NCBI GenBank assembly: GCA_023265625.1
Contig: JAHFST010000003.1
Coordinates: 168,482 to 232,481 of the forward strand
Reading direction: 5' to 3'
Length of the DNA stretch: 64,000 nt
Origin: Deltaproteobacteria bacterium
GTDB taxonomy: Bacteria > UBA10199 > JACPAL01 > JAHFST01
Program-made: the position numbers and the translations under genes
Shown here: piece by piece, positions 1-64,000 of the stretch
How the letters are laid out: each line of letters starts with the position of its first letter
How positions within the stretch are numbered: the stretch's first letter is position 1
The notes under the pieces: model-generated
What the model saw: only the letters and a program-made list of their open reading frames with translations
What the model was told of the DNA's origin: nothing
The model's database searches: none

Positions 1-2
1 TC

Positions 3-878
3 CCGCGCGTGACCCGATCCGAAAACGAGTTATTGGGCGCCCTCCGGGCATTGTGGCAACGGATTGGTTTCGCCCAGAACTTTACGCCCCGTTTAGAGCA
101 GATGATTGCGAAGAATGTGGGATTGCCCTGTGCGATTCAGCTCGATCGACTCATGACGACGGAGATAGGCGAGTTGATGGCGGGAGGGGCTGCGGAAGGG
201 GCCTATCTACTGATTGGCTTGACGCCGATGAGTCAGAAGGTTTTTGCGGAGGTGGATCTTTATTTGGCCCACAGTTTGGTAGATCGCCTGCTCGGAGGGA
301 CGGGGGAGGCAAGCGGAGGTTTTGCGTCGCTGACCGAAGTCGAATCGGGCGTGCTCTCTTATTTAATCCTCAAGATTTTATCCCAACTGCACGAGGCGGG
401 GGGGAGTGAGAAGCGACTCCATTTTCGTTTGGAAGAGGTGGCGCGCACTTGGCGCGGTTGGGAAAAATTCATGACGCCGGGGGAGCGGGCCGTTGCCCTT
501 ATTTTGAGTGTGGTGATTGGGCCGAAACGCGGGTATGTTAAATTGCTGTTGCCCCAGGCCCTTATTCAAAAAGGTTTTATTGAGGCTTTTAGCGGCTTGA
601 AGGCCCCGGAGTCGCCCGAGGCGGGGGGCGATTGGGTGGAACGTTTTGGTTGGGTGCAGACGCGGCTTTGGGGTGAGGTGGGGCGGACGACCTTATCGGG
701 AAAAGAATTGCGCGGGTTGGCAAAGGGCGATGTCCTGCTGCTGGATAAGACCGAGGCTTTTTTGCAGGAAGAACAATTGTCCGGAAATCTTGTCTTACAT
801 GCGGATCGCGGCCAGCAGTCCTGGAGAGGTAAAATTATTTCGGTGGGCAAACATATTGAGGTATCTTTATGTCCGTGA
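3..878 (+). CDS. fliM: Flagellar motor switch protein FliM-like, 5' partial (window starts inside the gene; the listed GTG at 9 is probably internal)
   Basis: Contains the FliM signature ...AHSLVDRLLGGTGE... (cf. E. coli FliM AFAMVDRLLGGSG) and a C-terminal SpoA-like segment LSGKELRGLAKGDVLLLDK; sits directly upstream of fliN-fliO-fliP-fliQ-fliR. Confidence 0.65.
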   Translation, partial: PRVTRSENELLGALRALWQRIGFAQNFTPRLEQMIAKNVGLPCAIQLDRLMTTEIGELMAGGAAEGAYLLIGLTPMSQKVFAEVDLYLAHSLVDRLLGGTGEASGGFASLTEVESGVLSYLILKILSQLHEAGGSEKRLHFRLEEVARTWRGWEKFMTPGERAVALILSVVIGPKRGYVKLLLPQALIQKGFIEAFSGLKAPESPEAGGDWVERFGWVQTRLWGEVGRTTLSGKELRGLAKGDVLLLDKTEAFLQEEQLSGNLVLHADRGQQSWRGKIISVGKHIEVSLCP

Positions 879-1282
879 ATGAAAAAGACCCTTACTTAGA
901 AGAATTGGATTCCATGACGGCCTTCGATGAACCGACTAAAGTCGATTTGATGCCCGCGAAGCCGATAGAGGAGCCCATGGAAGAACCTTTGGCGGTGGAT
1001 CAAATCGTCCCTCCGGAACCGGTCTTGCCTAAAAAGGAACGTCGTTCCAAAAAATTGGTCGAGGAGTTTACCGCGGATGTCCCTTTGCAAGTGGTGGCTG
1101 TGTTGGGGAGTCGGGAGTTAACACTTCAGCAGTTGGCCTCGTTGCAAACAGGCGAGGTGATGGAATTGGGTTGTGCCCCCAACCAGATTATCGATTTGAC
1201 GGTGAATAGTCGTACCGTGGCGCGGGGCGAATTGGTGGAAATTGAAGGCAAGCTTGGGGTCAGAATCCTGAAGGTCATCTAA
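869..1282 (+). CDS. fliN: Flagellar motor switch FliN / SpoA-domain protein
   Basis: C-terminal SpoA domain VPLQVVAVLGSRELTLQQLASLQTGEVMELG...GELVEIEGKLGVRILKV; 137 aa; 10-nt overlap with fliM. Confidence 0.75.
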   Translation: MSVNEKDPYLEELDSMTAFDEPTKVDLMPAKPIEEPMEEPLAVDQIVPPEPVLPKKERRSKKLVEEFTADVPLQVVAVLGSRELTLQQLASLQTGEVMELGCAPNQIIDLTVNSRTVARGELVEIEGKLGVRILKVI

Positions 1283-1288
1283 GGGGCT

Positions 1289-1591
1289 TTGCTTATGACA
1301 GCGACGACACCGGATTTTTTATGGTTGTTCATCCGGATGGTTATTGGATTGGTTGTTGTCCTGGGGCTGGCGCTCTTGCTGATTCGTTATGTGTTGCCCA
1401 AGGCTCGTTGGGGCAAGAATAGCAAAACAGGCTGGGCTGGGGTGATCGGGCGCGTCATGCTGGAGCCGCGCAAAGGGCTCTACCTGGTGAAGATTGTCGG
1501 GCGCTATTTTGTCTTGGGTTCCACCGATCAAAATCTTTCTTTGATTTCAGAATTGACCCAGGAAGAAGGGGAAAAAATTGAGAATACGTAA
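1289..1591 (+). CDS. FliO-like small single-pass membrane protein
   Basis: 100 aa, one hydrophobic segment (LWLFIRMVIGLVVVLGLALLLI), lies between fliN and fliP as in flagellar operons. Confidence 0.4.
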   Translation: MLMTATTPDFLWLFIRMVIGLVVVLGLALLLIRYVLPKARWGKNSKTGWAGVIGRVMLEPRKGLYLVKIVGRYFVLGSTDQNLSLISELTQEEGEKIENT

Positions 1592-2351
1592 TGGGTTGAT
1601 CGCCTGCTTTCTGTTAGCGACCCACACCGCATGGGCGCAGTCGGTCAATGTCCCGGGGCTGACGGGCATGACGGGGGAACAGGCGGTGTCGCGTCCCTTG
1701 TTGTTGCTCCTCATCTTGGCCTCACTCTCGTTGCTTCCCTTTATCATCATGATGACCACGGCCTTTGTGAAGGTGGCGGTGGTGTTGGCGATGGTGCGCA
1801 ATGCGATCGGGACCCAACAAATTCCGCCTAACCCCATCATCACGGGACTGGCCATGATTTTGACGATTTACATCATGATCCCGGTGGGCCTGGATATTTA
1901 TCGCTCGGCCGGCCAGACGATCAACCAGGGGAGCAGCCAGCCGGTCTTGTCTCAGGTGACGGTCAATCTGATGTTGGAGGCCGCCAAACAAGCACGCGAA
2001 CCGGTCCGGGCCTTTTTGGAAAAAAACGGCCATGCCAAGGAAAAGGCGCTATTCTTTAATTTGGCGAAGAAGATGCGTCATGAGGAAGACCGGGAGCAGG
2101 TGCAAGAAAACGATTTTACCATCCTGATTCCGGCCTTCGTGATTTCGGAACTCAAGGAGGCCTTTCAGATTGGGTTCATTCTCTTTTTGCCCTTTCTCGT
2201 GATCGATATTGTGGTGACCAATATCTTGCTCGCCCTCGGGATGTTTCAAATTTCGCCGATCACGATCTCATTGCCGTTTAAATTGTTGTTGTTTGTCTTG
2301 GTGGATGGGTGGCATTTGATCGCCAAGGGATTGATATTGGGGTACATCTGA
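1578..2351 (+). CDS. fliP: Flagellar/T3SS export gate protein FliP (SctR family)
   Basis: Signal peptide plus LSLLPFIIMMTTAFVKVAVVLAMVRNAIGTQQIPPNPIITGLAMILTIYIM, which matches the FliP/YscR core. Confidence 0.9.
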   Translation: MRIRNGLIACFLLATHTAWAQSVNVPGLTGMTGEQAVSRPLLLLLILASLSLLPFIIMMTTAFVKVAVVLAMVRNAIGTQQIPPNPIITGLAMILTIYIMIPVGLDIYRSAGQTINQGSSQPVLSQVTVNLMLEAAKQAREPVRAFLEKNGHAKEKALFFNLAKKMRHEEDREQVQENDFTILIPAFVISELKEAFQIGFILFLPFLVIDIVVTNILLALGMFQISPITISLPFKLLLFVLVDGWHLIAKGLILGYI

Positions 2352-2355
2352 TTTT

Positions 2356-2383
2356 GTAGGGGCGTATTGCGATACGCCCCTAC
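2356..2383. repeat. REP family 1 palindrome GTAGGGGCGTATTGCGATACGCCCCTAC (fliP-fliQ intergenic)
   Basis: Perfect 11-bp stem; the same unit recurs at 3494, 21181, 57657 with variant loops. Confidence 0.8.
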
Positions 2384-2398
2384 AGGGGATCAAAATTT

Positions 2399-2665
2399 AT
2401 GGAAGCCTATTTAGTCTCAATCGCCAAACAGGCCCTCTACCTAACGCTGATCCTGAGCGCTCCTCCGGTGGTGGCCTCGATGACTGTCGGGTTGATGGTC
2501 AGTTTATTTCAAGCCACGACCCAGGTTCAGGAGCAGACGCTGACTTTTGTACCAAAACTTGTTGCCGTGATCGTGACCTTGGCCCTGTTGGGACCGTGGG
2601 TGATGATTCAGATGGTGAATTTTACCAACTCGCTGTTTGATTCGTTTCCGTTGTACGTGAAATAA
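2399..2665 (+). CDS. fliQ: Export gate protein FliQ (SctS family)
   Basis: 88 aa, two TM helices, LYLTLILSAPPVVASMTVGLMVSLFQATTQVQEQTLTFVPKL typical of FliQ/YscS. Confidence 0.85.
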   Translation: MEAYLVSIAKQALYLTLILSAPPVVASMTVGLMVSLFQATTQVQEQTLTFVPKLVAVIVTLALLGPWVMIQMVNFTNSLFDSFPLYVK

Positions 2666-2675
2666 TCACACAACC

Positions 2676-3497
2676 ATGCAACAAACCCTTGCTTCAATTG
2701 GCATCAACATTGACTGGTCCTTCAGCCTGACGGTGGGGGGCTTGATCATGACCCGTCTGGTCTTGATGGTGGCCACGATGCCATTTTTAGTCGGGAAGCC
2801 CGTCCCGGCACAGGTCAAGATGGGACTGATACTCGCCCTGTTGCTTTTTTTATACCCTTATCTCGCCCCGGAAAACAAAGCGGCCCTGCCTCGTGAGCCG
2901 CTCACTCTTTTTATGCTGTTTCTCAAGGAGGCCGGCATCGGTTTGACGATTGGCATGGCCGCCGCCATTGTGTTTCACGGCTTTCAGGCGGCGGGGAGCG
3001 TGGTGGACAACCAACGCGGGGCGGCCCAGGCCCGTCTGCTGATCCCGTCCTTGGGCGAGCAGGCCTCCATCTTTGGTAATTTTGAATATCAGTTGGGGTT
3101 GGTGGTGTTTCTTTGTCTGGATGGCCATGTGATGTTTTTGAAGGCCATCATCGATAGCTATGATTATTTGCCGCTGCTCAGTTTTCCCGCGGGACGGACG
3201 GATATGATCGACATGGTGGGCTTTTTTATCCAGTTGACCGGTCAGGTTTTGCTGCTGTCCGTGCAATTGGCGGCCCCGGTCCTAATCTCCATTTTTATTG
3301 CGGACATGGTGTTGGGGATCGTGAGTAAGACGGCCCCCTCGGTGAATGTCTGGGAATTGAGCTTTGCGGTCAAGGGCGTGGTGGGGGTTTTGGTGGTGTT
3401 TCTCTCGATCGGTTTGATCGTGACCCAGATGGAAAAATTGTCGTTGGGGATGGTGACGGATGTAACGCGGCTTTTGCGGTTGATCGCAACGCCGTAG
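2676..3497 (+). CDS. fliR: Export gate protein FliR (SctT family)
   Basis: 273 aa polytopic membrane protein; position after fliQ; FliR-like hydrophobic profile. Confidence 0.8.
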   Translation: MQQTLASIGINIDWSFSLTVGGLIMTRLVLMVATMPFLVGKPVPAQVKMGLILALLLFLYPYLAPENKAALPREPLTLFMLFLKEAGIGLTIGMAAAIVFHGFQAAGSVVDNQRGAAQARLLIPSLGEQASIFGNFEYQLGLVVFLCLDGHVMFLKAIIDSYDYLPLLSFPAGRTDMIDMVGFFIQLTGQVLLLSVQLAAPVLISIFIADMVLGIVSKTAPSVNVWELSFAVKGVVGVLVVFLSIGLIVTQMEKLSLGMVTDVTRLLRLIATP

Positions 3498-3521
3498 GGG
3501 CGTATTGCAATACGCCCCTAC
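3494..3521. repeat. REP family 1 palindrome GTAGGGGCGTATTGCAATACGCCCCTAC; its TAG is the fliR stop codon
   Basis: Sequence directly visible; overlaps the fliR stop at 3495-3497. Confidence 0.8.
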
Positions 3522-3530
3522 AGGACCGGC

Positions 3531-5288
3531 GTGACTTCCCTTTTATTTTGTTTTACATCCCTCCCTATGTTTCCACCACAAGCGCGTGAAAATTGGCGTC
3601 CCATTTTGTTGCTGTTTCTCATCTGTCTCCTGACGCGTCTCCCCAGTCTTTACACACCGATCATCGACATCGATGAGTCCATCTTTGCGATCTGTGGCGA
3701 AACGATTCGGCAAGGGGGCAAGCTCTACCTGGATTGCGCGGATCACCAGCCTCCGGGGATCTATTGGATGTTCGGGACGATTTTTTCCCTGTTTGGCGCC
3801 AACAATATGTTGGCCGTGCATGCGTTGACCCTCTTGATCGTTTTCTTCACGGCCTTGGCGTTGTGGTGGATTTTGGGGGGGCGCGCCGGATTTTGGTCAG
3901 CCCTGTTTTACGTCTTGTTCAGCACCACCCATATCCCAAAATATATCTCGACTAATATTGAGATCATCGCGAATCTTCCGTTGGTGTTGGCATTTGGCCT
4001 CGTCTTGCAGGTGCGTCCTAAATGGATGGATCTCCGTCATCTCTTGGCCGGCGCCTTGGCGGCGGTGGCCGTGCTGTTAAAATATCAGGTGCTCATCTTA
4101 TTGGGCCCCGTTGTGTTATTTCTCCTCATGACCCCGCGCCGTTTTTTCCTGCTCCTCACGGGCGGCGTGTTGGCGACGGGCGGGGCGATGCTCCTGTTGC
4201 ATTGGAACGGCACCCTCACGGCCTTCTACACCGAGACGCTGGTGCGCGGCTGGAACTACGCCACCCTGGGCGGGGCGACCATCTCCTTTTGGAAAAATTT
4301 GGTCACACGGATGGGGTTGACGGTGGGATTTTTCTCGTGGCTCTGGTGGTTTGCCGGACGGGGGATTGTTGACGGTTTCCGTGCCTGCCCGGAATGGGCG
4401 GCCACGGGGGGCCGCCCCTACAGGCCCTGGATCATTCTCCTGTGGCTGCTCGGAAGTTTTCTCGCGGTCCTGGCCGGGGCGCGTTTTTATCCGCACTATT
4501 TTATCTTGATGTTGCCGCCGCTGTGTTTGTTGGCGGGGGCACCAGCGGCCCATTTTTGGCGTCGCAGTGAAGCCCCGCCTGTAACGGCAGAGGTGATCCC
4601 TGGAGGGACCGAGGACCTGTCCGACGTAGCCATTGGTAAATCAATTTTCTCCCGAGGGAGCGGGGGCAGGGGCCCTGCGACCGGAGGGTCATGGAGACAG
4701 TGGGGCGAGGAGTTCCGCAGGGCCCGGAAGGGATTACCTCTGCCGTTACACTCGGCTTACTTTTTGATGTTGATCTTATGGGGGGTATTTTTTTTGCTAC
4801 CTAGAGTAAATTTTCAACGCAGCTATCAATGGTTCTACCAAAATCACGCCAACCTCGATGCCGGTACGGAGCCCATGTTGCATGAAGATGTCTATCGGTC
4901 TGTTGGGGAGTATATCGAGCAGCATTCGGTTCCCAGTGATCGCATCGTCGTCTGGGGTTTTTCGACCCCGATCTACTTTTTTGCCAACCGACTTTCCGCC
5001 TCACGCGAGATCTGGTCCGATGACCTGACCGGCCGTGTCCCCGGTTCGCCCCGGGCCTGGCAGGCTGATTTTGACACCACCCCCTACATCCGCCCAGGCA
5101 GCTGGCAAAGCTTCCTCCAAGAGTTGCAACAAAACCGCCCCCTCTGGTTCGTCGATACCGCCACCGCCAGCCTCAATTACTACGGCAAATACCCCATCCA
5201 AAAATACCCCCCCCTGTGGGAGTTTCTGCAGGCACACTACGCCCCAGAGCTCACTATCTCTGGTGTGCAGCTGTATCGGTTAAAATAA
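3531..5288 (+). CDS. GT-C family membrane glycosyltransferase (ArnT/PMT-like, GT39/GT83-type)
   Basis: Many TM helices; N-terminal DIDESIFAICGETIRQGGKLY...DHQPPGIYWMFG resembles the ArnT/PMT_2 catalytic loop; 585 aa. Confidence 0.55.
   Translation: MTSLLFCFTSLPMFPPQARENWRPILLLFLICLLTRLPSLYTPIIDIDESIFAICGETIRQGGKLYLDCADHQPPGIYWMFGTIFSLFGANNMLAVHALTLLIVFFTALALWWILGGRAGFWSALFYVLFSTTHIPKYISTNIEIIANLPLVLAFGLVLQVRPKWMDLRHLLAGALAAVAVLLKYQVLILLGPVVLFLLMTPRRFFLLLTGGVLATGGAMLLLHWNGTLTAFYTETLVRGWNYATLGGATISFWKNLVTRMGLTVGFFSWLWWFAGRGIVDGFRACPEWAATGGRPYRPWIILLWLLGSFLAVLAGARFYPHYFILMLPPLCLLAGAPAAHFWRRSEAPPVTAEVIPGGTEDLSDVAIGKSIFSRGSGGRGPATGGSWRQWGEEFRRARKGLPLPLHSAYFLMLILWGVFFLLPRVNFQRSYQWFYQNHANLDAGTEPMLHEDVYRSVGEYIEQHSVPSDRIVVWGFSTPIYFFANRLSASREIWSDDLTGRVPGSPRAWQADFDTTPYIRPGSWQSFLQELQQNRPLWFVDTATASLNYYGKYPIQKYPPLWEFLQAHYAPELTISGVQLYRLK
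4578..4750. mobile_element. MITE-like insertion with about 22-bp terminal inverted repeats, in-frame inside the glycosyltransferase gene
   Basis: Left end CCTGTAACGGCAGAGGTGATCCC (4578-4600); right end GGGATTACCTCTGCCGTTACA (4730-4750) is its reverse complement with one or two mismatches; internal GC-rich hairpins. Confidence 0.5.
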
Positions 5289-5329
5289 AGACTTGATTCA
5301 TAAAGGGTATTTTGATAACGCATTGAGTC

Positions 5330-6283
5330 ATGAGTGGTCTTCCCTGTAGCGCAATGCGTCATGTAGCCTTGGCCTTGGCTATCCCGAATGAGTTGCTAGG
5401 CGAGCTATCTGCGAGGCAAACTGCGGGTTGGGTGGGGGCGCGGTTGGGGCTTCTCGAGCGCCATATAGATGTCACCTCCATTCGCGCGAGGCTTGCTCAT
5501 TCGGAGGGACCTTGTCCCAATGCCATCTCCTGTCTGGCCGATTTGGTGAGTTCCCCGCATGCGCGGGAGGATCTTGAGGTATGGCAGGATCGATTACGAC
5601 AGGGGCAGGAATTTTTGGGAAGGCTCGGCTGTGAGGGATCAAAAATAGAGCAGGCCGCTTATTTCCGGGTGGTGCATGGGCATGTCGTGAAACGCCGTAT
5701 CGCCTTTGATTGGAGTCGTACTTTGGTAGATATCTCAAAGCCTTACACGGGAGTTCAGGGCTTGCTTATTGGCCTTTGGGCGACTCATTGCCTACTGTCT
5801 GTTTATTCCGATCATGGTGGCAGGAGTGGCCGTTTTGCGGAAGTGTTTGGAGAATATCCCGCTTTTCAGTTGGCGTTTCAAGTATTTACTCCAGACCTGA
5901 TTCCCCAGCGTGTCGACCCGAAGCACATTGAAGATTGTTCCGCGGTCATGCATTCGGATAAGAGAATGAAGTTAGTGATGGAGAGGGTTAGATCGAAGCT
6001 CGGTGACCTTGGTTCAATCGAAGGATTGCTCTTTGAAGCGAAGTTACCGCTTCTCGCAGCCCCCTTTGAAGTTTTGGTGGATGACTCTCTTGTACAGCAA
6101 CAAAGGCTTGAGAATGCCGGTTTTGGCCGGTGTTGTGTGGTGGTGGACCCACCTGTTAACATGGATTCCCCAGTCTCCCATGGATGTAACCTTTACGCCG
6201 CATTGGATCGTTATTTTTCAGGCCCTCCTCCAGTCATGACCCCCGCTGCACGGCGGTGGGTGCAACCGAACGCCACAAGCTGA
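5330..6283 (+). CDS. Hypothetical protein
   Basis: 317-aa ORF with no recognisable motif; coding status uncertain. Confidence 0.3.
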   Translation: MSGLPCSAMRHVALALAIPNELLGELSARQTAGWVGARLGLLERHIDVTSIRARLAHSEGPCPNAISCLADLVSSPHAREDLEVWQDRLRQGQEFLGRLGCEGSKIEQAAYFRVVHGHVVKRRIAFDWSRTLVDISKPYTGVQGLLIGLWATHCLLSVYSDHGGRSGRFAEVFGEYPAFQLAFQVFTPDLIPQRVDPKHIEDCSAVMHSDKRMKLVMERVRSKLGDLGSIEGLLFEAKLPLLAAPFEVLVDDSLVQQQRLENAGFGRCCVVVDPPVNMDSPVSHGCNLYAALDRYFSGPPPVMTPAARRWVQPNATS

Positions 6284-7067
6284 CCCACGCCGGCTCCTCT
6301 TGTGGCTCAAGGGCGGGTTCGTATCGGATCATCTTTTGCAATTTCCAACCCGCGGCGCTGGCCTCACGGGTAGCGATGTCCCACTCCTCCGACCAATGAT
6401 TGGTCATCAACATCCATCCACCAGTAGCCGTATTAGCAAAGACCTGGGCAAAAAGTTGGGCCGGTTGCAGGCAGGCGAGGGGTAATTGCCAGCGGAGCAG
6501 CGGTTCCGCGGTCACAAACGGATAGAGCATTGTGATGCCATCGCAGGGAAGTTTCTGTTGGAGATAATCTCCGGTCAGATAACGAAAGTGCGGCAGGTCA
6601 CGGAGATAAAATTGTGCATAGCTGGCCCGGGTGTGGCCATCTTGGTATAGTTGGTAGGCATCAATCTCCACCCCAGTCAATTGTTTGGGGTGTAAGAAGG
6701 CCTCCAGTACCTCAGCATAGACAAAATTCTTTGACCCCACATCCACGACAACTTGATTGGGTGTTGGCACCCAATGGGCACTGAATTGATCCAAGAGGTC
6801 GAGCAGGGTGTAGTTGTCCCGGGTGTTGGTCTCGTTAAAGCGCGAGGCAAAATCAATCCGGTATTTTTCCTGCAGTGTCGTGATCCGTTTTTTCTGGGCA
6901 GGGGAGAGAGAGGGCAGATTTTTGCTGGGTGTCTCGCGGTAGTTGTGCCGGCTGATGCGCAGCGCGTTGCGCAGTTTAAAAAACAGCGGATTGAGAATAC
7001 GGTGGAGCCAGAGATTGGGACCCATGTCTCTTCCATGACGGATCTGGTCTTTTTGCGCAATAGGCAA
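6234..7067 (-). CDS. Hypothetical protein, possibly a class I SAM-methyltransferase-like fold
   Basis: VVVDVGSKNF...LTGVEID loosely resembles MTase motif I plus the acidic post-I residue; weak. Confidence 0.35.
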   Translation of the reverse strand: MPIAQKDQIRHGRDMGPNLWLHRILNPLFFKLRNALRISRHNYRETPSKNLPSLSPAQKKRITTLQEKYRIDFASRFNETNTRDNYTLLDLLDQFSAHWVPTPNQVVVDVGSKNFVYAEVLEAFLHPKQLTGVEIDAYQLYQDGHTRASYAQFYLRDLPHFRYLTGDYLQQKLPCDGITMLYPFVTAEPLLRWQLPLACLQPAQLFAQVFANTATGGWMLMTNHWSEEWDIATREASAAGWKLQKMIRYEPALEPQEEPAWVSLWRSVAPTAVQRGS

Positions 7068-7111
7068 CCTTTCTGGCTGCTTGACGATGATGAGATTTAA
7101 AGGAAGCCGAT

Positions 7112-7660
7112 ATGATGATTGAACCCAATAGGCTCAGCTTTATCGAACATGTCTTGCGCAGAATGCCGCTACGAACCGACACACCTCTTGCGGATCGGTC
7201 ACCCAAATTGTTGGGTAGCCCACCGCAACCGGGTTATGCCGTCTCTCCACTGGCCTATGCGGCCTACATCAACTTACGGGGATTGGTGGGCATTCATGAT
7301 CTAAGTTCGTGGGCATCAATGCTCGTGAGGGTTCTGCATACCAAGAAGGGGATTCGACCGAATGATACCTTGGTCGAGACCGCCGGTCTGATTTTTTGTG
7401 GAGAAAGTGCCACGGGCAGTAAGATGACCAGCATGGTTCTGGGCCGGCAGGATATGGGCCCTTATCGCGAGGCTGATCTGCCCGAATTATTGGTCCTCGA
7501 ACCATTGGATGCCCCCTCCCTGGCAGGCCTTGCCGCGTTACAGGTACTGTATGCCGAATCAAACGACACCCCGCTGCAGCATACGAGATACGAATTAGTA
7601 GCAGGTCATTCCAGCCTATTTCGCCGTGTTTCTGTACCGGGTACATATGTAAATACCTGA
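7112..7660 (+). CDS. Hypothetical protein
   Basis: 182-aa ORF, no recognisable motif. Confidence 0.3.
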   Translation: MMIEPNRLSFIEHVLRRMPLRTDTPLADRSPKLLGSPPQPGYAVSPLAYAAYINLRGLVGIHDLSSWASMLVRVLHTKKGIRPNDTLVETAGLIFCGESATGSKMTSMVLGRQDMGPYREADLPELLVLEPLDAPSLAGLAALQVLYAESNDTPLQHTRYELVAGHSSLFRRVSVPGTYVNT

Positions 7661-7725
7661 TTTTAAAAGATAATTATAGTTATCTCATACATCTCCGGTA
7701 CCCTCTGAAAAATCTTGTAAAAATA

Positions 7726-7754
7726 CGCAACAATTACTAGGGATTGCCGATACT
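7726..7754 (+). promoter_or_regulatory. Sigma-28-like promoter, site A: CGCAACA-N14-CCGATACT, 21 nt upstream of the 7776 ATG
   Basis: Member of the eight-site motif family (see findings); spacer is 14 here, not 16. Confidence 0.45.
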
Positions 7755-7775
7755 CACTATACGAGGAATTGAGCT

Positions 7776-9752
7776 ATGGAATTTTGGGGGTTTGAAAATT
7801 GTGGGCGGTTCGTAGGGGAGGCGTTTGCCACCAATAGAATTGGTGATGTTCCTCGTCCACCAGTGCGAATCGATAAAGTGGGTGGTGGTGTTACACAACA
7901 GCCTCCGACAGTCGGCAAACCTGGGTTTCAATCCGGATTAAATCCAGGGCAGTCCTTACAAAAATTATCTCCAGAACAAGTGGCATTGTTGGGACCGGCA
8001 TTACTTAAAATTCTCCAACCCGGGATCAGTGAAACATTACAGCTTGGCACAAATAACTTAACTGGCTTGTTAGGTTCGCCCGTTTTGTCGGGCGGTACTC
8101 AGGTTGTGAATGTGAGCGAACTGGTGACGCAGGTATTGACCCTTTTGGTTTCAGGCGGAAGTTTCTCAGCTTTAGAACATACGGCAGAACATGCTGCAGT
8201 CGTGACCACAACTCATGAATCACCGACAACATCCCAAGCGGCTCCAGTAACTGCGATGGAACATGCGGTGGCTCTCCTATCTGCTGCGTCCGCTCCGGCA
8301 GCGAATACGAATCAGGAATCGCCAGATATCTCCCAGGGTCATACGGTTGTCTCTCCTGAGCATGCAGAACTTAGCGCTGTTGCCAGTCTCCTGTCGGGAA
8401 TGGCGGCCAATGTGGATGTTGAACAACCCTCTCAATTGCTTTTTGCGTCTCCCATTATGGCCCCTGAGGTTGTGTTGCGCACCCACTTGGAGACCTTGCT
8501 GGGCCTGACCTCGAGTTCCGAGGGGTCACTCTCCGTGGCGTTGGAATTAGTCCAGTTGGCGCAAAGTGTGCGTGCCTTATCGGCCTCCGGAGAATTGTCT
8601 CTCGTGTTGCCCTTATTGGGGCAATGTCAGGACCATGCTGAATTTCAACAGTTGAATACGGTCCTGGCGCGCTTTGTCGGCCTGCGTCCGGGCGGACATT
8701 TTCAGGTGGTGCAGCAATTGATTGAGCAGGCCCCAGAATCGGTGCAAGAATTTTCCCAGTTGGTGGCCCAGGTGGCGGTGAGTGAGACTCAGCCCGCGGC
8801 GCTTGTGGCAGTCAGCGAGTCCCCTTTGACGCTCTTTCACGAGGCTTCGGTTGTTCCGGCTCAGGTGGTGTCAACATCAGCGCTGGTCCCAGCGGCTCCT
8901 CAGGCTCCATCAAAGACTCAGTCATCCACTCGATTGGCCGCAGAGACTTCTTTGGTCCGCCGCGTCGGAGTTCCTCTGGCCGAGTTTTTAACCGCATTAC
9001 CCCGTCTGGGTGTCACCGGGGCAGCTGCCCGTGAAATACGAAGTTTTGTCATGCAATTGTCCTCATCGTCCAAGCAACCGGTTTCAGCCCAACAGATGAC
9101 GCACTTTGTGACCCGATTGTTGACCTTGCCAACGGTGCAAACCAAGCCGATGATTTCGATGTTGTTGAAGGCCTTGTACGATCGTAATCCTAAAACTCGT
9201 TTGTTACTTGTTACCCTGTTGCGAGAATTGGCCAAGAAGGCTGATCTGAAACAATTTGCCATGGAACATGCCGAGACCCTGAAGACCTTGGCCCGCACGC
9301 GCGTTTCTGTTCGCACTCCTGATCCACGTCTGGTCGCCGTGAGAGGCGAGGCCCTGGCCCTGCTCTTGGATATGGGACAGCGCCAAGGGAAGAGTCATGA
9401 GGAGATGTTGGCCTTGTTAAATGATGTTGAATTGGTGCCAACCTTGCACCTTCTGTTGTCGAGTGATTCGACCGAGAATATTTTACAGGGCCTGAAGCTC
9501 CTGACCCAGGCCTGGTCCTTTTTGGAGCCAAAGGTCCAGGAGCGGTTTGCCGGGCAGGTTTTGGGGCTGGCCCTGGAAGATTCGGATGACCGAGTCGTGA
9601 CGGGTTCCCTAGGTACCTTGCTGAACCACTACCGGGATCTGGGTGCGGATGTGCAACGTAAGTTGCTGAAAAGAGAGCTCTATTTAGATTTAATCAGGGC
9701 CAACTCGAATCGTTATAGCCGCGGGGCCAATCACTACGCCCGGGCGAGTTGA
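7776..9752 (+). CDS. MEFWGFE-family protein A (Ala/Ser/Gln-rich, 658 aa)
   Basis: Starts MEFWGFENCGRFVGEAFATN; RBS AGGAA 8 nt upstream; N-terminal 20 aa are homologous to the 29477 gene product. Confidence 0.6.
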   Translation: MEFWGFENCGRFVGEAFATNRIGDVPRPPVRIDKVGGGVTQQPPTVGKPGFQSGLNPGQSLQKLSPEQVALLGPALLKILQPGISETLQLGTNNLTGLLGSPVLSGGTQVVNVSELVTQVLTLLVSGGSFSALEHTAEHAAVVTTTHESPTTSQAAPVTAMEHAVALLSAASAPAANTNQESPDISQGHTVVSPEHAELSAVASLLSGMAANVDVEQPSQLLFASPIMAPEVVLRTHLETLLGLTSSSEGSLSVALELVQLAQSVRALSASGELSLVLPLLGQCQDHAEFQQLNTVLARFVGLRPGGHFQVVQQLIEQAPESVQEFSQLVAQVAVSETQPAALVAVSESPLTLFHEASVVPAQVVSTSALVPAAPQAPSKTQSSTRLAAETSLVRRVGVPLAEFLTALPRLGVTGAAAREIRSFVMQLSSSSKQPVSAQQMTHFVTRLLTLPTVQTKPMISMLLKALYDRNPKTRLLLVTLLRELAKKADLKQFAMEHAETLKTLARTRVSVRTPDPRLVAVRGEALALLLDMGQRQGKSHEEMLALLNDVELVPTLHLLLSSDSTENILQGLKLLTQAWSFLEPKVQERFAGQVLGLALEDSDDRVVTGSLGTLLNHYRDLGADVQRKLLKRELYLDLIRANSNRYSRGANHYARAS

Positions 9753-9789
9753 GAAAAAAATGAAAAAAGTGACGATTTTTAATTTTGTA

Positions 9790-9820
9790 AGCAACAATGG
9801 TTCCCTCGGGGGCCGATACT
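9790..9820 (+). promoter_or_regulatory. Sigma-28-like promoter, site B: AGCAACA-N16-CCGATACT
   Basis: Motif family; 23 nt upstream of the 9844 ATG. Confidence 0.45.
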
Positions 9821-9843
9821 AGATTTATAGGGAAGGGATCTTT

Positions 9844-10152
9844 ATGGCATTAGACAAAGTAAATGGCAGTCGACCGGTAGTTCCAGCGCAAGGGGTGGGT
9901 GTTGCCGCCAAGAAGGAAGTGGCAAAGCGGATTGATGCTTTTGCCCGAGTGGCTGGTGGCAAGGGTCATCTTTTTGCCGGGACATCGGCTGGCGGCATCC
10001 TGGGGCGCAGTCTGGGCAGCTTTGGGCTAAGTGCCAATCCCCGTGCGGCCGCCCTGTTGAATGAGGTGGCGACCAGTGATCTTTCCACCCTCCAGGCCAA
10101 TCGTGCCGGGATTGTGACGGGTATTGAGAATCTAGCCCGGGGGTTATCATGA
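9844..10152 (+). CDS. Hypothetical small protein (102 aa)
   Basis: ORF downstream of promoter site B; 4-nt overlap with the next ORF. Confidence 0.4.
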   Translation: MALDKVNGSRPVVPAQGVGVAAKKEVAKRIDAFARVAGGKGHLFAGTSAGGILGRSLGSFGLSANPRAAALLNEVATSDLSTLQANRAGIVTGIENLARGLS

Positions 10153-10475
10153 TTAACAATATTGCCGATGTGGTGCAAAAGTATCCCAAACTCGATTTTC
10201 TCCTCTCCCCGCAATTCCAGTCTCTTCCCCCGGAGAAGCAGAAGTTTTTGCTCGACTGTGTGGAGGATGCGACCTTTTGGATTGACTTAGAAGGTGAACG
10301 TCATGTCACCGACGGCTTCAAGTTCCTAGCCGCCGCCTACGGCCTGTCCCAGGCCGAACAACAGGCCAACGAGCAAGGCCTGCAAGGCAAAGAGAGATCC
10401 GAATTCCTCCGCCCCATCGAAGAGCTCTATACCCAGTTCAATCCGCATTTTGGGACGGATGCGCCGGTAGAGTAG
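10149..10475 (+). CDS. Hypothetical small acidic protein (108 aa)
   Basis: Translationally coupled to 9844..10152. Confidence 0.4.
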   Translation: MINNIADVVQKYPKLDFLLSPQFQSLPPEKQKFLLDCVEDATFWIDLEGERHVTDGFKFLAAAYGLSQAEQQANEQGLQGKERSEFLRPIEELYTQFNPHFGTDAPVE

Positions 10476-10496
10476 AGCAAGCAGTGTTTTCCTAGC

Positions 10497-10886
10497 TTAG
10501 GAGTTTCCTATCTTTTGCAGGACATCAACCAACTCGGCGGGAAATTCTTTGATCTTGTCAAACACCTGATCAGCTGTGAATTGGTTGTAGGTGTGTGATG
10601 TCAGGTTTCTCCCCTCGAGAAATTCAAACCAGAGGTCGATGTTCGTGGCGTATCCTAGGTCATGGATCGTTCGAATGGCTTGACGTGGGGAGGTTACCTC
10701 GATCCCTTCTCGCTTGGCGATCTTGCGGAAAAATTTCCAGGTTAGTTCGAAGGTGTATTCAAAACGCTGGATGGCAGCGTCCCTCACAATGACCGAGTAG
10801 GGAATCTGAAACAGTTCCTGCAAGGTTTGTAAGGCCTGATTCAGGGTTTGGAGGTGAAGAGCGAGTTCCTGTTTTTCCGTTTCCAT
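10497..10886 (-). CDS. HEPN-type nucleotidyltransferase substrate-binding protein (HI0074-like toxin partner)
   Basis: About 129 aa, helical, ...RFEYTFELTWKFFRK... typical of the NTase_sub_bind family; adjacent to an MNT. Confidence 0.65.
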   Translation of the reverse strand: METEKQELALHLQTLNQALQTLQELFQIPYSVIVRDAAIQRFEYTFELTWKFFRKIAKREGIEVTSPRQAIRTIHDLGYATNIDLWFEFLEGRNLTSHTYNQFTADQVFDKIKEFPAELVDVLQKIGNS

Positions 10887-11191
10887 ATTTTTATGTTTTT
10901 TAGGGCAAGAGCGTTGAACTCCGGGGGTACCTTTCTAAAATCGACCAGATCAACTTTGGCGAGTATGGGCAACTCTTCCAGCGCCTCTTGTAGTTGGGCC
11001 AATTTGGAAGGAGAGGGAGGATGGGCGGTATCATAACCGACGTCGTAATCGGATCGATTAGTCTCCCGATGTTTTGCCCGTGAACCAAAGAGAAATATGT
11101 CGGCCTCACAAGAAGCAAAGGCATCCAGAATCAGGGACTGAACGACCTCATCCCATTTAAAGAATTTTTCATGTTTGGTAGGCTCAGACAT
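10841..11191 (-). CDS. Minimal nucleotidyltransferase (MNT, HI0073-like antitoxin partner)
   Basis: GSRAKHRETNRSDYDVG matches the Pol-beta NTase motif GS-x(9-13)-D-x-D; the likely start is the internal Met MSEPTKHEKFF. Confidence 0.65.
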   Translation of the reverse strand: MSEPTKHEKFFKWDEVVQSLILDAFASCEADIFLFGSRAKHRETNRSDYDVGYDTAHPPSPSKLAQLQEALEELPILAKVDLVDFRKVPPEFNALALKNIKIWKRKNRNSLFTSKP

Positions 11192-11535
11192 TACAAAAAT
11201 AATAGGCCCGTTGGCTTGGGCTGTCAAAGGGAGTTTTTGCCTCGTTTGAAAGTTTGACTTCTCCCAGTAGCGCCCTTATTCTAGCCGTATGCCCATGAAG
11301 ATAGTGACAAAGCGAAAAGGTGAGGAACCTTCGGTGCAAGGGGCAAGGGTCCTGCAAAAAACCATTCATGATCTTCGCGGGTCTTGGCTTGTGCCGAGAG
11401 GCGTTTATAGTTTTTCCAGTTTTCAGGAGGGCTGATCCGCATGAAAAATACCATCAGGCCATCGGCATCATAGGGGAAAGACTCTTTTTTTAGGAGGATT
11501 TTTTCACGGAAATCTTGATTTTGTTCTATCAAGAG

Positions 11536-11625
11536 CCATTGAGGTGCGTTATCCGGATGAAAAAAGGGAGTTGTACTGGAATCGGTGGTTGTGGATTAAG
11601 TACACAATTTTTTGCATTCTACCAC
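11536..11625 (+). pseudogene. Internally deleted remnant of a HEPN-MNT cassette (HEPN 3' end fused directly to the MNT 3' end)
   Basis: 11536-11576 is near-identical to 12993-13032 (HEPN ...RYPDEKRELY); 11577-11625 matches 13385-13436 (MNT ...LESVVVE* plus downstream); about 350 bp of the intact cassette is missing. Confidence 0.55.
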
Positions 11626-11873
11626 TATGAGAAGAATAGGCAAACGATCGAAGTCAAATTCCAAGAAGATCTTCAAGACAAAAACCGCGTCCCGGGTTTT
11701 GGAGGATGCTGTCAGCTTTCACGGGGCCATGGTAGAGGTCAGCGTTCATAATGCCTACAAGTCAAGCTTGTTCGGAGGAGGGTCTCCCATTACGGTCGCC
11801 GCTGAGAGGAGTGTTACTCTGCGGGATTCGAATTTGACGAGAACCATCAATTCTTGGGCCTCACAATTTTGAG

Positions 11874-12665
11874 ATGAGTTTCCTGGTTATGACCCTGCCA
11901 AAAGACATCATGATTGACAATCCCGGACTCGGAGCATGGTCGATCCTCGTTGCCTACCGCGGATCGATCGCCCATGGGATGTTTGTTCCCAGTACGGATC
12001 CTCACTCTATTGATGACAGGGATGTCATGGCCGTTTGCATCCCGCCCGTCGATTACTATTTTGGACTCAAAGAGTTCGGTTCGCGAGGGACTCAGGAAAT
12101 CAAGAAGGGGGAATGGGATATCGTCGTTTATGAGATCAAGAAATTCATCCGACTCCTGGCGAAAGGGAATCCCAATGTCCTGTCAATGCTCTGGCTCAAA
12201 CCAGATCACTACCTCAAATTGACGGAGATCGGCCGTCGTCTGATTGATCACAAACATTTATTTGTTGGGAGGCATGTTTACCACAGCTTTTCCGGATATG
12301 CCCAATCTCAGCTCCACCGGATGACGCATATGGCCTTTCAAGGTTACATGGGTGAGAAGAGAAAGAGACTTGTGCAAAAGTTCGGTTATGACACTAAGAA
12401 TGCCGCCCATCTGATCCGGCTCCTCCGGATGGCCGTTGAATTTCTCGCGGAAGGGGTCCTCCATGTGGAAAGAGAAGATGCTCCCCAGCTTTTGGAAATC
12501 AAGCGCGGAGAGTGGAAGTTGGAGCAAGTGAAAACCGAAGCTGAACGGTTGTTTATGCTTGTTCAAGAAGCTTATATCCAGTCTGCGCTTCCGCTGGAAC
12601 CGGATATGGAGAAAATCAACAAGCTTTGTGTGGAAATGATAGAAATGAGAGCGGAATTTTTCTAG
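11874..12665 (+). CDS. Predicted nucleotidyltransferase (Pol-beta superfamily, RlaP/PF10127-like)
   Basis: RGSIAHGMFVPSTDPHSIDDRDV fits GS-x(n)-D-x-D; 263 aa. Confidence 0.45.
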   Translation: MSFLVMTLPKDIMIDNPGLGAWSILVAYRGSIAHGMFVPSTDPHSIDDRDVMAVCIPPVDYYFGLKEFGSRGTQEIKKGEWDIVVYEIKKFIRLLAKGNPNVLSMLWLKPDHYLKLTEIGRRLIDHKHLFVGRHVYHSFSGYAQSQLHRMTHMAFQGYMGEKRKRLVQKFGYDTKNAAHLIRLLRMAVEFLAEGVLHVEREDAPQLLEIKRGEWKLEQVKTEAERLFMLVQEAYIQSALPLEPDMEKINKLCVEMIEMRAEFF

Positions 12666-12717
12666 AAAAACCTCGAGCTTCTTGCCTTCCTGACACGATT
12701 TGATATGCTGAAGATCC

Positions 12718-13113
12718 ATGACGGTTCAGGACCTACAACAACTATTGGCTTATTGGCGTGAAGGTTCTGATTATGATTGGGGAACCGCTCAATCCCTATT
12801 GCGAGCGAAGCGCTATCCCTATGCCCTGTTTATGGGGCATCTTTCGTTGGAAAAATTGCTCAAGGGTTTGATCGTGAAAGAGACGAGAGACCACGCCCCG
12901 TTTACACACAATCTGGCCTATCTGGCGGGTAAGTTGCCCTTTGAATTCTCCAAAGAGCGGATCGTCTTTTTGGAGGAGATCAATAGTTTCAATATTGAGG
13001 CGCGTTATCCGGATGAAAAAAGGGAGTTGTACAAGCGGGCCACCAAAGAATTTACCAGGCGGATGATGAAAGAAATAGGGCTGGTGCGATTATGGCTGAT
13101 AAAAAAATATTAA
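12718..13113 (+). CDS. HEPN domain protein (toxin partner of the downstream MNT)
   Basis: 131 aa; ...NIEARYPDEKRELY... is the conserved HEPN R-x(4-6)-H-like region; 22-nt overlap with the MNT gene. Confidence 0.65.
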   Translation: MTVQDLQQLLAYWREGSDYDWGTAQSLLRAKRYPYALFMGHLSLEKLLKGLIVKETRDHAPFTHNLAYLAGKLPFEFSKERIVFLEEINSFNIEARYPDEKRELYKRATKEFTRRMMKEIGLVRLWLIKKY

Positions 13114-13409
13114 AAAAATTGAAAAAATTTAAGGGGCTTTTGCAAAAAGCGGGGGTTCCTGTTTACAAGCTGATCCTCTTTGGTTCTCAAGCCCGAGACA
13201 CGGCCAGACCGGATAGTGATATTGATGTCTGTGTGATCTCTCCCGCCTTAGGTAAGGACCGTCTCAAAGAACGACTTTTTCTGGCCCAACAGGCCCATAC
13301 CATTGATCCGCGTATTGAAGTGGTGGGCTATTCCAAAAAAGACTTTATGCACAATCGTGTCTCGCCTCTGCTCCATCAAATTCGCCTGGAATCGGTGGTT
13401 GTGGAATAA
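13092..13409 (+). CDS. Minimal nucleotidyltransferase (MNT antitoxin)
   Basis: LFGSQARDTARPDSDIDVCV is a classic GS-x(n)-D-x-D NTase motif. Confidence 0.75.
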   Translation: MADKKILKKLKKFKGLLQKAGVPVYKLILFGSQARDTARPDSDIDVCVISPALGKDRLKERLFLAQQAHTIDPRIEVVGYSKKDFMHNRVSPLLHQIRLESVVVE

Positions 13410-14561
13410 TTACACAATCTTTTTCACCCTACCACAGAGTTGCTGGAGAAATACCTCGACCGGGAGACAGAGGATTTCTTTTTGCAACAGGCGTTCTTGT
13501 CCTCGGTAGAGCAAGATGGCTTGGCATTCCGGGTATTCTTGTCGAAATGAGGTGAGCCCCCTGAGATCCTCCGGACGGACGCGCGGGGTGCTCTTGACTT
13601 CTATCGCCCAAAAAATATCGTTGCCATAGATGACAAAATCAACCTCCGTTTGGGCTTGAGTTCGCCAAAAGTACAGTTGATGATCGTCCGCAAAATAAGC
13701 CAGCCAGGCACGTAACTGTTGTGCGACTAGTCCTTCGAGGGCGGCCCCTTCAATCATGCCGGGTCGGTCGAGGGGGCCATGGGGGCGCAGCGATTGATAG
13801 ACACCGGTGTCGAAAAGATAAAATTTGGAGTGGGAGATCACGGCACGCTGACTCCTCTTCGCAAACACCGGTACGCGAAAGGCGAGCAGGAGATCTTCTA
13901 AAATGGTGATATAATTTGTCACCACCTTTCTTTCGACCTCGCATTCCCGGGCGACGTTATTGATATTGAGCACTTCTCCGTGTGAAAAACTGATGGCCTC
14001 GAGGAAGCGTGAAAAGTTTCCCACGTTTCTGACCAAGCCCTCCATTTGAACATCTTCACGCACGTAGAGGGCGACGTAACTCTTCAAAACCTCCGCTGGT
14101 TCGGGGGCGGCCATGACGATTGGGAGTAGTCCGGTTTGTAAAGCTTGTGTTAGCTGAAATTGGGCGCCTAACTCAGCGGCGGCGAAGGGGTGGAGCGTTT
14201 TTAACAGGGCTCGCCCCGCCAACAGATCGACCCCCGTTTTTTTAAGTTTTCGTGCGCTCGACCCGGTTAAGATGAATTTCAACCCCCGTTTTTCTTCAAT
14301 GAGTTGATGAACCACGTCGAGCAGTGCTGGGACCTTCTGAACTTCGTCAATGAGGATGACTTGTTCCGATTGGCCGAATATCGCTTCGCGGAGCCGTTCC
14401 GGTCTGGCGCTGTAGACCCGGTCCGTCTCAGGATCCAGGAGGTCAATGCGGAGGGCCGTAGGAAATTGGTATCGCACCCAGGTCGATTTGCCACTCCCCC
14501 GTGGGCCAAACAAAAAGAAGCTCATCTTCGGATCTTGTAAAAAACGATGTATTGATTCCAT
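13410..14561 (-). CDS. AAA+ ATPase of the AAA_14/DUF4143 family
   Basis: Walker A FGPRGSGKST, Walker B ILIDEVQ, then a long DUF4143-like C-terminal region; 383 aa. Confidence 0.8.
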   Translation of the reverse strand: MESIHRFLQDPKMSFFLFGPRGSGKSTWVRYQFPTALRIDLLDPETDRVYSARPERLREAIFGQSEQVILIDEVQKVPALLDVVHQLIEEKRGLKFILTGSSARKLKKTGVDLLAGRALLKTLHPFAAAELGAQFQLTQALQTGLLPIVMAAPEPAEVLKSYVALYVREDVQMEGLVRNVGNFSRFLEAISFSHGEVLNINNVARECEVERKVVTNYITILEDLLLAFRVPVFAKRSQRAVISHSKFYLFDTGVYQSLRPHGPLDRPGMIEGAALEGLVAQQLRAWLAYFADDHQLYFWRTQAQTEVDFVIYGNDIFWAIEVKSTPRVRPEDLRGLTSFRQEYPECQAILLYRGQERLLQKEILCLPVEVFLQQLCGRVKKIV

Positions 14562-14574
14562 TTTTAGACCTATT

Positions 14575-14620
14575 TTGACATTATTAAGTCCAATTTTAGA
14601 CTGAAATTAGTAATTAGTCA
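14575..14620. promoter_or_regulatory. Degenerate palindrome TTGACATTATTAA...TTAGTAATTAGTCAA upstream of the DUF4143 ATPase gene; related to the operators at 19697 and 27909
   Basis: Shares the TGACA(A/T)TATTAA half-site with the two better palindromes. Confidence 0.3.
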
Positions 14621-14676
14621 ATGTGTTTCAGACCTATTTTTTCTTTGAGAGGTCATTAAGTTGCTCCGTCTTCAAA

Positions 14677-14707
14677 CACAACATTGCCCCAGGGGTTTTC
14701 CGATAAG
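14677..14707 (+). promoter_or_regulatory. Sigma-28-like promoter, site C: CACAACA-N16-CCGATAAG
   Basis: Motif family; 31 nt upstream of the 14739 ATG. Confidence 0.4.
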
Positions 14708-14738
14708 TTATTTGTAGGTAACTATAAGGAGAAAATTT

Positions 14739-15173
14739 ATGTCCACTATCATGGGGTTTGGGGCAGGGGGATTGTTGGGGGTGCCGTATCCGGGAGGAGT
14801 AGGGGTTGGTTTCAAAGCGATCTCTGAGTGTTTTGACCGTCCTGTTTTTGTCGATCGCGATAGTCTTGTGCTGGCTTCGAGTTTCGAACGTTTCCTCACT
14901 TATGATGGCCAAGGGGTCGGCGTTTCTTTCCTGGCTTTTTTTCGCCCCATGGCGTTTTTACCCCTGCCTCTGTGGGATTTGACCTTGCTTCTCTACAGCC
15001 CATTAATCCAATTCATGATGGCAGCAGAGGGCATGGATGATCCGATGAATTCTTCCTATAGCCTGTGGAGCATGGCCCACCTTTTGTGCATTTATGACAG
15101 CCTACAGGCCCTCTTGAGCACAATCCCACCTCTTGTCTACAGTTTATCCATATCCATAAGTCATTATAATTAA
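14739..15173 (+). CDS. Hypothetical protein (144 aa, Gly-rich N-terminus)
   Basis: ORF with an RBS AAGGAG 8 nt upstream. Confidence 0.4.
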   Translation: MSTIMGFGAGGLLGVPYPGGVGVGFKAISECFDRPVFVDRDSLVLASSFERFLTYDGQGVGVSFLAFFRPMAFLPLPLWDLTLLLYSPLIQFMMAAEGMDDPMNSSYSLWSMAHLLCIYDSLQALLSTIPPLVYSLSISISHYN

Positions 15174-15221
15174 TAAAGAATTTAATATTTATAGGGATTT
15201 CGAGAGTTTTTTTCTCCGGTC

Positions 15222-15252
15222 CGCAACAGCAGGGCTAGCTCGGACCGATAAT
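15222..15252 (+). promoter_or_regulatory. Sigma-28-like promoter, site D: CGCAACA-N16-CCGATAAT, with a second CCGATACT at 15261
   Basis: Motif family; 44 nt upstream of the 15297 ATG. Confidence 0.5.
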
Positions 15253-15296
15253 CAAAGAGACCGATACTTTTAGGAGTCGGTTAGAGAGACAATTTT

Positions 15297-18278
15297 ATGG
15301 GTGATGGTGACAATTATCTCAATAGCGGTCGAACGACACTTTATCCAAACTTGGATCATCAGGAGTTTGGGCCGAAGACTCCTTTGGATGTGGGGGAATA
15401 CGAACAGTGTCTGGTCAATGATGACGGCAAGGGGCAAACGAAATTTGATTCCGGTTATGAAAAACTCCGTCATGTGGTGATTAATACGGGGGAGCAGGCG
15501 GTGCAATTTTTGGAGCCTGGCAAGGTTTTGGAAGATGGGCAGACTGATCCGACCAAGGGTCAGATGTCCGACCTGCTCTATTCCACTGATGCATTCATAC
15601 TCACTCAGAAATACCCCAACGGTGCCACGGAATCCAAAACCCCATTGGGGACCTGCCATGTGGGGAATCGGTTGTTTGTTTATGAGAAGCATAAAATCTT
15701 TAGCAATGTCATGGGCCCCAATGATTCCATCCCGTTTCAAAAACAAGCAATTAAAGGGCTGACTGCAGAACAGGTGATTAGGATTGTGAAACACCTTAGT
15801 AATCCCTCCCTGTGGAAGTTGGATGGGGGTACTCGGGAAGATAAATTCAAGTACAATCTTTATCTTCGTAATAACGAACTGGATACGGCGTTGGCATTGC
15901 GCTCCTGGATGGAGACAGACGGCAATTTTTCTCCGAAAGGATGTTTCATGATGTCCGATACCACCAAGTGGTTTGGACCGGTTTCATTGGTGATGGGCTT
16001 AGCGGATTATTTTTTTATGGATGAGGACCAAGCGACCTGTCAATCCGTCGAGCAACTTGACGAATACATAAGGCCATTGAGGGATCAACGTTATATGATG
16101 GCGTTGCAAATTGGCGGTATTGCCGTTTCCTCCTTTATTGGGGCCTATACTTTTGTCCCAGGATTTCGTTCTGCGTTCAACCGTCCCTTCAAACTAGCTT
16201 GGCGTGGATTAGTCAAGGGAGTGAAAATGGTTTTCCCATTTTTGCGAGGCGTGGCCAGTACCCCGATGGGCGAGTTTGCGGGGAGGCTTTCTCCCATTAT
16301 GGCCAATCTTTCGGAATTGGCCCGAGAGTATCTCAAAGATCCTGAAGCTTTTCTGAAGAAATACCCCAAAGGGATTCCCACGCTCGATAACCAATGGGCC
16401 AGCGTGGAAGATCTTGTGCCGTCAGGGCATCCCCTGACAGAGGATGTTGATTATGATGACATTATTGCCATCAAAAACACCTTATTGCGCGATAAAAATG
16501 CCAGCCCCTTTGTGACCGGCCCCGCAGGGGATGGAAAGACCTATCTTTGCCTAAAATTCATGTTGTATGCGGCGCGGGGTGATTTAGGTCCGGAATTGCA
16601 GAAGGTGGATTTTTTCAATATCAGCAAAAACATCATCGATGGGCAACCCAAGGAAAGCGATTATTCCAAAGGGATTTACGGAGGTCCTGAAAGATTTGTG
16701 GCCGACCTGAATACGGCGATGGACAAGAGCGCCGCTCAGGGACGGCGGGTGGTGCTTTTTGCGGATGATGGGGCCACCCTGGTGGACGCCGGTGTTCAGG
16801 AAAATCCCGAGCCGGGACAGAGAAAGGCCCCCATTTCTTTCTTAGAATCGGTTTTGAGCAAATCTGCCGGTGGTAATGCCTTCAGCATGCTCCTGACGGC
16901 GACTACCAAAAAGTTCGCGTATGCGGAAGGACGTCAGCCTGACTTTTTCGGACCGACGGGACGTGGGCAGAGAGTTGACAGGCGGCCCAAGACCCAGGAG
17001 CAGGTCATGTCCATTTTGGAAAAGCGGGCGAAGGTTATTGGTCGTAAGTTAAAGATTCAGTTTGGTCCGGGAGCCCTCCAGGAGATTGCCCGGGCCTCCT
17101 ACCAAAAGCTGGGACTCTACAATCCTCGTGCGGCTGAAAATGATCTGGAAAAATTTTCGCGTGAGGCGTTGGAAGAGGGATCGGATCATCTGACTCCTGA
17201 TATGGTTAGACGGTTTGCTACGAAGGATTCCGATAATCGGTTTACCCGCATGATGGCGGATGCATTTTCGGAAGGACTCGATATGGTGCAGGTCCCTGAA
17301 TTTGAGAGGGTGGTGATGGATCGCGTCATTTCTGGGACTGAACCGTCTTTTGAAAAATGGCTCCAAGGTGATCGATCAAAGATTTTGTCGGCCCTCTACA
17401 CCGTTTGGAAGGACAACCCTAATATTCAAGCAACCTTTAAAGATCAGCATGGCCAGAACAACGCCTTTACGGCCTTTGTGGAGAGGGCATTGGGCGATAT
17501 CAATGTAAAACGCGCCATGGATGATGCCTTGTCACGACATGAAGTCATTGCTGGGATGCAGGATAAAGATACGTCCAGAGCCGCCGCCACCGGCCAACCC
17601 GGGAAACCAAATGCTGACCAAGAGAGGGATAGGAGAATGATGAGACAGATTGGTGCTATCTTGCGTACCATCTATCCTGATTTTCAGGATCCCCATTACA
17701 GCGATGTGGTCACCCATTTATCACAAATTCTTCATGAGAACTTGAAAGCGGTCCGAGCTGCTTCAGGGGGAGGTGCCGATGATCCTGTTTCTACGCCTTG
17801 GGTAAGGATGTTGGCCAATCAGGCGATGTCGCAATGGGCGCAAAGCGATCCTAGTTTTGCGGGAATCATGAGCCGATCAACGTCACAGTCCCCTGCACTC
17901 ACTCCTGAGCCCGTTTCACCTCCAGCAGTCTCCGCCGCTCCTGACCTCGCTGCGACCGGAGCCGCTCAACCTGACATGAGCCGTGTAGAGGCCATGACTC
18001 GATTGGCTGTGTATGCTTTTAGTACCCGTGTAGATGGTTGGGGGCAAGTGCCAGGAGAACTTCAGCGGGACATGATTAAGGAGGTTCTGCAGCAAAGAGA
18101 AGTGGGTGGGCTATTTCATGGCGGTCGCGACAGCTTTAGGACTGATTTGACGGAACTTGTTCGATTGACCGATCGGGTGGCTGAGAGTGTGTCACAACAA
18201 GAGAAATCGGTTCGGTTGAGGAAAGAAGAGGAAGTGAAAAAGGCGAGAGAACGTGAGGCTGTGCCGGTTTTCATTTGA
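15297..18278 (+). CDS. Large protein F: conserved novel N-terminal domain (about 145 aa) followed by a ClpA/ClpB-NBD1-like AAA+ module
   Basis: [22 protein letters not shown] aligns with ClpB [39 protein letters not shown] aligns with ClpB ILFIDEIHTLVGAG (Walker B Glu is Asp); N-terminus [25 protein letters not shown] is shared with the 23122 gene. Confidence 0.6.
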   Translation: [993 protein letters not shown]

Positions 18279-18301
18279 TTGCAAAAAATAACAAGTAATG
18301 A

Positions 18302-19354
18302 ATGGGGGGAATTATTATGGGAGAGCCAGGAGATAAATTAGTTGTAGCCACAGATCCTAAATTAGCCCAAGCCCTCTCTGTTTTGGCCGGCCCGCCACCG
18401 GTTCTTCCTTCAGTCGCTCGTGGAGCAAAAGAGAAAACAGATCTTCCTCAAAAGGGACAGGTGCCAGGGGGCGCCGATGAATTTATCTCCGGTCTGGGTC
18501 TAAACGGAAAAACCATTACCACCGGGCCTTTTACCGGATTGTATAAAGATAAATGCAGCGGACGAGGTTCCAACAAGGTTAACGGCTATACCTTTTCTCC
18601 CGACAAACTCCGGGCCATCGGTAACACCTTTTACCCGGCCAACAACGGCGGTTTTGATCACAAAAAAACCTATGTGGTGGATGACGAGACGGGAGACCCG
18701 ACGGGGAATGCCTATATTTGTTTGGATACGGCGGACAAGGCGACGAACGATGCGGCCTTGAAGGCTTTGGATGATAAATGTCCTTTGGGAGATGGGAAAG
18801 AGGAGAAGGCAGAATGTGACGCCATCAAGAAGACTTTTTTAGCGGCGGAACATACGCACGGTTTTTGGGAGGATCATGCGGGCACATTTTATGTCTTTGG
18901 GCTCATGATTCCGGCAGTGGCCTTGGTTGGTGGTGCGCTTTGGAAAGGACCGGCGTTGTTGGCCTCCTGGAGAGGGCGTCCCTCGGTTGTCGCCCGCACA
19001 GAAGGGCAGGCTGCTCGTGTTGTGGCCACCGAAGTGCGCACGGCCGGTGCCGCGGAGCGTCTTGCCGCCGTTGGGGCTCGCGTGGAAGAGACTGCGGCGG
19101 TTGTTGGGGTACGAGAAGTAGCGGCTCTTGAATCTCTAGAAGCTCGTGCTGCAAGTAGATTGCCTAGCGTAGCCAAGGTAGCCGGACTCCTGATCGTGGC
19201 CGGCCTAGCGCTGTTTGGCGGCCCACGGGATGTCTCTGCGGCCGAGTTGCCGAACGAGCCGGGTTATCTAGGCGGTTCCCACCCCGAAGGGGCCAAGGTC
19301 CCAGCGGCCAGCGCTACTAGTCATAATCCCTTTGCTGATGTGTTGGGGGAATAA
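18302..19354 (+). CDS. Protein G: tail-anchored protein with conserved C-terminal module ...VAKVAGLLIVAGLALFGG...HNPFADVLGE
   Basis: The C-terminal 60 aa are about 70% identical to the C-terminus of the 25508 gene product; one C-terminal hydrophobic helix. Confidence 0.5.
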   Translation: MGGIIMGEPGDKLVVATDPKLAQALSVLAGPPPVLPSVARGAKEKTDLPQKGQVPGGADEFISGLGLNGKTITTGPFTGLYKDKCSGRGSNKVNGYTFSPDKLRAIGNTFYPANNGGFDHKKTYVVDDETGDPTGNAYICLDTADKATNDAALKALDDKCPLGDGKEEKAECDAIKKTFLAAEHTHGFWEDHAGTFYVFGLMIPAVALVGGALWKGPALLASWRGRPSVVARTEGQAARVVATEVRTAGAAERLAAVGARVEETAAVVGVREVAALESLEARAASRLPSVAKVAGLLIVAGLALFGGPRDVSAAELPNEPGYLGGSHPEGAKVPAASATSHNPFADVLGE

Positions 19355-19359
19355 GAACA

Positions 19360-19665
19360 CTAAGCCACATGCTTGATCGGGTCCATCTTGATGACGATCT
19401 TGCGCTTCAGGGCGCTGGCGATGCGTTGTAAGATGCTTAAGGAGTGTCCCTCATAGTCGGCATCCTCAAGCCGGGAGATGACCGATTGGGTTGTGCCAAT
19501 TCGTTTGGCCAATTCTCCTTGTGTGAGACCAAGATCTTCACGGACCTTCCGAATCAGCATGGCCACCTGATAATTGACTTTTTCTTCTTCGTAGAGCCTC
19601 TGTAATGCAGGACTTCGCTTGGTTCTTCGTTTTAAAATCTCTAGAGCATTGCTTGTCTTAGACAT
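19360..19665 (-). CDS. XRE-family helix-turn-helix transcriptional regulator
   Basis: ...LGLTQGELAKRIGTTQSVISRLE is a canonical XRE HTH; the start is most likely the internal Met MSKTS (RBS GGAGGG upstream), not the listed 19695. Confidence 0.7.
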   Translation of the reverse strand: MSKTSNALEILKRRTKRSPALQRLYEEEKVNYQVAMLIRKVREDLGLTQGELAKRIGTTQSVISRLEDADYEGHSLSILQRIASALKRKIVIKMDPIKHVA

Positions 19666-19696
19666 GATTAGCCCTCCTTGTCCTTGGTTCCCCATA

Positions 19697-19737
19697 TGTC
19701 TGACAAAAGTAAAATTTAATTTTAAAATTGTCAGACA
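19697..19737. promoter_or_regulatory. 41-bp perfect palindrome TGTCTGACAAAAGTAAAATTTAATTTTAAAATTGTCAGACA (operator) upstream of the XRE gene
   Basis: Perfect inverted 10-mer arms around an AT-rich core; a near copy lies at 27909-27941. Confidence 0.55.
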
Positions 19738-20099
19738 TTAAAAAGTAGCCGTAGCGGCAAACGAACTCTTAGTTTCCCTGGCTGCGCTGTAACGATTGCA
19801 CCCTTCTCAAGCTGTTTTTCGTGGAGTGCGAGGATTTGAAGACACATCGGAGCTTGTTGTTTGGCAGAAATATTTACGAGACGAATAATGCCAGCATGAG
19901 GGCGGCCATAAACCACTGCAAGCTCACCGTAATCTTTGTCAAGTGTGATCAAAATACGCTGCTCTTTTTGAGCGTATGCTAAAATGCTATCATCTCCCGG
20001 ATCTTCGGTCCAATCTCCGGACCAGATAACATCATGACCGGCATCTTGTAAGGTTTTAAGAGCCTTGCCCCAAACACATGTGTCCAGAAGAAGTTTCAC
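19731..20099 (-). CDS. DUF5615-like PIN-fold protein (putative toxin)
   Basis: MKLLLDTCVWGKAL...ILITLDKDYGEL is typical of Mut7-C/DUF5615; overlaps the DUF433 gene by 4 nt. Confidence 0.55.
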   Translation of the reverse strand: MKLLLDTCVWGKALKTLQDAGHDVIWSGDWTEDPGDDSILAYAQKEQRILITLDKDYGELAVVYGRPHAGIIRLVNISAKQQAPMCLQILALHEKQLEKGAIVTAQPGKLRVRLPLRLLFNV

Positions 20100-20350
20100 G
20101 TCTCAGTGTCAACAGGTACAGGTTCAATCCAATCATTTTCGACCAGTTTATGGGCATAAGCCAAACAAGCTTGAATATCCTCGCGTTGTAACCACGGATA
20201 GCCTTCCAAAATAGTTTCCGTGGTGTCCCCTGCAGTGAGCATCCCGAGAATGTGCTCCACCGCAAGACGTCGTCCACGAATAATGGCTTTACCCCCAAAT
20301 ATTTTCGGATTAGCGGTGATTCTTTTTAGTAATTGTTCTTCGTTTAACAT
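20096..20350 (-). CDS. DUF433 protein (putative antitoxin partner of DUF5615)
   Basis: 84 aa, ...AIIRGRRLAVEHILGMLTAGDT... is typical of DUF433. Confidence 0.6.
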   Translation of the reverse strand: MLNEEQLLKRITANPKIFGGKAIIRGRRLAVEHILGMLTAGDTTETILEGYPWLQREDIQACLAYAHKLVENDWIEPVPVDTET

Positions 20351-20606
20351 TTTTAATACCTCCTAACCCAATGCTATAACATATCAAAGTCAGCAGTTTT
20401 TTAAAACACTTGATTTCAAACACTCAACAATACTCACTGTTTGAGGCATAATTAAAAATAGCAAAATTGCTATAATGTGTCAATGAAACATTATTAGAAT
20501 ACTTGTTTTGTGTTGACGAGGTCATGGACGCCTCTTAAGCTATTCGCCCCCTTTCCTTATTGCTAACCTGCTGTTTTTATTTAATAAATAAATAGATTCA
20601 AATTGC

Positions 20607-20637
20607 CGCAACAGGACCCCTCCCTGGAACCGATAAT
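20607..20637 (+). promoter_or_regulatory. Sigma-28-like promoter, site E: CGCAACA-N16-CCGATAAT
   Basis: Motif family; the -10 ends 6 nt before the 20644 ATG, so a leaderless transcript is possible. Confidence 0.5.
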
Positions 20638-20643
20638 AGGTCC

Positions 20644-23079
20644 ATGGGGGATCCTAATCCAACGACGGTTGTATCCAATACACGTACCTGCTCACCGCCT
20701 TACGTGTGTGAGGTCGAGGGCGATTTTGGCTTCACCGGAATTGATTCAGGTCCGGTCCTGACTCAGCCGCTTGATACCGGTGACCAAGTGGTGCCACCGC
20801 CGCCTCGCGTGGCATCAACCCCGCCTGCCGCCGTCAAACTTTGGGGTGAGACCGAGGCCTTAACCGAACCATTTTTGCAGGACATGCGCACGAAGATCGC
20901 CAGGGTCCCGGCGGAACAAGGTCCATTTTTTCCGTGGTTTCGTGCCGATGACCGAAAACTTCAGGTGGGGAAAAGTTACTCATTTGCGTCCTATTTTTCT
21001 TCACTTCCGGAGCATTTCCAACTCCTGTTTGCGAAGGTGAAGGATCTCCCCGGGGTGGTTTTTTCTCCCCAGTATTTGTTGATCGATGGGAAACAGGTCC
21101 CGGTGGTTTATGTCTCGCAGGTTCGGGTGGAGGATAATCCGTTTGGGATTGATCCGTTGTTAAATCAATTGCCGGGCGCGGTAGGGGCGTATCGCAATAC
21201 GCCCGTACAGGATGCCGCGTTGTTGCCGCCGGAGGCGCAGGTTATTCGGAATTTAGGGGGCTATCCTATCGGGGTCGTAATGGCCCCGGAAATTGCGCGG
21301 GTGATGTACACGGCAGATGAATTGGTGGTTGCAAAACATGACTCTGATTTTCCCGTGCCACAAGATTTATTCCCTGTAGGGGCGCCGCTTGCTGCGCCCC
21401 CTTTCTCGGCAACCCTTTCTTTAGGTTCAATACCCAAAGTTCACGCCCCCCGCTTCGAGGCGGCGGCCGATCTGGGAAGCAATTTCACACCGGCTGGTTG
21501 GGGTTACCTGGCCGATGCCAATGATCTTCCTGCCTACTATTCCTTGATGCATGGCGAAGCAGAGGTTTTCTCAGCAGAAGGGTCCGCAAATCTTTCAGTC
21601 AATACGGCATTTGTCGGGGGGATTACGATCGAAGCGCGTGGCATTCGTTCTGCGGGCGCTTTTTTGGCACGATCGAGTCGTGTCCTGGCCCCGTTTCTTA
21701 AGCTGGCGGGCCGCACCCTTGGGATTGCCACCATGGGGGGTGTCCCTGATATCCCCTTCGATGTGGGATTGGCTGTTTATGAACCGGGTGATCCTAACGA
21801 ACGTCTCTGGCTCCTGGTGGAACAAAATCGAGACGCGGCGTTGGGCTTTGGTTCCTTCCTGATCCCGGTCAAATGGTTGGATACGATGAAGCGCAATTCC
21901 GATGAGAGCGATGAACAGAGTCACGTTCGCGTCATCCAATCAACAGCAGATGGGTATGTGATGGATACCGACCAACTCGGTGAGGTCTTGGACGAGTCAT
22001 TGGAAAAGATGTTTATGGCGGAGCTTCTCGCTTCGGGAAAAATTGACTTTCAATTGTTGGAGGATGGCGGGCTGAAAAAAATTGTCCCGAATGAAGGAAA
22101 ATTTAGGCTGGACATGATGGATGTCCGGCGTGGAACTTGGAATCTATTTTCTTCGGATAAAAGGATCCATCAAAGTGTTGCCGCACTTTACGAACTTCTT
22201 GAGTTTACCGGGTTTAGGGCAAAGCGCGGGGAGGCGGTCAAGGAGTTGCTCAATTCCAATGGAGAACCTTATCACCCGACCCACTTTCGAGCCTATTGCC
22301 TGGCCAAGATCAGCGAATGGAAGCGGCAGGCCCAGGAATCACTCAAGAGGGAATTAGTGAGCGTTGGTTTGGGGGGATACGATGTGACTGGAAAGTTTGT
22401 TAATTATTACGGCACACTCAATCATTACACGCCCGCGCAACAGTCCCTGATCGACAAAGAGGAACAGGTCAAGCCAGCCTATCAGTCTGGGGTGAAAATT
22501 GCCTCAGCGTCAAACCCACAGGGCTCTTGGACCCTTCGCATCCGCATGCTTGATATCATGCAGCGTACCCTCATTTTTGCAGAACAGCATTCGGAAACAG
22601 CGGATGCTCAATTGGAGGCCCTGGCACCCGCGGATCGTCACGCGGTTGATCAGGCCCTCGGACAATTGCGGAGGGATCCATTAAAAGGGGATAGTCGATT
22701 GTATACCCCTTGGAGCCCTGAAGATCAGGCGGAGAAAACAACGTTGATTCGTGACATCGCTCGGGGACTGACTCAGAATGAGCTGGATCTCCCTCTCCCC
22801 TTTGATTGGCAGCGCCAATACAAAATGGCGAGAACCACCAGCGCGTCTTTTGGCGACATCTCCGCAGCCTATATGTCTCAAGGAGGCTCCAACCCCCTGC
22901 AAGCCGAGAAAAAAGCCCGGGCCCACGAAGCATTGGACTCGGCCCAACGCTACGTCTGGAAGGATCGCAGCCTGACTGTGGACAATAAATTTCGCATTGA
23001 TTATTCCCTCGATGGAGACGCCTCGCCGCAGGGTGGTGGGGAAGGTAGCATCGTTATTCGACAGATTGTGAAATTGTAA
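20644..23079 (+). CDS. Large hypothetical protein I (811 aa)
   Basis: Long ORF starting MGDPNPTT...; contains an in-frame REP (21181-21208, encoding VGAYRNTPVQ). Confidence 0.5.
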   Translation: MGDPNPTTVVSNTRTCSPPYVCEVEGDFGFTGIDSGPVLTQPLDTGDQVVPPPPRVASTPPAAVKLWGETEALTEPFLQDMRTKIARVPAEQGPFFPWFRADDRKLQVGKSYSFASYFSSLPEHFQLLFAKVKDLPGVVFSPQYLLIDGKQVPVVYVSQVRVEDNPFGIDPLLNQLPGAVGAYRNTPVQDAALLPPEAQVIRNLGGYPIGVVMAPEIARVMYTADELVVAKHDSDFPVPQDLFPVGAPLAAPPFSATLSLGSIPKVHAPRFEAAADLGSNFTPAGWGYLADANDLPAYYSLMHGEAEVFSAEGSANLSVNTAFVGGITIEARGIRSAGAFLARSSRVLAPFLKLAGRTLGIATMGGVPDIPFDVGLAVYEPGDPNERLWLLVEQNRDAALGFGSFLIPVKWLDTMKRNSDESDEQSHVRVIQSTADGYVMDTDQLGEVLDESLEKMFMAELLASGKIDFQLLEDGGLKKIVPNEGKFRLDMMDVRRGTWNLFSSDKRIHQSVAALYELLEFTGFRAKRGEAVKELLNSNGEPYHPTHFRAYCLAKISEWKRQAQESLKRELVSVGLGGYDVTGKFVNYYGTLNHYTPAQQSLIDKEEQVKPAYQSGVKIASASNPQGSWTLRIRMLDIMQRTLIFAEQHSETADAQLEALAPADRHAVDQALGQLRRDPLKGDSRLYTPWSPEDQAEKTTLIRDIARGLTQNELDLPLPFDWQRQYKMARTTSASFGDISAAYMSQGGSNPLQAEKKARAHEALDSAQRYVWKDRSLTVDNKFRIDYSLDGDASPQGGGEGSIVIRQIVKL
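21181..21208. repeat. REP family 1 palindrome GTAGGGGCGTATCGCAATACGCCCGTAC inside the coding sequence of protein I
   Basis: Same unit as 2356 and 3494 with two substitutions; in frame. Confidence 0.7.
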
Positions 23080-23084
23080 ATCCT

Positions 23085-23115
23085 CGCAACATTGACCTGC
23101 TCATCGCCCGATAAT
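23085..23115 (+). promoter_or_regulatory. Sigma-28-like promoter, site F: CGCAACA-N16-CCGATAAT
   Basis: Motif family; lies in the 42-nt I-J intergenic gap; the -10 ends 6 nt before the 23122 ATG. Confidence 0.5.
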
Positions 23116-23121
23116 GTGAAT

Positions 23122-25500
23122 ATGGGCGACAATGACGATTACCTCAATAGCGGTCGAACGGCTCTTTATCCAAATCTAGACCATCAAGAATTCGGGTCCA
23201 GGACTCCCTTGGATGTGGACGGGTACGAACCATGTTTGGCTGATGACACCGGTTATGAAAAGCTCCGGCACGTGGTGATAAACCAGGGAGAGCAGGCGGT
23301 CCAATTCTTGAAACCTGGCAAGGCCTTGGAGGCTGGACAGGCGGATCCGACTCATGCTCAGATGCCGGACCTGATTTATTCCACCGATGCGTTTACGCTG
23401 ACCCGGAAATATCCCAATGGTGCCACGGAATCCAAGACCCAATTGGGGACCTGTCATGTGGAAAATCGGTTGTTTGTGTATGCACGACATCCCATCTTGA
23501 GCAAGATTTGTCCCGACCCTGGAAAGATGGCCGTCTCCAATTACCAGTCAGTGGCGGGATCACAAGGCCTCGGCCCCGGGGAAGTTGTTAAGCTGGCTTC
23601 AGCCCTGGTTGGTTCTGCCGATCCCTCCCAATCGAGCTTATTTTGCGTGACTGAGCCGGATCCGAATCGGGGGATGAAGAGGGATTTTCAGTTCGAGAAG
23701 CCGAGTTTGACCAATATCAAGACCTACCTGGACTTTCTGAAGAAGCTCAGATCCGAGCAAGCCGATGTGGCGCTCATCAATGGGTTTGAAAATTTCATCA
23801 GCCCTACAAAGCTCCAATACGATCAGATGGATGAAAATACGGGTTGGCCAGGATGGTTCAAGATGTTGGTTAGTACTGTGGCAGGAGCGGTTATTGGCAC
23901 TGGTCTTTGGTTTCTCTTCATGTGGTTGAAAGAAAAGAAGAGCAATCCGTTTGATAATAAAATTTTCTTGGAGAAAACGGTGACAGACAAGGCTCAGGGT
24001 TTCAAGGGGGTGCAGTGCAAGGCCCCCGAGTCAGTGCATAAATATGTGCGTGACATGGTGGACGTCTTTCGAGTCAAACGGGGGCTACGCCGGCTTGGCC
24101 CGACAGGAACTAACAAAGGCTACAGTATTGACATGCTCATTTGCGCGATCGTGAACAACCAATTGAAAGAATTGGATTCTGAGGTGGCAAAAAAATTACC
24201 TCCCAATACACAGATTAAATCGATGTCATCCATGAATTTGAAGGGCGGTGCGGGGTCGTGGAAAGATAGAAAGGCCACGATTCAGGCGGAAGTGTTGAAT
24301 TTGGGGGCAAACGGACCACTCCTTCTCATCCTAGAGGAGGCCGATGCCTTTCTCGAAAAAAATGCCCATGGAGAAATAGACCAAGAAGCCTTGGAATTTT
24401 TCAGGAATCTCTTGACGCCTCTTGACCCCGAGACCTCGAACCCAGCCTACAAGAATATTTTTATCATCATCGATACGAGTAGGCCCCATGAGGAGGATTT
24501 CACTCAACATCTTCCGGATATCTTTCGCAGGACCTCAATCGTTGAAAGTATTCCTCCTGTGGTTGAGGATTTGGATGATTTCCTTAGGTCACGCATTGAG
24601 AGGAAGTTGGACGATGGGTTTACAACCCTAAAGGGGAAGGTTAATTTCACAGATAGCGCCATTCGTGCGCTGTCCGTATTGGGTATCGATTCTAAAGAAG
24701 GTTCGCCTCCCTCCTGCAATGGCAACATGTTGGATTTTTTTCTGGCTTATTTGGTAAAAAACGGAATTTCGGGGCAAGTAGATGAAGGAAAAGTCGTTGA
24801 CTTTATCGTCTTTCGATCTAAAAAAATAACAACCCCCGAAGTTCGCGCACTGCTTGATCAAGCCAAGCGAGATCCCCGATTTTTACAAGATCGTATTAAC
24901 CAGGCGTTTTATGCGGCTTATCAACCGGTTCAGGGGCGTGTGGACCCGCTTAGGACCGGTACCGCCGCGCCTTCGAACCTATCTGAGGTTGCCACTGCCG
25001 AGGAAAAGGTCGACCCCGAAGCCGAACAATACGCCCTCACCACTCTCCTCTATTTGGCCATCGCCGAGAGTGATCCCACTTATTCGAGGTTGGGCCATGA
25101 TGAGAAAGAGACTCGTTTTAGCAACACCGTGGGGCTCCTCCGGCACGACGGGGCCTTGAATCCTGGCCAAGAGGACTACGCGGTTCGGGTGTCGGTCCAG
25201 TTGGCCCTGAGGGATCGGGTGACAGGGTTTGATCAATTGCCACAATCCCTGAAACAATCCCTCTTTCAACGCTCCTATGATTCCTGGAGCGGCCCAAGCA
25301 ACATCCTGGTGCGCCGTCCCGGCAGTTTCAAACTCAAGGGCGGGGATGGGGTGACCTTGATGATCGAGGCCCATGTCGACAAGGTGGTTAAGGAACGAAA
25401 GATTGAGATCGAGGCCCAGGCCGGTGGGGTCCGCTATGACCTCTTGGAGCCCGCGCAGGCCAAGCAACAACGCGCACTGCGCAGAAAATTTGGTCTCTGA
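23122..25500 (+). CDS. Protein J: paralogue of F (conserved N-terminal domain) with a degenerate ClpB-like AAA+ module
   Basis: MGDNDDYLNSGRTALYPNLDHQEFG is about 80% identical to F over 145 aa; P-loop is degenerate (GPTGTNKG); LLLILEEADAFL is Walker-B-like. The true start is taken as 23122, not the listed 23092, which would overlap the promoter. Confidence 0.55.
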   Translation: MGDNDDYLNSGRTALYPNLDHQEFGSRTPLDVDGYEPCLADDTGYEKLRHVVINQGEQAVQFLKPGKALEAGQADPTHAQMPDLIYSTDAFTLTRKYPNGATESKTQLGTCHVENRLFVYARHPILSKICPDPGKMAVSNYQSVAGSQGLGPGEVVKLASALVGSADPSQSSLFCVTEPDPNRGMKRDFQFEKPSLTNIKTYLDFLKKLRSEQADVALINGFENFISPTKLQYDQMDENTGWPGWFKMLVSTVAGAVIGTGLWFLFMWLKEKKSNPFDNKIFLEKTVTDKAQGFKGVQCKAPESVHKYVRDMVDVFRVKRGLRRLGPTGTNKGYSIDMLICAIVNNQLKELDSEVAKKLPPNTQIKSMSSMNLKGGAGSWKDRKATIQAEVLNLGANGPLLLILEEADAFLEKNAHGEIDQEALEFFRNLLTPLDPETSNPAYKNIFIIIDTSRPHEEDFTQHLPDIFRRTSIVESIPPVVEDLDDFLRSRIERKLDDGFTTLKGKVNFTDSAIRALSVLGIDSKEGSPPSCNGNMLDFFLAYLVKNGISGQVDEGKVVDFIVFRSKKITTPEVRALLDQAKRDPRFLQDRINQAFYAAYQPVQGRVDPLRTGTAAPSNLSEVATAEEKVDPEAEQYALTTLLYLAIAESDPTYSRLGHDEKETRFSNTVGLLRHDGALNPGQEDYAVRVSVQLALRDRVTGFDQLPQSLKQSLFQRSYDSWSGPSNILVRRPGSFKLKGGDGVTLMIEAHVDKVVKERKIEIEAQAGGVRYDLLEPAQAKQQRALRRKFGL

Positions 25501-25507
25501 TGGAGGA

Positions 25508-26677
25508 ATGATGGGAATTGGAAACACAGCGATATCTATCATTGGGAATCTAGGATTTACCAAGGGGCCTAATTACACCGAGCTTCTGGAGAAGAAAGGC
25601 ATTTCACTTGCCTTACAAAGCTATGTGAAAACTCAGGGAGTGAAGCCGGAACAATTTGCCCAATTCATTGTATGGGCTGGGGAGCGAGACAAGACACCGG
25701 AACTCCTGGACCAGTTTCTCAAGGGGCAGAACAAGGGACAAGAGATCCAGGCGGGTGTTTATCGGACATTGCATCTTGGGACCGATGGTTTTTTGCAGGA
25801 TGGTGATTATTCAGGTCATGCCGTCGCGCAGTGTGAGGCCCCGCAGTTCAAGGAATTGTCGGGGATATGGAACCCCGATCAGGTTGCCGAACTTTGCCGC
25901 TACTTGGGTGTGACGGAACCTGCAAATTGTTTCTTAAGTCTCAATGCGGCGCAAGCAGGAAAGGTTTGTTTTGAGGCCAATCAACCGGGCAGAAATCGCG
26001 AGGTGCTGGAGCGGGTGGATGGTTTTATGTGGTCTCACGGCGATTGCCCCTTCGATTGGAGTCACTGTGATGCGATCCAAGATGCGGAACAAGAGGCCTT
26101 GGGGGTCAAAGATTTTTTGCAGAGAATTTGGGAGGATCTTCCTGGAACTCTGCTGACTGTGGTTGGCTTTGGTTTGTTGGGGTGGTGGTTTAAGGATCGA
26201 TTGCCTCCTTCTGGGAGAGGGGGCGGAGGGGAGGGTGGCGGCAATAAAGAGGGGCCACCCAAGGGCCCAAGTCCTGAGCCAATTTTCATTCCGCACCTAC
26301 TGCCTGCCCCGAAACCCATCACGAACCCAAGTCGATTGTTACCCGAACATTCTGGTGGTTCTTCGGCGGATGTTGATACGAAGGCGCTGTTCGAGACGGG
26401 TATTATCGTTGCCACGATGGCAACCGCTTACAAGGTTTATCAGGCGGCGGCGGGGGGTGCCACGATTCGTGTCGCGAGTGGATTGCCTGGAATGGCCAAG
26501 GTTGCCGGACTCGTGATGGTGGCGGGCTTGTCACTGTTTGGCGGCTCACGGGAGGCGGCTGCGGCCGAATTGCCGCAGGAGCCAGGATACCTGCTTGGGA
26601 ACCACCCCGAAGGGGTCAAGGTACCAGTGATTAGACCTATGAGTCATAATCCCTTTTCTGATGTCCTGGGAAAATGA
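25508..26677 (+). CDS. Protein K: paralogue of G by C-terminus (...MAKVAGLVMVAGLSLFGG...HNPFSDVLGK), different N-terminal domain
   Basis: C-terminal module conserved with G at protein and DNA level (about 75% nt identity); start placed 8 nt after the J stop. Confidence 0.5.
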   Translation: MMGIGNTAISIIGNLGFTKGPNYTELLEKKGISLALQSYVKTQGVKPEQFAQFIVWAGERDKTPELLDQFLKGQNKGQEIQAGVYRTLHLGTDGFLQDGDYSGHAVAQCEAPQFKELSGIWNPDQVAELCRYLGVTEPANCFLSLNAAQAGKVCFEANQPGRNREVLERVDGFMWSHGDCPFDWSHCDAIQDAEQEALGVKDFLQRIWEDLPGTLLTVVGFGLLGWWFKDRLPPSGRGGGGEGGGNKEGPPKGPSPEPIFIPHLLPAPKPITNPSRLLPEHSGGSSADVDTKALFETGIIVATMATAYKVYQAAAGGATIRVASGLPGMAKVAGLVMVAGLSLFGGSREAAAAELPQEPGYLLGNHPEGVKVPVIRPMSHNPFSDVLGK

Positions 26678-26752
26678 TGAGGTATCTCACTCTTGGTCGG
26701 TCTATTCGAGGGCTCTGGAGGTTTGATCCCGGCGTTTGGACTAGAGGACAAC

Positions 26753-27907
26753 TTAGCCTCCGGTAATTTTGGTCCAATGTTTGTGTTGCAGTGGGTCTGA
26801 CAACGCGGGGCGTTCACTCGGAGTGACGGCCAACAGGGTGACTTTTTTATCGGAAAGGTCTTGAAAACGGAGCAGATTGCGCACGTGGTCCAAGGTCACG
26901 GTATGGGTTAGTTTGATTTCGATGGCCTGGAGGTGTTCCCCCTGGTCGACCAGCAGATCCACTTCCAGGCCGTCATGGGATCGCCAAAAGTAGAGCGGTG
27001 CTTGGCGAGCCTGGTTGAGGTGGGCCTTGCGAAATTCCTGAATGATGAAATTCTCAAAGAGAGGTCCGGCCATCGGTCCCGAGATGAGGGTTTCCGGTGA
27101 TCTGATCTTTAAAAGGTGGCAGGCCAGGCCGGTGTCCACAAAATAGATCTTGGGCGAGCGGACGACCCGTTTGCCAAAATTTTGAAAGTAGGGTGGCAGT
27201 AGATAAATGACAAAGGCGGCTTCCAGTGCGGAAATCCACTCCTTGATCGTGGGCGATTTTACCCCCACTTCTGCGGCCAGTTTATGCATGTTGAGTTCCT
27301 GCCCGATACGGGCCGCCAACAGCTGCAGGAGGGCCTCAAAGCTGCGCAGATCCCGGATGGCGATTTGCGAGCGGAGGTCTCGCTCCAGGTAGGTGTTGAT
27401 GTAGGAGGAAAACCAGAGATCCAGGTTCAAATCGGGCGTGGTTTGCAGCTGTGGGTACATGCCGCGCAACAAGAGGTTGGCGAGATCCGGTTGTGTGTGC
27501 GGGGCGATTTCCGGCCAAGAGAAGGGGAGCAACTGAAAGATGGCGACCCGGCCCGAGAGGCTTTCCGTGACCCCCTGCATCAGATGAAACTGATGGGAAC
27601 CGGTGAGCACGACCTGGCCGGGGGTCTTATTACGGTCGACGAATTCCTTGACGTAAGGCAGCAGCCCCGGGGCTTCTTGGATTTCGTCGATGAGCAACCC
27701 GGGAGCCGAGTCGACAAAAAAAGCACGCGGATCCCGCTCCGCCCGCTGTCGCACATCCAGGGCATCCAGCGTGACATAGCGGTGGTGAGGGAAGGTGTGG
27801 CGGAGTAACTCCGTCTTACCAGTCTGCCTGGGACCAGTCGCCAACAGGACGGGGAAGTGCCGGCTGGCCTCTTTGATAGGATCTGACAGATTTCTTTTCC
27901 AATACAT
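26753..27907 (-). CDS. AAA+ ATPase of the AAA_14/DUF4143 family (second copy)
   Basis: Walker A LATGPRQTGKTEL, Walker B LLIDEIQ, DUF4143-like C-terminal region; 384 aa. Confidence 0.8.
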   Translation of the reverse strand: MYWKRNLSDPIKEASRHFPVLLATGPRQTGKTELLRHTFPHHRYVTLDALDVRQRAERDPRAFFVDSAPGLLIDEIQEAPGLLPYVKEFVDRNKTPGQVVLTGSHQFHLMQGVTESLSGRVAIFQLLPFSWPEIAPHTQPDLANLLLRGMYPQLQTTPDLNLDLWFSSYINTYLERDLRSQIAIRDLRSFEALLQLLAARIGQELNMHKLAAEVGVKSPTIKEWISALEAAFVIYLLPPYFQNFGKRVVRSPKIYFVDTGLACHLLKIRSPETLISGPMAGPLFENFIIQEFRKAHLNQARQAPLYFWRSHDGLEVDLLVDQGEHLQAIEIKLTHTVTLDHVRNLLRFQDLSDKKVTLLAVTPSERPALSDPLQHKHWTKITGG

Positions 27908-27908
27908 C

Positions 27909-27941
27909 TGACAATATTAAAATTTAACTTTAAAATTGTCA
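27909..27941. promoter_or_regulatory. Palindrome TGACAATATTAAAATTTAACTTTAAAATTGTCA directly upstream of the DUF4143 ATPase start; near copy of the 19697 operator
   Basis: 27 of 33 positions are identical to the core of the 19697-19737 palindrome. Confidence 0.5.
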
Positions 27942-28001
27942 AATATATAATTTTATTATGTTTTAATGAAAATATCAGGATTTTAAATAAAATCCAGAAC
28001 A

Positions 28002-28032
28002 CGCAACTCTACCCCCCGGGCGTGACGATAAT
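28002..28032 (+). promoter_or_regulatory. Sigma-28-like promoter, site G: CGCAACT-N16-ACGATAAT
   Basis: Motif family; 20 nt upstream of the 28053 ATG. Confidence 0.4.
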
Positions 28033-28052
28033 CCACTCAAGAGGAGATGTGT

Positions 28053-29462
28053 ATGGGTGATGGTGTTGATAAATGTAAGGTGACCATAGCTTTTCAGGGA
28101 GATATCGGTCTCAAAGCAGACGACATTGCAAGGCTCAACAATGATTCTTCAGGAGGGGTTCATTTTGGTTTAGAGAAAGATGGCAAGTTTCTAACCGTTG
28201 AAGGTATTGAATGCGACAATAATGCTGATTTGTCCCAAGAAGAATACAACAATGTCGTGAATGCGTTGCCTCCGGACATGAGGAAAAAGACGATTGTCTA
28301 CTTACAGGGGGGCAGAAAGGGCCAGTCTGATTTTGAGTTCAATGGGCAAAATAGAGGTCAGAAAAATGCTTTGAAGGAGTTTCGTGAGAAATTCAGTTCA
28401 GGAGATAGCGCAGCTGGAGTGACAGGAACGGCAAAACGATTCCTGGATAAGAGCGGGCTAAAATTAGGTGAGAAAATTGATACCCCCAAAAAGGCATGGA
28501 CCCATGCCTTCTACGATTCGACGAATGATACGTTAAATCAAATGACCGATCAGTTGTTCGGGGCGGCGCAGGTCTTGTCTGGAGATCCCAAATATACGGC
28601 GTTTGCAGGGATGGATAAAGATATTAAAGTGACCAAGTCGGGACAAGAGACCCTGTTTGATTACAAAGGGATCGTGGCCGGTTTTACGAAGATCAAGGAT
28701 TGTGCCATCGATATGCCGGATATTTCCCCGGAAAAGTTGCAGGAGATCACCAAGTTTTTTGAGGCCGCCAAGCGGACTGATAAGAGCGGCAACCCAACCT
28801 TGCTCAACAACTGGCTCGACCTGGCCAAGGATATTACCGATGCGAACGATCCGATGGTGAATCAGAAGGATCCGACCGGTAAGGGGAAGGTTGTTCGAGG
28901 GGATCTGGATCGTACCAAGTTTTCCAGCAATGAAATCCGCTGGTTGGCCAAACGGTGGTATGGCGACAAATACACGGGTTCTGCCGAGCAGATCCGCCAG
29001 ACGGCCAGGAGTGTCATGCTCTTTTTTGGCATTGTGGATTTTCATGCCAAGATGAAGGCAAGTGCAGGGGTTGTGAGTCTGAAATATAAGGATCCTAAAT
29101 TTCAGGATGCTAAATATGGGTTTAATTTTCACGTTGAGAAGAAGGATGGGAAGATTCTTGTGACAGATATTAGACCTGATAAAGATGATAAAAAGGACGC
29201 AGATTTGATGGCGAGCAATGAAATCGCGCTTAACCATCGGAAAATTTTACAGCATCTCATTGACGAGGATTCATTAATTATTGAAGCGGATGCAGCAGAT
29301 CGCGGCCTATTGTTCGAGGCCTTGGGACTGGATGGGGATGGAAAGATTAAGAAAGCACAACCTAAAAAGGCGACACAAAATGACGAGGAAACGGATACTG
29401 ACAATCCGTTTCAGGCTTGGTGGGCTAAATTTAACGATGCCTCAAGCGCCGCAGTCGAATGA
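28053..29462 (+). CDS. Hypothetical protein M (Lys/Asp-rich, about 469 aa)
   Basis: The start is probably MGDGVDK at 28053 (RBS GAGGAG 6 nt upstream), not the listed 28047; lower GC than surroundings. Confidence 0.5.
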   Translation: MGDGVDKCKVTIAFQGDIGLKADDIARLNNDSSGGVHFGLEKDGKFLTVEGIECDNNADLSQEEYNNVVNALPPDMRKKTIVYLQGGRKGQSDFEFNGQNRGQKNALKEFREKFSSGDSAAGVTGTAKRFLDKSGLKLGEKIDTPKKAWTHAFYDSTNDTLNQMTDQLFGAAQVLSGDPKYTAFAGMDKDIKVTKSGQETLFDYKGIVAGFTKIKDCAIDMPDISPEKLQEITKFFEAAKRTDKSGNPTLLNNWLDLAKDITDANDPMVNQKDPTGKGKVVRGDLDRTKFSSNEIRWLAKRWYGDKYTGSAEQIRQTARSVMLFFGIVDFHAKMKASAGVVSLKYKDPKFQDAKYGFNFHVEKKDGKILVTDIRPDKDDKKDADLMASNEIALNHRKILQHLIDEDSLIIEADAADRGLLFEALGLDGDGKIKKAQPKKATQNDEETDTDNPFQAWWAKFNDASSAAVE

Positions 29463-29476
29463 GAGGGTAAGTAAAA

Positions 29477-30565
29477 ATGGACTTTTACGGATTTGAAAAT
29501 CGCGAGACCTTTGTGGATGAGGCGTTTGCTACTAATATTCCTCCAGGTGACAGAAGTAATAATGGGAGGAGTCTACCCAAAGTTGGCGGCAAAGGGGGCG
29601 GTGGCGCCAAGGGTGCCGATGACCTTCCAGTCCCACACCGGGTCGATCTCGACAGCAACCGAAAAATTGATAAAGACGACGCCCCAGCACAGGTAGGCGC
29701 CGATATTGGCAAGGTTTACGAGGGACGGTTGTTCATCGATAAGATCGATCCCACCTTGCACAAGCGTGGTATCACTTCTCCCAACGGCCTTTGGTCCGGG
29801 ACTCCTCCCACCAAGGGGAAGGATGGGAAGGCGGTTCCCATTTGGGAATATCGGGGGCAATATGTGGAAGCGGATGGCAAGGCTGGGATCACTTGCAAGG
29901 CGGAACTGGAGTCTTTCAAAGAAAACATTCGAGGGACCGAGGCGGGGGTGGAGCTCGATAAGTTGCATGCCAGCACGGCCGACAACCCCGATTGGCGCGT
30001 GGTTTGGAATAGTGGGGATGTCGAGAAGCCAGAAAACATCGCCTGGGGAGAAGTGCTCCCAGATCCCGCCAAAGATACCGCCGACGGCGCCGGCAACACC
30101 TTCGGCCTGAGCGATTTCAAGACCCTCCTCGCCAAACTTCGCGGCAAGATCGCCGAGGCCGCCAAGGAGATTGAGAATCTTATTCAGCAGGTCCTGGCAG
30201 GCAATCCGGATGCGGTGAAGCAGTTGATTCGCCAGCTGGCCTTTGTCGGGTCGCTCTCCAAAAACGTGGCGGCGGCCTTGGTGGGGCAGATCAATATCCA
30301 GCTTCAGAAAGAAGAAGAAAAAATCAGCAAGGAAACTCAGACTATCACAGGTCAGACACCGGGTAACAAGGATGTGGCCGGTTACAACGCCAAGAATGCC
30401 AAATTGGAAGAGTTGCGCAGTTGCCGGGCGGCCCTCCAGTCGCTGAGGGAAACCGTCGCCAACTATCTACGCGACATCGCCTCGGGCGAGCAATACATCG
30501 ACAACCTGGGCAGCATCGTGACCGAGATGAACCGGCACGAGGTTGAGCAGTCGCGGTATTCCTAA
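29477..30565 (+). CDS. MEFWGFE-family protein N (starts MDFYGFENRETFVDEAFATN)
   Basis: N-terminal 20 aa are homologous to protein A (7776); coiled-coil-rich C-terminal half. Confidence 0.55.
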   Translation: MDFYGFENRETFVDEAFATNIPPGDRSNNGRSLPKVGGKGGGGAKGADDLPVPHRVDLDSNRKIDKDDAPAQVGADIGKVYEGRLFIDKIDPTLHKRGITSPNGLWSGTPPTKGKDGKAVPIWEYRGQYVEADGKAGITCKAELESFKENIRGTEAGVELDKLHASTADNPDWRVVWNSGDVEKPENIAWGEVLPDPAKDTADGAGNTFGLSDFKTLLAKLRGKIAEAAKEIENLIQQVLAGNPDAVKQLIRQLAFVGSLSKNVAAALVGQINIQLQKEEEKISKETQTITGQTPGNKDVAGYNAKNAKLEELRSCRAALQSLRETVANYLRDIASGEQYIDNLGSIVTEMNRHEVEQSRYS

Positions 30566-30616
30566 AATATCAGAATGATTGACACCTGCATGATTCTATT
30601 GTGAATTTAACCCCTC

Positions 30617-30925
30617 ATGGAAATCGAAGCAATCCGTCAAAAGTGGAAAATTGGCCAGTGGGAAATATCGGCACACGCTCGAAAACGTATGGGGCAGCGT
30701 CAAATTACAGTGGATGAGCTGGGACAAGTCATTATGGAGGGTGAGATTATTGAAAATTATCCAGACGATAAACCCTATCCTTCCTGTTTGATATTGGGTA
30801 AAATGAGCAATAGCTTTCCATTGTATGTGGTTTGTGCCTTGGGGGATGGTGTCCATGTCATCACGGCACACTGGTTAGATCCGGAAAAATGGTTGGATCC
30901 GAAGACGAGGAGGGAAAAGACATGA
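30617..30925 (+). CDS. DUF4258-like toxin-type protein
   Basis: ...EISAHARKRMGQRQITVDEL... is typical of DUF4258; ATGA overlap with the downstream zinc-finger gene. Confidence 0.55.
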   Translation: MEIEAIRQKWKIGQWEISAHARKRMGQRQITVDELGQVIMEGEIIENYPDDKPYPSCLILGKMSNSFPLYVVCALGDGVHVITAHWLDPEKWLDPKTRREKT

Positions 30926-31179
30926 CGAGCAAAAAATCTTGCAAATGCGCTTGTTGTGGAGGGAGATTGATAGAGAAATTGGTGCGGCATGATCAGCATT
31001 GGGGGGAACAGATTGTGGTTTTTGAGGATGTGCCGGCACGCGTTTGTCTCTCCTGCGGCGAAACATGGTTAAGCGCGAAGGTTGTGCAAAAGATGGATAA
31101 GATTCTTTCTCAGCAGCGGAAGCCGACGAAGAAGATGACGGTCCCTGTCTGGTCTTTTTCAGCCGTACGGGCGGCATGA
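30922..31179 (+). CDS. YgiT/MqsA-type zinc-finger protein (antitoxin-like partner)
   Basis: CKCACCGG...RVCLSCGETW gives two CxxC pairs typical of zf-YgiT; the listed ORF 30832 is longer, but the start ATG at 30922 overlaps the upstream stop. Confidence 0.55.
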   Translation: MTSKKSCKCACCGGRLIEKLVRHDQHWGEQIVVFEDVPARVCLSCGETWLSAKVVQKMDKILSQQRKPTKKMTVPVWSFSAVRAA

Positions 31180-31326
31180 ACTCCATGCGCTAACGCATTT
31201 TTTTTTGGCCGGAAAGCAACTCGTCATCCCTCATGGGTCGATGATGAGTCCAAGGGATGGAAAAACGTCGCCTGGGGACAAAAAAATTGACCCGGCCGAC
31301 TGTTCCGTTTATCCTCCGGAGGCTTT

Positions 31327-31776
31327 ATGGACAAAAAAGAAAAAATCGAGAACAGTACTCAGGCTGAAGCCGATCACTACAATGGGATCTTGCTTGAGGA
31401 TATGCGGTCGCAGATACAGTTGGTCATAGAAAAGGTCATGGGTTCTGAGGAGTCGTTAAGAGGCGAGATGCAGTTGATGCGGACCGATTTTGAGGGACGA
31501 TTCCAAGGGCTTGAAGCCTTGATCAAGATGAATTCTGACGATATCAAGACAAATTCTGAGGAAATTCATGGACATAGCAAGATACTCGCATCACATAGTA
31601 AGATACTCGAATCGCATAGCAAGATACTTGCATCACATAGCACGGTACTCGAATCACATACTAAAACCCTTGACGAGCATAGCCGGAGCCTAGATCGCAT
31701 TGAGACCAAGTTGGACCGTCTGGTGGACAAGGTCGAAAAGCATGACCAGGCCCTCCATCAGATGGGTGCCCTGTAG
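31327..31776 (+). CDS. Small coiled-coil protein with tandem heptad repeats (HSKILAS/HSKILES x5)
   Basis: 149 aa; encoded by 21-bp tandem repeats at 31573-31677. Confidence 0.45.
   Translation: MDKKEKIENSTQAEADHYNGILLEDMRSQIQLVIEKVMGSEESLRGEMQLMRTDFEGRFQGLEALIKMNSDDIKTNSEEIHGHSKILASHSKILESHSKILASHSTVLESHTKTLDEHSRSLDRIETKLDRLVDKVEKHDQALHQMGAL
31573..31677 (+). repeat. Five tandem 21-bp repeats (CATAGCAAGATACTCGCATCA-like)
   Basis: Direct inspection: catagcaagatactcgcatca / catagtaagatactcgaatcg / catagcaagatacttgcatca / catagcacggtactcgaatca / catactaaaacccttgacgag. Confidence 0.8.
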
Positions 31777-31796
31777 GGGCGACCCGGTGGGTCGCC
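31774..31796. repeat. Partial REP family 1 unit GTAGGGGCGACCCGGTGGGTCGCC; its TAG is the stop codon of 31327..31776
   Basis: Left arm GTAGGGGC plus the inner palindrome GCGACCC-GGTGGGTCGC; right arm incomplete. Confidence 0.5.
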
Positions 31797-31899
31797 TGCT
31801 TTTAGCCCCTTCTTTAAGTTCGGCATTTTTAATTATAACTACTTATAATTATTAAGTTTTTTAATAAAACACATCCCCCTCAAATATTTCTTAAAATTA

Positions 31900-31930
31900 G
31901 ACAACTCGCGCCCCCCTCCCCCCCGATAAT
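31900..31930 (+). promoter_or_regulatory. Sigma-28-like promoter, site H: GACAACT-N16-CCGATAAT (weaker -35)
   Basis: Motif family; 39 nt upstream of the 31970 ATG. Confidence 0.4.
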
Positions 31931-31969
31931 TGGTCTGTAAGGGAGAAAACTATGTCATTCGGAGGCACT

Positions 31970-39307: not shown

Positions 39308-41557
39308 TTATTCCTTTTCTAATCGAATGTTTAATGCCTTATTTTTGTCTTCGCTCAAATCTACGGTCCCCTCCCAGGTCTTGTAGCCTTCCAGTTCCAG
39401 CTTAACGTGATGGGCTCGATTTCTGGGGATATTGGCCAAACTGACGGGCGTTTTGATGCCCAAGGATTTGCCATCCAGAGAGATGTCGGCCCGAGCCGGA
39501 CGGCTGGTAATTTTCACCTCTCCCAAGGGGTCGCCGACGATTTTTTTCGGGGCGGCGGGTGTTGGGGGGGGCAGGGCGGCCGTTTCCTGTGGCGGAGGCG
39601 CTGGTTTTTCTTCTGGGGCCTTTGGCTCCACTGGTTTTGGCGCGGGCTCTTTGGCGGGTTCTTTGATGACGATCTCTGATTTTTTATTCACAGGAGATTT
39701 GGTGACGGGTGGCGGTGGTGGAATCGCCTCTGGTTTGACCACTTCCACGGCTGGCGGTGCTGCCACGGGGGCTTCAACAGCCGGTGGAGTGACTTCAGGC
39801 GGTGATGGAGTTGCAACGGGCGTTGGCGGTGGGGGAGGTGGTGCGACCACCGTAGGCAGCGGCGTGAATTTTCCCATCACCTTGACCGGCTCCGAACCAT
39901 TGGGGGTCACTTGCTGGGACCATTCATAGTAATCTTTTAAATAAAGTTTAACGGTATAATTTTTCCCCAATTCCAGGGCCTCAATCTTTGCGGGGGTATT
40001 CAGCCCGGTGGGTCGGTCATCGAGCACAATCAAGGCCCCCGAGGGGTCCGAGGTGATGTCCAAGCTCGCCTTGGGCACAGGTACGAGATTGGCCTGGATA
40101 TTGATGGTCTCTTGATTGGTGATGGCCACGGTGGTGGTGAAATCTTGATAGTCCTGTTTTTTGATGCGGATTTGATATTCCTCGCCCAGGGCCAATTTTT
40201 CGATACGCGCCGGGGTGACCATGCCGGCATCGACGTCATTAATCAGGATAGTGGCCCCTGGAGGGGTTGAGATGATGGCGAGACTGCCGTATTCGACCGC
40301 CTCTTCGGGGGCTTGTTGGACGGTTGGTCGAGCGGGTGTCGGTTTGTCCGTTCGATTGGGTGACTTCCACAGGTAAAAGGCAAAGAGCCCCAGGAGCAAA
40401 ATGAGCAACCCTCCACCCAGCCATAGGAAAGGGGTTACGACGCGCTCTTCCTGGGTTTCTTCAAACAGCCCGGAGACGGATGTCTCAGGCCCCGTGTCGT
40501 TGAGATTGGTGATGCTCCGACTGGGTGGTCCATGGACCACAATGTCTTCCATCTTGGACTGCTTCATCAAGACGGATCGGGTTTTTTCGGAAAGATTGAA
40601 GGGCGGGTCTTTTTTGCGAATCTCCGGGTCAAAGAGTTTGCCCAGCAAGGCGGAGAGTTGTCGCGGTGAAAAGTCTAAGTAGGATGAATAGAGGTATTTG
40701 GTCAGGTCGAGCTGAAAATCAGCGGCGCTTTGATAGCGATCCTTAGTGCTGAAGGTCAGGGCCTTGGCCACGATGGTCCGGAGTGGGGCTGCAATGGAGT
40801 CGGGTAATTGGGCGGCGGTAATCCTCTTGGTCCGGATCAGATTCAGCACCTCAAACTGGGTGTCGCCGGTGAAGAGCTTCTTGCCGGTGAGCATCTCGTA
40901 AAGGACGAGACCGGCGGAGAAGATGTCGGTGCGGTGATCGATCGGTCGGCCCAGGGCCTGTTCCGGGGACATGTAGGAAATCTTGCCCTTCAGAATCCCC
41001 GCGCTGGTATTGGAGACATTCATCGCGGCCTTGGCGATCCCAAAATCCACGATCTTGACCTCTCCCTCAAACGAGATCAGGATGTTTTGCGGGCTGATAT
41101 CGCGATGAACGATGTGGAGGGGATTGCCTTCGCTGTCTGTTTTGCGATGGGCGTAGTCTAACCCTTTGCACACCTCGCTCATGATATAGACGGCCGTGTC
41201 TTCCGAGAATTTTTCTCCCTGCGTTGCGAGGAGTCTGCCGAGGAGTTCGCGTAAGTTGGTGCCATTGATATACTCCATGGAGATGAAGTAATCTTCGCCC
41301 ACTTTACCCAGATCAAAGACTTGTACGATGTTGGCGTGCGACAGGAGGACGGTCAGCTTGGCCTCGTCAATCAGCATGCTGATGAATTCTTTGTCGGCGG
41401 AGTAGTGGGTCAGGATTCTTTTGATGGCGAGTTGTTTCTCAAACCCGTCCACGCCATAGGTCTTGGCCTTGTAGATCTCGGCCATGCCACCGATGGCCAA
41501 TTTATTCAATAAGACATAACGCCCAAAAGGTTTGGGCAAGCCGGTTTCTATCCCCAT
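39308..41557 (-). CDS. Ser/Thr protein kinase with a Pro-rich linker and three C-terminal PEGA domains
   Basis: Kinase subdomains (AIKRI...HRDISPQNILI...DFGIAK); C-terminal repeats STPPGATILINDV.., TSDPSGALIVLDD.., TSRPARADISLDG.. are PEGA-like. Confidence 0.85.
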   Translation of the reverse strand: MGIETGLPKPFGRYVLLNKLAIGGMAEIYKAKTYGVDGFEKQLAIKRILTHYSADKEFISMLIDEAKLTVLLSHANIVQVFDLGKVGEDYFISMEYINGTNLRELLGRLLATQGEKFSEDTAVYIMSEVCKGLDYAHRKTDSEGNPLHIVHRDISPQNILISFEGEVKIVDFGIAKAAMNVSNTSAGILKGKISYMSPEQALGRPIDHRTDIFSAGLVLYEMLTGKKLFTGDTQFEVLNLIRTKRITAAQLPDSIAAPLRTIVAKALTFSTKDRYQSAADFQLDLTKYLYSSYLDFSPRQLSALLGKLFDPEIRKKDPPFNLSEKTRSVLMKQSKMEDIVVHGPPSRSITNLNDTGPETSVSGLFEETQEERVVTPFLWLGGGLLILLLGLFAFYLWKSPNRTDKPTPARPTVQQAPEEAVEYGSLAIISTPPGATILINDVDAGMVTPARIEKLALGEEYQIRIKKQDYQDFTTTVAITNQETINIQANLVPVPKASLDITSDPSGALIVLDDRPTGLNTPAKIEALELGKNYTVKLYLKDYYEWSQQVTPNGSEPVKVMGKFTPLPTVVAPPPPPPTPVATPSPPEVTPPAVEAPVAAPPAVEVVKPEAIPPPPPVTKSPVNKKSEIVIKEPAKEPAPKPVEPKAPEEKPAPPPQETAALPPPTPAAPKKIVGDPLGEVKITSRPARADISLDGKSLGIKTPVSLANIPRNRAHHVKLELEGYKTWEGTVDLSEDKNKALNIRLEKE

Positions 41558-41982
41558 AAGAAAATTCTCAGTAAAATGATGCTAATTGTACTAATAAACA
41601 GGGTGAGCAGCCCATAGGCGATTACCGCCGGCACCCTCACCTTGCCCTTTGTGTTTAGAATCCCTAGGGCGACTAATTGAGGCATCAGTCTATTGGGGAG
41701 CATATTTTTTTGTGATGTTTCTGGGACTGCAATGCGATTCCAGGATACCTCGGCCTTGTTGCGAAACGCGGAGGGTCGGCTTGATTGCCTCGAGTCCGGG
41801 AGGAGTTTCTTCCAGGCTGGTTCGTCGCTTTTTTTATCAAATTGGTCCTTCTCCTGATCGGGCGAGTAAGACTTCCCCTCACGTTTTCCCTGTCTTTGCT
41901 CATCTTTGGCCTCTTCGACGATATACTTGCCTGAGTCGAGGCCGGAGATCCTGTTGATGGTTTTGCCCATAAATGGTGACAA
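41548..41982 (-). CDS. Hypothetical membrane-anchored protein
   Basis: 144 aa with a C-terminal TM helix; 10-nt overlap with the kinase gene. Confidence 0.4.
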   Translation of the reverse strand: MSPFMGKTINRISGLDSGKYIVEEAKDEQRQGKREGKSYSPDQEKDQFDKKSDEPAWKKLLPDSRQSSRPSAFRNKAEVSWNRIAVPETSQKNMLPNRLMPQLVALGILNTKGKVRVPAVIAYGLLTLFISTISIILLRIFLWG

Positions 41983-42077
41983 TAGTCTCTAGGGACTTAA
42001 GTCACCATTCTAGTCGAAAATATGACGGCAAAGCAACAAGATAATGGCATGGTTTTTGGGAGATTGAAGGGGGTGTT

Positions 42078-42106
42078 GTAGGGGCAACCCTCCGTGGTTG
42101 CCCTCC
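42078..42106. repeat. REP family 1 variant GTAGGGGCAACCCTCCGTGGTTGCCC (3' of yggT)
   Basis: GTAGGGGC arm plus the inner palindrome GCAACC-GGTTGC. Confidence 0.5.
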
Positions 42107-42117
42107 GTTGTGTCGCC

Positions 42118-42429
42118 CTAACGCAGCAACGAATGCGCAAAATCAAACAACAGATTGACGACGATCGTATCCACCGCGATCAAGAGGATAAAGACCACGA
42201 TGGGGGCGAAATCGATGCCGAAACGATACAATTTGGTTGGGATGAAGCGTCGGGCGAGGGAGAAGGCCGGTTCCGTGACTTGGTGGAGCAAGCGGACGAT
42301 CGGATTGTAGGGATCGGCTTGGATCCAGCTCATCAAGACCGCGATGGCGACCACAAAGCTGTAGAGATTGATGAGGAGCTGGAGGACTCGGGCTAAGGTG
42401 AGTACAAGATAACCAAGAATCGGCATCAA
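42118..42429 (-). CDS. yggT: YggT family membrane protein
   Basis: 103 aa, two TM helices; conserved position downstream of proC-yggS. Confidence 0.7.
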   Translation of the reverse strand: MMPILGYLVLTLARVLQLLINLYSFVVAIAVLMSWIQADPYNPIVRLLHQVTEPAFSLARRFIPTKLYRFGIDFAPIVVFILLIAVDTIVVNLLFDFAHSLLR

Positions 42430-43256
42430 CCCCTCCGGCGTAATTCCCGGGCCCGCTTGACGGCTGCCTCGACGACGCCTTCGACCAAGTTCGCAAAGCC
42501 CCGTTCGGCCATGACTTGCAAGCCCGCCTCGGTGGTGCCTCCCTTGGAGGCCACTTGCTCGATCAGAGAGGGGAGCGATTCAGACAATTTCTCCACCATC
42601 TTGGCGCTACCAATGAAGGTTTGCACAATGAGGGGGAGGGTTACCTCTTCTGGTAATTTCCACTTGAGCCCTGCCTTCACCATGGCATCGAGAAAACTGT
42701 AAACGAAGGCCGGTCCACTGCCAGAAATAGCGGTGACGACGTCTAGCCATTCCTCCTCCGGGACGAACAAGGCCTTGCCCGTTGCGGAAAAAATCTTTAA
42801 GGCCAGTTCTTTATCGGCCTCGGTAGTTTGGGGACTGGCGTACAGGGCTGTTGCCCCTTCTCCAATCAGGGCAGGGGCATTGGGCATGGCGCGGATGAGC
42901 CGCATGGAACTCGCCAGCGATTTTTTGAAGTAATGGGTATCGAGCCCTGCCGCGATACTGATGAGGAGCTGTTTTTGGTTGACCAAGACTTGGATCCCCT
43001 TGATGACCTCTTTCATCTGTTGAGGTTTCACCGCCAGGATCAGGATGGGGCTTTTGCGCGTCAGAAGTTGGTTATCCGGAAAGGGGGTGATCTTGTATTG
43101 CCTCCTGAGTTGACTGAGACGGCGCCGGTCGAGATCGGACACGCCAATGGCCGAGGCTGGAAATATTTTTTTCTTGATGATGGCGGCAATGATGGCACCC
43201 GCCATGTTACCGCCACCTATGAAACCGATAGATACTTGAGCGCGCTGTTTCATCAT
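42426..43256 (-). CDS. proC: Pyrroline-5-carboxylate reductase
   Basis: N-terminal Rossmann motif IGFIGGGNMAGAII and ProC-like length (276 aa). Confidence 0.85.
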   Translation of the reverse strand: MMKQRAQVSIGFIGGGNMAGAIIAAIIKKKIFPASAIGVSDLDRRRLSQLRRQYKITPFPDNQLLTRKSPILILAVKPQQMKEVIKGIQVLVNQKQLLISIAAGLDTHYFKKSLASSMRLIRAMPNAPALIGEGATALYASPQTTEADKELALKIFSATGKALFVPEEEWLDVVTAISGSGPAFVYSFLDAMVKAGLKWKLPEEVTLPLIVQTFIGSAKMVEKLSESLPSLIEQVASKGGTTEAGLQVMAERGFANLVEGVVEAAVKRARELRRRG

Positions 43257-43271
43257 TGTTAGGTCCTTGCG

Positions 43272-44021
43272 TTAAAGACGATTGCCAAAAATCCCGGTAC
43301 CGATCCTCACCAGGGTTGATCCCTCCTCAATCGCCACCTGATAGTCGTGAGTCATCCCCATGGAGAGCTCGGTGAGGGGAAGCTTATACACCCTCTTATT
43401 ATTAATTGCATCACGAATCTCACGGAGATGCTTAAAGTGAGGGCGTGCCGCCTCGGGATCGCTGGCTGGGGGCGGCATTCCCATGAGGCCTGTTAACTCC
43501 AGGTGGGTGAGGGGGGATAGTGCCCTGATGAGTGGATCCAGCGCTGCGAGGGCAATCCCACTCTTGGTGGCCTCTCCCAAATTGACCTCAATCAGGATGG
43601 GTTGGATTTTTCCCAGTTTGGCGGCTTGGTGGTTGATTTCTTCGGCAAGGCGCAGTGAGTCGACCGAATGAATCAAGGACACCTTGTCGATGATTTGTTT
43701 GACCTTATTGCGTTGCAGGTGGCCGATGAAATGCCATGTTGTTTCCTGTAGGGGCACCCCTCCGTGGGTGCCCTCTGCTTGGGTGCCCTCACGGGCCGGG
43801 CGGCCACACAGGGCCGCCCCTACGTGTTCCAATAATTCCTGGGCGTAGTTCTCGCCAAAATCCCTCTGACCTGCCTGCCAGGCTTCTTCTATCCTTGTGG
43901 TCGGTTGCCCCTTCGTGACGGCAATGAGGGTCACATGGGGGGGGATCTGTTGCCGAAGCTGCGATAATTTCTCGAAAATCGTCATTTCATTCTCTATAAT
44001 TGTTTTTTTCAATAATTTCAT
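43272..44021 (-). CDS. yggS: YggS-family pyridoxal-phosphate homeostasis protein (alanine-racemase-fold PLP-binding)
   Basis: VTLIAVTKGQP (PLP lysine), WHFIGHLQRNK, SMGMTHDYQVAIEEGSTLVRIGTGIFG; carries an extra 25 aa encoded by a REP insertion. Confidence 0.85.
   Translation of the reverse strand: MKLLKKTIIENEMTIFEKLSQLRQQIPPHVTLIAVTKGQPTTRIEEAWQAGQRDFGENYAQELLEHVGAALCGRPAREGTQAEGTHGGVPLQETTWHFIGHLQRNKVKQIIDKVSLIHSVDSLRLAEEINHQAAKLGKIQPILIEVNLGEATKSGIALAALDPLIRALSPLTHLELTGLMGMPPPASDPEAARPHFKHLREIRDAINNKRVYKLPLTELSMGMTHDYQVAIEEGSTLVRIGTGIFGNRL
43748..43823. repeat. Compound REP family 1 element (GTAGGGGCACCCCTCCGTGGGTGCCC...GGGCCGGGCGGCCACACAGGGCCGCCCCTAC) inserted in-frame in yggS
   Basis: Bounded by GTAGGGG and CCCCTAC; the encoded segment GAALCGRPAREGTQAEGTHGGVPLQ has no counterpart between the ENYAQEL and WHFIG motifs of canonical YggS. 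Confidence 0.7.
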
Positions 44022-44030
44022 GTATTTTCA

Positions 44031-44552
44031 ATGTTAGCCATGAAGCTTTCTCTTGCGGTGTGCAGTTTAATCATCCTATCGGGTTGTTTTGGTCGCGACT
44101 ATCGAGGCGGCATCATGCGCTACGAAATGGGGCGGGCCTATACCGGGACCCGCTCTTTTGCCATTCAGTCCCCACCAAAGCCTTGGAAAGGTCCAAAACT
44201 GAAATACAAGGAAATGGTTTACACCCATGATGGTATCGGTGGGACCATCGTGACCGACGCCCTCTGTGGCCCCAAGTTTGAGGATACCCCGGTCGTGTTA
44301 TTAGCCAAGCATCTCTTCTATAAGCTCGATCATGCCCAGATCAAGCCCGCCAGGTATTTTACGTTGGATGGACGGGAAGCGGTGCGAGTGGATGGCACGG
44401 GGAGCATGGATGGTGTCCCCTTGCAGATGCAGGTGGTGGTGATGAAGAAAAACTTCTGTCTCTATGATTTTGTCTATTTTGCCCCGCCCAAGAGCTTTGC
44501 GGCCGGGCGGAAAGATTTTGAAAATTATTATCAGAGTCTTGAGGCCCCCTGA
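44031..44552 (+). CDS. Putative lipoprotein
   Basis: Signal peptide with lipobox LSGC; 173 aa. Confidence 0.5.
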   Translation: MLAMKLSLAVCSLIILSGCFGRDYRGGIMRYEMGRAYTGTRSFAIQSPPKPWKGPKLKYKEMVYTHDGIGGTIVTDALCGPKFEDTPVVLLAKHLFYKLDHAQIKPARYFTLDGREAVRVDGTGSMDGVPLQMQVVVMKKNFCLYDFVYFAPPKSFAAGRKDFENYYQSLEAP

Positions 44553-45340
44553 TGGAAACCACTTACAAAAGAATTTTCAGCGGATTCGGGGAAAATCTCT
44601 TAAGCTTCCTGACCTATTTTGGCGGGTTGGCCGTCTTGGCGAGTCAGGCGATGAAGTCCTTGTTTGCCCGGAAGTTTCCCCTGCAGGCGACGATCGAGCA
44701 ATGTCATTTTGTCGGGATTAAATCGTTGAACCTGGTCAATTTGATCGCGGTCTTTACCGGCATGGTGTTGGCCCTGCAATTTGCGGTCGGGTTGGGTCGG
44801 TTTGGCCTGAAGCTGTACATCGGACAAGTCATCGGTTTGGCGATCATTCGTGAGTTGGGACCTGTTTTGACCTCCTTGATGTTGGCGGCGCGGGTTGGCT
44901 CCGGCATTGCGGCCGAGTTGGGGTCCATGGTGGTGACCGAGCAAGTCATGGCCATCGAGGCCTTGGGGGCCAATCCCATTCAAAAGTTAGTCTTGCCGCG
45001 CCTGGTGGCGACGGTGTTGGCCGCTCCCCTGTTGACGGTGATTGGCAATACGGTGGGCATCATCGGTGGGATGCTGATCACCGTGATGGAGGCGTCGGTG
45101 ACCCCGCGTTTTTATTTCGATCAGATCCAAAAAACGGTGGCCATCAACGATTTTTTGAGCGGGGTTTCAAAAACGATCTTTTTCGGATTCTTCATCGCCT
45201 TGATCGCTTGTTATGAGGGCCTCAAGACCCGAGGCGGCACGGTTGGGGTTGGGAAGGCGACGACCTATGCCGTGGTTTTTTCTTCCGTGATGATCTTTGT
45301 GGCGGATTTTTTCTTAACCAAGCTTTTTTTGATCCTATGA
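44552..45340 (+). CDS. mlaE: Mla/Ttg-type ABC transporter permease (MlaE family)
   Basis: 262 aa polytopic permease; followed by the MlaF-like ATPase and MlaD-like MCE protein. Confidence 0.8.
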   Translation: METTYKRIFSGFGENLLSFLTYFGGLAVLASQAMKSLFARKFPLQATIEQCHFVGIKSLNLVNLIAVFTGMVLALQFAVGLGRFGLKLYIGQVIGLAIIRELGPVLTSLMLAARVGSGIAAELGSMVVTEQVMAIEALGANPIQKLVLPRLVATVLAAPLLTVIGNTVGIIGGMLITVMEASVTPRFYFDQIQKTVAINDFLSGVSKTIFFGFFIALIACYEGLKTRGGTVGVGKATTYAVVFSSVMIFVADFFLTKLFLIL

Positions 45341-46074
45341 GCTTCATTGAATTCAAGGGTATTTCAAAATCCTTTGGCCCCAAACGGGTGACCGAAGGAT
45401 TGGCTCTCGAAGTGAACAAAGGGGAAACGCTCACCATTATCGGGGGGAGCGGAACGGGCAAGACGATTCTTTTGAAAATGTTGCTCAAATTGGTGTTACC
45501 CGACCGCGGCGCCATCCTCTTTGAGGATAAGGATATACTGAAGATGGATGAAGAAGACACCCGACTGCTCCGGCGTCGGATGGGGATGCTGTTTCAAGGG
45601 GGGGCGCTCTTCGACTCTTTGAATGTGAGCGAAAATGTTGCGTATCCGTTGCGCGAACATTTTAATCTTTCGGAAGACGAGATTGACCGGCGCGTTGCGG
45701 AAAAGATTGCCTTGGTCGGCTTGCCCGGCATCCAGGAGATGATGCCGGCCGATCTCTCGGGGGGGATGAAAAAGCGGGTGGCGTTGGCCCGGGCCATTGC
45801 GACGGATCCGGAGGTGATATTGTATGATGAACCGACGACTGGCTTGGATCCGACGAACACGCGACGGATCAACAAACTGATTCGCGATTTGCAGAAAAAG
45901 CTGAATGTGACGTCCATTGTGGTGACCCATGATATGGAGTCCGCTTTTTTTATCGCGGATCGTTTGGCGCTGCTGTTTGACCGCAAGATCGAGTTTGTCG
46001 GGACCCCGGAAGAGGCCAAGCGTTCCGGCAATGCGCGGGTGCGCGATTTTATCGAAGGCAATATAGGAGAGTGA
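45337..46074 (+). CDS. mlaF: ABC transporter ATP-binding protein (MlaF family)
   Basis: Walker A GGSGTGKT, signature LSGGMKKRVALARA, Walker B ILYDEPTTGLD. Confidence 0.85.
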   Translation: MSFIEFKGISKSFGPKRVTEGLALEVNKGETLTIIGGSGTGKTILLKMLLKLVLPDRGAILFEDKDILKMDEEDTRLLRRRMGMLFQGGALFDSLNVSENVAYPLREHFNLSEDEIDRRVAEKIALVGLPGIQEMMPADLSGGMKKRVALARAIATDPEVILYDEPTTGLDPTNTRRINKLIRDLQKKLNVTSIVVTHDMESAFFIADRLALLFDRKIEFVGTPEEAKRSGNARVRDFIEGNIGE

Positions 46075-46077
46075 CCC

Positions 46078-46884
46078 ATGGAATCCAAGGAGAGTACGCA
46101 AATTAAGGTTGGCGTCTTTGTTTTTTTGGGGATGCTGCTGGCCATGGGGATCATCTTTTTTCTCGGCAATGAGAAGAATCTGTTTGAACGGGAGTATCCG
46201 CTCTATGCGGTCTTCAAGGACATCAGCGGGCTTCGCCCCGGCGCCCAGGTTCAGTTGGCGGGGATTCGCGTGGGGGTGGTGGACCAGATTAGCTTCCCGA
46301 CGCAGATCGGTGAGAAGCATGTTCGGGTCCGGTTGCAGGTCAAGCAGGATTATCAGGAAAGAATTCGTTCTGACTCAACGGCTTCTATCAGTACCCAGGG
46401 ATTGTTGGGGGACAAGATGATTGCCGTCAGTTTGGGGAGTAACGATTTTCCCGTTATGCAGGCCGGATCGGAACTGACAACGGAAGAACGTACCAGCATC
46501 TTTGAAGCCGCCGAGAAGGGTATTGGTATGATGGATTCTGTCGATCAGGTGGCCAAAAAAATTGGCCATTTTTTTGATGCCATCGATAAGAGTCAAGGCT
46601 TGCTTCACTCCATCATCTACGAAACTCCCGAAAAGCCGATGGGCAAGAATGTGCGTCAAACCGCGGAAGACCTAAAGTTGGCCTCCAAGGAGTTGCGCGT
46701 CATGTTGGAGAAGATCAACAAGGGCGAAGGCACGGTGGGCGCCCTCTTGAGCGACCCCAGCCTTTACTATGATTTGCGTAAGCTATTTGGCAAGGTGGAG
46801 CGTAACCGGCTGCTGCGCGGCATCATCCGCAGCCGGCTTCAGAGCCTGGATCAAGACGGGACAGATCCGGAAAAACATCAGTGA
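46078..46884 (+). CDS. mlaD: MCE-domain substrate-binding protein (MlaD family)
   Basis: N-terminal TM helix and an MCE domain (…LAGIRVGVVDQISF…); third gene of the mla operon. Confidence 0.75.
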   Translation: MESKESTQIKVGVFVFLGMLLAMGIIFFLGNEKNLFEREYPLYAVFKDISGLRPGAQVQLAGIRVGVVDQISFPTQIGEKHVRVRLQVKQDYQERIRSDSTASISTQGLLGDKMIAVSLGSNDFPVMQAGSELTTEERTSIFEAAEKGIGMMDSVDQVAKKIGHFFDAIDKSQGLLHSIIYETPEKPMGKNVRQTAEDLKLASKELRVMLEKINKGEGTVGALLSDPSLYYDLRKLFGKVERNRLLRGIIRSRLQSLDQDGTDPEKHQ

Positions 46885-47056
46885 GTGCGTCATGACGCAA
46901 TGCGATACCGGGGCATAATTCTCTCGTACCAGGCATAGACAACTTTTTCGGATGCTGTTATAATTGAGTTATCAAGTAACCCTCTAGTTTGTTTCGATCT
47001 TTGATTTTTCAATCCGCAAAAAATGAAATGAAGTATTTTTCATTAAGGAGGTTCAG

Positions 47057-49123
47057 ATGGAAAAGCAAGATCTAGCGACGCTTCTCAAGAGTCTGCATGA
47101 CGTAAAAGGCTACCAAGGTCTCACTTGGGAAGGAAATTTTGAAGACTACTTGAAGCTCGTGCAAAAACATCCTTCCATCGCGCGTACCGCTTACCAGCGC
47201 ATGTACGACATGATCATCTCCCACGGTATGGAAGAATATACCGAATATAAGAAAAAAATAATCCGTTACCACTTTTTCAGCGATCCCTTGGAGAATGGCA
47301 AAGACGCCATTTTCGGGCTCGATCTTCCCCTGATGAAGATGGTCAATATCTTCAAGGCGGCCGCGATGAGTTATGGGCCGGAGAAGCGCGTCTTGTTACT
47401 GCATGGTCCGGTGGGCAGCGCCAAGAGTACGATTGCACGTCTCTTGAAAAAGGGCTTGGAGCAATACTCCCGGATCAATGACGGCATGATGTTTACGTTT
47501 TGGTGGAAAAAGAACGGGTTGGAGAACCAGGAGATTTTTGGCTCTAGTGAGCAGATTTTGTGTCCGATGCATGAAGAACCGCTGAGAGTTATCCCACACA
47601 AAATCAGGGATGAAATTTTGCAAAAGATCAATGAGGAGTTGCCGGAAGAAAAACGGATCAAGATGGACGGCGATCTGTGCCCTCCCTGTCGCTTTATCTT
47701 TAAGCGGTTGATGGAGAATTACCAGGGAGACTTGAACAAGGTGCTGGAGCACGTGGCGGTGCGACGGCTGCTCCTCTCCGAACAGGATCGTGTTGGGATT
47801 GGCACATTTCAGCCGAAGGATGAGAAGAACCAGGATTCCACCGAACTGACCGGGGATATCAATTATCGGAAGATTGCGGAATATGGTTCGGATTCCGATC
47901 CGCGGGCCTTTAATTTTGACGGGGAATTTAATATCGCAAATCGGGGGCTGATTGAATTTATCGAAGTTCTCAAGCTGGATGTCGCCTTTCTCTACGATCT
48001 GTTGGGGGCGTCGCAGGAACATCGGATCAAGCCCAAGAAATTTGCCCAGACGGATATTGATGAAGTCATTCTCGGCCACACCAATGAAGCGGAGTACCGG
48101 CGTTTGCAGAGCAATGAGTATATGGAGGCGCTGCGCGATCGAACGGTCAAGATTGATGTGCCTTATATTACGAAACTGACTGAGGAAAAGAAAATCTACG
48201 AGCGGGATTTCAATTCCGAACGGATTCGCGGCAAACACATTGCGCCCCACACCTTGGAGATCGCGGCGATGTGGGCTATTTTGACACGCTTGGAGGAACC
48301 AAAAAAGGCCAACCTGACTATTCTGCAGAAACTCAAACTCTATGATGGGAAAACCCTTTCGGGGTATACGGAAGACAATGTGAAGGAACTGCGCAAAGAG
48401 GTGACCCGCGAGGGACTCGATGGGATTTCGCCGCGCTACATTCAAGACAAGATCTCCAATGCGTTGGTCTTGGACCGTGCGGAGGGTTGCGTCAATCCCT
48501 TCACCGTGATCAATGAATTGGAAAGCGGCTTGAAACACCATTCCCTGATTCGTAATGAAGACCAGCGCAAACGTTTTGCCGAACTTCTGACCGTGGTCAA
48601 GGATGAGTATGAGGATATCGTCAAAAACGAGGTGCAGCGGGCGATCTGCGCCGATGAAGAGGCGATCAGTCGCTTGTGCAGTAACTATATTGATCACGTC
48701 AAGTCTTACACCCAGAAGGAAAAGGTCAAAAATAAATATACCGGGCAGTATGAGGAACCTGATGAACGTTTGATGCGTTCGATCGAGGAGAAGATCGATA
48801 TCCCGGAGAATCGCAAGGACGATTTTCGGCGCGAGATCATGAACTACATCGGCGCCTTGTCCTTGGAGGGGAAGACCTTCAACTACAAGACGAATGAGCG
48901 TCTGCACAAGGCCCTGGAGCTCAAGCTCTTTGAGGACCAGAAAGATTCGATCAAGTTGACCAGCCTCGTCACCAATGTGATCGACAAGCAAACCCAGGAG
49001 AAGATCGACATTGTGAAGAGCCGGTTGATCAAGAACAACCAATATTGCGACATCTGTGCGACCGACGTGTTGAACTATGTGGCTAGTATATTTGCTCGGG
49101 GGGATATCAAGGGGCATGCGTGA
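47057..49123 (+). CDS. prkA: PrkA family serine protein kinase
   Basis: 688 aa; AAA-like P-loop GPVGSAKST; typical PrkA length; followed by yhbH- and spoVR-like genes. Confidence 0.9.
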
Positions 49124-49131
49124 GGTAAAAC

Positions 49132-50256
49132 ATGTTCGTGAAGATTGACAGCGATCATTCAAGATTTAAACAGATCATCCGTGGAAAAATCAAAAAAGAA
49201 TTAAGGAAGTTTATTACCCATGGGGAAATGATTGGGCGTCAGGGGAAGGACCTGGTCAGTATCCCTTTGCCCCAGATTGACATGCCTCACTTTGTTTACG
49301 GACCGCGTCAGATGGGCGGCGTGGGACAGGGAGAGGGGAAGCCTGGGACAGTGATTGGCGCCGGGGAGATCGAGGGAGACGGTTCCGGTCAGGCGGGTAA
49401 TGAAGAAGGGGATCATGTCTTAGAGACCGAGCTGACGGTTGCCGAGTTGGTGGAACTCATGGGGGAGGAACTCGAATTGCCCCGCATCCAACCCAAGGGT
49501 GATTCCAATCTTAATTCCGAGAAGGAGAAATATACGGGTATTGGCATGTCCGGCCCGGAATCGTTGCGTCATTTCAAGCGAACCTACCGTCAGGCGCTCC
49601 GGCGCCAGATCATCGCGGGGAGTTATGATCCGAAACACCCCCGCATTGTGCCGATGCGGGAGGATAGGCGTTACCGGGTATCTCGCAAGGAGGTTCGACC
49701 GGAGCAAGAGGCCGTGATCATCTACATGATGGATGTGTCCGGATCGATGGGGGCGGAGCAAAAAGAGATTGTGAGGATGGAGACCTTCTGGATTGATACC
49801 TGGATCCGCGCGCACTACAAGGGGTTGCAGGCCCGTTACATTGTGCATGATGCCGTGGCGCGCGAGGTGGATCGGGATACTTTTTACAAGACCCGCGAGT
49901 CAGGTGGGACCATCATTTCCTCGGCCTATAAGCTTTGTTTAGACCTCATTCATAAACATTATCCCCCGTCCGATTGGAATATTTATGCCTTTCATTTCTC
50001 CGATGGCGACAATTGGTCGGGCAACGATACCCAGGAATGTCTGAAGCTATTGCAGGATGAGCTTTTGCCCATAGTGAACCTCTTTGGTTACGGCCAGGTG
50101 GAGAGCGAGTATGGCAGTGGGCAATTTCTCCGTGATTTAAGCGAGAAATTCTATCGCGAGGGTGGAGCTACGCATGAATCGTTGGTTGTTTCCAAGATCG
50201 CGTCACGCGACGCCATCTATGATTCCATCAAGGATTTTTTAGGGAAGGGGAGATAA
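49132..50256 (+). CDS. DUF444 protein (YeaH/YhbH family, vWA-like)
   Basis: Conserved middle gene of the prkA-yhbH-spoVR triad; 374 aa. Confidence 0.8.
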
Positions 50257-50259
50257 TCG

Positions 50260-51738
50260 ATGTCCTTGTCACCTGAATTAATCAAATGGCGTAACCACAT
50301 ACGGGAGATTGCGCTTGGCTACGGGCTCGATTTCTTCGAGGTCATCTTCGAGGTGCTCGATTGGAAACAGATGAATGTCGTGGCCTCTTACGGAGGATTT
50401 CCCAACCGTTACCCCCACTGGCGTTTTGGGATGGAGTACGAGCAGATCAGCAAGAGCTACGCCTACGGCCTGACGAAGATTTATGAAATGGTCATTAACA
50501 ACGATCCTTCCTACGCGTATTTGCTGCATTCCAACGCCTTGATGGATCAAAAGTTGGTGATGGCCCACGTGTACGGGCATTCGGATTTTTTTAAGAATAA
50601 CTTTTACTTCAGCCATACCAACCGCAAGATGATCGATGTGATGGGAAATCATCGTTCGAAGGTGCAACGCTATATTGACGAATATGGGTTGGATAAGGTT
50701 GAGGCATTCATCGATCAGTGTTTGTCTTTGGAGAACCTCATTGATTACCACAGCCCTGCCATCAAGAGACAACGCTTTCATGAAGATGAAGTGTTGGGTG
50801 AGGAAAAAGACACTAAGGTTTCTGTCAAGAAAATGAAGAGCAAAGAGTACATGGATACCTTTGTCAATCCCAGTGATTTTCTGGCGGCGCAACAAAAGAT
50901 GATCGAAGAGGCCAAGAAGAAGGAAAAGTCATTTCCCGAACACCATGAACGCGACGTGCTATTATTTTTGATCAACTATGCCCCCTTGGAGCGGTGGCAA
51001 AGGGATGTGCTCACGATGATCCGCGATGAGGCCTATTATTTTGCCCCGCAGCGGCAAACGAAGATCATGAACGAAGGTTGGGCCGCTTATTGGCATACCA
51101 CTATGATGACGCAAAAAATTTTGGACGATACCGAGGTGATTGATTATGCCGATCACCACTCTGGCACCGTGGCGCCGCATCCGGGGCGTGTCAATCCTTA
51201 CAAGCTCGGGATGGAGTTGTTTCGTGACATTGAAGATCGTTGGAACAAGGGTAAGTTTGGCAAGGAGTTTGAAGACTGTACAGACTTCAAGGAGAAGAGA
51301 GTTTGGGACAAAAAACTAGGGCAGGGACGGGATAAAATTTTTGAAGTCCGCAAACTCTACAACGACCTGACATTTCTCGATGCCTTTCTCAACGATGAAT
51401 TTTGCGTCCAGCAGAAGATGTTCACCTATGCCTACAACCCCAACAACAATACCTATGAGATTGTCGATCGTGATTGGCGGAAGGTAAAGGCCAAACTGTT
51501 ACAGTCCCTGACCAATTGTGGTAGCCCGATTATTGAAATTGTCGACGGGAATTACAACAATCGGGGGGAGATGCTGCTCAAACATCATTTTGACGGGGCG
51601 ACTCTCAAGATGGATTGGGCCTGGGAGACCTTGAAGAATCTCCAGTCTTTGTGGGATCGTCCGGTTTATCTTGAGACGATGGTGGAAGGCATTCCGAAGG
51701 TCCTAAGTTTTGACGGCAAGGAAACCCACGAAAAGTAG
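50260..51738 (+). CDS. spoVR: SpoVR family protein
   Basis: 492 aa; third gene of the prkA triad. Confidence 0.85.
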   Translation: MSLSPELIKWRNHIREIALGYGLDFFEVIFEVLDWKQMNVVASYGGFPNRYPHWRFGMEYEQISKSYAYGLTKIYEMVINNDPSYAYLLHSNALMDQKLVMAHVYGHSDFFKNNFYFSHTNRKMIDVMGNHRSKVQRYIDEYGLDKVEAFIDQCLSLENLIDYHSPAIKRQRFHEDEVLGEEKDTKVSVKKMKSKEYMDTFVNPSDFLAAQQKMIEEAKKKEKSFPEHHERDVLLFLINYAPLERWQRDVLTMIRDEAYYFAPQRQTKIMNEGWAAYWHTTMMTQKILDDTEVIDYADHHSGTVAPHPGRVNPYKLGMELFRDIEDRWNKGKFGKEFEDCTDFKEKRVWDKKLGQGRDKIFEVRKLYNDLTFLDAFLNDEFCVQQKMFTYAYNPNNNTYEIVDRDWRKVKAKLLQSLTNCGSPIIEIVDGNYNNRGEMLLKHHFDGATLKMDWAWETLKNLQSLWDRPVYLETMVEGIPKVLSFDGKETHEK

Positions 51739-52513
51739 GGGCGATCCTTGTGATCGCCCCCAGGATTGCGAGATGCAGCGATAACCCGCAGGCCAGGAGT
51801 TTCCATTCTTTAAGATAGGCCGTGATCATAAAATTAAACCCTAAAATCCCCCAATAGAATAACGGGCCCAACCACGGTAGGGGTACGGGGCGCCGTGCCT
51901 GTGTAGGTTGCGATAGCCAGGAATAAACTCCAATGATTGACAGAGCGACTAGAAACCAACCGGTAAAATTGCTGAGTGGCACTCCAAAATAGGTCCCACC
52001 GTTTGGGTAGTAAAAGATATCCCCCAAGAACCATCGGTCCCCACGAACCGCCAATGGATCAACGACGATGTCGAGGGCGGTCATGAGGAGGGCGGCCAAA
52101 AAAATCCTCCCCCTCATCCTAACCTTCTCCCCAAGGGGGAGAAGGGACTCCCTCTCCCTTTTGGGGAGAGGGCCGGGGTGAGGGGGAGCCAACCACCCCC
52201 CATATTCATAGGCTGCGTAGGCCAAAAACGAATAGGACAGCGAATCCCACAAAGGAACTCCCCAGAGCAGCAACTCCCCTGGAAGATTTTCATAACGATA
52301 GTGATACAACCCATAGGGAAAGGCCCAGCGAATTGAGGTGAATTCCGAGAGGTAGGCGATGCCGAACCCCAGGGTCAAAAAAAGAAAAGTATTTTTAAGG
52401 CCGCGATTAACAATGCCAATAGTGAGGAACGCACCCAGGAAAACAAAAATGTAAGGACGATGCATCAATGTGTACAACAGCGCAGGCCAGGAAAGGAGGG
52501 TTGGCATCGACAT
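51605..52513 (-). CDS. Polytopic membrane protein (possibly DUF422/carotenoid-biosynthesis-like), containing an in-frame REP family 2 insertion
   Basis: Multiple TM helices; the C-terminal 45 codons overlap spoVR convergently and span a REP, so the true 3' end is uncertain. Confidence 0.45.
   Translation of the reverse strand: MSMPTLLSWPALLYTLMHRPYIFVFLGAFLTIGIVNRGLKNTFLFLTLGFGIAYLSEFTSIRWAFPYGLYHYRYENLPGELLLWGVPLWDSLSYSFLAYAAYEYGGWLAPPHPGPLPKRERESLLPLGEKVRMRGRIFLAALLMTALDIVVDPLAVRGDRWFLGDIFYYPNGGTYFGVPLSNFTGWFLVALSIIGVYSWLSQPTQARRPVPLPWLGPLFYWGILGFNFMITAYLKEWKLLACGLSLHLAILGAITRIAPTFRGFPCRQNLGPSECLPPSSQDKPDDPTKTGDSSRSPRPNPS
51735..51764. repeat. REP family 1 variant GTAGGGGCGATCCTTGTGATCGCCCCCAGG; its TAG is the spoVR stop
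   Basis: GGGGCGATC...GATCGCCCC hairpin directly visible. Confidence 0.7.
52107..52188. repeat. REP family 2 compound palindrome (CCTCCCCCTCA...CTCCCCAAGGGGGAG...CTCTCCCTTTTGGGGAGAG...TGAGGGGGAG) in-frame within the membrane protein gene
   Basis: Encodes ...PHPGPLPKRERESLLPLGEKVRMRG... on the minus strand. Confidence 0.6.
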
Positions 52514-52539
52514 ATTGGGTGTGTTAGGACTTTTCTCTT

Positions 52540-52818
52540 ATGAGCGGCAAGGAATATTTTATCTTCCTCGTAGCTGGTATGGTTGCCTTACTGGGGATTT
52601 TTTTGATTTTTTTAGGAATGCAGTCTTCGGAGGATCATCCCAGTTTGCTCGGGGTGGAAGGACTGGTGGGCTTGGTGGGGGAGATGGGTGCTGAGAATAA
52701 GGTTTTGGTGCATGGTGAGTTGTGGGATACGGTGACGGAGGATGTGTTACAGGTGGGGGATCGCGTTCGGGTTTGTGGCCTGCAACCGGGGATGAAATTG
52801 GAAGTTAAAAAAATATAG
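52540..52818 (+). CDS. NfeD-like membrane protein (OB-fold partner of an SPFH protein)
   Basis: Two N-terminal TM helices plus a C-terminal beta-rich domain; directly upstream of the SPFH gene. Confidence 0.5.
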
Positions 52819-52826
52819 GGGGCGAT

Positions 52827-53576
52827 ATGTTTTCTTTTTCGAGCGTGCTCATCATCTTGTTTGGTCTTTATTTGCTGAGTTCCATTAAGATTTTGCGGGA
52901 GTACGAACGAGGGGTGATTTTTCGTCTTGGGCGCACCTTGAGCAAGGAAAAGGGCCCGGGGGTGATTTTGGTTTTTGCCCCTTTGGATCGTATTGTGAGG
53001 GTCTCGCTTCGTACCATCGTTTTTGATGTTCCGCCGCAAGATGTCATTTCCCGGGACAATGTGTCTCTTAAGGTCAGTGCGGTGGTCTATTTTCGGGTGA
53101 TTGACCCCAACAAGGCGGTGGTGGCGGTGGAGGATTATCTTTTTGCCACCTCGCAGATGGCTCAGACCACATTACGTAGTGTGCTGGGTCAGGTGGAGCT
53201 GGATCAATTGTTGGCGGAGCGGGAACAGATCAATCATAAACTCCAAGAAATTTTAGATCATCAGACGGAGCCTTGGGGGATCAAGGTGGCCAACATTGAA
53301 GTGAAGCAAATCGATTTGCCGCAGGAGATGCAACGAGCGATGGCCAAGCAGGCGGAGGCCGAGCGGGAACGCCGCTCCAAGGTGATTCGAGCCGAAGGCG
53401 AGGCCCAAGCGGCACAAAAGCTAGTCGAGGCGGCCAAAGAGATGCAGGATCATCCGATGAGTCTACAGATGCGCTATTTGCAAACCCTGGTGGAAATCGC
53501 CGGCGACAAAAGTTCCACCACTATTTTCCCCATCCCCATCGATTTGCTAGAGCCATTTTTTAAGAAGCGAACCTAA
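52827..53576 (+). CDS. SPFH/band-7 (stomatin-like) protein
   Basis: N-terminal TM helix; core ...[11 protein letters not shown]...VVYFRVIDP...; C-terminal coiled coil ([13 protein letters not shown]). Confidence 0.85.
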
Positions 53577-54574
53577 AGACGGAGTTTCTACTAGACATAG
53601 ACTAGTTTTATCGGATTTTTCCATTTTTGGTTTATATTTGATATCTAAGGGATGATCGAATGGTTGGCGATTGTGGTTTTTTTTGTTGTTAAAGAGGCAA
53701 ACGGAGCTGTTAAAGAGCGTAGATTCTAGATTAGGATGAGATGATGCACACGGATTCTTTGTTATAATGGGTTTTCTTGTTTTTCTCCGGTTAGCTTAAG
53801 TTCCGAACCTTTCTCTGTAACGTTGTCTCCAGGCGAAAAGCTGTTTTTGATGAATCTCTCGTAAGATCTTTGTTTTCTGGATGACCCAATCAGGATTCCC
53901 GATGAAAGGAGATGAGGAATAAGGTTGTTTCGTATGCCAGTCGTTTTGTAGAAGTTGATCAACAAGGTAGCGATATTCCATTTGGCGTTGTTCTGAGTTA
54001 GTTGCCAAGCCTAAGTAAGATGGAGCTGGGGTAATGAGAGGGTCTGCTTCTCCATAGGCGTAGTAACGGTAGGAAGAAAATTGGTTATGATTGGGGTGCT
54101 TGACCTTTCCGGCACGTTTCGGATTGAGGTCAATGTAACGCATGACTTCCAATAAATGCCTATCGGTTTGAATCATGGGTGATTTGAATCTATCCATGAC
54201 GACCTGACCCCGCCTTTTGACATGTTTGTTGTAGAGTCTAGCGAAGCGAGCATTGACCACTCTAAAAAAATCTGAAAAATCGCGTAATGAGTTCAGATGT
54301 CCTGAGAGATGAGGATGATTATCCATTAGGCAGTAGGAGTAGATTCGAACACCATAACGGTCTTTGTAGTGAAGCAGGAGGTTGTAATAAAGTTGTTTAG
54401 CCCAGGATTCCTTCAAGAGCCAATCTTGGTTGTGACATTGCCAAGTGACGTGGAAGCAAGAGTCATCTTCAAGAATGGCCGATCGAGGGAGTGAAGGCAT
54501 GAGTGAGACTAAAGCAAATTTCAGGCCAAAATAGACAAGACGAGAAATCAAGGGTTTAGCAATTTAAGACGGAG
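53575..54574 (-). mobile_element. IS200/IS605-like unit carrying a REP-associated tyrosine transposase, AT-rich, flanked by AAGACGGAG
   Basis: AAGACGGAG at 53575-53583 and 54566-54574; GC drops sharply in 53580-53800; hairpin CGTCCGAAAATCGGACG at the right end. Confidence 0.4.
53796..54551 (-). CDS. REP-associated tyrosine transposase (RAYT; IS200-like Y1 transposase)
   Basis: HuH motif ...YCLMDNHPHLSGHL... and upstream ...DSCFHVTWQCHN... are typical of TnpA_REP; 251 aa. Confidence 0.75.
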   Translation of the reverse strand: MISRLVYFGLKFALVSLMPSLPRSAILEDDSCFHVTWQCHNQDWLLKESWAKQLYYNLLLHYKDRYGVRIYSYCLMDNHPHLSGHLNSLRDFSDFFRVVNARFARLYNKHVKRRGQVVMDRFKSPMIQTDRHLLEVMRYIDLNPKRAGKVKHPNHNQFSSYRYYAYGEADPLITPAPSYLGLATNSEQRQMEYRYLVDQLLQNDWHTKQPYSSSPFIGNPDWVIQKTKILREIHQKQLFAWRQRYRERFGT

Positions 54575-54611
54575 CAAAGCGTCCGAAAATCGGACGGTAC
54601 CGACCGAAAAT

Positions 54612-54637
54612 CGAACCTTCGTCTTACGTCTTAAGAA
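54612..54637. repeat. Direct repeat CGAACCTTCGTCTTA(CGTCTTA)AGAA, copy 1 (second copy at 55985-56004), flanking gene 54640..55920
   Basis: A 15-bp exact core shared by both copies. Confidence 0.5.
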
Positions 54638-54639
54638 AA

Positions 54640-55920
54640 TCATGCCACCCTTAACCGTTCTGTAGCTTGACGCAGGCCCTGTTGTACGGCGCGCCGGTGG
54701 GGATGCCAGGCAGCGGGTAAATCGAGTTCCTCACTAACTGTATGCAAATCATCCAGGAACGCCCGTGCGACTCCTCGCAGGGAGGATGAGGTGGCGATTT
54801 CTTCACGATGGGCCTGAGGTACCAAGCAGCCGAGCAGTCCTCGGATGAGGGGCGCTTCTTCTGTCTCGATGCCATCATAGTCAATAGAACCCCAGAGGGA
54901 CTCCTCCGTGGAGGGATCGAGTGATTCCTGATGGTATACGTCCTCGATTGGCAGCTCGATTTGAGCGAGTCGATCCGCATCCTCCGTTTCTGCTTCTTCG
55001 CAGTTTTGCCAGGCGATGGCTTGATACGTTTTTTCCCGTTCCAGGAACCAGGCCGCCGCGAACAACCGTTCAGCCAGTGGGCCGATCTCGGACATGGCGA
55101 GAGACCAATGTTCCCAATCATGCCATGTAAACCCGTGTGGCTTACCGGCGAGCTCGTTGACAATGGGCCGTAACGAACAACCGATCAATCTGCACCCATG
55201 GAGCGCCGCTGCCGCGAGGTCGACCGAGTCAAAGCGCTCCGGTACCAACAAGACGGGTGTTGGGTTTTCTTTCGCCTTCCGGGGGAGATGTTCGCATTGA
55301 ACCATCGCGGTTGGGGGGAGATCGAGCCCTGGGACAAGACAAAATTTTTCCCCAGATCTTTCCGATTCTCCGGCCACCACGCAGGGCATAGTCTCAATGC
55401 CCGGTTCTGATCCGACCATCACTAAGGCATAGTTCCCTTGGTTGGGAGGTTCGAGCAACAGGGGAATTGCACCGGATTTCAATTGCCAGTGTAACTTTTC
55501 GGCTGCTGCTTGAAGATCGTGTACATCTTCATCAATCAGGGAGACGAAACCAACCTGACCAACCTGAGGCTTCCGGGTTTTATCCATCAGCTCGCTGCGA
55601 ATTTGTCGCAAAAATATCGCGCTGCCGAGCTGGTTAGCGGAGGCCCCCTGATCTAGGAGCCGTTGGATCGCAATAGCATCGGATTCGGAGAGTCCTGAGC
55701 CGAATTGGTGGATGCGTTCACGGGTTCGTCGAACTCGATCTTTGAAACTATCCTCTTTCTCTTGAGGATCCCTCGTTCTGAATAGGTCGTTTGGCACGCA
55801 ACAGGACTCATGGAACCAAGGGGACGTCTGATCGCCGAGATGTGCCGCGACATAGGAAGGGAGCCGAGCGGGGAAAGTTGAGACGATTTGACTGGCCTGA
55901 AAGAGGGTTCGATGAGTCAT
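54640..55920 (-). CDS. Hypothetical protein (426 aa)
   Basis: Long ORF, no recognisable motif; bracketed by the direct repeats. Confidence 0.45.
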   Translation of the reverse strand: MTHRTLFQASQIVSTFPARLPSYVAAHLGDQTSPWFHESCCVPNDLFRTRDPQEKEDSFKDRVRRTRERIHQFGSGLSESDAIAIQRLLDQGASANQLGSAIFLRQIRSELMDKTRKPQVGQVGFVSLIDEDVHDLQAAAEKLHWQLKSGAIPLLLEPPNQGNYALVMVGSEPGIETMPCVVAGESERSGEKFCLVPGLDLPPTAMVQCEHLPRKAKENPTPVLLVPERFDSVDLAAAALHGCRLIGCSLRPIVNELAGKPHGFTWHDWEHWSLAMSEIGPLAERLFAAAWFLEREKTYQAIAWQNCEEAETEDADRLAQIELPIEDVYHQESLDPSTEESLWGSIDYDGIETEEAPLIRGLLGCLVPQAHREEIATSSSLRGVARAFLDDLHTVSEELDLPAAWHPHRRAVQQGLRQATERLRVA

Positions 55921-55996
55921 TTGGCCCTTTTTTACCGACTTTAGTGATATTTGCCAGTTTTTTCAAGTGGAGGTATTCGTGACCCGAACCTTCGTC

Positions 55997-56986
55997 TTAA
56001 GAAGCGGGGGTGAAGTCGGCGTGGACTAGTTGGACGAACTCGGTGACTAGTTTGGGGTCCCATTGGCCCCAATCTTTTTCGGCGGCGAGTATCTTAGTGG
56101 CCTCCTCAAAATGCATCGCTTTGCGATAGGGGCGATTGGTGGTCATGGCATCAAAGGTATCCACAATTGAGGCAATCCGGGCGGGGAGTGGGATTGTTTC
56201 ACCCTCTAAGCCATCCGGATGGCCGCCACCATCAAAACGTTCATGATGACTTCGGATGACACAAAGTGATGATTGGAGAGAACGGAGCGGGCAGCAGATG
56301 TCATATCCCTTTTGCGGATGGAGTCGGACATGGGCAATTTCCTCCGGGGTGAGGGGGCCCTGCTTGTGCAGAATGGCCTCATCCACACCAATCTTGCCAA
56401 TGTCATGAATCAAGCCACCACGCCAGATGGCATTTTGTTCTTTTTCTGACAGCCCAATCGCCTTGGCCATGTGACGGGAATAGCGTGCGACCCGCTCGGA
56501 ATGGCCGCGTGTATAAGGATCTTTTGTCTCAATTGCTTGCGCCAACGAGAAGAGGATATTTTCACTCGTATCGAGGTCGTCATACAGGAGTTTCATCCGG
56601 AGCAAGGAACGGATCCGGGTGGCCAGCTCTAGTTTATTGAAGGGTTTGATCAGAAAATCATCGGCACCAAATTCAATCGCCTTTAATTTATCATCGAGTT
56701 CTCGCAAGGCAGTAACGATGATAATCGGGATAAAACAGAACTCCCTGTCTGATTTCATAAACTGACAAACCTCATATCCGCTCATCTTGGGCATCATGAG
56801 ATCGAGTAGGACCAGATCAGGCTTCCAACTACGAACTTTATCCAGGGCTTGCAATCCATCTTGGGCCGTTTCTAAATCGTAGCCAGAGGAGCGCAGTTGT
56901 AATTTTAGCAGTTCGATATTTGCCGGGTTATCATCAACGAGTAAGATGCGGGGTGGACGATTGAATTCAGAGGTTAACTCAATCAT
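55997..56986 (-). CDS. Two-component response regulator with an HD-GYP phosphodiesterase domain
   Basis: Receiver domain (LLVDDNP...DLVLLDLMMP...K), then HD motifs HSERVA, HDIGKIG, HHERFDGGGHP (GYP variant). Confidence 0.85.
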   Translation of the reverse strand: MIELTSEFNRPPRILLVDDNPANIELLKLQLRSSGYDLETAQDGLQALDKVRSWKPDLVLLDLMMPKMSGYEVCQFMKSDREFCFIPIIIVTALRELDDKLKAIEFGADDFLIKPFNKLELATRIRSLLRMKLLYDDLDTSENILFSLAQAIETKDPYTRGHSERVARYSRHMAKAIGLSEKEQNAIWRGGLIHDIGKIGVDEAILHKQGPLTPEEIAHVRLHPQKGYDICCPLRSLQSSLCVIRSHHERFDGGGHPDGLEGETIPLPARIASIVDTFDAMTTNRPYRKAMHFEEATKILAAEKDWGQWDPKLVTEFVQLVHADFTPAS

Positions 56987-57043
56987 TAGGCCCCCAGTCT
57001 AGACTGATTAGTTTCAATTGTCCATGGTAAATACCTATTTTAC

Positions 57044-57400
57044 ATGGGAAAACCGCTTGACACGGGAGGGGAATTGGCCCAAAGGAGGGGGATGTTCTGG
57101 CTCCTGAAGAAGCTTATTTCCTTGGGCATTTTGATTGTTATTGGGTGGTTCGTTCTCAATATGGATGTCCAGGGGCGGCCCGTGAAGGATCGGCTCAATG
57201 AATTTGTCCGGTCACCCTTGGTTCAGGCATTTTATCGGTTTAGCAAGGAGCAGGCAACTTTGTTCTTGCAGAAAAACCTAAAAACGGCCAATGAGCCGCA
57301 GCAGGTAGGGCCCGTCGCGCCGCCTCTGGATGACAAGCTTTCGGACCGGGATCGGAAAAAATTGGAAGAGTTATTGAACAAGCAAGGGGTTCAGCATTAA
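57044..57400 (+). CDS. Hypothetical membrane protein (118 aa)
   Basis: One N-terminal TM helix. Confidence 0.4.
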   Translation: MGKPLDTGGELAQRRGMFWLLKKLISLGILIVIGWFVLNMDVQGRPVKDRLNEFVRSPLVQAFYRFSKEQATLFLQKNLKTANEPQQVGPVAPPLDDKLSDRDRKKLEELLNKQGVQH

Positions 57401-57417
57401 TCACAAAGGAGAGTTGT

Positions 57418-57660
57418 ATGGCAGAGAATTGCAAAGTTTCGGGATGTAAGCGGCCTTATCGGGCCAAAGGGTATTGCAATGTGCATTATCGGGGATGGCG
57501 TCAGGGCGAGTTGCCGCATCCGCGTTATAAGACTTGTTCCAAGGATGAATGTCGCAAGCCGGTGACCAAAAAAGGCCTTTGTGCGAACCATCTCAAAGAG
57601 GTTTATCCCAAATTGGCCCCGGCGGAGGCGTCCCCTGCTGCAGAGACCGCGGCCCTGTAG
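57418..57660 (+). CDS. Small Cys-rich protein (putative zinc ribbon), 80 aa
   Basis: CKVSGCKRPYRAKGYC and CSKDECRKPVTKKGLC give paired CxxC motifs. Confidence 0.4.
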   Translation: MAENCKVSGCKRPYRAKGYCNVHYRGWRQGELPHPRYKTCSKDECRKPVTKKGLCANHLKEVYPKLAPAEASPAAETAAL

Positions 57661-57693
57661 GGGCGTATTGCCATACGCCCCACATACGCCCCC
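57657..57693. repeat. REP family 1 variant GTAGGGGCGTATTGCCATACGCCCCACATACGCCCCC; its TAG is the stop of 57418..57660
   Basis: Left arm and loop identical to the 2356 and 3494 units. Confidence 0.7.
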
Positions 57694-57699
57694 ACCACA

Positions 57700-58350
57700 A
57701 TGACCACGTCATTGACGGAATATTTCCAGTCCGCCTTGCAGCAATTGGGGCCACAATCTTGGTGGCCGGGTGAAACTCCTTTCGAGATCTGTGTTGGGGC
57801 CATCCTGACGCAAAACACCAATTGGACCAATGTTGAAAAGGCCATTGCCAATCTCAAGTCTCATGAGCTGTTAGATCCGCACAGGCTTTGGGCCTTGCCT
57901 GATCTGGAGTTAGCCCAACTCATCCGTCCTGCCGGTTATTTCAATATCAAGACCAAGCGGCTGAAGAATTTTCTCCAATTTTTATTGGAAAACTATCAAG
58001 GGGATCTGACGCAGATGTTTGCGGAACGTTTGGAACCCTTGCGGGAGAAACTGCTCTCTGTCAAAGGGATCGGTCCGGAGACCGCTGATTCGATTTTACT
58101 CTATGCCGCCCAAAAGCCTATCTTTGTGGTGGATACCTACACCAAGCGGATTTTTACGCGGCATCAAGTGATCTCGGAAGAGGCCGATTATCATGAGATT
58201 CAGGATCACTTCATGCGCCATTTGCCGGACGATACTCAAACCTACAATGAGTTTCATGCCCTGATTGTCAATGTTGGAAAACACTGGTGTAAGCCAAAAC
58301 CCGATTGTGAGCACTGTCCTTGGCGGGGGTATTTGCCCGACTTAAAATAA
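57700..58350 (+). CDS. Endonuclease III-like HhH-GPD DNA glycosylase family protein
   Basis: HhH-GPD region ...LSVKGIGPETADSILLYA... plus a C-terminal CxxC (KPKPDCEHCPW). Confidence 0.7.
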   Translation: MTTSLTEYFQSALQQLGPQSWWPGETPFEICVGAILTQNTNWTNVEKAIANLKSHELLDPHRLWALPDLELAQLIRPAGYFNIKTKRLKNFLQFLLENYQGDLTQMFAERLEPLREKLLSVKGIGPETADSILLYAAQKPIFVVDTYTKRIFTRHQVISEEADYHEIQDHFMRHLPDDTQTYNEFHALIVNVGKHWCKPKPDCEHCPWRGYLPDLK

Positions 58351-58539
58351 CTACGAGTCACCCTTTTTATTATTCTCGAGCTTTGCCTTCACAATCATAT
58401 AGAGGGCCCCATAGGCCAGCAGACCGATGCCGCTGAGGATGATGTAGAGGACGATATGAGGATTTTCCCAGACGAGTTTGACTGTCCCGATCACGAGCAG
58501 AAAGACCGCAAAGGTGATGATATGGATCTTCCAGTTCAC
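58351..58539 (-). CDS. Small membrane protein (62 aa)
   Basis: Two hydrophobic helices; coding status uncertain. Confidence 0.3.
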   Translation of the reverse strand: MNWKIHIITFAVFLLVIGTVKLVWENPHIVLYIILSGIGLLAYGALYMIVKAKLENNKKGDS

Positions 58540-58591
58540 TCCGCTATTTTACCGCTTTGTTCCCCCTAAGAGAAGGGGATTATTAATGATT

Positions 58592-61132
58592 TTAGGGGTG
58601 AATCAAAGACAAGACGGCTTGATCCAGACGGAGGTACTTTTTGGCGACGCGGAGGATGTCCTCCCGGGTGATTTTGCCTATGGTTTGGGGGTAATGCTGG
58701 AGGTCGAGGGGGAGTCCAAAGATGCCGCTGTGCGTCAAAGAGCCGGCCACAGCGCTGTTTTTTTGCAGGTCGAGGAGGTAGCTCCCCGTCAGGTAGCGCT
58801 TGGCGCGATCGACCTCTTCATCCGAGATTTGTTCCTTGATCTTGGTCAGCTCGAGTTTGATCCCTTCCAGGGAGGTGTTGAGCTTTTCCGGGTCCATGCC
58901 CATGTAGACCATAAAGAAACCGGGCTCGATCCCTTCTTGATGCGAAGAGCTCACCGTGTAGCATAAGCCTTGCTTATCGCGCAGCTCCATGAAGAGCCGC
59001 CCGCCCATGCCGGAGAGAATGCCGTTCAAGACATCCAAGGCGAATCGATCCGGGTTTTTCAGCGTAGTTCCTAGAAATCCTAACACCACGTGGGCCTGAA
59101 ATTTCTTTCTTTTCAAGTGAACGGTGATTGGTGACTGAGGGGCGACAGGAGCGCGCAAGAGGGGGAGACGGAGTCGGCCTGGGACTCGCCATTTACCCAG
59201 CTTTTCTTTCATGCGCTCTCGAATATCCTGGACCGAAAAGTCACCTACCAAGGTGATGACCAGATTATCGGGGCGCACGATGCCATGATAATAGTTGACC
59301 ATGGCTTTACGGGTCAGTTTTTTGACAGAGGGAATGGTCCCCAGTAGGGAGCGCCCGTAGGGGTGTTTGCCATACAGGCTTTGCAAAAATTGTTTCATGG
59401 CCACCGTGGTGAGCGAATCTTGTTCATTACGAATGGCGGTAAAGGTGTGGCGTTTTTCTTTTTCGATCTCTTCCTCGGGAAAGGAGGGAAAGCGCAGCAG
59501 GTCGCAGAAGATGTCGAGTCCCTCGGTGATATGTTCGGAGAGAAAGGATCCGGTAAGACCAATCAGGTTTTTACCCGCGTAACTATCCATGTGGCCATCC
59601 AGATTTTCAACTTCTTCCGCGAGTTCCCGCGCCGTGCGATGGTTTGTCCCTTTGTTTTGCACTAAGGCCGTCAGGTGAACTAGGCCGTTTTGTTCTGGAG
59701 TTTCGACTCTTAATCCCCCGAGTGAGGCGCTGCGAATTGAGATGAGGGGCAGGGCACGGTTCTCCTGTAGGATTAGCCGGATCCCATTGGGGAGTATTAA
59801 TTTGACTGGTTCATTGGCCTTGATCGGTTTGCCAAGAGCTTTTTGAGGGGGTAGTTTTCGTAAAATTTCGACAATTCGTTCTGGCGATAGTTTTTCCCCC
59901 TGCGGATGAACAAACGACAAGGTGAGTTTCTCTGGCCGAAAGTACTTTTGCGCCATCCGGGTGATATCCTCCGCGGTGACCGCACTCAGGCGTTGATAAT
60001 AAATCTCTTCAAAACTCAGCCCCCCCGTGGTGCCTTCAAAAAAACCAAGTTTACGCGCCATTCCCTCCACGGTCTGTTTTTCGTAGATGCGGCCACTGCG
60101 GATGGCGTTCTTGGCTCGAGCCACTTCGACCGTGGCCGGGGGCTGGTCCTGCAATTTTTCGACTTCCTCCCAAACGGCTTTAACGGTTTTTTCCAACAGG
60201 TTATTTTTTAGCACCGCCCTCACGACCAATAATCCCGGGTCTTTGGGGGTATAGGCATAGGAGCCGATGACGGAGACGAGTCCCTTCTTTTCCTTCAACG
60301 CCTGTTCCAAGCGTGAACTGGATCCACCTCCCAGGAGATGTGCGAGCACGTCTAGCATGGGCACGTCGGGGTGAGTCACTTCCGGAACGGGGAGGGCTAG
60401 GTCAAAATAATAACCTTCAATCGGCATACCCCGGGTGATGGCCCGTGGTTTTCCTTGGGGCGGTTCCGGCGGGATCACCACAACGGGTGGTTTTCCGGCT
60501 GGGATTTTTGCAAACAGCCGGTCGATCTCGGGGAAAATTTTCTCGATGTCAAAATCCCCGACCCCGATAAAGATCAGATTGGAACCAACATACCATTGTC
60601 GATAAAAATTCAGCAGGGTGTCACGCGAAATGGCCCGGACCGTGTTGCGATCACCGGCAATGGGGCGGCCATAGGTATGGGTGGTAAAGGCCGTGGCAAA
60701 GAGGTCTTCGCTGGACATTTGACTGGGGGAATCTTCGGCCCGGGAGATTTCCTCGACCACCACTTCCTTTTCACGGGCCAGTTCTGCGGCGTCGAAGGCG
60801 GGATCAAGGGCGGAGTCGGCCAAGATATCCAGCCCCGTGGCATAGTTTTGACTGGGCATCTGGAGGTAGAATACCGTCTCATCAAAGCTGGTATAGGCGT
60901 TAATGTCACCCCCGGCCGCCTCCACCTCTTGGGAGATCTGTCCCACCGGACGCTTCCCGGTTCCCTTAAAAATCATGTGTTCAATTAAGTGGCAAATTCC
61001 CGCCAACTCCTTGGTTTCTTGAGCACTTCCGATTTTAGCCCAAAGATGGAACGAGACGACCGGTGAGGCGTGATTTTCTTGCAAGAGAACGGTGAGGCCG
61101 TTGGAGAGGATTTTTTTGCAGGGTTCCGCCAT
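58592..61132 (-). CDS. M16 family zinc metallopeptidase (tandem pitrilysin-like halves)
   Basis: Inverted zinc motif HLIEHM (HxxEH); two repeated M16 domain pairs; 846 aa. Confidence 0.85.
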   Translation of the reverse strand: MAEPCKKILSNGLTVLLQENHASPVVSFHLWAKIGSAQETKELAGICHLIEHMIFKGTGKRPVGQISQEVEAAGGDINAYTSFDETVFYLQMPSQNYATGLDILADSALDPAFDAAELAREKEVVVEEISRAEDSPSQMSSEDLFATAFTTHTYGRPIAGDRNTVRAISRDTLLNFYRQWYVGSNLIFIGVGDFDIEKIFPEIDRLFAKIPAGKPPVVVIPPEPPQGKPRAITRGMPIEGYYFDLALPVPEVTHPDVPMLDVLAHLLGGGSSSRLEQALKEKKGLVSVIGSYAYTPKDPGLLVVRAVLKNNLLEKTVKAVWEEVEKLQDQPPATVEVARAKNAIRSGRIYEKQTVEGMARKLGFFEGTTGGLSFEEIYYQRLSAVTAEDITRMAQKYFRPEKLTLSFVHPQGEKLSPERIVEILRKLPPQKALGKPIKANEPVKLILPNGIRLILQENRALPLISIRSASLGGLRVETPEQNGLVHLTALVQNKGTNHRTARELAEEVENLDGHMDSYAGKNLIGLTGSFLSEHITEGLDIFCDLLRFPSFPEEEIEKEKRHTFTAIRNEQDSLTTVAMKQFLQSLYGKHPYGRSLLGTIPSVKKLTRKAMVNYYHGIVRPDNLVITLVGDFSVQDIRERMKEKLGKWRVPGRLRLPLLRAPVAPQSPITVHLKRKKFQAHVVLGFLGTTLKNPDRFALDVLNGILSGMGGRLFMELRDKQGLCYTVSSSHQEGIEPGFFMVYMGMDPEKLNTSLEGIKLELTKIKEQISDEEVDRAKRYLTGSYLLDLQKNSAVAGSLTHSGIFGLPLDLQHYPQTIGKITREDILRVAKKYLRLDQAVLSLIHP

Positions 61133-61246
61133 GAAATTTCACCACTAGTCGACTCATGTGGAAAAAGCAACTTTAAAAAAATATCACCTAAGTATATAGA
61201 AAAATTTAAAGTATTAATAAGTACCATTTTTTATTATCAAAAAATG

Positions 61247-61274
61247 TTGACAGAAATAAGGATCGGCGTAGAGT
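61247..61274 (+). promoter_or_regulatory. Sigma-70-like promoter TTGACA-N16-TAGAGT upstream of the lipoprotein gene
   Basis: Good -35 and acceptable -10 in an AT-rich leader 165 nt upstream of the ATG at 61438. Confidence 0.3.
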
Positions 61275-61437
61275 CAAATTCCGTTTCGCTGAGCGGTTCT
61301 CGTTCGGGTTTTTAGTTCCTTCACATACTGTATCATTCTGATAGGTCGTAAATAGTACGCAACTTAAGCCTGGCTGGTAGCGATAAGGTGGCTGTGCGGT
61401 CTATTTGTCAACGGCTTTTCAATCATGAGGTGATACC

Positions 61438-64000
61438 ATGCGTTTAACATCATTAAAGTATCTGTGGTTGTCGACAGTCTTAGCGCTGTTGCCGCTGGTT
61501 CAGACCGCTTGTGGGGAGGCTACGGGTGAGACGACGACCCCTGATGTGGTGGATGTCGCTCCAGACAATGGCAGCCAAGATAATGTTGCAGACAGTAATG
61601 TCTCAGAGGACGCCCCCGCCGCCTTGAATTTCTGGTGGTATTTTTGCAAGGGAGTTAAGGTTTCCGATAATAATTACTGTACCAGGGATACTTGCAGTCT
61701 TGGTGTGGTGGTGCATACCCCCATTGTCCCTAAGAGTGATAACAATGCCTGTACGGTTGATGCCTGCAATCCTGCCACCGGTAAGACCCTCTATACAGCG
61801 GTAGCCGTGCAAGATGATAACAACAGTTGTACGACGGATGTGTGCAATACCACGACGGGACAGACGGATCACCTCCTGACCGGTTCTGGCCAGATGAACG
61901 CTTGCGGAGGGTGTGGGAGTCTCGATCATCAACCCAATGAGGCCTGTACGTCCGGTTCCGGGCAATGCCAGGGAACTGGTGTTTATCAGTGTTCCGGTCA
62001 GGATGCGGTGGTTTGCACGGCCCAGTCCAAGCCGGATGGCACTAAGATTGCCGATGATGGAAATGCCTGCACCAATGACTTGTGTACGGCAGGAGCTGAG
62101 ATCCATACTGCTCTGGCTAATGGGACTATCTGTGATGATGGCAACGTTTGTACTCAGGTAGATACCTGTCAAAGTGGCGCCTGTAGCGGAGGGAGTGCCA
62201 AAGTATGTACGGCCTATGATCAATGTCACGATGTCGGGACTTGCAATTCCAGTACTGGCGTTTGTTCCAATCCTGTCAAGACCGATGGGACCGTGTGTGC
62301 CGATGGGAATGCCTGCACGACGGGGGATCATTGTCAGGCGGGTGTTTGCACAGCTTCGGCGACGGGGACAACCAACACCTGTGGCGGATGTAGTACGCTG
62401 GCCCATCAACCGAATGAGGCCTGTACGGCCGGCTCGGGCCAATGCCAGGGCTCAGGAACTTATCAGTGTTCTGGGGCCGAGGCCGTTGTTTGCAATGCCC
62501 AGGCAAAGGTCAACGGGACTACTTGTAGCGATGGGAATGCCTGCACCCAAACGGATACGTGTCAGAGCGGGAGTTGTGCCGGGGGTAATCCCAAGGTATG
62601 TTCGGCCCTGGATCAATGTCATTCAGCGGGTACCTGCGCTGCGGCGACTGGGGTGTGTTCCAATCCTAATAAAACAGACGGCACAAGTTGTTCCGATGGG
62701 AACTCTTGTACCACGGGAGATCAGTGTGTGGCAGGAGCTTGCGCGGGAACCGGCAGTTGCAGTTCGGGAAGCAGCAAGCTGACGGCGGTTTGGGCCGGTG
62801 AGGGGGGCGATAAGGTCGCCCAGGAGGAATTGCGTGCCAGTCAGAGTCCTGCTTCGGTGATCAATTCCACTTGGGACGGATCCAAGATAAAGATCTTTGG
62901 CGCCAAGAACGAGGTGGTTAATTTCGACCTTGTTTTAGAAGCGGCGACGAGCGCTGCTAGCAGTGTCTCGGTCAGTTTGGGAGAGCTGGACGGACCCAGC
63001 GGTGCGGTGCTTCATTACAAGGCGGCCTCGGGCGATGCACTGTTCAATTGGGTGGGCCGTGAGATCGAGCTCTTTTATGTTCGTTACTTGGAGATCAAGG
63101 GTCTCTCCGCTTTTTGTTGCCAAAAAGATGATGAGCGTCAAATTCCAGAAAAACTGAGGCGGCCCTACGATTCGTACGGAATTGGCACCGGGACTTGGAC
63201 TGATCGGCCCGACCATAATAAACATTACCCCGACATTGCCGTACCTTTGGAACTTACCCCCACATTCAATGTCGCAGCCGCACAAAATCAGAGTGTTTGG
63301 GTCGATATCTATATCCCCACGGGAAGTCCCGCGGGGTTGTATACGGGGAATTTACTGGTGAAGGAGAATGGTACGACCACCAGGACTATCCCAGTGGAGC
63401 TGACGGTTCGGAACTTTGCCCTCCCGGATGAGCCGACGGCCAAGACGATGCTGTTCTTTGGTTATCCCTATGTCAACGAACGCTATTTCAGTGACCGTTA
63501 TCCCTATGCGACACAAGAGGTGGCCGACATGCATACGGTGCGCAACCGCCACTTCATGATGGCCCATCGGCATAAGATTTCACTGATCGACGCCGATTTG
63601 GACAACGACGTCTGGACCGCGGACCAGCCGCATCCCGAATGGTTGCCACGACTCAATGGCAGCCTGTTTACGGCTAACAATGGGTACGAGGGGCCGGGTA
63701 CCAATACGGGTAACAATATTTACTCGATTGGCACCTACGGATCTTGGGGATGGCAGAGTCAGGGAGAATCGGGCATGTGGCAGCATACGAACGGTTGGGC
63801 CAATTGGTTTGCGGCCAATGTCCCTGGTGCCGAATATTTTCTCTATCTGATTGATGAGAGTTCCAACTATGCTCAAACCGAGCAATGGGCTCGATGGATC
63901 AATGAAAACCCAGGTCCGGGTAAGAACGTCATGTCGATGGCGACCAACCGGATCATTGACGCCAAGGCCAATATGCCGAGTCTCGATATCCCCACATCGG
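61438..64000 (+). CDS. Large secreted lipoprotein with tandem Cys-rich DGN-x-C-T repeats and a C-terminal globular domain; 3' partial, runs off the window; absent from the supplied ORF track
   Basis: Translated by hand: MRLTSLKYLWLSTVLALLPLVQTACGE (lipobox), then at least 12 repeats such as DDGNACTNDLCTAGAE / DGNVCTQVDTCQSGAC / DGNACTTGDHCQAGVC, then ...WVGREIELFYVRY...; no stop before 64000. Confidence 0.7.
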   Translation, partial: MRLTSLKYLWLSTVLALLPLVQTACGEATGETTTPDVVDVAPDNGSQDNVADSNVSEDAPAALNFWWYFCKGVKVSDNNYCTRDTCSLGVVVHTPIVPKSDNNACTVDACNPATGKTLYTAVAVQDDNNSCTTDVCNTTTGQTDHLLTGSGQMNACGGCGSLDHQPNEACTSGSGQCQGTGVYQCSGQDAVVCTAQSKPDGTKIADDGNACTNDLCTAGAEIHTALANGTICDDGNVCTQVDTCQSGACSGGSAKVCTAYDQCHDVGTCNSSTGVCSNPVKTDGTVCADGNACTTGDHCQAGVCTASATGTTNTCGGCSTLAHQPNEACTAGSGQCQGSGTYQCSGAEAVVCNAQAKVNGTTCSDGNACTQTDTCQSGSCAGGNPKVCSALDQCHSAGTCAAATGVCSNPNKTDGTSCSDGNSCTTGDQCVAGACAGTGSCSSGSSKLTAVWAGEGGDKVAQEELRASQSPASVINSTWDGSKIKIFGAKNEVVNFDLVLEAATSAASSVSVSLGELDGPSGAVLHYKAASGDALFNWVGREIELFYVRYLEIKGLSAFCCQKDDERQIPEKLRRPYDSYGIGTGTWTDRPDHNKHYPDIAVPLELTPTFNVAAAQNQSVWVDIYIPTGSPAGLYTGNLLVKENGTTTRTIPVELTVRNFALPDEPTAKTMLFFGYPYVNERYFSDRYPYATQEVADMHTVRNRHFMMAHRHKISLIDADLDNDVWTADQPHPEWLPRLNGSLFTANNGYEGPGTNTGNNIYSIGTYGSWGWQSQGESGMWQHTNGWANWFAANVPGAEYFLYLIDESSNYAQTEQWARWINENPGPGKNVMSMATNRIIDAKANMPSLDIPTS

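Follow-up and report, generated by a model that had tools for sequence, protein, structure and literature searches.

A bacterial protein has few single-step routes to a long new loop. One of them is the in-frame capture of selfish palindromic DNA, for which Rickettsia provides, to our knowledge, most of the good documentation. Fusion of MITEs in frame with host open reading frames has been documented for intragenic ERIC sequences, QMITE1 and the Anabaena MITEs, the most prominent case being the Rickettsia palindromic elements, or RPEs (PMC10969869), which are ∼150 bp in length (Ogata et al., 2000, as summarised in PMC10969869).

Here we describe a 171-nt element within a gene for a predicted membrane glycosyltransferase, found in a 64-kb window (the whole stretch of DNA that was analysed) from an uncultured bacterium. 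Like the RPEs, the element is short, can form a hairpin, lies in frame within a protein gene, is translated with it and is compatible with the fold of its host and, as in Rickettsia, it shares its genome with several further palindromic inserts that are in frame. In contrast, RPEs are multi-copy families with conserved peptides, whereas the element is known from one copy and searches with its peptide found no homologue; RPEs are palindromic along their whole length, whereas the element has discrete 21-bp arms. Kinship of sequence to the RPEs is not expected; the GC content of the window is 51.5%.

Among bacterial MITEs (Correia, ERIC, QMITE1 and the Anabaena elements), the resemblance extends to size, terminal inverted repeats, the lack of a transposase gene and in-frame fusion, and at 171 nt the element falls within the MITE size criterion of about 50–500 bp. 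It differs from them in that no target-site duplication, other copies or parent insertion sequence (IS) were found. The REPIN/RAYT system (Bertels and Rainey; PMC3337134) is alike in having two conserved inverted ends, a less conserved spacer and no target-site duplication, and true REPs and a RAYT-like gene share the window with the element. However, the REPIN is 89 bp in length (PMC3337134) and REPINs are typically extragenic, whereas the element is longer, is not repeated and is intragenic. The element can be described as an orphan in-frame MITE- or RPE-like insertion, an event of a kind already known in a sequence that is new. It provides a clean instance from an uncultured bacterium, in this case within a membrane enzyme.

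Results and Discussion

The host gene and the place of the insert in its product

The element lies within a single gene:

3531–5288, plus strand: host gene for a predicted GT-C fold, PMT_2/ArnT-like membrane glycosyltransferase; open reading frame from GTG at 3531, 585 aa

Public gene callers place the start at ATG 3567, which gives a product of 573 aa. The product matches Pfam PMT_2 at 27.3 bits, just above the cut-off of 26.1. An AlphaFold model of the host, built from a 10-sequence alignment (pTM 0.81), has ArnT (5f15, E = 6.7e-6) as its best match in a Foldseek search of the PDB, which also recovers STT3 and AglB. This model places the host among the GT-C fold glycosyltransferases, as the original prediction had proposed. 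The acidic motif D46-x-D48-E49 is intact and invariant across the aligned homologues, and the open reading frame is uninterrupted, so that the gene looks functional from its sequence.

A collection of 5.8 billion proteins yields 21 homologues of the host in all, eight of which were aligned. The closest of these, P0002, shares 47% identity with the host in BLASTP, or 56% when aligned columns alone are counted. The insert is missing from all eight, P0002 included, and the stretch bounded by the landmark residues FW..PR measures 84 aa in the host vs 28 aa in P0002; the difference of 56 aa compares with 57 codons in the element. Compared with each of the homologues found, the host thus has an insertion here, so the possibility that orthologues share the segment, which the original prediction had named as one half of what would speak against it, is false. 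The gene for P0002 has a hairpin insert of its own (∼105 nt; -68.9 kcal/mol, z = -4.4), unrelated to the element and translated in another loop.

The inserted peptide is 57 residues long, rich in Gly, Arg and Pro, and contained with no stop in the one product of 573 or 585 aa, in agreement with the in-frame, Gly/Arg-rich peptide of about 57 aa quoted at the outset. In the AlphaFold model it sits between helices 321–347 and 406–426, and residues 350–388 have pLDDT values below 50. The insert is probably a disordered loop, as the model depicts it, and its proposed place in a loop holds. The Arg/Lys-rich flanks, read with the positive-inside rule, lead us to infer that this loop is cytoplasmic.

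Ends, core and flanks of the element

The features of the element and its immediate surroundings are as follows:

4570–4574, plus strand: flank AAGCC, complementary to GGCTT at 4754–4758; basal helix of the predicted fold
4580–4750, plus strand: inserted element, 171 nt (57 codons), TG...CA termini, 63% GC
4580–4750, plus strand: peptide encoded by the element, ...VTAEVIPGGTEDLSDVAIGKSIFSRGSGGRGPATGGSWRQWGEEFRRARKGLPLP...
4580–4600, plus strand: left terminal inverted repeat, TGTAACGGCAGAGGTGATCCC
4601–4729, plus strand: core of the element, marginally palindromic overall, containing a 10-bp perfect inverted repeat
4730–4750, minus strand: right terminal inverted repeat, TGTAACGGCAGAGGTAATCCC as read on the minus strand
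4754–4758, plus strand: flank GGCTT, partner of AAGCC at 4570–4574

These boundaries revise those first put forward, which had an element of 173 bp at 4578–4750 with terminal inverted repeats of about 22 bp. The sequence is as described and the repeats are present, but 173 is not divisible by three and the unit with TG...CA termini is 171 nt; its arms, TGTAACGGCAGAGGTGATCCC and TGTAACGGCAGAGGTAATCCC, are 21 nt long and complementary at 20/21 positions, with one mismatch. Allowing up to three mismatches, the arm has two matches in 64 kb, which are the two arms themselves; two such matches occur in none of 100 dinucleotide-preserving shuffles, with a chance expectation of 0. Complementarity of the arms can be extended to 36 nt at 81% (4575–4610 with 4720–4755). 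Beyond the arms and the adjoining 20–30 nt, palindromy of the interior is marginal (P = 0.07 vs shuffles), and an internal hairpin, also foreseen, corresponds to the 10-bp perfect repeat at 4670–4679 and 4716–4725. Since the interior is weakly palindromic and the ends are near-perfect, the element comprises conserved ends and a core, rather than one long palindrome.

The segment is GC-rich, as had been noted: its GC content is 63%, vs 55% for the gene outside it and 51.5% for the whole window. Three of its six frames are free of stops, which is not unusual for its composition (P = 0.08), any given frame being stop-free in ∼20% of shuffles. Translation in six frames yields low-complexity peptides only, with no capacity to code for a transposase.

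The flanks read ...CCCGCC on the left and CTCGGC... on the right, and they share no exact direct repeat of more than 1 nt that could represent a target-site duplication. The element is directly abutted by CC and CT. The strongest candidate for a duplication is the degenerate 6-mer CCCGCC/CTCGGC, matching at 4/6 positions (P ∼0.07 by our own estimate). A TA duplication in the style of IS630 or Correia was rejected, as it would mean an insertion of 167 nt and a broken frame. The complementary flanks AAGCC and GGCTT may pair by chance, or may belong to the target or to a unit of 189 nt.

Inverted repeats can be generated by chimeric reads, and a fold-back chimera or similar artefact of assembly could in principle account for the element. 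We regard this as extremely improbable. An independently assembled ENA contig matches this locus over 3,357 nt (99.7% identity) and is free of differences in the element, the 173 nt first delimited being identical; the exact 573-aa host product is on record in four contigs of NCBI and ENA, of which the longest measures 233,242 bp; and the reading frame is kept.

The predicted RNA fold of 4570–4760 is very stable, at -100.5 kcal/mol (z = -5.25), a value equalled by none of 200 shuffles, and the minus strand of the same interval folds with z = -3.65. A fold of such stability, two arms that are almost identical and an open reading frame unbroken in two assemblies would all suit a segment kept for its function, in which the repeat is under selection either as an mRNA hairpin that tunes how well the 3' half of the message is translated or how stable it is, or for the sake of the loop peptide. 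We judge a retained function to be very unlikely. Searches of Rfam, at the gathering threshold and at E up to 1, return only a chance match to an lncRNA at 15 bits, and a scan for terminators and promoters found no such site associated with the element. The peptide is of low complexity and low pLDDT and found no homologue among cluster representatives, and absence of the segment from all homologues indicates that the enzyme family does not need it.

Searches for further copies and for a source of mobility

Neither the arms nor the core recur in the window or in 7.6 kb of additional upstream sequence from the same strain (71.6 kb in total). The inverted repeat is thus unique within ∼72 kb of the source genome, the extent to which the copy search suggested with the original prediction could be answered. 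The repeat GTAGGGGCG, by comparison, has 12 copies in the window.

Scans with exact 20-mers from the arms, covering 185,579 species genomes (GTDB, one each), the JGI metagenomes and IMG/VR, found no paired arms; these collections are evidently without the source genome, as the window's own arms were not returned. The scans did identify five loci (L003–L007), all with single arms within coding sequence. L005–L007 are near-identical and share the coding sequence of L003, from a Sulfitobacter MAG, and there is one further locus. With no partner arm and no similarity to the core, all five were rejected as copies of the element and attributed to chance. No IS with the ends of the element (TGTAACGGCAGAGGT...) was found, nor was there an IS-like context at any exact-arm match, and blastn of plasmids with the element gave noise only (E = 7).

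At the protein level, a search of the 5.8 billion proteins with four joined frames of the element returned nothing. It missed the host protein too, and so carries no weight; by local phmmer, the host protein scores 111 bits against the joined-frame query. The insert peptide, run exhaustively with HMMER against cluster representatives, found no genuine homologue. The power of this search is low, because the host was not recovered and is probably represented by a relative that lacks the insert. The sole match, a eukaryote-like tandem-repeat protein at E = 5e-4, was judged spurious. Exact look-ups of neighbouring proteins, aimed at the glycosyltransferase of a ∼95% relative, led only to records that carry no DNA or to further contigs of this strain, identical at 99.7% or more.

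For the proposed MITE, these results leave a mixed picture: size, terminal inverted repeats and the lack of coding capacity stand, whereas there is no clear target-site duplication, a parent IS was not found and 71.6 kb holds one copy.

Origin of the insertion

We give roughly even chances to the reading in which the element is a MITE-like, non-autonomous unit bounded by terminal inverted repeats that landed in loop-coding sequence and survived through preservation of the frame. In such a model, a non-autonomous element of 171 bp with 21-bp arms would have inserted into the codons of a short loop before one of the last membrane helices. The element would have no coding capacity of its own, and we infer that it arrived by transposition with a transposase encoded elsewhere. 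A length that is a multiple of three and a landing frame with no stop would keep the host gene intact, and translation of the element would add a Gly/Arg/Pro-rich loop of 57 residues that the enzyme tolerates. Insertions that cause a frameshift or bring in a stop would lose the conserved C-terminal domain and be purged, so the in-frame state reflects a survivorship filter rather than design.

The structure of the element bears on this reading. Near-perfect ends (20/21) combined with a weak core (P = 0.07) resemble an end recognised by a transposase and not a perfect palindrome in decay, and the core is similar to nothing else in the window, which argues against a local duplication. The palindromic-repeat context described below favours a reading of the element as selfish DNA.

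We rank as the main rival a one-off insertion of non-mobile DNA, in which filler DNA, a template switch or hairpin-primed repair left a quasi-palindrome that was in frame by luck and was tolerated. The single copy everywhere searched and the absent target-site duplication are both in line with such an event. The flanks are complementary over 5 bp (AAGCC/GGCTT), so that the site may itself have been hairpin-prone, and the different, unrelated hairpin of P0002 could reflect a mutational tendency of the lineage rather than transposons. Template switching copies nearby DNA, yet the arms and core match nothing else in the window; the homologues' whole stretch is 28 aa, with no room for a pre-existing half of the palindrome; and the mismatches cluster in the interior while the ends are near-perfect, which is unexpected if a palindrome decays uniformly. 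We consider a one-off event unlikely on balance, and retain the MITE-like reading as the preferred one.

Relation to REP sequences and a RAYT-like transposase

Hairpin elements moved by HUH/Y1 transposases leave no target-site duplication, and the window contains a candidate enzyme of this kind:

53796–54551: RAYT-like Y1 transposase gene (Pfam Y1_Tnp 29.3 bits, cut-off 23)

The element could therefore be a hairpin of the REPIN or IS200/IS605 type, moved by such an enzyme, perhaps by this RAYT-like protein. Its lack of a target-site duplication is as expected in that case. The left end, CCTGTAACGGCAG, matches the REP consensus CCTGTAGGGGCGG at 10/13 positions, and REP-type repeats are found in frame within genes here. 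The correspondence fails in detail: the end of the element reads GTAA and not GTAG, and its arms are not self-palindromic, with DNA fold z-scores of 0.18 and -0.86 vs -5.6 for a true REP of the window (3488–3527). Further copies were not found. As for the transposase, it matches NCBIfam REP_Tyr_transpos with E = 1.3e-14, although at 54 its score falls short of the curated cut-off (80). The gene is an AT-rich island (38–45% GC) with flanking repeats of its own TAAGACGGAG type. No feature connecting it with the ends of the element was found, and its tie even to the GTAGGGGCG REPs is putative. We rate transposition by an HUH/Y1 enzyme as distinctly unlikely.

The same observations on the arms (no palindrome of their own; GTAA in place of GTAG) led us to reject membership of the element in the REPs or REPINs. 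Together with a lack of similarity in arms and core, they bear out the original view that the element is unrelated to the REP families of the window.

Other palindromic insertions in the window and its lineage

By itself, the 171-nt element is of modest interest, as a single insertion that is apparently tolerated and a candidate mobile element; the lineage-wide in-frame pattern is the more interesting lead. It is possible, with chances a little short of even, that this lineage resembles Rickettsia with its RPEs, in that several unrelated repeat types (GTAG REPs and their doublets, C-rich/G-rich palindromes and the orphan element with terminal inverted repeats) have repeatedly been fixed in frame in conserved genes (the GT-C transferase, YggS and a member of the carotenoid-synthesis family), recently enough to differ at ∼95% DNA identity. 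Were this so, proteins here would routinely gain new loops from "extragenic" palindromes and their transposase, with the 171-nt element as the largest case in the lineage.

The repeats themselves are abundant. GTAGGGGCG occurs 12 times in the window vs 0.3 expected, and the perfect REP GTAGGGGCGTATTGCAATACGCCCCTAC separates fliP from fliQ and fliR from the glycosyltransferase gene, besides occurring elsewhere. The glycosyltransferase gene also contains a hairpin from a family related to this REP:

4395–4425, minus strand: REP-type hairpin in frame in the glycosyltransferase gene, CCTGTAGGGGCGGCC CCCCGT GGCCGCCC

The closest homologue lacks ∼13 aa at this position. In addition, a gene of the Caroten_synth family in the window contains an 82-nt palindrome of a second family.

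A REP doublet at 43746–43825 lies in frame in a gene of the YggS family, where it coincides exactly with a stretch left unaligned to the solved YggS structures (PDB homologues). A relative for which 1.6 kb is available at 95.5% DNA identity (L008, a Logan contig from sample SRR22388058) lacks exactly 60 nt, or 20 codons, at this insert. Such a difference shows that palindromic in-frame insertions or deletions happen in the lineage on a recent time scale. A genome with several repeat families inserting in frame, together with an empty site in YggS, makes the tempo and tolerance of insertion measurable. At the empty site, the sequence of the relative runs from GTAGGGGCGG directly into CCCTACAGG.

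Palindromes within Coding Sequences

The conserved YggS-family gene, of PLP homeostasis, contains an in-frame doublet of REPs (short GTAG-type palindromes).

43272..44021, minus strand: YggS-family gene
43746-43825: REP doublet, GTAG...CTAC, inside the YggS-family gene

The doublet coincides exactly with the segment that is unaligned to solved YggS structures. In a relative with 95.5% DNA identity (contig L008, 250-270), exactly 60 nt (20 codons) are missing at this site, where the sequence reads GTAGGGGCGG|CCCTACAGG. This 60-nt difference arose either by the recent insertion of REP sequence in frame or by deletion through hairpin formation.

The glycosyltransferase gene contains a second hairpin, also in frame.

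4395-4425: REP-type hairpin; the minus strand reads CCTGTAGGGGCGGCC...GGCCGCCC

This hairpin shares 78% identity over 41 nt with part of the YggS insert, and ∼13 residues are missing at its site from the closest glycosyltransferase homologue. The gene of that homologue, P0002, has a hairpin of unrelated sequence on contig L002.

L002 2243-2347: GC-rich hairpin, ∼105 nt, in the P0002 gene

The L002 hairpin has a predicted folding energy of -68.9 kcal/mol (z = -4.4) and is read in frame as a ∼33-residue segment of this orthologous glycosyltransferase, located in a different loop of the protein.

A genuine membrane-protein gene harbors a palindrome of the C-rich/G-rich family, the second family of the window. 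The palindrome folds as DNA with z = -4.7 and consists of an outer stem and a pair of inner hairpins.

51605..52513, minus strand: membrane-protein gene, Pfam Caroten_synth
52107-52188: 82-nt C-rich/G-rich palindrome inside the Caroten_synth gene

The Caroten_synth match distributes 198 profile positions over 223 residues. Separately, a GTAGGGGCG REP is located at 51735, in the region shared by the 55-residue C-terminal extension of this ORF and the end of the SpoVR gene. A palindrome starting with GTAGGGGCG is also found within an ORF called as a gene by public gene callers, for which there is no Pfam match.

36153..37121, plus strand: ORF, 322 aa
36418-36467: 50-nt palindrome within this ORF

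REP Family and RAYT-like Transposase

The GTAGGGGCGTATTGCAATACGCCCCTAC REP family is a near-perfect 28-nt palindrome.

2352-2387, 3490-3525, 21177-21212 and 57653-57688: GTAGGGGCGTATTGCAATACGCCCCTAC REPs

Public short-read contigs of the window's strain are interrupted at these REPs; one of them, L009, terminates within the copy that follows fliR.

53796-54551, minus strand: gene for a RAYT-like/IS200-like Y1 transposase that carries HPH and YIDLNP motifs

The score of the transposase exceeds the cut-off of Pfam Y1_Tnp and falls short of that of NCBIfam REP_Tyr_transpos. Its gene is located on an AT-rich island (38-45% GC), with TAAGACGGAG-type repeats on both sides.

Tandem, Direct and Paralogous Repeats

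Upstream of the ORF at 31952..33505, a 21-nt unit (CATAGCAAGATACTCGCATCA) is repeated ∼5 times in tandem (31573-31677), in an arrangement that resembles iterons or an operator-site array. Direct repeats of ∼40-50 nt (88-97% identity; 11538-11625 and 12994-13435) surround an RlaP-type nucleotidyltransferase gene, itself adjoining a DUF4143 ATPase gene; the locus could represent a small cassette that is mobile or duplicated. Two paralogous gene blocks (15296-19354 and 23121-26677) have stretches of 126-261 nt in common (77-79% identity), suggesting a duplicated operon.

Follow-up and report, generated by a model that had tools for sequence, protein, structure and literature searches.

What controls a group of genes of no known family that lie beside a type III export apparatus, several of them behind a copy of the same short sequence? 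The original prediction for this window, the whole stretch of 64,000 nucleotides analysed here from an uncultured host organism, was that eight such copies form one regulon next to flagellar fliMNOPQR genes. Having covered about 76 kb of this genome and compared it with related loci, we propose with good confidence that the copies are promoters of a dedicated FliA/WhiG-related group-3 sigma factor, whose gene lies in a non-flagellar type III secretion locus 5 kb upstream.

Predicted promoter sites and the genes behind them

We found all eight sites on the + strand, with motif starts at 7726, 9790, 14677, 15222, 20607, 23085, 28002 and 31900. Each is intergenic, the spacer is 16 nt in seven of them and, as had been reported, 14 nt at 7726, and 6-44 nt separate the end of the -10 block and the start codon (6-45 nt had been claimed). 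A degenerate pattern with at most one mismatch matches 8 times against 0.05 expected from 100 shuffles, and exact CCGATAAT occurs 10 times in the window against 1.9 expected. A position weight matrix (PWM) was trained only on 107 sites from unrelated loci (L008-L069). This matrix picks out exactly the same eight sites at 18-26 bits, together with a ninth at 61358-61387 (+, 20.9 bits) and a weak antisense match at 57485-57515 (-, 17.2 bits); at a threshold of at least 14 bits, the window has 10 matches, whereas 100 first-order Markov simulations predict 0.62. The eight sites are thus real and non-random. The 25 nt on their 5' side contain 60-84% A+T, compared with 48% in the window.

Promoter 1 (7726-7754, + like all those below; CGCAACA-N14-CCGATACT, 18.2 bits) lies 21 nt before the ATG of gene A (7776-9752), which encodes 658 aa with the N-terminus MEFWGFE and belongs to no known family. 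It is of a short-spacer class, and 12 of the 107 sites from other loci likewise have spacers 2 bp shorter. Promoter 2 (9790-9820; AGCAACA-N16-CCGATACT, 22.4 bits) fronts two small genes of no known family (9844-10475, +) for proteins of 102 aa (pI 10.9) and 108 aa (pI 4.6), and promoter 3 (14677-14707; CACAACA-N16-CCGATAAG, 22.3 bits) fronts a gene for an acidic 144-aa protein of no known family (14739-15173, +; predicted pI 4.4). Promoter 4 (15222-15252; CGCAACA-N16-CCGATAAT, 22.0 bits) fronts gene F and a 350-aa partner gene (15297-19354, +). F has 993 aa and the N-terminus MGDGDNYLNSGRT, and its only relatives among 5.8 billion proteins are itself, its paralogue J and one protein of 37% identity.

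Promoters 5 (20607-20637) and 6 (23085-23115) both read CGCAACA-N16-CCGATAAT and both end 6 nt before an ATG, that of gene I (20644-23079, +; 811 aa, N-terminus MGDPNP, no known family) and that of gene J (792 aa), which with its partner gene of about 390-434 aa occupies 23122-26677 (+). The first 138 aa of J are 72% identical to F, the C-terminus of its partner matches the partner of F, and homology with F that reaches back to residue 1 confirms its start codon. Position -8 is the last of the sigma-28 -10 element (PMC12784957), so that the predicted +1 of promoter 5 is the A of the gene I ATG. A predicted start on the ATG itself at promoters 5 and 6 implies leaderless mRNAs.

The top-scoring promoter 7 (28002-28032; CGCAACT-N16-ACGATAAT, 26.3 bits) fronts gene M and a gene for a 362-aa protein (28047-30565, +). 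M has 471 aa and the N-terminus MCMGDG; the 362-aa protein begins with MDFYGFE and carries a shared C-terminal helical domain. Promoter 8 (31900-31930; GACAACT-N16-CCGATAAT, 20.2 bits) fronts gene Q (517 aa), which has MEFWGFE inside it and a glycine-rich stretch, and a gene for a 617-aa protein with the N-terminus MELWGYE (31952-35393, +). Both proteins have this domain of roughly 170 aa at their C-termini; it defines 94 protein clusters without a Pfam family and is predicted by AlphaFold2 as three long helices (pLDDT about 90). Structure prediction and fold search returned generic coiled coils only. Two genes for LcrH/SycD-like TPR chaperones of 220 and 181 aa follow (35487-37808, +), with a 322-aa gene of no known family between them; they match nearly the whole TIGR02552 model (E = 6e-24 and 7e-18) at scores under its curated cutoff. 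Promoter 8 probably serves the entire stretch 31952-37808. Since these chaperone-like genes close the island, its products are plausibly secretion substrates, a reading that also draws on the neighbourhood and on analogy. The ninth promoter (61358-61387; CGCAACT-N15-GCGATAAG), outside the original eight, lies 50 nt before a lipoprotein gene (61438-64000, +) with the lipobox LVQTAC and cysteine-rich repeats, which continues past the window end and had no match in a family search.

Genes of toxin-antitoxin and defence types interrupt the island on both strands, and its gene content varies among relatives. Such plasticity would suit repeats that are boundaries of mobile cassettes or recombination sites instead of promoters, but we regard this explanation as extremely improbable. 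The likeness among sites is limited to two short blocks at sigma-type spacing, whereas spacers and flanks are unrelated and no inverted or direct repeats surround the sites. The motif is also fixed in place within the conserved, cassette-free secretion locus, and it points at genes: in 137 of 137 regex sites with a downstream open reading frame of at least 60 codons in the 150-nt search span, the start codon lies within 100 nt.

The secretion locus and its sigma gene

At the left end of the window, Pfam and NCBIfam models identify an export apparatus of a partial FliM-like protein, a FliN/SctQ-like protein, a FliO-like protein, SctR, SctS and SctT (9-3497, +). Pfam names these neighbours FliM, FliN, FliO, FliP, FliQ and FliR, and the -10 block and spacing of the sites agree with the sigma-28 consensus, as expected if they were ordinary class-3 promoters read by canonical FliA in a flagellar regulon. 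We find this very unlikely, and the flagellar identity given to the neighbours did not hold. The ring lipoprotein of the locus is SctJ, not FliF, and it is accompanied by SctL-like and SctQ-like proteins; SctR passes the cutoff of the SctR profile (243.7 against 208.6) and fails that of the FliP profile (202.8 against 217.45). Across the 76 kb examined there are no genes for rod, hook, motor or flagellin. Synteny links the locus to the non-motile "needleless" T3SS* cluster of Myxococcus xanthus, and the -35 block is GCAAC rather than TAAA, with 0 sites fitting TAAA-N15-GCCGATAA. By these comparisons the secretion locus is non-flagellar and of the Myxococcus T3SS* kind, which would explain why the promoters front genes without flagellar homology.

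Window positions 1-3520 are matched at 100% identity by contig L002, which is therefore the upstream continuation of the window. It carries a gene for a 276-aa sigma factor in the same gene cluster, between sctJ and sctL, and this gene lies 4958-5788 nt before the first letter of the window. Its top family is FliA_WhiG (TIGR02479, E = 9e-43), with SigB/F/G far behind; the alignment covers model positions 1-222 of 224, at a bit score of 146.6 that is under the NCBI curated cutoff of 189.6, and among solved structures WhiG and E. coli FliA come nearest. In the alignment, D107, R110 and R117, which are invariant in this sigma family, correspond to the -10-reading residues D81, R84 and R91 of FliA. 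The helix that would read the -35 element is SKSW(T/A/V)SRLH, kept from this lineage to Myxococcaceae, in place of ESRVSQLH in FliA. In Pseudomonas sigma-28, residues S224 and Q228 of this helix touch positions -36 and -35 (PMC12784957); relative to that protein, the helix Q is replaced by R and the promoter -36 T by G. No anti-sigma factor or FlgM-like partner for this sigma was found. Gene, synteny and residues together support one regulon whose FliA-family sigma reads a sigma-28-like -10 element together with an altered -35 element. The eight promoters stand as described, while the regulon appears larger than eight, with two additional sites within the secretion locus on L002 and the ninth at 61358.

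Co-occurrence of sigma and motif

Sequence comparison of 80 sigma-carrying loci reveals GCAACT-N16-CCGATAAT at matching positions: it precedes the first operon of the secretion locus in 39 of 39 loci and follows sctJ in 42 of 46. Among 62 related loci (901 kb), 120 matches lie on the secretion-locus strand and 10 on the opposite strand; the matrix behind these positional counts was trained on those same loci, a circularity from which the window result is free. Gene F has a single distant relative, and the syntenic locus around it contains five intergenic sites, one per gene of no known family. In Archangium and Myxococcaceae loci, where the sigma is 41-43% identical, the motif occurs at equivalent places.

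The pairing of sigma and promoter rests on such co-occurrence and on residue patterns, and the neighbouring sigma could be coincidental if another regulator encoded elsewhere, such as an ECF sigma of the HrpL/BtrS kind or an activator with two half-sites, bound the motif. The 'AAC' in the -35 block is typical of ECF promoters, and ECF sigmas are used by other type III secretion systems: HrpL and BtrS are two-domain ECF sigmas with a box of the GGAACC-N15/16-CCACNNA type. Such a regulator is nevertheless unlikely here. The -10 block CCGATAAT is of the sigma-28 type, not the ECF 'CGT' type, and the neighbouring sigma, which spans nearly the whole FliA/WhiG model, is not a two-domain ECF protein. 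It has FliA-like -10-reading residues and a uniquely conserved -35 helix, the motif follows its family over 80 loci, lineages with 41-43% sigma identity among them, and no second regulator is conserved across all loci. Most likely, then, the nine near-identical window promoters belong to the FliA-like sigma of the secretion locus.

A predicted cascade and its relatives

Within this lineage, about 48 of 60 loci have TGGCA(C/T)-N7-TGCA on the 5' side of the sigma gene. This conserved, predicted sigma-54 promoter gives a flagellum-like two-step cascade, in which it would turn on the sigma gene and, judging from gene order, the co-transcribed export-apparatus genes through sctT. An enhancer-binding activator would be needed. 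It may be the sigma-54 activator with an FHA input domain that is encoded with a PEGA Ser/Thr kinase at 37908-41557 (-; Pfam, NCBIfam); 5 further loci have full-length homologues of the activator beside the sigma gene, and we infer the pair only as candidate upstream regulators. The sigma would then guide RNA polymerase to GCAAC(T/A)-N16-CCGATAAT, reading the -10 element as FliA does and the different -35 element through its altered region 4.2 helix. The promoters would drive one secretion-locus operon for a small protein, its TPR chaperone and sctJ, a second of small genes after sctJ, the variable lineage-specific island downstream of sctT with its eight promoters, and at least one distant gene (behind 61358); the products would comprise the secretion machine's substrates or effectors as well as proteins that help them.

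A flagellar sigma-54 to sigma-28 hierarchy is known in Vibrio, Pseudomonas and Campylobacter. There too, a sigma-54 promoter fronts the genes for a FliA-like sigma and the export apparatus, and this second sigma in turn drives the exported proteins, whereas here the secretion system is non-flagellar and the activator only a candidate. The FliA/FlgM class-3 system of E. coli, Salmonella and Pseudomonas likewise uses a same-family group-3 sigma with conserved -10-contacting residues and a (C)CGATAA -10 block at the same spacing, and this sigma drives genes for late substrates that a type III machine exports and for their chaperones. It differs in its -35 element (TAAA or TCTAAAG against GCAAC(T/A)), its region 4.2 helix (ESRVSQ against SKSWTSR), its flagellar machine and its FlgM partner, and the sigma described here scores under the curated family cutoff. 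HrpL with the hrp box (Pseudomonas syringae, Erwinia) and BtrS/BtrA (Bordetella) resemble our system as dedicated alternative sigmas encoded with a non-flagellar type III system, whose scattered effector genes are united by a recognisable promoter box, but the sigma described here is related to FliA, belongs to group 3 and goes with a -10 block of the sigma-28 type.

Gene order is shared with M. xanthus T3SS* (mxan_2434-2464), called the 'Myxo' branch in Abby and Rocha 2012; the order is small protein, TPR chaperone, sigma, SctI-like, SctJ, SctL, N, O and P, followed by FliM-like and FliN-like proteins and SctR, S and T. At the matching position lies MXAN_2437, an uncharacterised sigma-70-family gene, and in the literature searched on this cluster the sigma and its promoters are undiscussed. 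Myxococcus-type loci differ in that sigma identity is only 41-43%; in the Myxococcaceae, the spacer is 2 bp shorter, CC is missing before CGATAA, the sigmas lack a W-x-P-R segment, and no sigma-54 promoter precedes the sigma gene. A list of genes up-regulated in M. xanthus predation contains MXAN_2434, 2435, 2438, 2455 and 2458 but not sctN, and the first three of these are orthologues of motif-following genes in Archangium loci. The promoters described here would thus mark genes of no known family as likely cargo of the secretion machine, and their motif may offer a route to the cargo of the related Myxococcus predation system.

Promoter sites in the window

The original prediction placed eight copies of a sigma-28-like promoter in this region, and direct reading of the sequence confirms all of them on the + strand, with -35 elements starting at 7726, 9790, 14677, 15222, 20607, 23085, 28002 and 31900. 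The spacer between the two blocks is 16 nt in seven of the eight and 14 nt at site 7726. Every site is intergenic, with a start codon 6-44 nt downstream, and the 25 nt upstream of each are 60-84% A+T, compared with 48% for the window. The sequence common to the sites consists of the two blocks only, and the spacers are unrelated to one another. When the degenerate motif was searched with at most one mismatch, 8 matches were found in the window against 0.05 expected, while the exact CCGATAAT is present 10 times, where 1.9 copies would be expected. A matrix built solely from related loci (107 distinct sites), with the window sites left out of training, gave 10 hits in the window against 0.62 expected. 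Besides all eight sites, the hits comprise a ninth one at 61358 and a weak match in antisense orientation at 57485-57515. The same scan found no site in the housekeeping region at 42-57 kb. Generic sigma-70 promoter and terminator scanning of the window stayed at background level, and an Rfam scan of the window returned no hits.

The ninth promoter lies 24 kb past the island and precedes a gene for a lipoprotein of more than 850 aa that runs out of the window at its end (61358-64000, site and gene). This lipoprotein contains repeated cysteine-rich units of the form DGNACT..D.C..G.C. The antisense match (57485-57515, - strand; 17.2 bits; GGCAACT-N16-CCGATAAT) falls within a small + strand ORF at 57418-57660, and could be a chance match or an antisense promoter. 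A trio of prkA, DUF444 (yeaH-like) and spoVR-like genes, a conserved stress/starvation module, occupies 47057-51738, and no promoter of the motif type accompanies it.

The -10 block GCCGATAA stands at the correct distance from the -35 element for a sigma-28 promoter; the dominant spacing is the canonical sigma-28 spacing, and the family consensus of the -10 region is gCCGATAATa. The -35 element is neither TAAA nor TCTAAAG, its consensus here being aaGCAACTT. Even when up to two mismatches are allowed, the canonical TAAA-N15-GCCGATAA promoter fits none of the eight. An ECF-type secretion sigma such as HrpL or BtrS, acting on hrp-box promoters, was also considered. The -10 block at these sites is CCGATAAT and not CCACNNA, and the sigma factor encoded next to the secretion genes, at 276 aa, aligns over the full group-3 model rather than as a two-domain ECF protein.

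A non-flagellar secretion locus upstream

Looking up the FliN-like protein led to a further contig, L002, whose last 3520 nt are identical to window positions 1-3520 and which therefore extends the window upstream. Its genes encode, in order, a 166-aa protein, an LcrH/SycD-like TPR chaperone, a 318-aa SctJ lipoprotein, two small proteins and the 276-aa sigma factor, followed by a 161-aa protein, a weakly FliG-like protein, SctL, SctN, SctO, an SctP-like protein and the FliM-like protein with which the window starts. Two further motif copies are present in L002, one before the 166-aa gene and one directly after sctJ. Pfam labels the genes at the window start FliM, FliN, FliO, FliP, FliQ and FliR, and in the original prediction these neighbours were read as fliMNOPQR. 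This part of the prediction has to be corrected, because the place of FliF is held by the SctJ lipoprotein (TIGR02544 at 5e-40 versus fliF at 3e-11), the FliP homologue scores below the FliP cutoff (202.8, cutoff 217.45) and above that of SctR (243.7, cutoff 208.6), and the 76 kb covered by the analysis are free of genes for rod, hook or motor. For the FliH-like and FliN-like proteins the best-scoring families are SctL and SctQ, and FliO-like and FliM-like genes are present below their cutoffs. The machine is thus a non-flagellar secretion system. It shows the conserved "Myxo"-type gene order (TPR chaperone, sigma, SctJ, SctL-N-O, SctR-S-T), and tblastn synteny finds the same order, including the sigma gene, in Archangium and Myxococcaceae genomes.

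A secretin was likewise not seen in these 76 kb. The 166-aa protein of the first operon (L002 251-751) ends in ...LSNVLQSKHQTEINAVRNMRVG, which by eye is like the needle-subunit tail ...SNTVKVFKDIDAAIIQNFR; a PDB sequence search with this protein gave no match that would back a needle-protein reading. The LcrH/SycD-like chaperones are a hint of translocator-like cargo.

The sigma factor and its probable promoter across related loci

The best family of the sigma factor is FliA/WhiG (TIGR02479, E = 9e-43, model positions 1-222 of 224), with a score of 146.6 bits that lies below the curated cutoff of 189.6 and above the 90.5 bits of the runner-up family, SigB/F/G. The protein has group-3 architecture from region 2 to region 4, with regions 2 and 4 found by Pfam, and its closest solved structures, Streptomyces WhiG and E. 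coli FliA, match it end to end. D107, R110 and R117 align with D81, R84 and R91 of E. coli FliA and are invariant in 36 family members; D81, R84 and R91 belong to the residues that read the -10/extended -10 element. The whole segment aligned to FliA LDELRSRDWVPR is invariant at D107, R110, W114, P116 and R117, which fits the retained CCGATAA block of the promoters.

The -35 side is different. In the open complex of Pseudomonas sigma-28, the -10 element GCCGATAA spans -15 to -8 and the -35 element TCTAAAG spans -36 to -30, R97 reads the extended -10 element, and the bases at -36 and -35 are contacted by two region 4.2 residues, S224 and Q228 (PMC12784957). The region 4.2 helix of the present family reads SKSW(T/A/V)SRLH, which departs from the ESR(V/I)SQ(L/I)H pattern, the reader of TAAA-type -35 elements, seen as ESRVSQLH in FliA. 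Compared with Pseudomonas, the serine is kept, Q228 is replaced by R and R225 by W. The SKSW helix is invariant from the window lineage to Myxococcaceae and one Schekmanbacteria MAG. On Pseudomonas numbering the window sites carry a G in place of the T that sigma-28 promoters show at -36, and we infer from the aligned sequences that the Q to R change in a contact residue is paired with the T to G change at -36. Myxococcaceae sigmas are devoid of the W-x-P-R segment and their sites are devoid of the CC ahead of CGATAA, an apparent second, weaker co-variation. The predicted driver, a FliA-family sigma with altered -35 specificity, is therefore supported by comparative evidence, and its gene is now identified. 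The pairing of this sigma with these promoters, like the cascade and the substrate status discussed below, is a computational proposal. If correct, it would be a natural specificity switch, in which -10 reading is unchanged, the -35 helix is re-tuned and the promoter has changed to match. No FlgM-type partner was found among the locus genes, which have no FlgM Pfam entry on record and gave no NCBIfam hit; conserved genes of 134 aa and 117 aa adjoining the sigma gene are anti-sigma candidates.

Scanning of species-representative genomes with the sigma family alignment gave 80 loci. The sigma family is large, and its sequence is well conserved. Among the best 120 sigma matches listed, identities run from 60 to 87%, with 100% for the query's own cluster, and most come from MAGs labelled Deltaproteobacteria or UBA10199. 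A simple pattern search of the 80 loci gave 141 sites, of which 126 lie on the secretion-locus strand, and 107 distinct sites give the consensus aaGCAACTTt ... gCCGATAATa. In the 62 loci of the window lineage, a site is present before the first operon in 39 of 39 loci, between sctJ and the sigma gene in 42 of 46, and no more than 1.5 kb after sctT in 13 of 31, counts that describe positional clustering rather than independent detection, as the matrix was trained on those loci. In the Myxococcaceae loci the two equivalent positions are occupied by GCAACTC-N15-CGATAA(C/T). The sole distant relative of gene F, one of the no-family genes behind the window promoters, lies on a syntenic contig from another sample that bears five intergenic sites, one per unknown gene.

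Upstream of the sigma gene itself, L002 has a sigma-54 type -24/-12 promoter, TGGCATAAGACCTGCA (3068-3083), 45 nt ahead of the sigma start codon and about 5.85 kb upstream of the window. In the window lineage, about 48 of 60 loci have the pattern TGGCA(C/T)-N7-TGCA no more than 150 nt from the start codon of the sigma gene, and the Myxococcaceae loci lack it. In five loci a full-length homologue of the FHA-domain sigma-54 activator of the window (37908-39305) is divergent from, and adjoins, the sigma gene. Sigma-54 would then direct expression of the FliA-like sigma and the export apparatus, and the FliA-like sigma that of the exported proteins. This proposed order mirrors that of flagellar regulation in Vibrio and Pseudomonas, where sigma-54 likewise comes before FliA. 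A sub-clade without the TGGCA sigma-54 promoter (L016, L018, L020 and L034) has a GCAAC/CGATAA copy that points away from the sigma gene (L016 ~630, L018 ~9549, L020 ~9850, L034 ~5709 (- strand)). This copy is followed by a conserved AAGTGCACAAGTGGTGC, which read on the opposite strand is like a degenerate -24/-12 element.

Candidate cargo and the Myxococcus counterpart

The large genes behind the promoters belong to no Pfam family and are interleaved with toxin-antitoxin and defence-type genes. Searches of all large regulon proteins against Pfam and NCBIfam assigned none of them to a family at a useful threshold, F, A and M had no match when their sequences were compared with the PDB, and gene F has almost no relatives among 5.8 billion proteins. 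The unknown genes nevertheless group into paralogues with conserved N-termini: F and J have MGDGDNYLNSGRT in common, and the genes at 7776, 29477, 31952 and 33540 begin with MEFWGFE, MDFYGFE or MELWGYE. A C-terminal domain of about 170 aa recurs in three of the products, those of Q and of the genes at 29477 and 33540. It is represented by 94 clusters among 1.84 billion representative proteins, has no Pfam family, and many of its members (window genes and P0125-P0211, metagenomic relatives) start with M[DE][FL]WGFE..PG.GFGL[FL]. AlphaFold2 modelling of Q from a 50-sequence alignment gave three long helices in this domain with pLDDT of about 90, and Foldseek on the domain returned generic coiled coils alone, at E > 0.1. 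The N-terminal module (at 7776, 29477, 31970 and 33540) sits at the very start of otherwise divergent proteins, including metagenomic relatives. The M[DE][FL]WGFE module may be an export or chaperone-binding signal; a defined export signal of this kind would be out of the ordinary for type III secretion. The last genes of the island include two for LcrH/SycD-like TPR proteins (TIGR02552, E = 6e-24 and 7e-18, below cutoff). With these chaperone-like neighbours, a promoter common with the secretion-locus operons and the analogy to flagellar class 3 genes, we infer that the regulon proteins are secreted.

Residues 410-474 of gene I (21871-22065) weakly resemble the U-box of the eukaryotic E3 ligase CHIP. 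A U-box reading was not adopted, the PDB match being weak (E = 0.009) and Pfam giving no support; a real U-box would point to a eukaryotic target. The island is broken at 10497-14561, 19360-20350, 26753-27907 and 30617-31179 by HEPN/nucleotidyltransferase pairs, a PIN-like/DUF433-like pair with an XRE-like gene, two DUF4143 AAA ATPases, an RlaP-family nucleotidyltransferase and a small toxin-antitoxin-like pair. Pfam hits cover RlaP, the two DUF4143 ATPases and the NTase_sub_bind/Polbeta pair at 10497-11227, the rest being assigned by eye from their N-terminal sequences. That many of these interrupting genes run in the opposite direction suggests that the region is plastic and often rearranged.

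The ATG codons of gene I (20637-20646) and gene J (23115-23124) lie exactly 6 nt past CCGATAAT. Since the -10 element ends at -8, the 6-nt gap at sites 20607 and 23085 places the predicted +1 on the first base of the ATG, its A, and on this sequence geometry the mRNAs of both genes would be leaderless. Gene J is homologous to F from residue 1 onward, which fixes its start codon, and there is no ribosome-binding site ahead of this codon.

A counterpart is found in Myxococcus xanthus DK1622, where the order is MXAN_2434 (hypothetical), 2435 (TPR), 2436, 2437 (sigma-70 family, 278 aa), 2438, 2439 (YscJ family) and 2442 (sctN), as given for MXAN_2434-2444 in the supplement of PMC9548883. This "needleless" type III secretion cluster, T3SS*, is required for prey lysis (PMC12075869) and represents the "Myxo" branch, which is basal among non-flagellar type III systems (PMC3459982); the sigma is not mentioned in either paper. 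No description of MXAN_2437, of the sigma or of the box turned up in the literature searched. M. xanthus SigF, considered as the cluster sigma, is MXAN_0785 and lies elsewhere in the genome. MXAN_2434, 2435, 2438, 2455 and 2458 are listed as up with prey co-culture and sctN is not (PMC9548883), a pattern that would fit a separate substrate regulon; the promoter sites of this branch were read in the Archangium and Myxococcaceae loci.

Taken together, the deepest branch of non-flagellar type III systems may have kept a two-tier flagellar logic, with the -35 specificity of the sigma re-tuned to have no overlap with flagellar promoters, the box as a cargo label, the WGFE module as an export signal and some cargo leaderless. 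We put this joint reading forward tentatively, giving it somewhat less than even weight. If true, the GCAAC-N16-CCGATAAT box is a genome-readable label of the machine's cargo, including that of the Myxococcus T3SS* used in prey lysis. The search for the cargo of Myxococcus-type "needleless" systems, which are needed for lysis (PMC12075869), would then become a genome scan plus a single gene knockout, that of MXAN_2437. The view that injectisome-type systems derive from the flagellum would also gain evidence from regulation, the basal branch keeping a FliA relative and, in the window lineage, a sigma-54 step. For this uncultured lineage, a large, fast-evolving set of proteins would be marked as probable secreted effectors.

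Follow-up and report, generated by a model that had tools for sequence, protein, structure and literature searches.

In the window, the whole 64,000-nucleotide stretch of DNA analysed here, the gene pairs F-G and J-K each encode a membrane-anchored AAA+ protein (F or J) and, downstream of it, its cognate partner (G or K). F and J belong to the same very rare protein family, in which they are paralogs of ancient divergence. The island that carries them lies beside the genes for the export apparatus of a non-flagellar T3SS of the Myxococcus type and contains that system's promoter motif. The explanation that best accounts for the whole, a membrane AAA+ remodeller and its partner serving the T3SS by a mechanism that we infer below, has in our estimate about an even chance of being right.

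The family is small: an exhaustive profile search of 1.84 billion representative proteins returned 20 sequences at E <= 1e-3 and 10 at E <= 1e-10, the queries F and J included, of which we count about 12 as members, and Pfam and NCBIfam contain no model for it. Its architecture consists of a Cys-paired N-region, one transmembrane (TM) helix, a single ClpB/ClpC NBD1-type AAA+ module and an all-helical tail. The N-region (240-365 residues) is rich in paired cysteines and is composed of N1, whose fold has no known match, and one or two small beta-alpha-beta-beta-alpha modules; its Cys content is 1.1-2.3%, compared with 0-0.57% in the remainder, four or six Cys are present in 10 of the 11 family members, and across the family alignments cysteines are gained and lost pairwise.

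F (15297..18278, + strand; 993 aa) contains N1 at aa 1-138, a beta-alpha-beta-beta-alpha module at approximately aa 150-207, the TM helix at aa 269-287 (16101..16157, + strand, from hydropathy), the AAA+ module at approximately aa 386-626 and the all-alpha tail at approximately aa 634-993. The P-loop GPAGDGKT (Walker A, aa 408-415; 16518..16541, + strand) and the Walker B with DD (VVLFADDG, aa 485-492; 16749..16772, + strand), both noted in an earlier sequence-only reading, are present in the translation by motif reading; Walker A residues G411 and K414 (F numbering) are invariant in the family, whereas Walker B is DE in 8 of the 10 other members. The affinity to ClpB NBD1 proposed in that reading was borne out, since the family profile matched ClpB 1qvr residues 131-473 at E 3e-44 and the top Foldseek matches of the F model were all ClpC/ClpA/Hsp104/ClpB/PTEX-Hsp101 (approximately 4e-11, probability 1.00). 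The family member P0002 alone matched ClpB NBD1 2p65 at E 3e-4, and the AF2 model of full-length F displayed one five-stranded AAA+ core with its lid and thereafter helices only. The sole NCBIfam match of F was TssH, a weak one (E 1e-3) far under the cut-off.

J (23122..25500, + strand; 792 aa from the ATG) is a paralog of F from a divergent subfamily. Its mechanical open reading frame begins upstream, at TTG 23092, and the ATG at 23122 is supported as the start because the promoter motif described below (23086..23116, + strand) ends 5 nt before it. N1 occupies aa 1-129 and the TM helix aa 248-266, followed by the degenerate P-loop GPTGTNKG (aa 326-333), as had been read correctly, and the Walker B LLLILEEAD (aa 400-408). 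Beyond N1, F and J displayed no significant BLASTP similarity to each other; the earlier statement that they diverge completely nevertheless has to be withdrawn, as both belong to one tiny family and J retains the TM helix and the AAA+ module. The profile used in the exhaustive search was built from three sequences including J, so that J's match to it is circular, and we assign J to the family because of BLASTP matches to outside members, which are independent of the profile: the J N-region matched P0002 (29%, E 5e-14) and the post-TM part matched P0016 (48.9 bits, E 3.6e-9). P0016 is the closest relative of J, and the degenerate motifs of J recur in P0016 and in its tandem paralog at locus L058.

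The partners are two-TM membrane proteins. G (18317..19354, + strand; 345 aa) probably starts at 18317 (MGEPGD; alternative start 18302), where a Shine-Dalgarno-like run is found and the public gene call also begins, and it comprises a Cys-rich head with four cysteines, a first TM helix (TM1, aa 191-209), a low-complexity loop rich in Ala, Arg, Glu and Val, a second helix (TM2, aa 285-302) and a tail of 43 aa. K (25511..26677, + strand; 388 aa), the partner of J, probably starts at 25511 (MGIGN; alternative start 25508) with GGAGGA 6 nt upstream; the J stop and the K start are 8-11 nt apart, with a Shine-Dalgarno-like sequence immediately 3' of the J stop. K is built alike: its Cys-rich head has six cysteines, TM1 spans aa 213-227 and TM2 aa 328-345, the low-complexity loop between them is rich in Gly and Pro, and the tail again has 43 aa. 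The description of G and K as tail-anchored therefore fails, as each has two hydrophobic segments before the 43-residue tail, and their likening to effector/immunity or effector/chaperone pairs is not supported: with 345-388 aa, two TM helices and Cys-rich heads they do not resemble small chaperones or immunity proteins, and no toxin domain was found. Their heads, which had been called unrelated, are not entirely so, since jackhmmer also aligns a short juxtamembrane stretch, C(D)AI...WED. Most G-like heads contain 4-6 Cys, and two members contain 2.

One hydrophobic helix is present in 10 of the 11 F/J family members, and its C-terminal side carries more positive charge (in F, the flanking charges are 0 N-terminally and +3 C-terminally). 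Judged from such features, F and J are fairly likely to be oriented N-out/C-in, with the AAA+ ring at the cytoplasmic face, and G and K are likewise fairly likely to be arranged head-out, loop-in and tail-out, so that N1 and the TM2-tail module are both predicted to be periplasmic. Large N-terminal domains of 190-365 aa without a signal peptide argue against N-out, as known routes outward are hard to see for them.

Both copies of the duplicated cassette first recognised in the sequence-only reading are real, with the same gene order and orientation, 7.8 kb apart. The pairs are also co-conserved, a point on which that reading had let its proposal stand or fall: in 7 of 9 other loci (L001, L003, L004, L005, L006, L059 and L061), a G-like gene lies directly downstream of the F-like gene. 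The larger cassette is formed by four families (28053-like, 29477-like, F-like with G-like, and H-like). In the window it is split at 19360..20350 (- strand; gene calls and Pfam) by inserted toxin-antitoxin-like genes, namely an HTH_3 regulator, DUF5615 and DUF433. That the island also carries toxin-antitoxin and defence-candidate genes weighs against the T3SS reading. H (20644..23079, + strand) encodes an 811-aa orphan (MGDPNP...) for which homolog searches found nothing, and in L001 and L005 the equivalent position, next after the G-like gene, is held by a gene of 755-1032 aa. The remaining cassette (28003..30565, + strand) consists of the promoter motif (28003-28030) and the genes 28053-29462 (MGDGVDK...) and 29477-30565 (MDFYGFE...), the latter product being paralogous to the proteins encoded beside the T3SS genes at 31952 and 33540. 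In L001 and L005 the equivalent gene pair comes before the F-like gene, and in L006 it is present further downstream.

The T3SS export genes, identified with Pfam, occupy 9..3497 (+ strand) and comprise sctQ (FliM-like), FliN-like, FliO-like, sctR, sctS and sctT. SctR passes the NCBIfam SctR cut-offs (255.5 > 179 and 243.7 > 208.6). As a flagellar FliP it falls under the NCBIfam cut-off (202.8 < 217.45). Uncultured deltaproteobacterial MAGs (60-75%) supply its closest homologs, along with non-flagellated Myxococcus/Archangium (58-64%), and the synteny with sctT is kept in L001 and L006. A putative FliA/sigma-28-like motif, so read because it is similar to the -10 element GCCGATAA of the textbooks, precedes F (GCAAC-N18-CCGATAAT, 15223..15252, + strand), H (repeat D5, 20608..20637, + strand, ending 6 nt ahead of the start codon), J and the gene at 28053 (28003..28030, + strand). 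The pattern GCAACN{15,20}CGATA has 8 matches in the window against 0.51 expected; at L001, L005 and L006 the motif likewise precedes genes of the F-, G- and H-like types, it also occurs at Myxococcus/Archangium T3SS loci, and in the nearest complete genome the T3SS cluster encodes a FliA/WhiG-like sigma factor. The T3SS context, the common sigma-28-like promoter and the N-terminal signatures described next had been overlooked in the earlier reading.

Island proteins begin with MG or M-x-x-W-G-F-E: by our tally of approximately 49 orphan island genes, 15 start with M..[WY]G[FY]E and 20 with MG, and an MG start occurs in only 1 of approximately 45 neighbouring ordinary genes. The heptapeptide is found in members of the F family (P0007 and the second J-like gene of L058), in G-like TM proteins (L058 17013-18404 and L060 3737-4744) and at the head of coiled-coil proteins adjoining TPR chaperone-like genes. 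These signatures raise another reading, which we regard as rather unlikely: F, G, H, J and K might themselves be substrates of a needle-less T3SS, either membrane-targeted effectors or translocon-like proteins, with the N-termini acting as portable export signals and moderately hydrophobic TM helices inserting only after export. The occurrence of one heptapeptide in three different protein types and the position of the genes under a putative T3SS-type promoter speak for it, and export would account for Cys-rich N-domains leaving the cytoplasm without signal peptides; moreover, the effectors of the Myxococcus T3SS* are still unknown (PMC12075869). However, an ATPase requires ATP, so that the 700-residue AAA+ part would have to reach a cytoplasm, and its delivery across a target membrane is hard to envisage. 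In addition, the TM helices of G and K are quite hydrophobic (hydropathy 1.9-2.05), and the heptapeptide is confined to this uncultured clade and was not found in the Myxococcus loci.

We consider it improbable that the pairs are an independent conflict system (polymorphic toxin/immunity or anti-phage) in a variable island, with the T3SS nearby only by chance. AAA_14/DUF4143 genes matching the PADLOC candidate PDC-S01 flank the pairs, toxin-antitoxin pairs are interspersed in the window and in L001, L004, L005, L006 and L058, the heads and N-domains vary strongly among orthologs, and the cassettes at L005 and L058 have no adjoining T3SS genes. Against this, no toxin, nuclease or immunity domain was found, PADLOC returned no match for G, H, J or K and nothing beyond P-loop noise for F, the promoter motif is common to T3SS loci of many genomes, the 29477-like member is paralogous to conserved T3SS-adjacent proteins, and the assembly containing L058 also carries the T3SS locus L017.

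The segments common to the two cassettes have a history of their own. The shared N-terminal domain, put at about 145 aa and 80% nucleotide identity in the sequence-only reading, comprises approximately 130 residues (15297..15710, + strand, in F): F aa 1-138 and J aa 1-129 are identical at 99 of 138 positions (72%, BLASTP E 1e-60) with a single 9-residue indel, and the DNA is 77-79% identical (15296-15421 and 15446-15706 versus 23121-23246 and 23244-23504). AF2 confidence for N1 was mostly 81-94 (10-residue block means over residues 11-130, range 65-94), and a PDB fold search with it gave no match. The C-terminal module of G and K was likewise confirmed, the last 69 residues being identical at 47 positions (68%, E 3e-27); by protein and DNA comparison, TM2 and the tail (AAELPNEPGYL...SHNPFADVLGE in G) correspond to 19144..19352 and 26467..26675 (both + strand), with 77% DNA identity. 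This module was not found in the partners at other loci, with a weak echo in L061 only, and no relative was found in JGI metagenomes or in a 5.8-billion-protein collection, a weak negative given that the collection search missed G and K themselves. The terminal reassortment suggested earlier is supported by incongruent relatives of the two parts of F: the best relative of its N-region is J (205 bits), whereas that of its post-TM part is P0002 (42%, 295 bits), with P0007 at 206 bits and J last (E 9.7). We thus hold with fair confidence that N1 and the TM2-tail module were exchanged between old paralogous cassettes by domain-level recombination and have since been maintained by purifying selection (dN/dS 0.12 for N1, with dS 1.11 and dN 0.13; 0.38 for the G/K module, with dS 0.55 and dN 0.21). 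Plain tandem duplication of one F-G pair, with rapid divergence outside two constrained modules, would suit the matching order and orientation and an N1 dS of about 1.1, by which the event is old, but we give it little credence, because the relatives of F (P0002 and P0007), of J (P0016, with an NKG/LKG P-loop and EE Walker B in common) and of the G head (the gene downstream of P0010 in L006, E 1e-85, compared with only the short juxtamembrane stretch of K) lie elsewhere, which places the F/J split before the split of those lineages.

As for how a remodeller and its partner could act, the exchanged modules would face the periplasm and lie outermost in each two-gene unit, and they may for that reason form a common docking surface, mutual or with one shared periplasmic secretion component. 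On the cytoplasmic side, a hexameric ring may grip and thread the partner's disordered loop or T3SS substrates, by analogy with HSP101 feeding the PTEX pore and ClpV serving the T6SS. Because neither F (DD) nor J (NKG/EE) has canonical catalytic motifs, slow hydrolysis or a holder role may apply.

Needle-less non-flagellar T3SSs (T3SS*) correspond to the 'Myxo' group of Abby and Rocha 2012 (PMC3459982; PMC12075869). The window resembles their loci in its SctR, 58-64% identical to homologs from Myxococcus, Pyxidicoccus and Archangium, and in the TPR chaperone-like genes and promoter motif downstream of sctRST, but the Myxococcus loci contain no member of the F, G or H families up to 10 kb from sctR, and M-x-x-W-G-F-E N-termini occur only in the uncultured clade. 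The pattern recalls the terminal reassortment of effectors in type III secretion, in that unrelated or very distant C-terminal parts follow one conserved N-terminal module and the histories of the two are incongruent; here, however, what F and J exchanged is a folded domain, probably periplasmic, that belongs to a membrane ATPase, and a matching exchange is found at the C-terminus of the neighbouring gene. FtsH, Msp1/ATAD1 and Bcs1 share with F and J the layout of an N-terminal membrane anchor followed by one cytoplasmic AAA+ ring, and act near membrane-protein clients, for which G and K would offer exposed disordered loops; they belong to the classic AAA clade, whereas F and J are of the Clp NBD1 type and lack a protease domain, and we know of no large disulfide-type ectodomain like that of F and J in any of them. 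From the NBD1 of the class I Clp/Hsp100 unfoldases (ClpB/ClpC/ClpA/Hsp104), over the ClpB span given above, the family retains Walker A and Walker B (mostly DE), the linker motif GxxLTxxAxxGxLDxVxG ahead of the P-loop and the RRF arginine region; some members also have a pore loop of the KYRG type, which in P0014 reads TKYRGDLEER. Unlike these unfoldases, it has one nucleotide-binding domain, without NBD2, Clp_N or a recognisable middle domain, is TM-anchored behind a Cys-rich extracytoplasmic region and ends in a 350-residue all-helical tail, with DD for DE in F and a degenerate P-loop in J. ClpV (TssH, T6SS) and HSP101 (Plasmodium PTEX) are ClpB-derived ATPases recruited as dedicated secretion or translocation motors, and both appear among the matches of F, TssH weakly; they are soluble two-ring proteins, unlike F and J, and the likeness might illustrate how the pair works rather than the group to which it belongs.

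The four open reading frames of the duplicated two-gene cassettes, F (15297-18278) with G and J (23122-25500) with K, were present as the sequence-only reading had given them. The N-terminal domain that it attributed to both F and J was recovered as an alignment of F residues 1-138 with J residues 1-129 (99/138 identities, 72%; E 1e-60), which contained a single 9-residue indel and was followed by no significant match further on; the DNA segments common to the two genes were 77-79% identical. Past this domain (hereafter N1), however, the two proteins do not diverge completely, as had been claimed: J instead represents a divergent subfamily of the same family, together with the outside family member P0016 and a tandem paralog in L058, a related locus in another genome. 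Neither F nor J had an above-threshold match in Pfam, NCBIfam or PADLOC. P0002 was the sole outside relative returned when 5.8 billion proteins were searched by indexed words, and exhaustive searching of 1.84 billion representatives with HMMER gave 20 proteins at E <= 1e-3, of which 10, with the queries F and J counted among them, reached E <= 1e-10; one further member was found in L058. With two N-terminal peptide patterns, no member was detected in GTDB genomes, which is a weak negative. All aligned members have the same plan, in which an N-region of 240-365 residues is followed by a hydrophobic helix, an AAA+ module and a long helical tail, and a single hydrophobic helix was detected in 10 of 11 family members. 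The C-termini of F (window 18258-18275) and P0010 (...KKEIPAIFI) have in common a short hydrophobic tag after a charged helix.

The AAA+ module is of Clp NBD1 ancestry, and the earlier description of it as ClpB NBD1-like was borne out by both the family profile and the predicted fold. The profile matched NBD1 of Thermus ClpB (1qvr residues 131-473) at an E of 3e-44, followed by Hsp104, ClpC, ClpE and ClpA, and P0002 by itself matched ClpB NBD1 fragments. In the AF2 model of F (mean pLDDT 70.5), one five-stranded core with a lid was formed at about residues 386-626, with strands confined to residues 403-561 and nothing but helices past residue 567, and all of its Foldseek matches were Clp/Hsp100 chains (ClpC1, ClpC, ClpA, Hsp104 and ClpB; 4e-11 to 4e-9). 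ClpB proper was ruled out because F and J have no second NBD and no Clp_N domain. Among class I Hsp100 features, no Pfam Clp_N or AAA_2 match was obtained for either protein, and the TssH model scored 17 bits on F against a cut-off of 885. Architecturally, the ATPase is a new variant within a known superfamily.

The motifs quoted previously were correct (GPAGDGKT and VVLFADDG in F, GPTGTNKG in J). F carries a Walker A motif of the form GxxxxGK[ST], from which J, P0016 (GASGALKG) and the L058 paralog all depart, and the Walker B motif hhhhDE with its catalytic glutamate is absent from both F (LFADDG, DD) and J (LILEEAD, EE); DE is present in eight other members, and DD occurs in F alone. As neither F (DD) nor J (NKG/EE) has the canonical catalytic residues, both may be slow or non-hydrolysing forms. 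In the alignment, from which these two positions are taken, the arginine equivalent to F R556, a candidate arginine finger, is invariant across the family, and the pore-loop position reads DYSKGIYGG in F and KYRG in P0014 and lacks a tyrosine in J. The P-loop in the J subfamily retains its lysine and ends in glycine (NKG in J, LKG in P0016 and GKG in the L058 tandem paralog), accompanied by Walker B EE and the motif RR.xIVE.IPP; the P-loop and Walker B of J lie at 24097-24120 and 24319-24345, with counterparts in P0016 and in L058 13590-16934. The degenerate catalytic motifs (xKG, EE) are kept across two genomes, with two such genes in tandem in L058; this conservation suggests a stable non-canonical or inactive ATPase form and not decay.

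An AF2 prediction for F residues 1-268, made with 11 family sequences, gave a pLDDT of 75 and a pTM of 0.68, with 10-residue block means of 65 to 94, mostly 81-94, over residues 11-130. A beta-alpha-beta-beta-alpha module lies at about residues 150-207 of F; P0002 and P0008 have two such modules, and, by sequence, J retains the first and F the second of those in P0002. Cysteine makes up 1.1-2.3% of the N-region versus 0-0.57% in the remainder of each protein, and 10 of 11 members have either 4 or 6 cysteines there. In the alignments these are gained or lost pairwise (E.C with LG.C, HP.L..C with (F/Y)C..P and DGC with ACS), and paired gain and loss of cysteines is the usual mark of disulfides. 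The charge is more positive past the hydrophobic helix. Together, the paired cysteines and the charge after the helix argue fairly well for an N-out/C-in topology of F and J, in which the AAA+ ring would be cytoplasmic; with similar confidence, N1 and the heads and tails of G and K can be placed in the periplasm. The N-terminal domains of 190-365 residues are without a signal peptide, and the T3SS itself is one possible exit route for them.

G and K do have a C-terminal module in common, comprising their last 69 residues (47/69 identities, 68%; E 3e-27; DNA 77% identical), and their alignment is confined to it. The probable true starts lie at 18317 (G) and 25511 (K), each with a Shine-Dalgarno-like run, and the proteins continue from a head with four (G) or six (K) cysteines through a first hydrophobic segment, a low-complexity loop (Ala/Arg/Glu/Val-rich in G, Gly/Pro-rich in K) and a second hydrophobic segment (VAKVAGLLIVAGLALFGG) to a 43-residue hydrophilic tail. 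With two hydrophobic segments each and such a tail, they are not the tail-anchored proteins that they had been taken for. The pairing is conserved: a G-type gene lies directly downstream of an F-like gene in seven of nine loci (L001, L003, L004, L005, L006, L059 and L061), and of the remaining two, L060 has its next TM protein two genes off and L058 has a TM protein after the second J-like gene. The head of G has a clear homolog in the partner protein of P0010 (L006; E 1e-85), L003, L059 and L061 have partners that fall into a second sequence group, and the other partners have in common only the architecture and the short motifs GPF.G....C and KCEAL before TM1. The tail module of G and K was found neither in the protein collection, a weak negative in that G and K themselves were also missed, nor in JGI metagenomes; a faint echo of it was seen only in L061 (..AVFGGDAKASELPATY). 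G (345 aa) and K (388 aa) are membrane proteins, in contrast to the small (about 130 aa) acidic soluble chaperone expected in a pair of a T3SS effector and its class I chaperone. Nor do the pairs look like a polymorphic toxin with an adjacent small immunity protein, since neither Pfam, NCBIfam nor PADLOC gave a match to any toxin or immunity family.

The common DNA starts exactly at the F/J start codon and stops exactly at the G/K stop codon, so the look-alike segments are the outer ends of two-gene units. The N-region of F has J as its best relative (205 bits), followed by P0012 (74 bits), whereas the post-TM part of F is closest to P0002 (295 bits, 42%) and then P0007 (206 bits), with J last (E 9.7); the best relative of the post-TM part of J is P0016 (48.9 bits). 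P0010 has the C-terminal tail motif of F and is encoded in L006, where the gene order is that of the window, yet the N-domain of P0010 differs, and its partner joins the G-like head to a different C-terminus. Because the relatives of the N and C parts are incongruent, we read F/G and J/K as old paralogous cassettes between which N1 and the tail module were later swapped. Values of dS of 1.11 (N1) and 0.55 (tail) show that this swap is not recent, and with dN/dS values of 0.12 (N1) and 0.38 (tail) both modules are under purifying selection. Recent gene conversion, or homology arms for cassette swapping as a current process, was rejected, as segments with dS of 1.1 and 0.55 and DNA identity of 77-79% are too diverged. 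The terminal reassortment proposed by the sequence-only reading stands as an exchange of ends and falls as to its setting, which is a membrane ATPase with its partner and not an effector/immunity or effector/chaperone pair. In these cassettes, nature provides a clear case of domain exchange matched between both outer ends of a two-gene unit, which points to a testable interaction surface.

The window starts with sctQ (FliM-like), a FliN-like and a FliO-like gene, then sctR, sctS and sctT, and its T3SS genes there are only those from sctQ to sctT. No sctU was seen within the window; a PMT_2-type glycosyltransferase gene (3531-5288) follows sctT, where the M. xanthus locus has sctU (FlhB-like). 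A flagellar origin of the sct genes was rejected: SctR passed the cut-offs of NF009438 (255.5; cut-off 179) and TIGR01102 (243.7; cut-off 208.6) and fell under that of the fliP model TIGR01103 (202.8; cut-off 217.45), and non-flagellated Myxococcus is among its relatives. In a set of 185,579 species genomes, the nearest SctR homologs were in uncultured "Deltaproteobacteria/Pseudomonadota" MAGs (60-75% identity), and a second group was in non-flagellated Myxococcus, Pyxidicoccus, Archangium and Vitiosangium (58-64%). L008, a relative, has SctJ-, SctL-, SctN- and SctP-like genes and a weak SctI match. The T3SS of the window probably belongs to the basal "Myxo" NF-T3SS group of Abby and Rocha (PMC3459982), now termed needle-less T3SS* and marked by missing secretin, needle and translocon genes. 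M. xanthus needs this system to lyse its prey, and its effectors and way out of the periplasm are unknown (PMC12075869, PMC12428579).

In 51 related loci, no F-family gene was found within 10 kb of sctR. The region 3' of sctT in relatives encodes proteins like 31952 and 33540 and then TPR chaperone-like genes; in the window and L006, about 25 kb with F, G, H, J, K and others separates sctT from the 31952/33540-type genes. Three paralogs in the window (31952-33505, 33540-35393 and 29477-30565) have in common a C-terminal domain of about 150-180 residues, and TPR genes lie at 35487-36149 and 37263-37808. This domain is encoded directly 3' of sctRST in about 20 related loci, each copy beside small TPR proteins resembling class II T3SS chaperones, and proteins of the 31952/33540/29477 type are likely to be core substrates of this T3SS type. 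Right after these substrate/chaperone genes, at 37908-41557 on the minus strand, come genes for an FHA-domain sigma-54 activator (with a YscD-cytoplasmic-like FHA domain) and a PEGA-domain Ser/Thr kinase, which are possible regulators of the T3SS. The 29477-like paralog is itself part of the cassette, which is contiguous in L001 and L005 in the order of a 330-470 aa protein, a 313-362 aa 29477-like protein, an F-like protein, a G-like protein and a 755-1032 aa H-like protein. In the window it is split into F-G, an opposite-strand toxin-antitoxin/HTH insert, H, J-K, an AAA_14/DUF4143 gene and 28053-29477. H (20644-23079, 811 aa) has no detectable homolog in 5.8 billion proteins, and in L001 and L005 its place is taken by genes for proteins of 755-1032 aa that are orphans too. 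The feature is real and not a product of chance, and the cassette, taken as one unit, is undescribed.

Two AAA_14/DUF4143 ATPase genes on the minus strand (13410-14561 and 26753-27907; 28% identical), both matching the PADLOC defence candidate PDC-S01, lie just upstream of F and just downstream of K, and a gene of this type also precedes P0010 in L006 and closes the L058 cluster. A 51-nt repeat (19688-19738 and 27896-27946; 82% identical) with the palindrome ATGTCTGACAA...TTGTCAGACAT has one copy where the minus-strand HTH gene (19360-19695) begins and the other where the AAA_14/DUF4143 gene at 26753-27907 begins, and is probably a common operator. Between the T3SS genes and F, 9842-13409 holds a run of small defence or toxin-antitoxin-like genes, among them an RlaP nucleotidyltransferase (11874-12665, Pfam) and two overlapping small-gene pairs (10497-11227 on the minus strand and 12718-13409 on the plus strand) that we judge to be nucleotidyltransferase/HEPN-like; according to the public gene calls, NTP_transf_2/Polbeta domains are present in the gene at 13092-13409.

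A common promoter motif, GCAAC-N15-20-CGATA(AT), occurs eight times in the window versus 0.51 expected. Six copies (7727-7752, 9791-9818, 15223-15250, 20608-20635, 23086-23113 and 28003-28030) lie just upstream of plus-strand genes of the island, namely 7776, 9844, F, H, J and 28053, and the other two are at 57487-57514 on the minus strand and at 61359-61385. Elsewhere, the motif precedes P0002 and its G-like and H-like genes, P0009, P0010 and several further island genes, and ten T3SS loci from Myxococcus, Pyxidicoccus, Archangium and Vitiosangium have one copy apiece, always on the same strand. The -10 part of the motif, CCGATAAT, is similar to GCCGATAA, the textbook -10 element of FliA/sigma-28, and the T3SS cluster of L008, the closest complete genome, encodes a FliA/WhiG-like sigma factor (E 1.6e-40; 139 bits, under the cut-off of 189.6). 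On account of the motif enrichment, its conserved placement and the sigma factor gene in the L008 cluster, F-G, H, J-K and 28053-29477 are regarded as a candidate part of the T3SS regulon. The distance from motif end to ATG is 5-6 nt in H and J, suggesting that their transcripts may be leaderless or near-leaderless.

Two N-terminal signatures recur in the island. Among 11 tallied window island genes, seven start with MG (F, G, H, J, K, 28053 and 36153) and four with M-[ED]-x-[WY]-G-[FY]-E (7776, 29477, 31970 and 33540). About 49 orphan island genes from the related loci and the window included 15 with M..[WY]G[FY]E and 20 with MG, and MG headed one of about 45 ordinary neighbour genes. N-myristoylation of the MG N-termini was rejected, since Asp or Glu follows Gly in most of them and the PROSITE-type myristoylation motif excludes these residues there. 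In T3SS-associated islands of the uncultured clade, the heptapeptide, as M-[EDNQS]-x-[WY]-G-[FY]-E, begins proteins that belong to three or more unrelated families (L001 8302; L003 234 and 5071; L004 198; L006 1053, 12106 and 14161; L008 13834 and 16636; L017 14287; L058 13590, 17013 and 20008; L060 3737), and G-like proteins as well as the F-family members P0007 and the L058 paralog are among its bearers; the Myxococcus loci yielded no instance. The heptapeptide resembles a portable targeting tag, possibly one for export, and this appearance is the main support for a rival view, in which the island proteins are exported by the T3SS.

These components and their context are solid and bear on the substrates and route of T3SS*, and the mechanism that we propose for them is conjecture. 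N1 and the tail module might together provide a single docking surface, through contact with one another or with a common periplasmic part, and the ring might thread the disordered cytoplasmic loop of its partner or T3SS substrates. We consider it rather unlikely that the cassettes are the missing working parts of the needle-less T3SS, providing an inner-membrane ClpB-like motor with a periplasmic docking domain and its membrane partners, all under a sigma-28-like factor, and portable export tags (M-x-x-W-G-F-E or MG-) on many island proteins; if true, a set of substrates would for the first time be defined by sequence, and a new type of motor added, for this secretion system. The island supplies concrete candidates, apparently co-regulated with the system, in a ClpB-derived ATPase of new architecture, which is membrane-anchored and has an ectodomain without known fold, and in its conserved membrane partners, and the promoter motif and two N-terminal signatures could be used for mining further substrates. 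With respect to known systems, a threading role of the F/J ring would have its analogy in ClpV, which serves the T6SS, and in HSP101, which feeds the PTEX pore. F and J are like NBD1 of ClpB, ClpC and ClpA, with significant similarity in sequence (profile) and in fold (Foldseek); however, ClpB, ClpA, ClpC and ClpV have two NBDs and Clp_N, and ClpB also a coiled-coil middle domain, whereas the AF2 model of F has one alpha/beta core.

Follow-up and report, generated by a model that had tools for sequence, protein, structure and literature searches.

The closest described relatives of the element analysed here are the GTAG-tagged repetitive extragenic palindromes (REPs) surveyed by Di Nocera, De Gregorio and Rocco (2013, PMC3733652), which occur in eight phyla and form 24 families, with sub-families that differ from one another by complementary changes in the stem. 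Their stems measure 5-13 bp and their loops 2-20 nt; they lie mostly between or downstream of open reading frames (ORFs), can supply the TAG stop codon of a gene through the GTAG tag, and form head-to-head (HH) dimers, in which the GTAG ends are on the outside and the partners either abut or are separated by a short spacer (PMC3733652). REPs lying wholly within known genes are also on record, more than half of these inserts being dimers or groups that add 20-30 aa; the examples include Opitutus terrae, uvrA in Thioalkalivibrio and recB in Xanthomonas, and in two Xanthomonas species the REPs in recB differ but occupy nearly the same position (PMC3733652). The phenomenon itself is known, and what is new in the case reported here is the host gene, yggS, the lineage, and an unusually rich series of states at a single site. 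The locus lies in a 64-kb stretch of DNA, referred to throughout as the window. It shares with the surveyed elements the GTAG tag, a stem of 6-9 bp with complementary variants, HH dimers, the donation of TAG stops and the presence of dimers within genes. It differs in that the host belongs to an uncultured lineage, in that yggS is absent from the supplementary lists of the survey, and in that the same-site pattern in this gene extends over many lineages, with filled, empty and relic sites among them.

Other palindromes invite comparison as well. The REP/BIME elements of E. coli are likewise built of GTAG-type units in inverted pairs and have a Y1 transposase (TnpA-REP/RAYT) as their partner, but they are extragenic, have longer, bulged stems and are not translated. 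In the account of the Rickettsia palindromic elements (RPEs; Ogata et al. 2000) that is given in PMC3733652, palindromes lie in frame within genes whose products are functional and add a surface peptide, which is the behaviour predicted here. According to the same account, however, RPE-1 is much longer and the tag of RPE-4 and RPE-6 is CGTC rather than GTAG, and the family and the lifestyle of the host are unrelated to those of the present case. With its GTAG tag and 26-nt unit, the element in yggS falls outside the RPE sequence family as outlined there, and the resemblance is one of behaviour only.

The host gene is located on the minus strand at 43272-43985 of the window, within an ORF of 43272-44021, and encodes a PLP-homeostasis protein (COG0325/TIGR00044) of 237 aa whose likely start, M13, is also that of the database version of the protein. 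Positions 43748-43823 form a 76-nt compound palindrome with GTAGGGGC at each end, which reads GTAGGGGCACCCctccgtGGGTGCCC...GGGCGGCCacacagGGCCGCCCCTAC and, in full, GTAGGGGCACCCctccgtGGGTGCCCtctgcttGGGTGCCCtcacgggccGGGCGGCCacacagGGCCGCCCCTAC. An earlier note on this DNA had placed such a palindrome in frame within yggS, which is borne out by a repeat finder and by the reading of the ORF. The repeat finder returns outer arms of 26 nt that are 77% complementary and, inside them, two hairpins with perfect stems of 8 bp (43752-43773 and 43798-43819). The element also contains a 15-nt tandem duplication (43757-43786; a direct repeat of 80% identity at a spacing of 15) that encodes EGTQA/EGTHG.

In its make-up, the 76-nt segment 43748-43823 is a head-to-head heterodimer of two different GTAG-tagged REP units, with GTAG facing outward on both sides: a 26-nt unit is followed by a 9-nt spacer, the 15-nt duplication and a second 26-nt unit. 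Once the duplication is set aside, 26 + 9 + 26 gives 61 nt, which is the length of the doublets found in two relatives, L171 and L169. Unit A (43748-43773, plus strand, antisense to yggS) reads GTAG GGGCACCC ctccgt GGGTGCCC and matches the covariance model built for the family at 33.3 bits; 24 of its 26 positions are the same as in an intergenic copy (42078-42103), and the two differences together make up one compensated base pair. Unit B (43798-43823, minus strand, sense to yggS) reads GTAG GGGCGGCC ctgtgt GGCCGCCC and scores 32.6 bits; its stem is identical to that of the copy at 4396-4421, and a homologue of it, GTAGGGGCGGCTctccgtGGCCGCCC, is present at the yggS site of L167. For the sense RNA of the whole element a single long hairpin is predicted, at -51.5 kcal/mol (z = -3.48 relative to dinucleotide shuffles, of which one in 200 is equally stable). 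Rfam yielded no match, either across the whole window at gathering thresholds or in 43500-44100 at E<=1.

The gene that hosts this structure is a functional yggS. Its product scores 174.5 bits against the TIGR00044 YggS model, for which the cutoff is 106, matches PF01168 in addition, and is matched by sequence to solved YggS/PipY structures with E-values down to 1e-41. An AlphaFold2 model computed from 35 clade sequences retains the barrel with a mean pLDDT of 92.2, and Foldseek aligns it with the YggS/PipY crystals 6kzw, 7ygf and 5nm8 at a TM-score of 0.92 and an rmsd of 1.9 A. The PLP-binding lysine after strand 1, K25, is invariant in the YggS alignment, such that the protein combines a score above the curated cutoff, the TIM-barrel fold and the PLP-binding lysine that mark the YggS/PLPBP family. 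A pseudogene, a split gene and an assembly artefact were each considered and rejected, the ORF being intact, synonymous differences dominating, and the model being confident; an artefact of assembly is ruled out because the identical yggS allele, read at the DNA level, recurs in four other independent assemblies. The samples SRR14366769, SRR14366787, ERZ27280021 and ERZ27276474 contain this allele.

The peptide encoded by the element, V55-Q80, is VGAALCGRPAREGTQAEGTHGGVPLQ, flanked by ENYAQELLEH and ETTWHFIG; translation of 43748-43823 would be expected to yield EGTQAEGTHGGVPLQETTWHFIGHLQR. The earlier note had described an extra segment of about 25 aa between the motifs ENYAQEL and WHFIG, and while its position stands, the length has to be reduced, since the net excess is 20 aa relative to both the closest orthologue and the family consensus. 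In the structural model, residues 60-82 are coil with a pLDDT of about 55, between a helix (48-59) and a strand (83-86), in accordance with the suggestion that a model might place the insert in a surface loop, here a low-confidence one between helix 2 and strand 3. The insert is thus predicted to form a disordered excursion of about 20 residues in the alpha-2/beta-3 loop, outside the barrel core. In a TIM barrel the alpha-to-beta loops and the catalytic, PLP-binding site are on opposite faces. If the insert is translated, as is probable, it may well be tolerated and close to neutral, since by the general topology of the barrel this loop would point away from the PLP site. The gene had also been called an essential-type one; it is conserved, but yggS is not essential in E. 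coli.

The repeats are abundant around this gene. The window contains 16 copies of the 8-mer GTAGGGGC where 1.24 would be expected, a 13-fold enrichment, and none of 100 shuffles reaches 16. Inspection combined with a hairpin scan and a search by covariance model gives 12 loci with 14 units, all of which follow one plan: a GTAG tag, GGGC, four variable bases, a loop of 3-6 nt, the four complements and GCCC. The GGGC/GCCC base of the 8-bp stem is invariant, and the four inner pairs vary with compensation. Across 25 aligned units from the window and its relatives, the tag is GTAG in 23 and GCAG or GTTG in the other two. In the same set 99% of the stem cells are paired, against at most 52% in slid controls, a percentage that partly reflects ascertainment as the units were chosen as hairpins, and double-sided stem changes number 45 against 11.7 in shuffles, of which none in 500 reaches 45. 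A terminal GTAG tag, a short stem-loop with complementary changes between sub-families and head-to-head dimers are among the marks of the GTAG-tagged REP superfamily, and these three are present here. The superfamily is also dispersed in many copies that mostly avoid ORFs; here there are 12 loci in 64 kb and further copies in relatives, but half of the loci lie in ORFs. Three arrangements can be distinguished, namely single units, 28-nt symmetric palindromes tagged on both strands (at 2356, 3494, 21181 and 35405), and head-to-head dimers with the tags outside; the last are found in yggS and the gene for protein T in the window, in yggS of L167, L168 and L171, and at L169:11555-11615 and L174:8433-8480.

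Three of the copies in the window are intergenic: the symmetric palindromes at 2356-2383, which begins 4 nt past fliP, and at 35405-35432, and the plus-strand unit at 42078-42103 that adjoins yggT and is the sibling of unit A (all covariance-model matches). At four others GTAG donates the TAG stop of the upstream gene. These are the symmetric palindrome at 3494-3521, which ends a Bac_export_1 (FliR-type) gene at 2676-3497, and the plus-strand units at 31773-31796 (ORF 31327-31776), 51735-51759 (spoVR) and 57657-57680 (ORF 57418-57660), all of them covariance-model matches; the unit at 51735-51759 also lies in the extended tail of a convergent CruF-like ORF. For annotation this means that REPs have created several of the window's stop codons as well as one C-terminal extension.

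Six of the 12 loci overlap ORFs within the window, affecting five in total: a PMT_2 glycosyltransferase, protein I, which has two copies, protein T, yggS and the CruF-like tail. In the PMT_2 gene (ORF 3531-5288), a minus-strand unit at 4396-4421 lies in frame and antisense, encoding WAATGGRPY. The copies that had been noted before in proteins I and T are both real, in frame, and of the same family as the element in yggS. That in protein I (ORF 20644-23079) is a 28-nt near-symmetric palindrome at 21181-21208 encoding VGAYRNTPVQ, and the same ORF contains a second unit at 21376-21399 on the plus strand (PVGAPLAAPP; 24.4 bits); this protein, an orphan of 811 aa, has no homologue besides itself among 5.8 billion proteins. 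The copy in protein T (ORF 36153-37121) is a 46-nt head-to-head dimer at 36420-36465 encoding VGAGYPRPGAETATLQ. Alignment of the orthologues of protein T in L169, L172 and L170 leaves a gap of 12-14 aa exactly at GYPRPGAETATLQ in all three, which supports the reading of this segment as an insertion and agrees with what had been proposed for it. Three intragenic copies, at 21376-21399, 4396-4421 and 51735-51759, come in addition to those listed in the earlier note. The four sense heads within genes are all read as GTA|GGG and antisense singles lie in other phases; no general rule of codon phase beyond avoidance of the TAG frame could be made out among the intragenic units of the window. In-frame insertions of this kind had been thought rare, a view that does not hold: both single GTAG REPs and dimers of 20-30 aa have been described in frame in several phyla (PMC3733652), and five ORFs are concerned here.

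The closest different orthologue of the window's yggS, P0002 in L002, is 93.1% identical at the DNA level, with 32 codons that differ only synonymously and 9 that differ non-synonymously. It lacks exactly 60 nt, corresponding to 43754-43813 of the window with ends that are ambiguous by 4 nt owing to a CCCT direct repeat, yet it keeps both ends of the REP, fused into GTAGGGGCGGCCCTAC (GTAGGGGCGG|CCCTAC). Its loop reads CAT GTAGGGGCGG|CCCTACAG GAA, encodes VGAALQ and is of canonical length, the protein of this allele having 217 aa; the relic amounts to 16 nt of REP. Since both ends remain, the 60-nt difference is an indel inside the REP, and judged from the two alleles it could have been gained by the window or lost by L002, in either direction. 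A deletion or insertion between the two ends mediated by the hairpin or by microhomology may have produced it. This pair makes yggS a case of change in protein length through a miniature mobile palindrome, in which the host is a widely conserved PLP-homeostasis gene and both a near-isogenic shorter allele and the structural context are available.

The DNA of nine clade members was read, all of them syntenic in the order PrkA - Mla - yggS - proC - yggT. REP palindromes are found at the same place in yggS and in the same phase, GTA|GGG|GC, in six of the nine, and L002 adds a seventh REP-bearing site. Their architecture varies: there is a single unit in L006, a doublet in L167 that opens with the homologue of unit B, doublets of 46 nt in L168 and 61 nt in L171, and perfect palindromes in L169 (28 nt) and L170 (tagged GCAG). 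The tag directly follows an invariant His codon in the window and at five of the seven REP-bearing sites (L002, L006, L167, L170 and L171), and is three codons downstream of that place in L168 and L169. The yggS loops of L172, L173, L007, L087 and L088 are ordinary and contain no trace of the tag. About 150 more distant yggS loci are free of REPs in this loop, with the exception of L091, where it holds a palindrome from another family, and scans of a genome collection and of metagenomes with YggS, dominated by distant relatives, returned no further close orthologue among the matches listed. Loops of the form H-[VA]GA...P[LA][QTH] are found in about 18 of about 50 clade proteins among 120 homologues listed. 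In annotating proteins from this lineage, a VGA...PLQ-type peptide should be read as REP-encoded.

The alignment of orthologues agrees that the segment in yggS is derived from a REP, in frame and extra; orthologues that lack a REP and nonetheless carry the same segment were looked for, and none was seen. The expectation that the insertion would be lineage-specific is only partly borne out by these data: the segment is extra and sister sequences are empty, but L002 keeps the fused ends, and other REPs occupy the same codon in L006 and L167-L171. The protein P0026 (L171), which has a REP, is 88.8% identical to P0030 (L172), which does not, and because both P0030 and the 82%-identical outgroup P0028 are empty, the doublet in P0026 is most simply explained as a separate gain. 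In this case the REP replaces seven native loop codons. The same 61-nt doublet is nearly identical to one in the proC-yggT spacer of L169 (11555-11615), which suggests, in a comparison made across genomes, that the doublet may move as a unit.

Taken as a whole, the element is very probably a translated head-to-head REP dimer for which a functional yggS has room in a permissive loop. It may have measured about 61 nt at first and then grown by a 15-nt duplication through slippage, and the loop would be either a preferred landing site for REPs or a long-lived REP site at which the hairpin has repeatedly been replaced. Two observations sit less easily with this explanation. Simple cut-and-paste insertion does not account for the seven codons replaced in L171, and orthologues that are only 55-60% identical still have near-perfect hairpins at one codon, which could reflect selection on the hairpin.

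An alternative history is that one ancient REP insertion took place in the ancestor of the clade and that the interiors have since diverged by compensatory substitution or by conversion from one REP to another, empty sites being losses and L002 a partial loss. It would explain why the head comes right after the invariant His, in the same phase, in the window and five of its relatives, why the homologous unit B is common to the window and L167, and why relics consisting of heads only exist (in yggS of L002 and at the DUF444/spoVR junction of L167). However, P0026 is the sole bearer of a REP in a six-member subclade, which would demand at least three clean losses as opposed to one gain; the neighbour-joining tree is poorly resolved; the empty sites of L172 and L173 retain no remnant of the head; and in L168 and L169 the head is displaced downstream by three codons. 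A single ancient origin is possible but on the unlikely side.

The DUF444/spoVR junction resembles the yggS loop in being occupied at the same site in different genomes, with full REPs of different stems in L169 and L172 and only GTAGGGGCG in L167; no REP is present at this junction in the window. Quite speculatively, both places might act as docking sites for REPs, at which either a GTAGGGGC anchor persists or a native sequence is repeatedly targeted, and at which the cargo is inserted, swapped and excised. Such behaviour would point to a RAYT-type enzyme that inserts or replaces REPs site-specifically, with the head as anchor, comparable with the target-specific insertion of IS200/IS605 elements. 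To our knowledge the mode by which REPs integrate has not been demonstrated experimentally, and the natural series available here, from empty sites (L172, L173) through heads only (L002 and the L167 junction) and single units to doublets of 46, 61 and 76 nt, could serve to infer it. More generally, a loop codon that carries different REPs across a clade, along with empty and relic states, offers a handle on the turnover of these elements and their choice of target.

Selection for a function of the hairpin, in yggS itself or in a yggS-proC-yggT transcript, appears improbable. Its role might be stabilisation of mRNA, translational pausing or a binding site for gyrase or a nucleoid protein. In favour of this, the site holds near-perfect hairpins even in lineages with saturated synonymous sites; the predicted structure is strong, and REPs in E. 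coli affect the decay of mRNA and the translation of upstream genes. Against this, L172 and L173 have no hairpin and L002 retains only 16 nt of it, all with intact genes; neither the interiors nor the architecture, which ranges over single units and doublets of 46, 61 and 76 nt, are conserved; the family is also present in unrelated ORFs and spacers; and there is no Rfam match. Finally, that the palindrome arose locally by slippage or duplication of native yggS sequence and resembles a REP by chance, as its internal 15-nt tandem duplication and the variable length of this loop across the family might suggest, is effectively refuted by the near-identical siblings of its two units at 42078 and 4396, the 13-fold enrichment of the head and the recurrence of the same architecture at unrelated loci in relatives.

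Under the favoured explanation, a translated REP dimer in a permissive loop, the units would be non-autonomous, and a Y1 transposase of the RAYT type, acting on single strands, would move or renew them. The window contains a candidate gene for such an enzyme, about 10 kb from the yggS element. This RAYT-like gene for a Y1 (HUH) transposase, at 53796-54500 on the minus strand, matches PF01797 (Y1_Tnp) at 29.3 bits, above the cutoff of 23, and its product has the HPH and YIDLNP motifs; against NF047646, the model of REP-associated tyrosine transposases, it scores 54.3 bits, below the cutoff of 80. Homologues with 57-87% identity are widespread, some of them named REP-associated tyrosine transposase by JGI, and the orthologue in L174 is 84% identical and has the same upstream neighbour. 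In the window, roughly 2 kb to each side of the gene are free of GTAGGGGC units, the nearest being at 51735 and 57657, and the L174 orthologue is not flanked by such units either. Because this flanking is missing in both genomes, we infer the link rather than observe it: the RAYT-like enzyme may mobilise the GTAGGGGC REPs.

The doublet in yggS is the equivalent of a REPIN-like doublet. As in the REPIN-RAYT system of Bertels and Rainey (2011, PMC3116915), a pair of inverted REPs set apart by a short spacer folds into a single hairpin, and doublets of conserved length, here 61 nt, recur at unrelated loci; a candidate for the transposase exists in the RAYT-like gene, which is syntenic and present in one copy. 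It departs from that system in that the arms come from different sub-families and form a heterodimer that is 77% complementary, in that the RAYT-like gene is not flanked by cognate REPs or REPINs in the window or in L174, and in that the doublets compared reside in different genomes. A search for terminal repeats around the RAYT-like gene gave only weak matches of 13-15 nt. Upstream of the gene there is a different, conserved double hairpin.

The junction between the DUF444 and spoVR genes repeats the pattern observed in yggS: a single site carrying differing cargo in different genomes. At the orthologous positions in L169 (3593-3650) and L172 (3533-3590), two of the relatives syntenic at yggS, the REPs differ in their stems, and in another, L167 (3642-3660), GTAGGGGCG alone remains; the DUF444 stop codon at this junction is supplied by GTAG. 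The REP is absent from the corresponding site in the window (50250-50262).

At the other end of spoVR, the TAG stop comes from a REP at 51735 (window 51605-51762), and SpoVR, terminated in this way, falls 3 aa short of the orthologous proteins in length. Convergent with spoVR, a CruF-like ORF (51605-52513, minus strand) runs through this REP and a further 134 nt antisense into spoVR, encoding a protein of 302 aa, as compared with 248-273 aa in orthologues. This tail looks like either a C-terminal extension made by the REP or an annotation trap. The same ORF contains, at 52123-52172, the palindromes CCCTCTCCC/GGGAGAGGG, which represent a second family beside the GTAG REPs and form three overlapping hairpins; the element is in frame and translates as PLPKRERESLLPLGEK, a segment that the L172 orthologue lacks. 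A PSPQPSPQGRGG hairpin resembling these palindromes is found in the yggS loop of an unrelated locus, L091 (3702-3782).

The RAYT-like Y1/HUH transposase gene (53796-54500, minus strand) lies in a patch of low GC content (39-44%, versus about 51%). It is not flanked by GTAGGGGC REPs; upstream, in the region 54575-54620, is a double hairpin, GGTTCGATTTTCGGTCG / CGTCCGATTTTCGGACG, which is kept in the orthologue at L174. Directly 3' of a ychF-type GTPase gene, L174, a relative, also carries a 48 nt head-to-head GTAGGGGC REP dimer (8433-8480), which shows that this REP family is common to this genome group.

Elsewhere in the window, REPs occupy two gene boundaries in the run of flagellar export and switch genes (FliM, FliN, FliP and FliR-type; 9-3497), and two units lie inside an 811 aa orphan ORF (20644-23079, plus strand), which has no Pfam domain and, among 5.8 billion proteins, matches only itself. 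Intergenic hairpins of the types CCCCCTCTTA...TAAGAGGGGG and TCCCCCTTTTTCAAAGGGGGA, at 35447-35500 and 37819-37882, may constitute another short palindromic repeat family. The window also contains an RlaP-type nucleotidyltransferase gene paired with a HEPN gene, as well as two genes for DUF4143/AAA_14 ATPases (jointly 11874-13113; 13410-14561, minus strand; and 26753-27907, minus strand).
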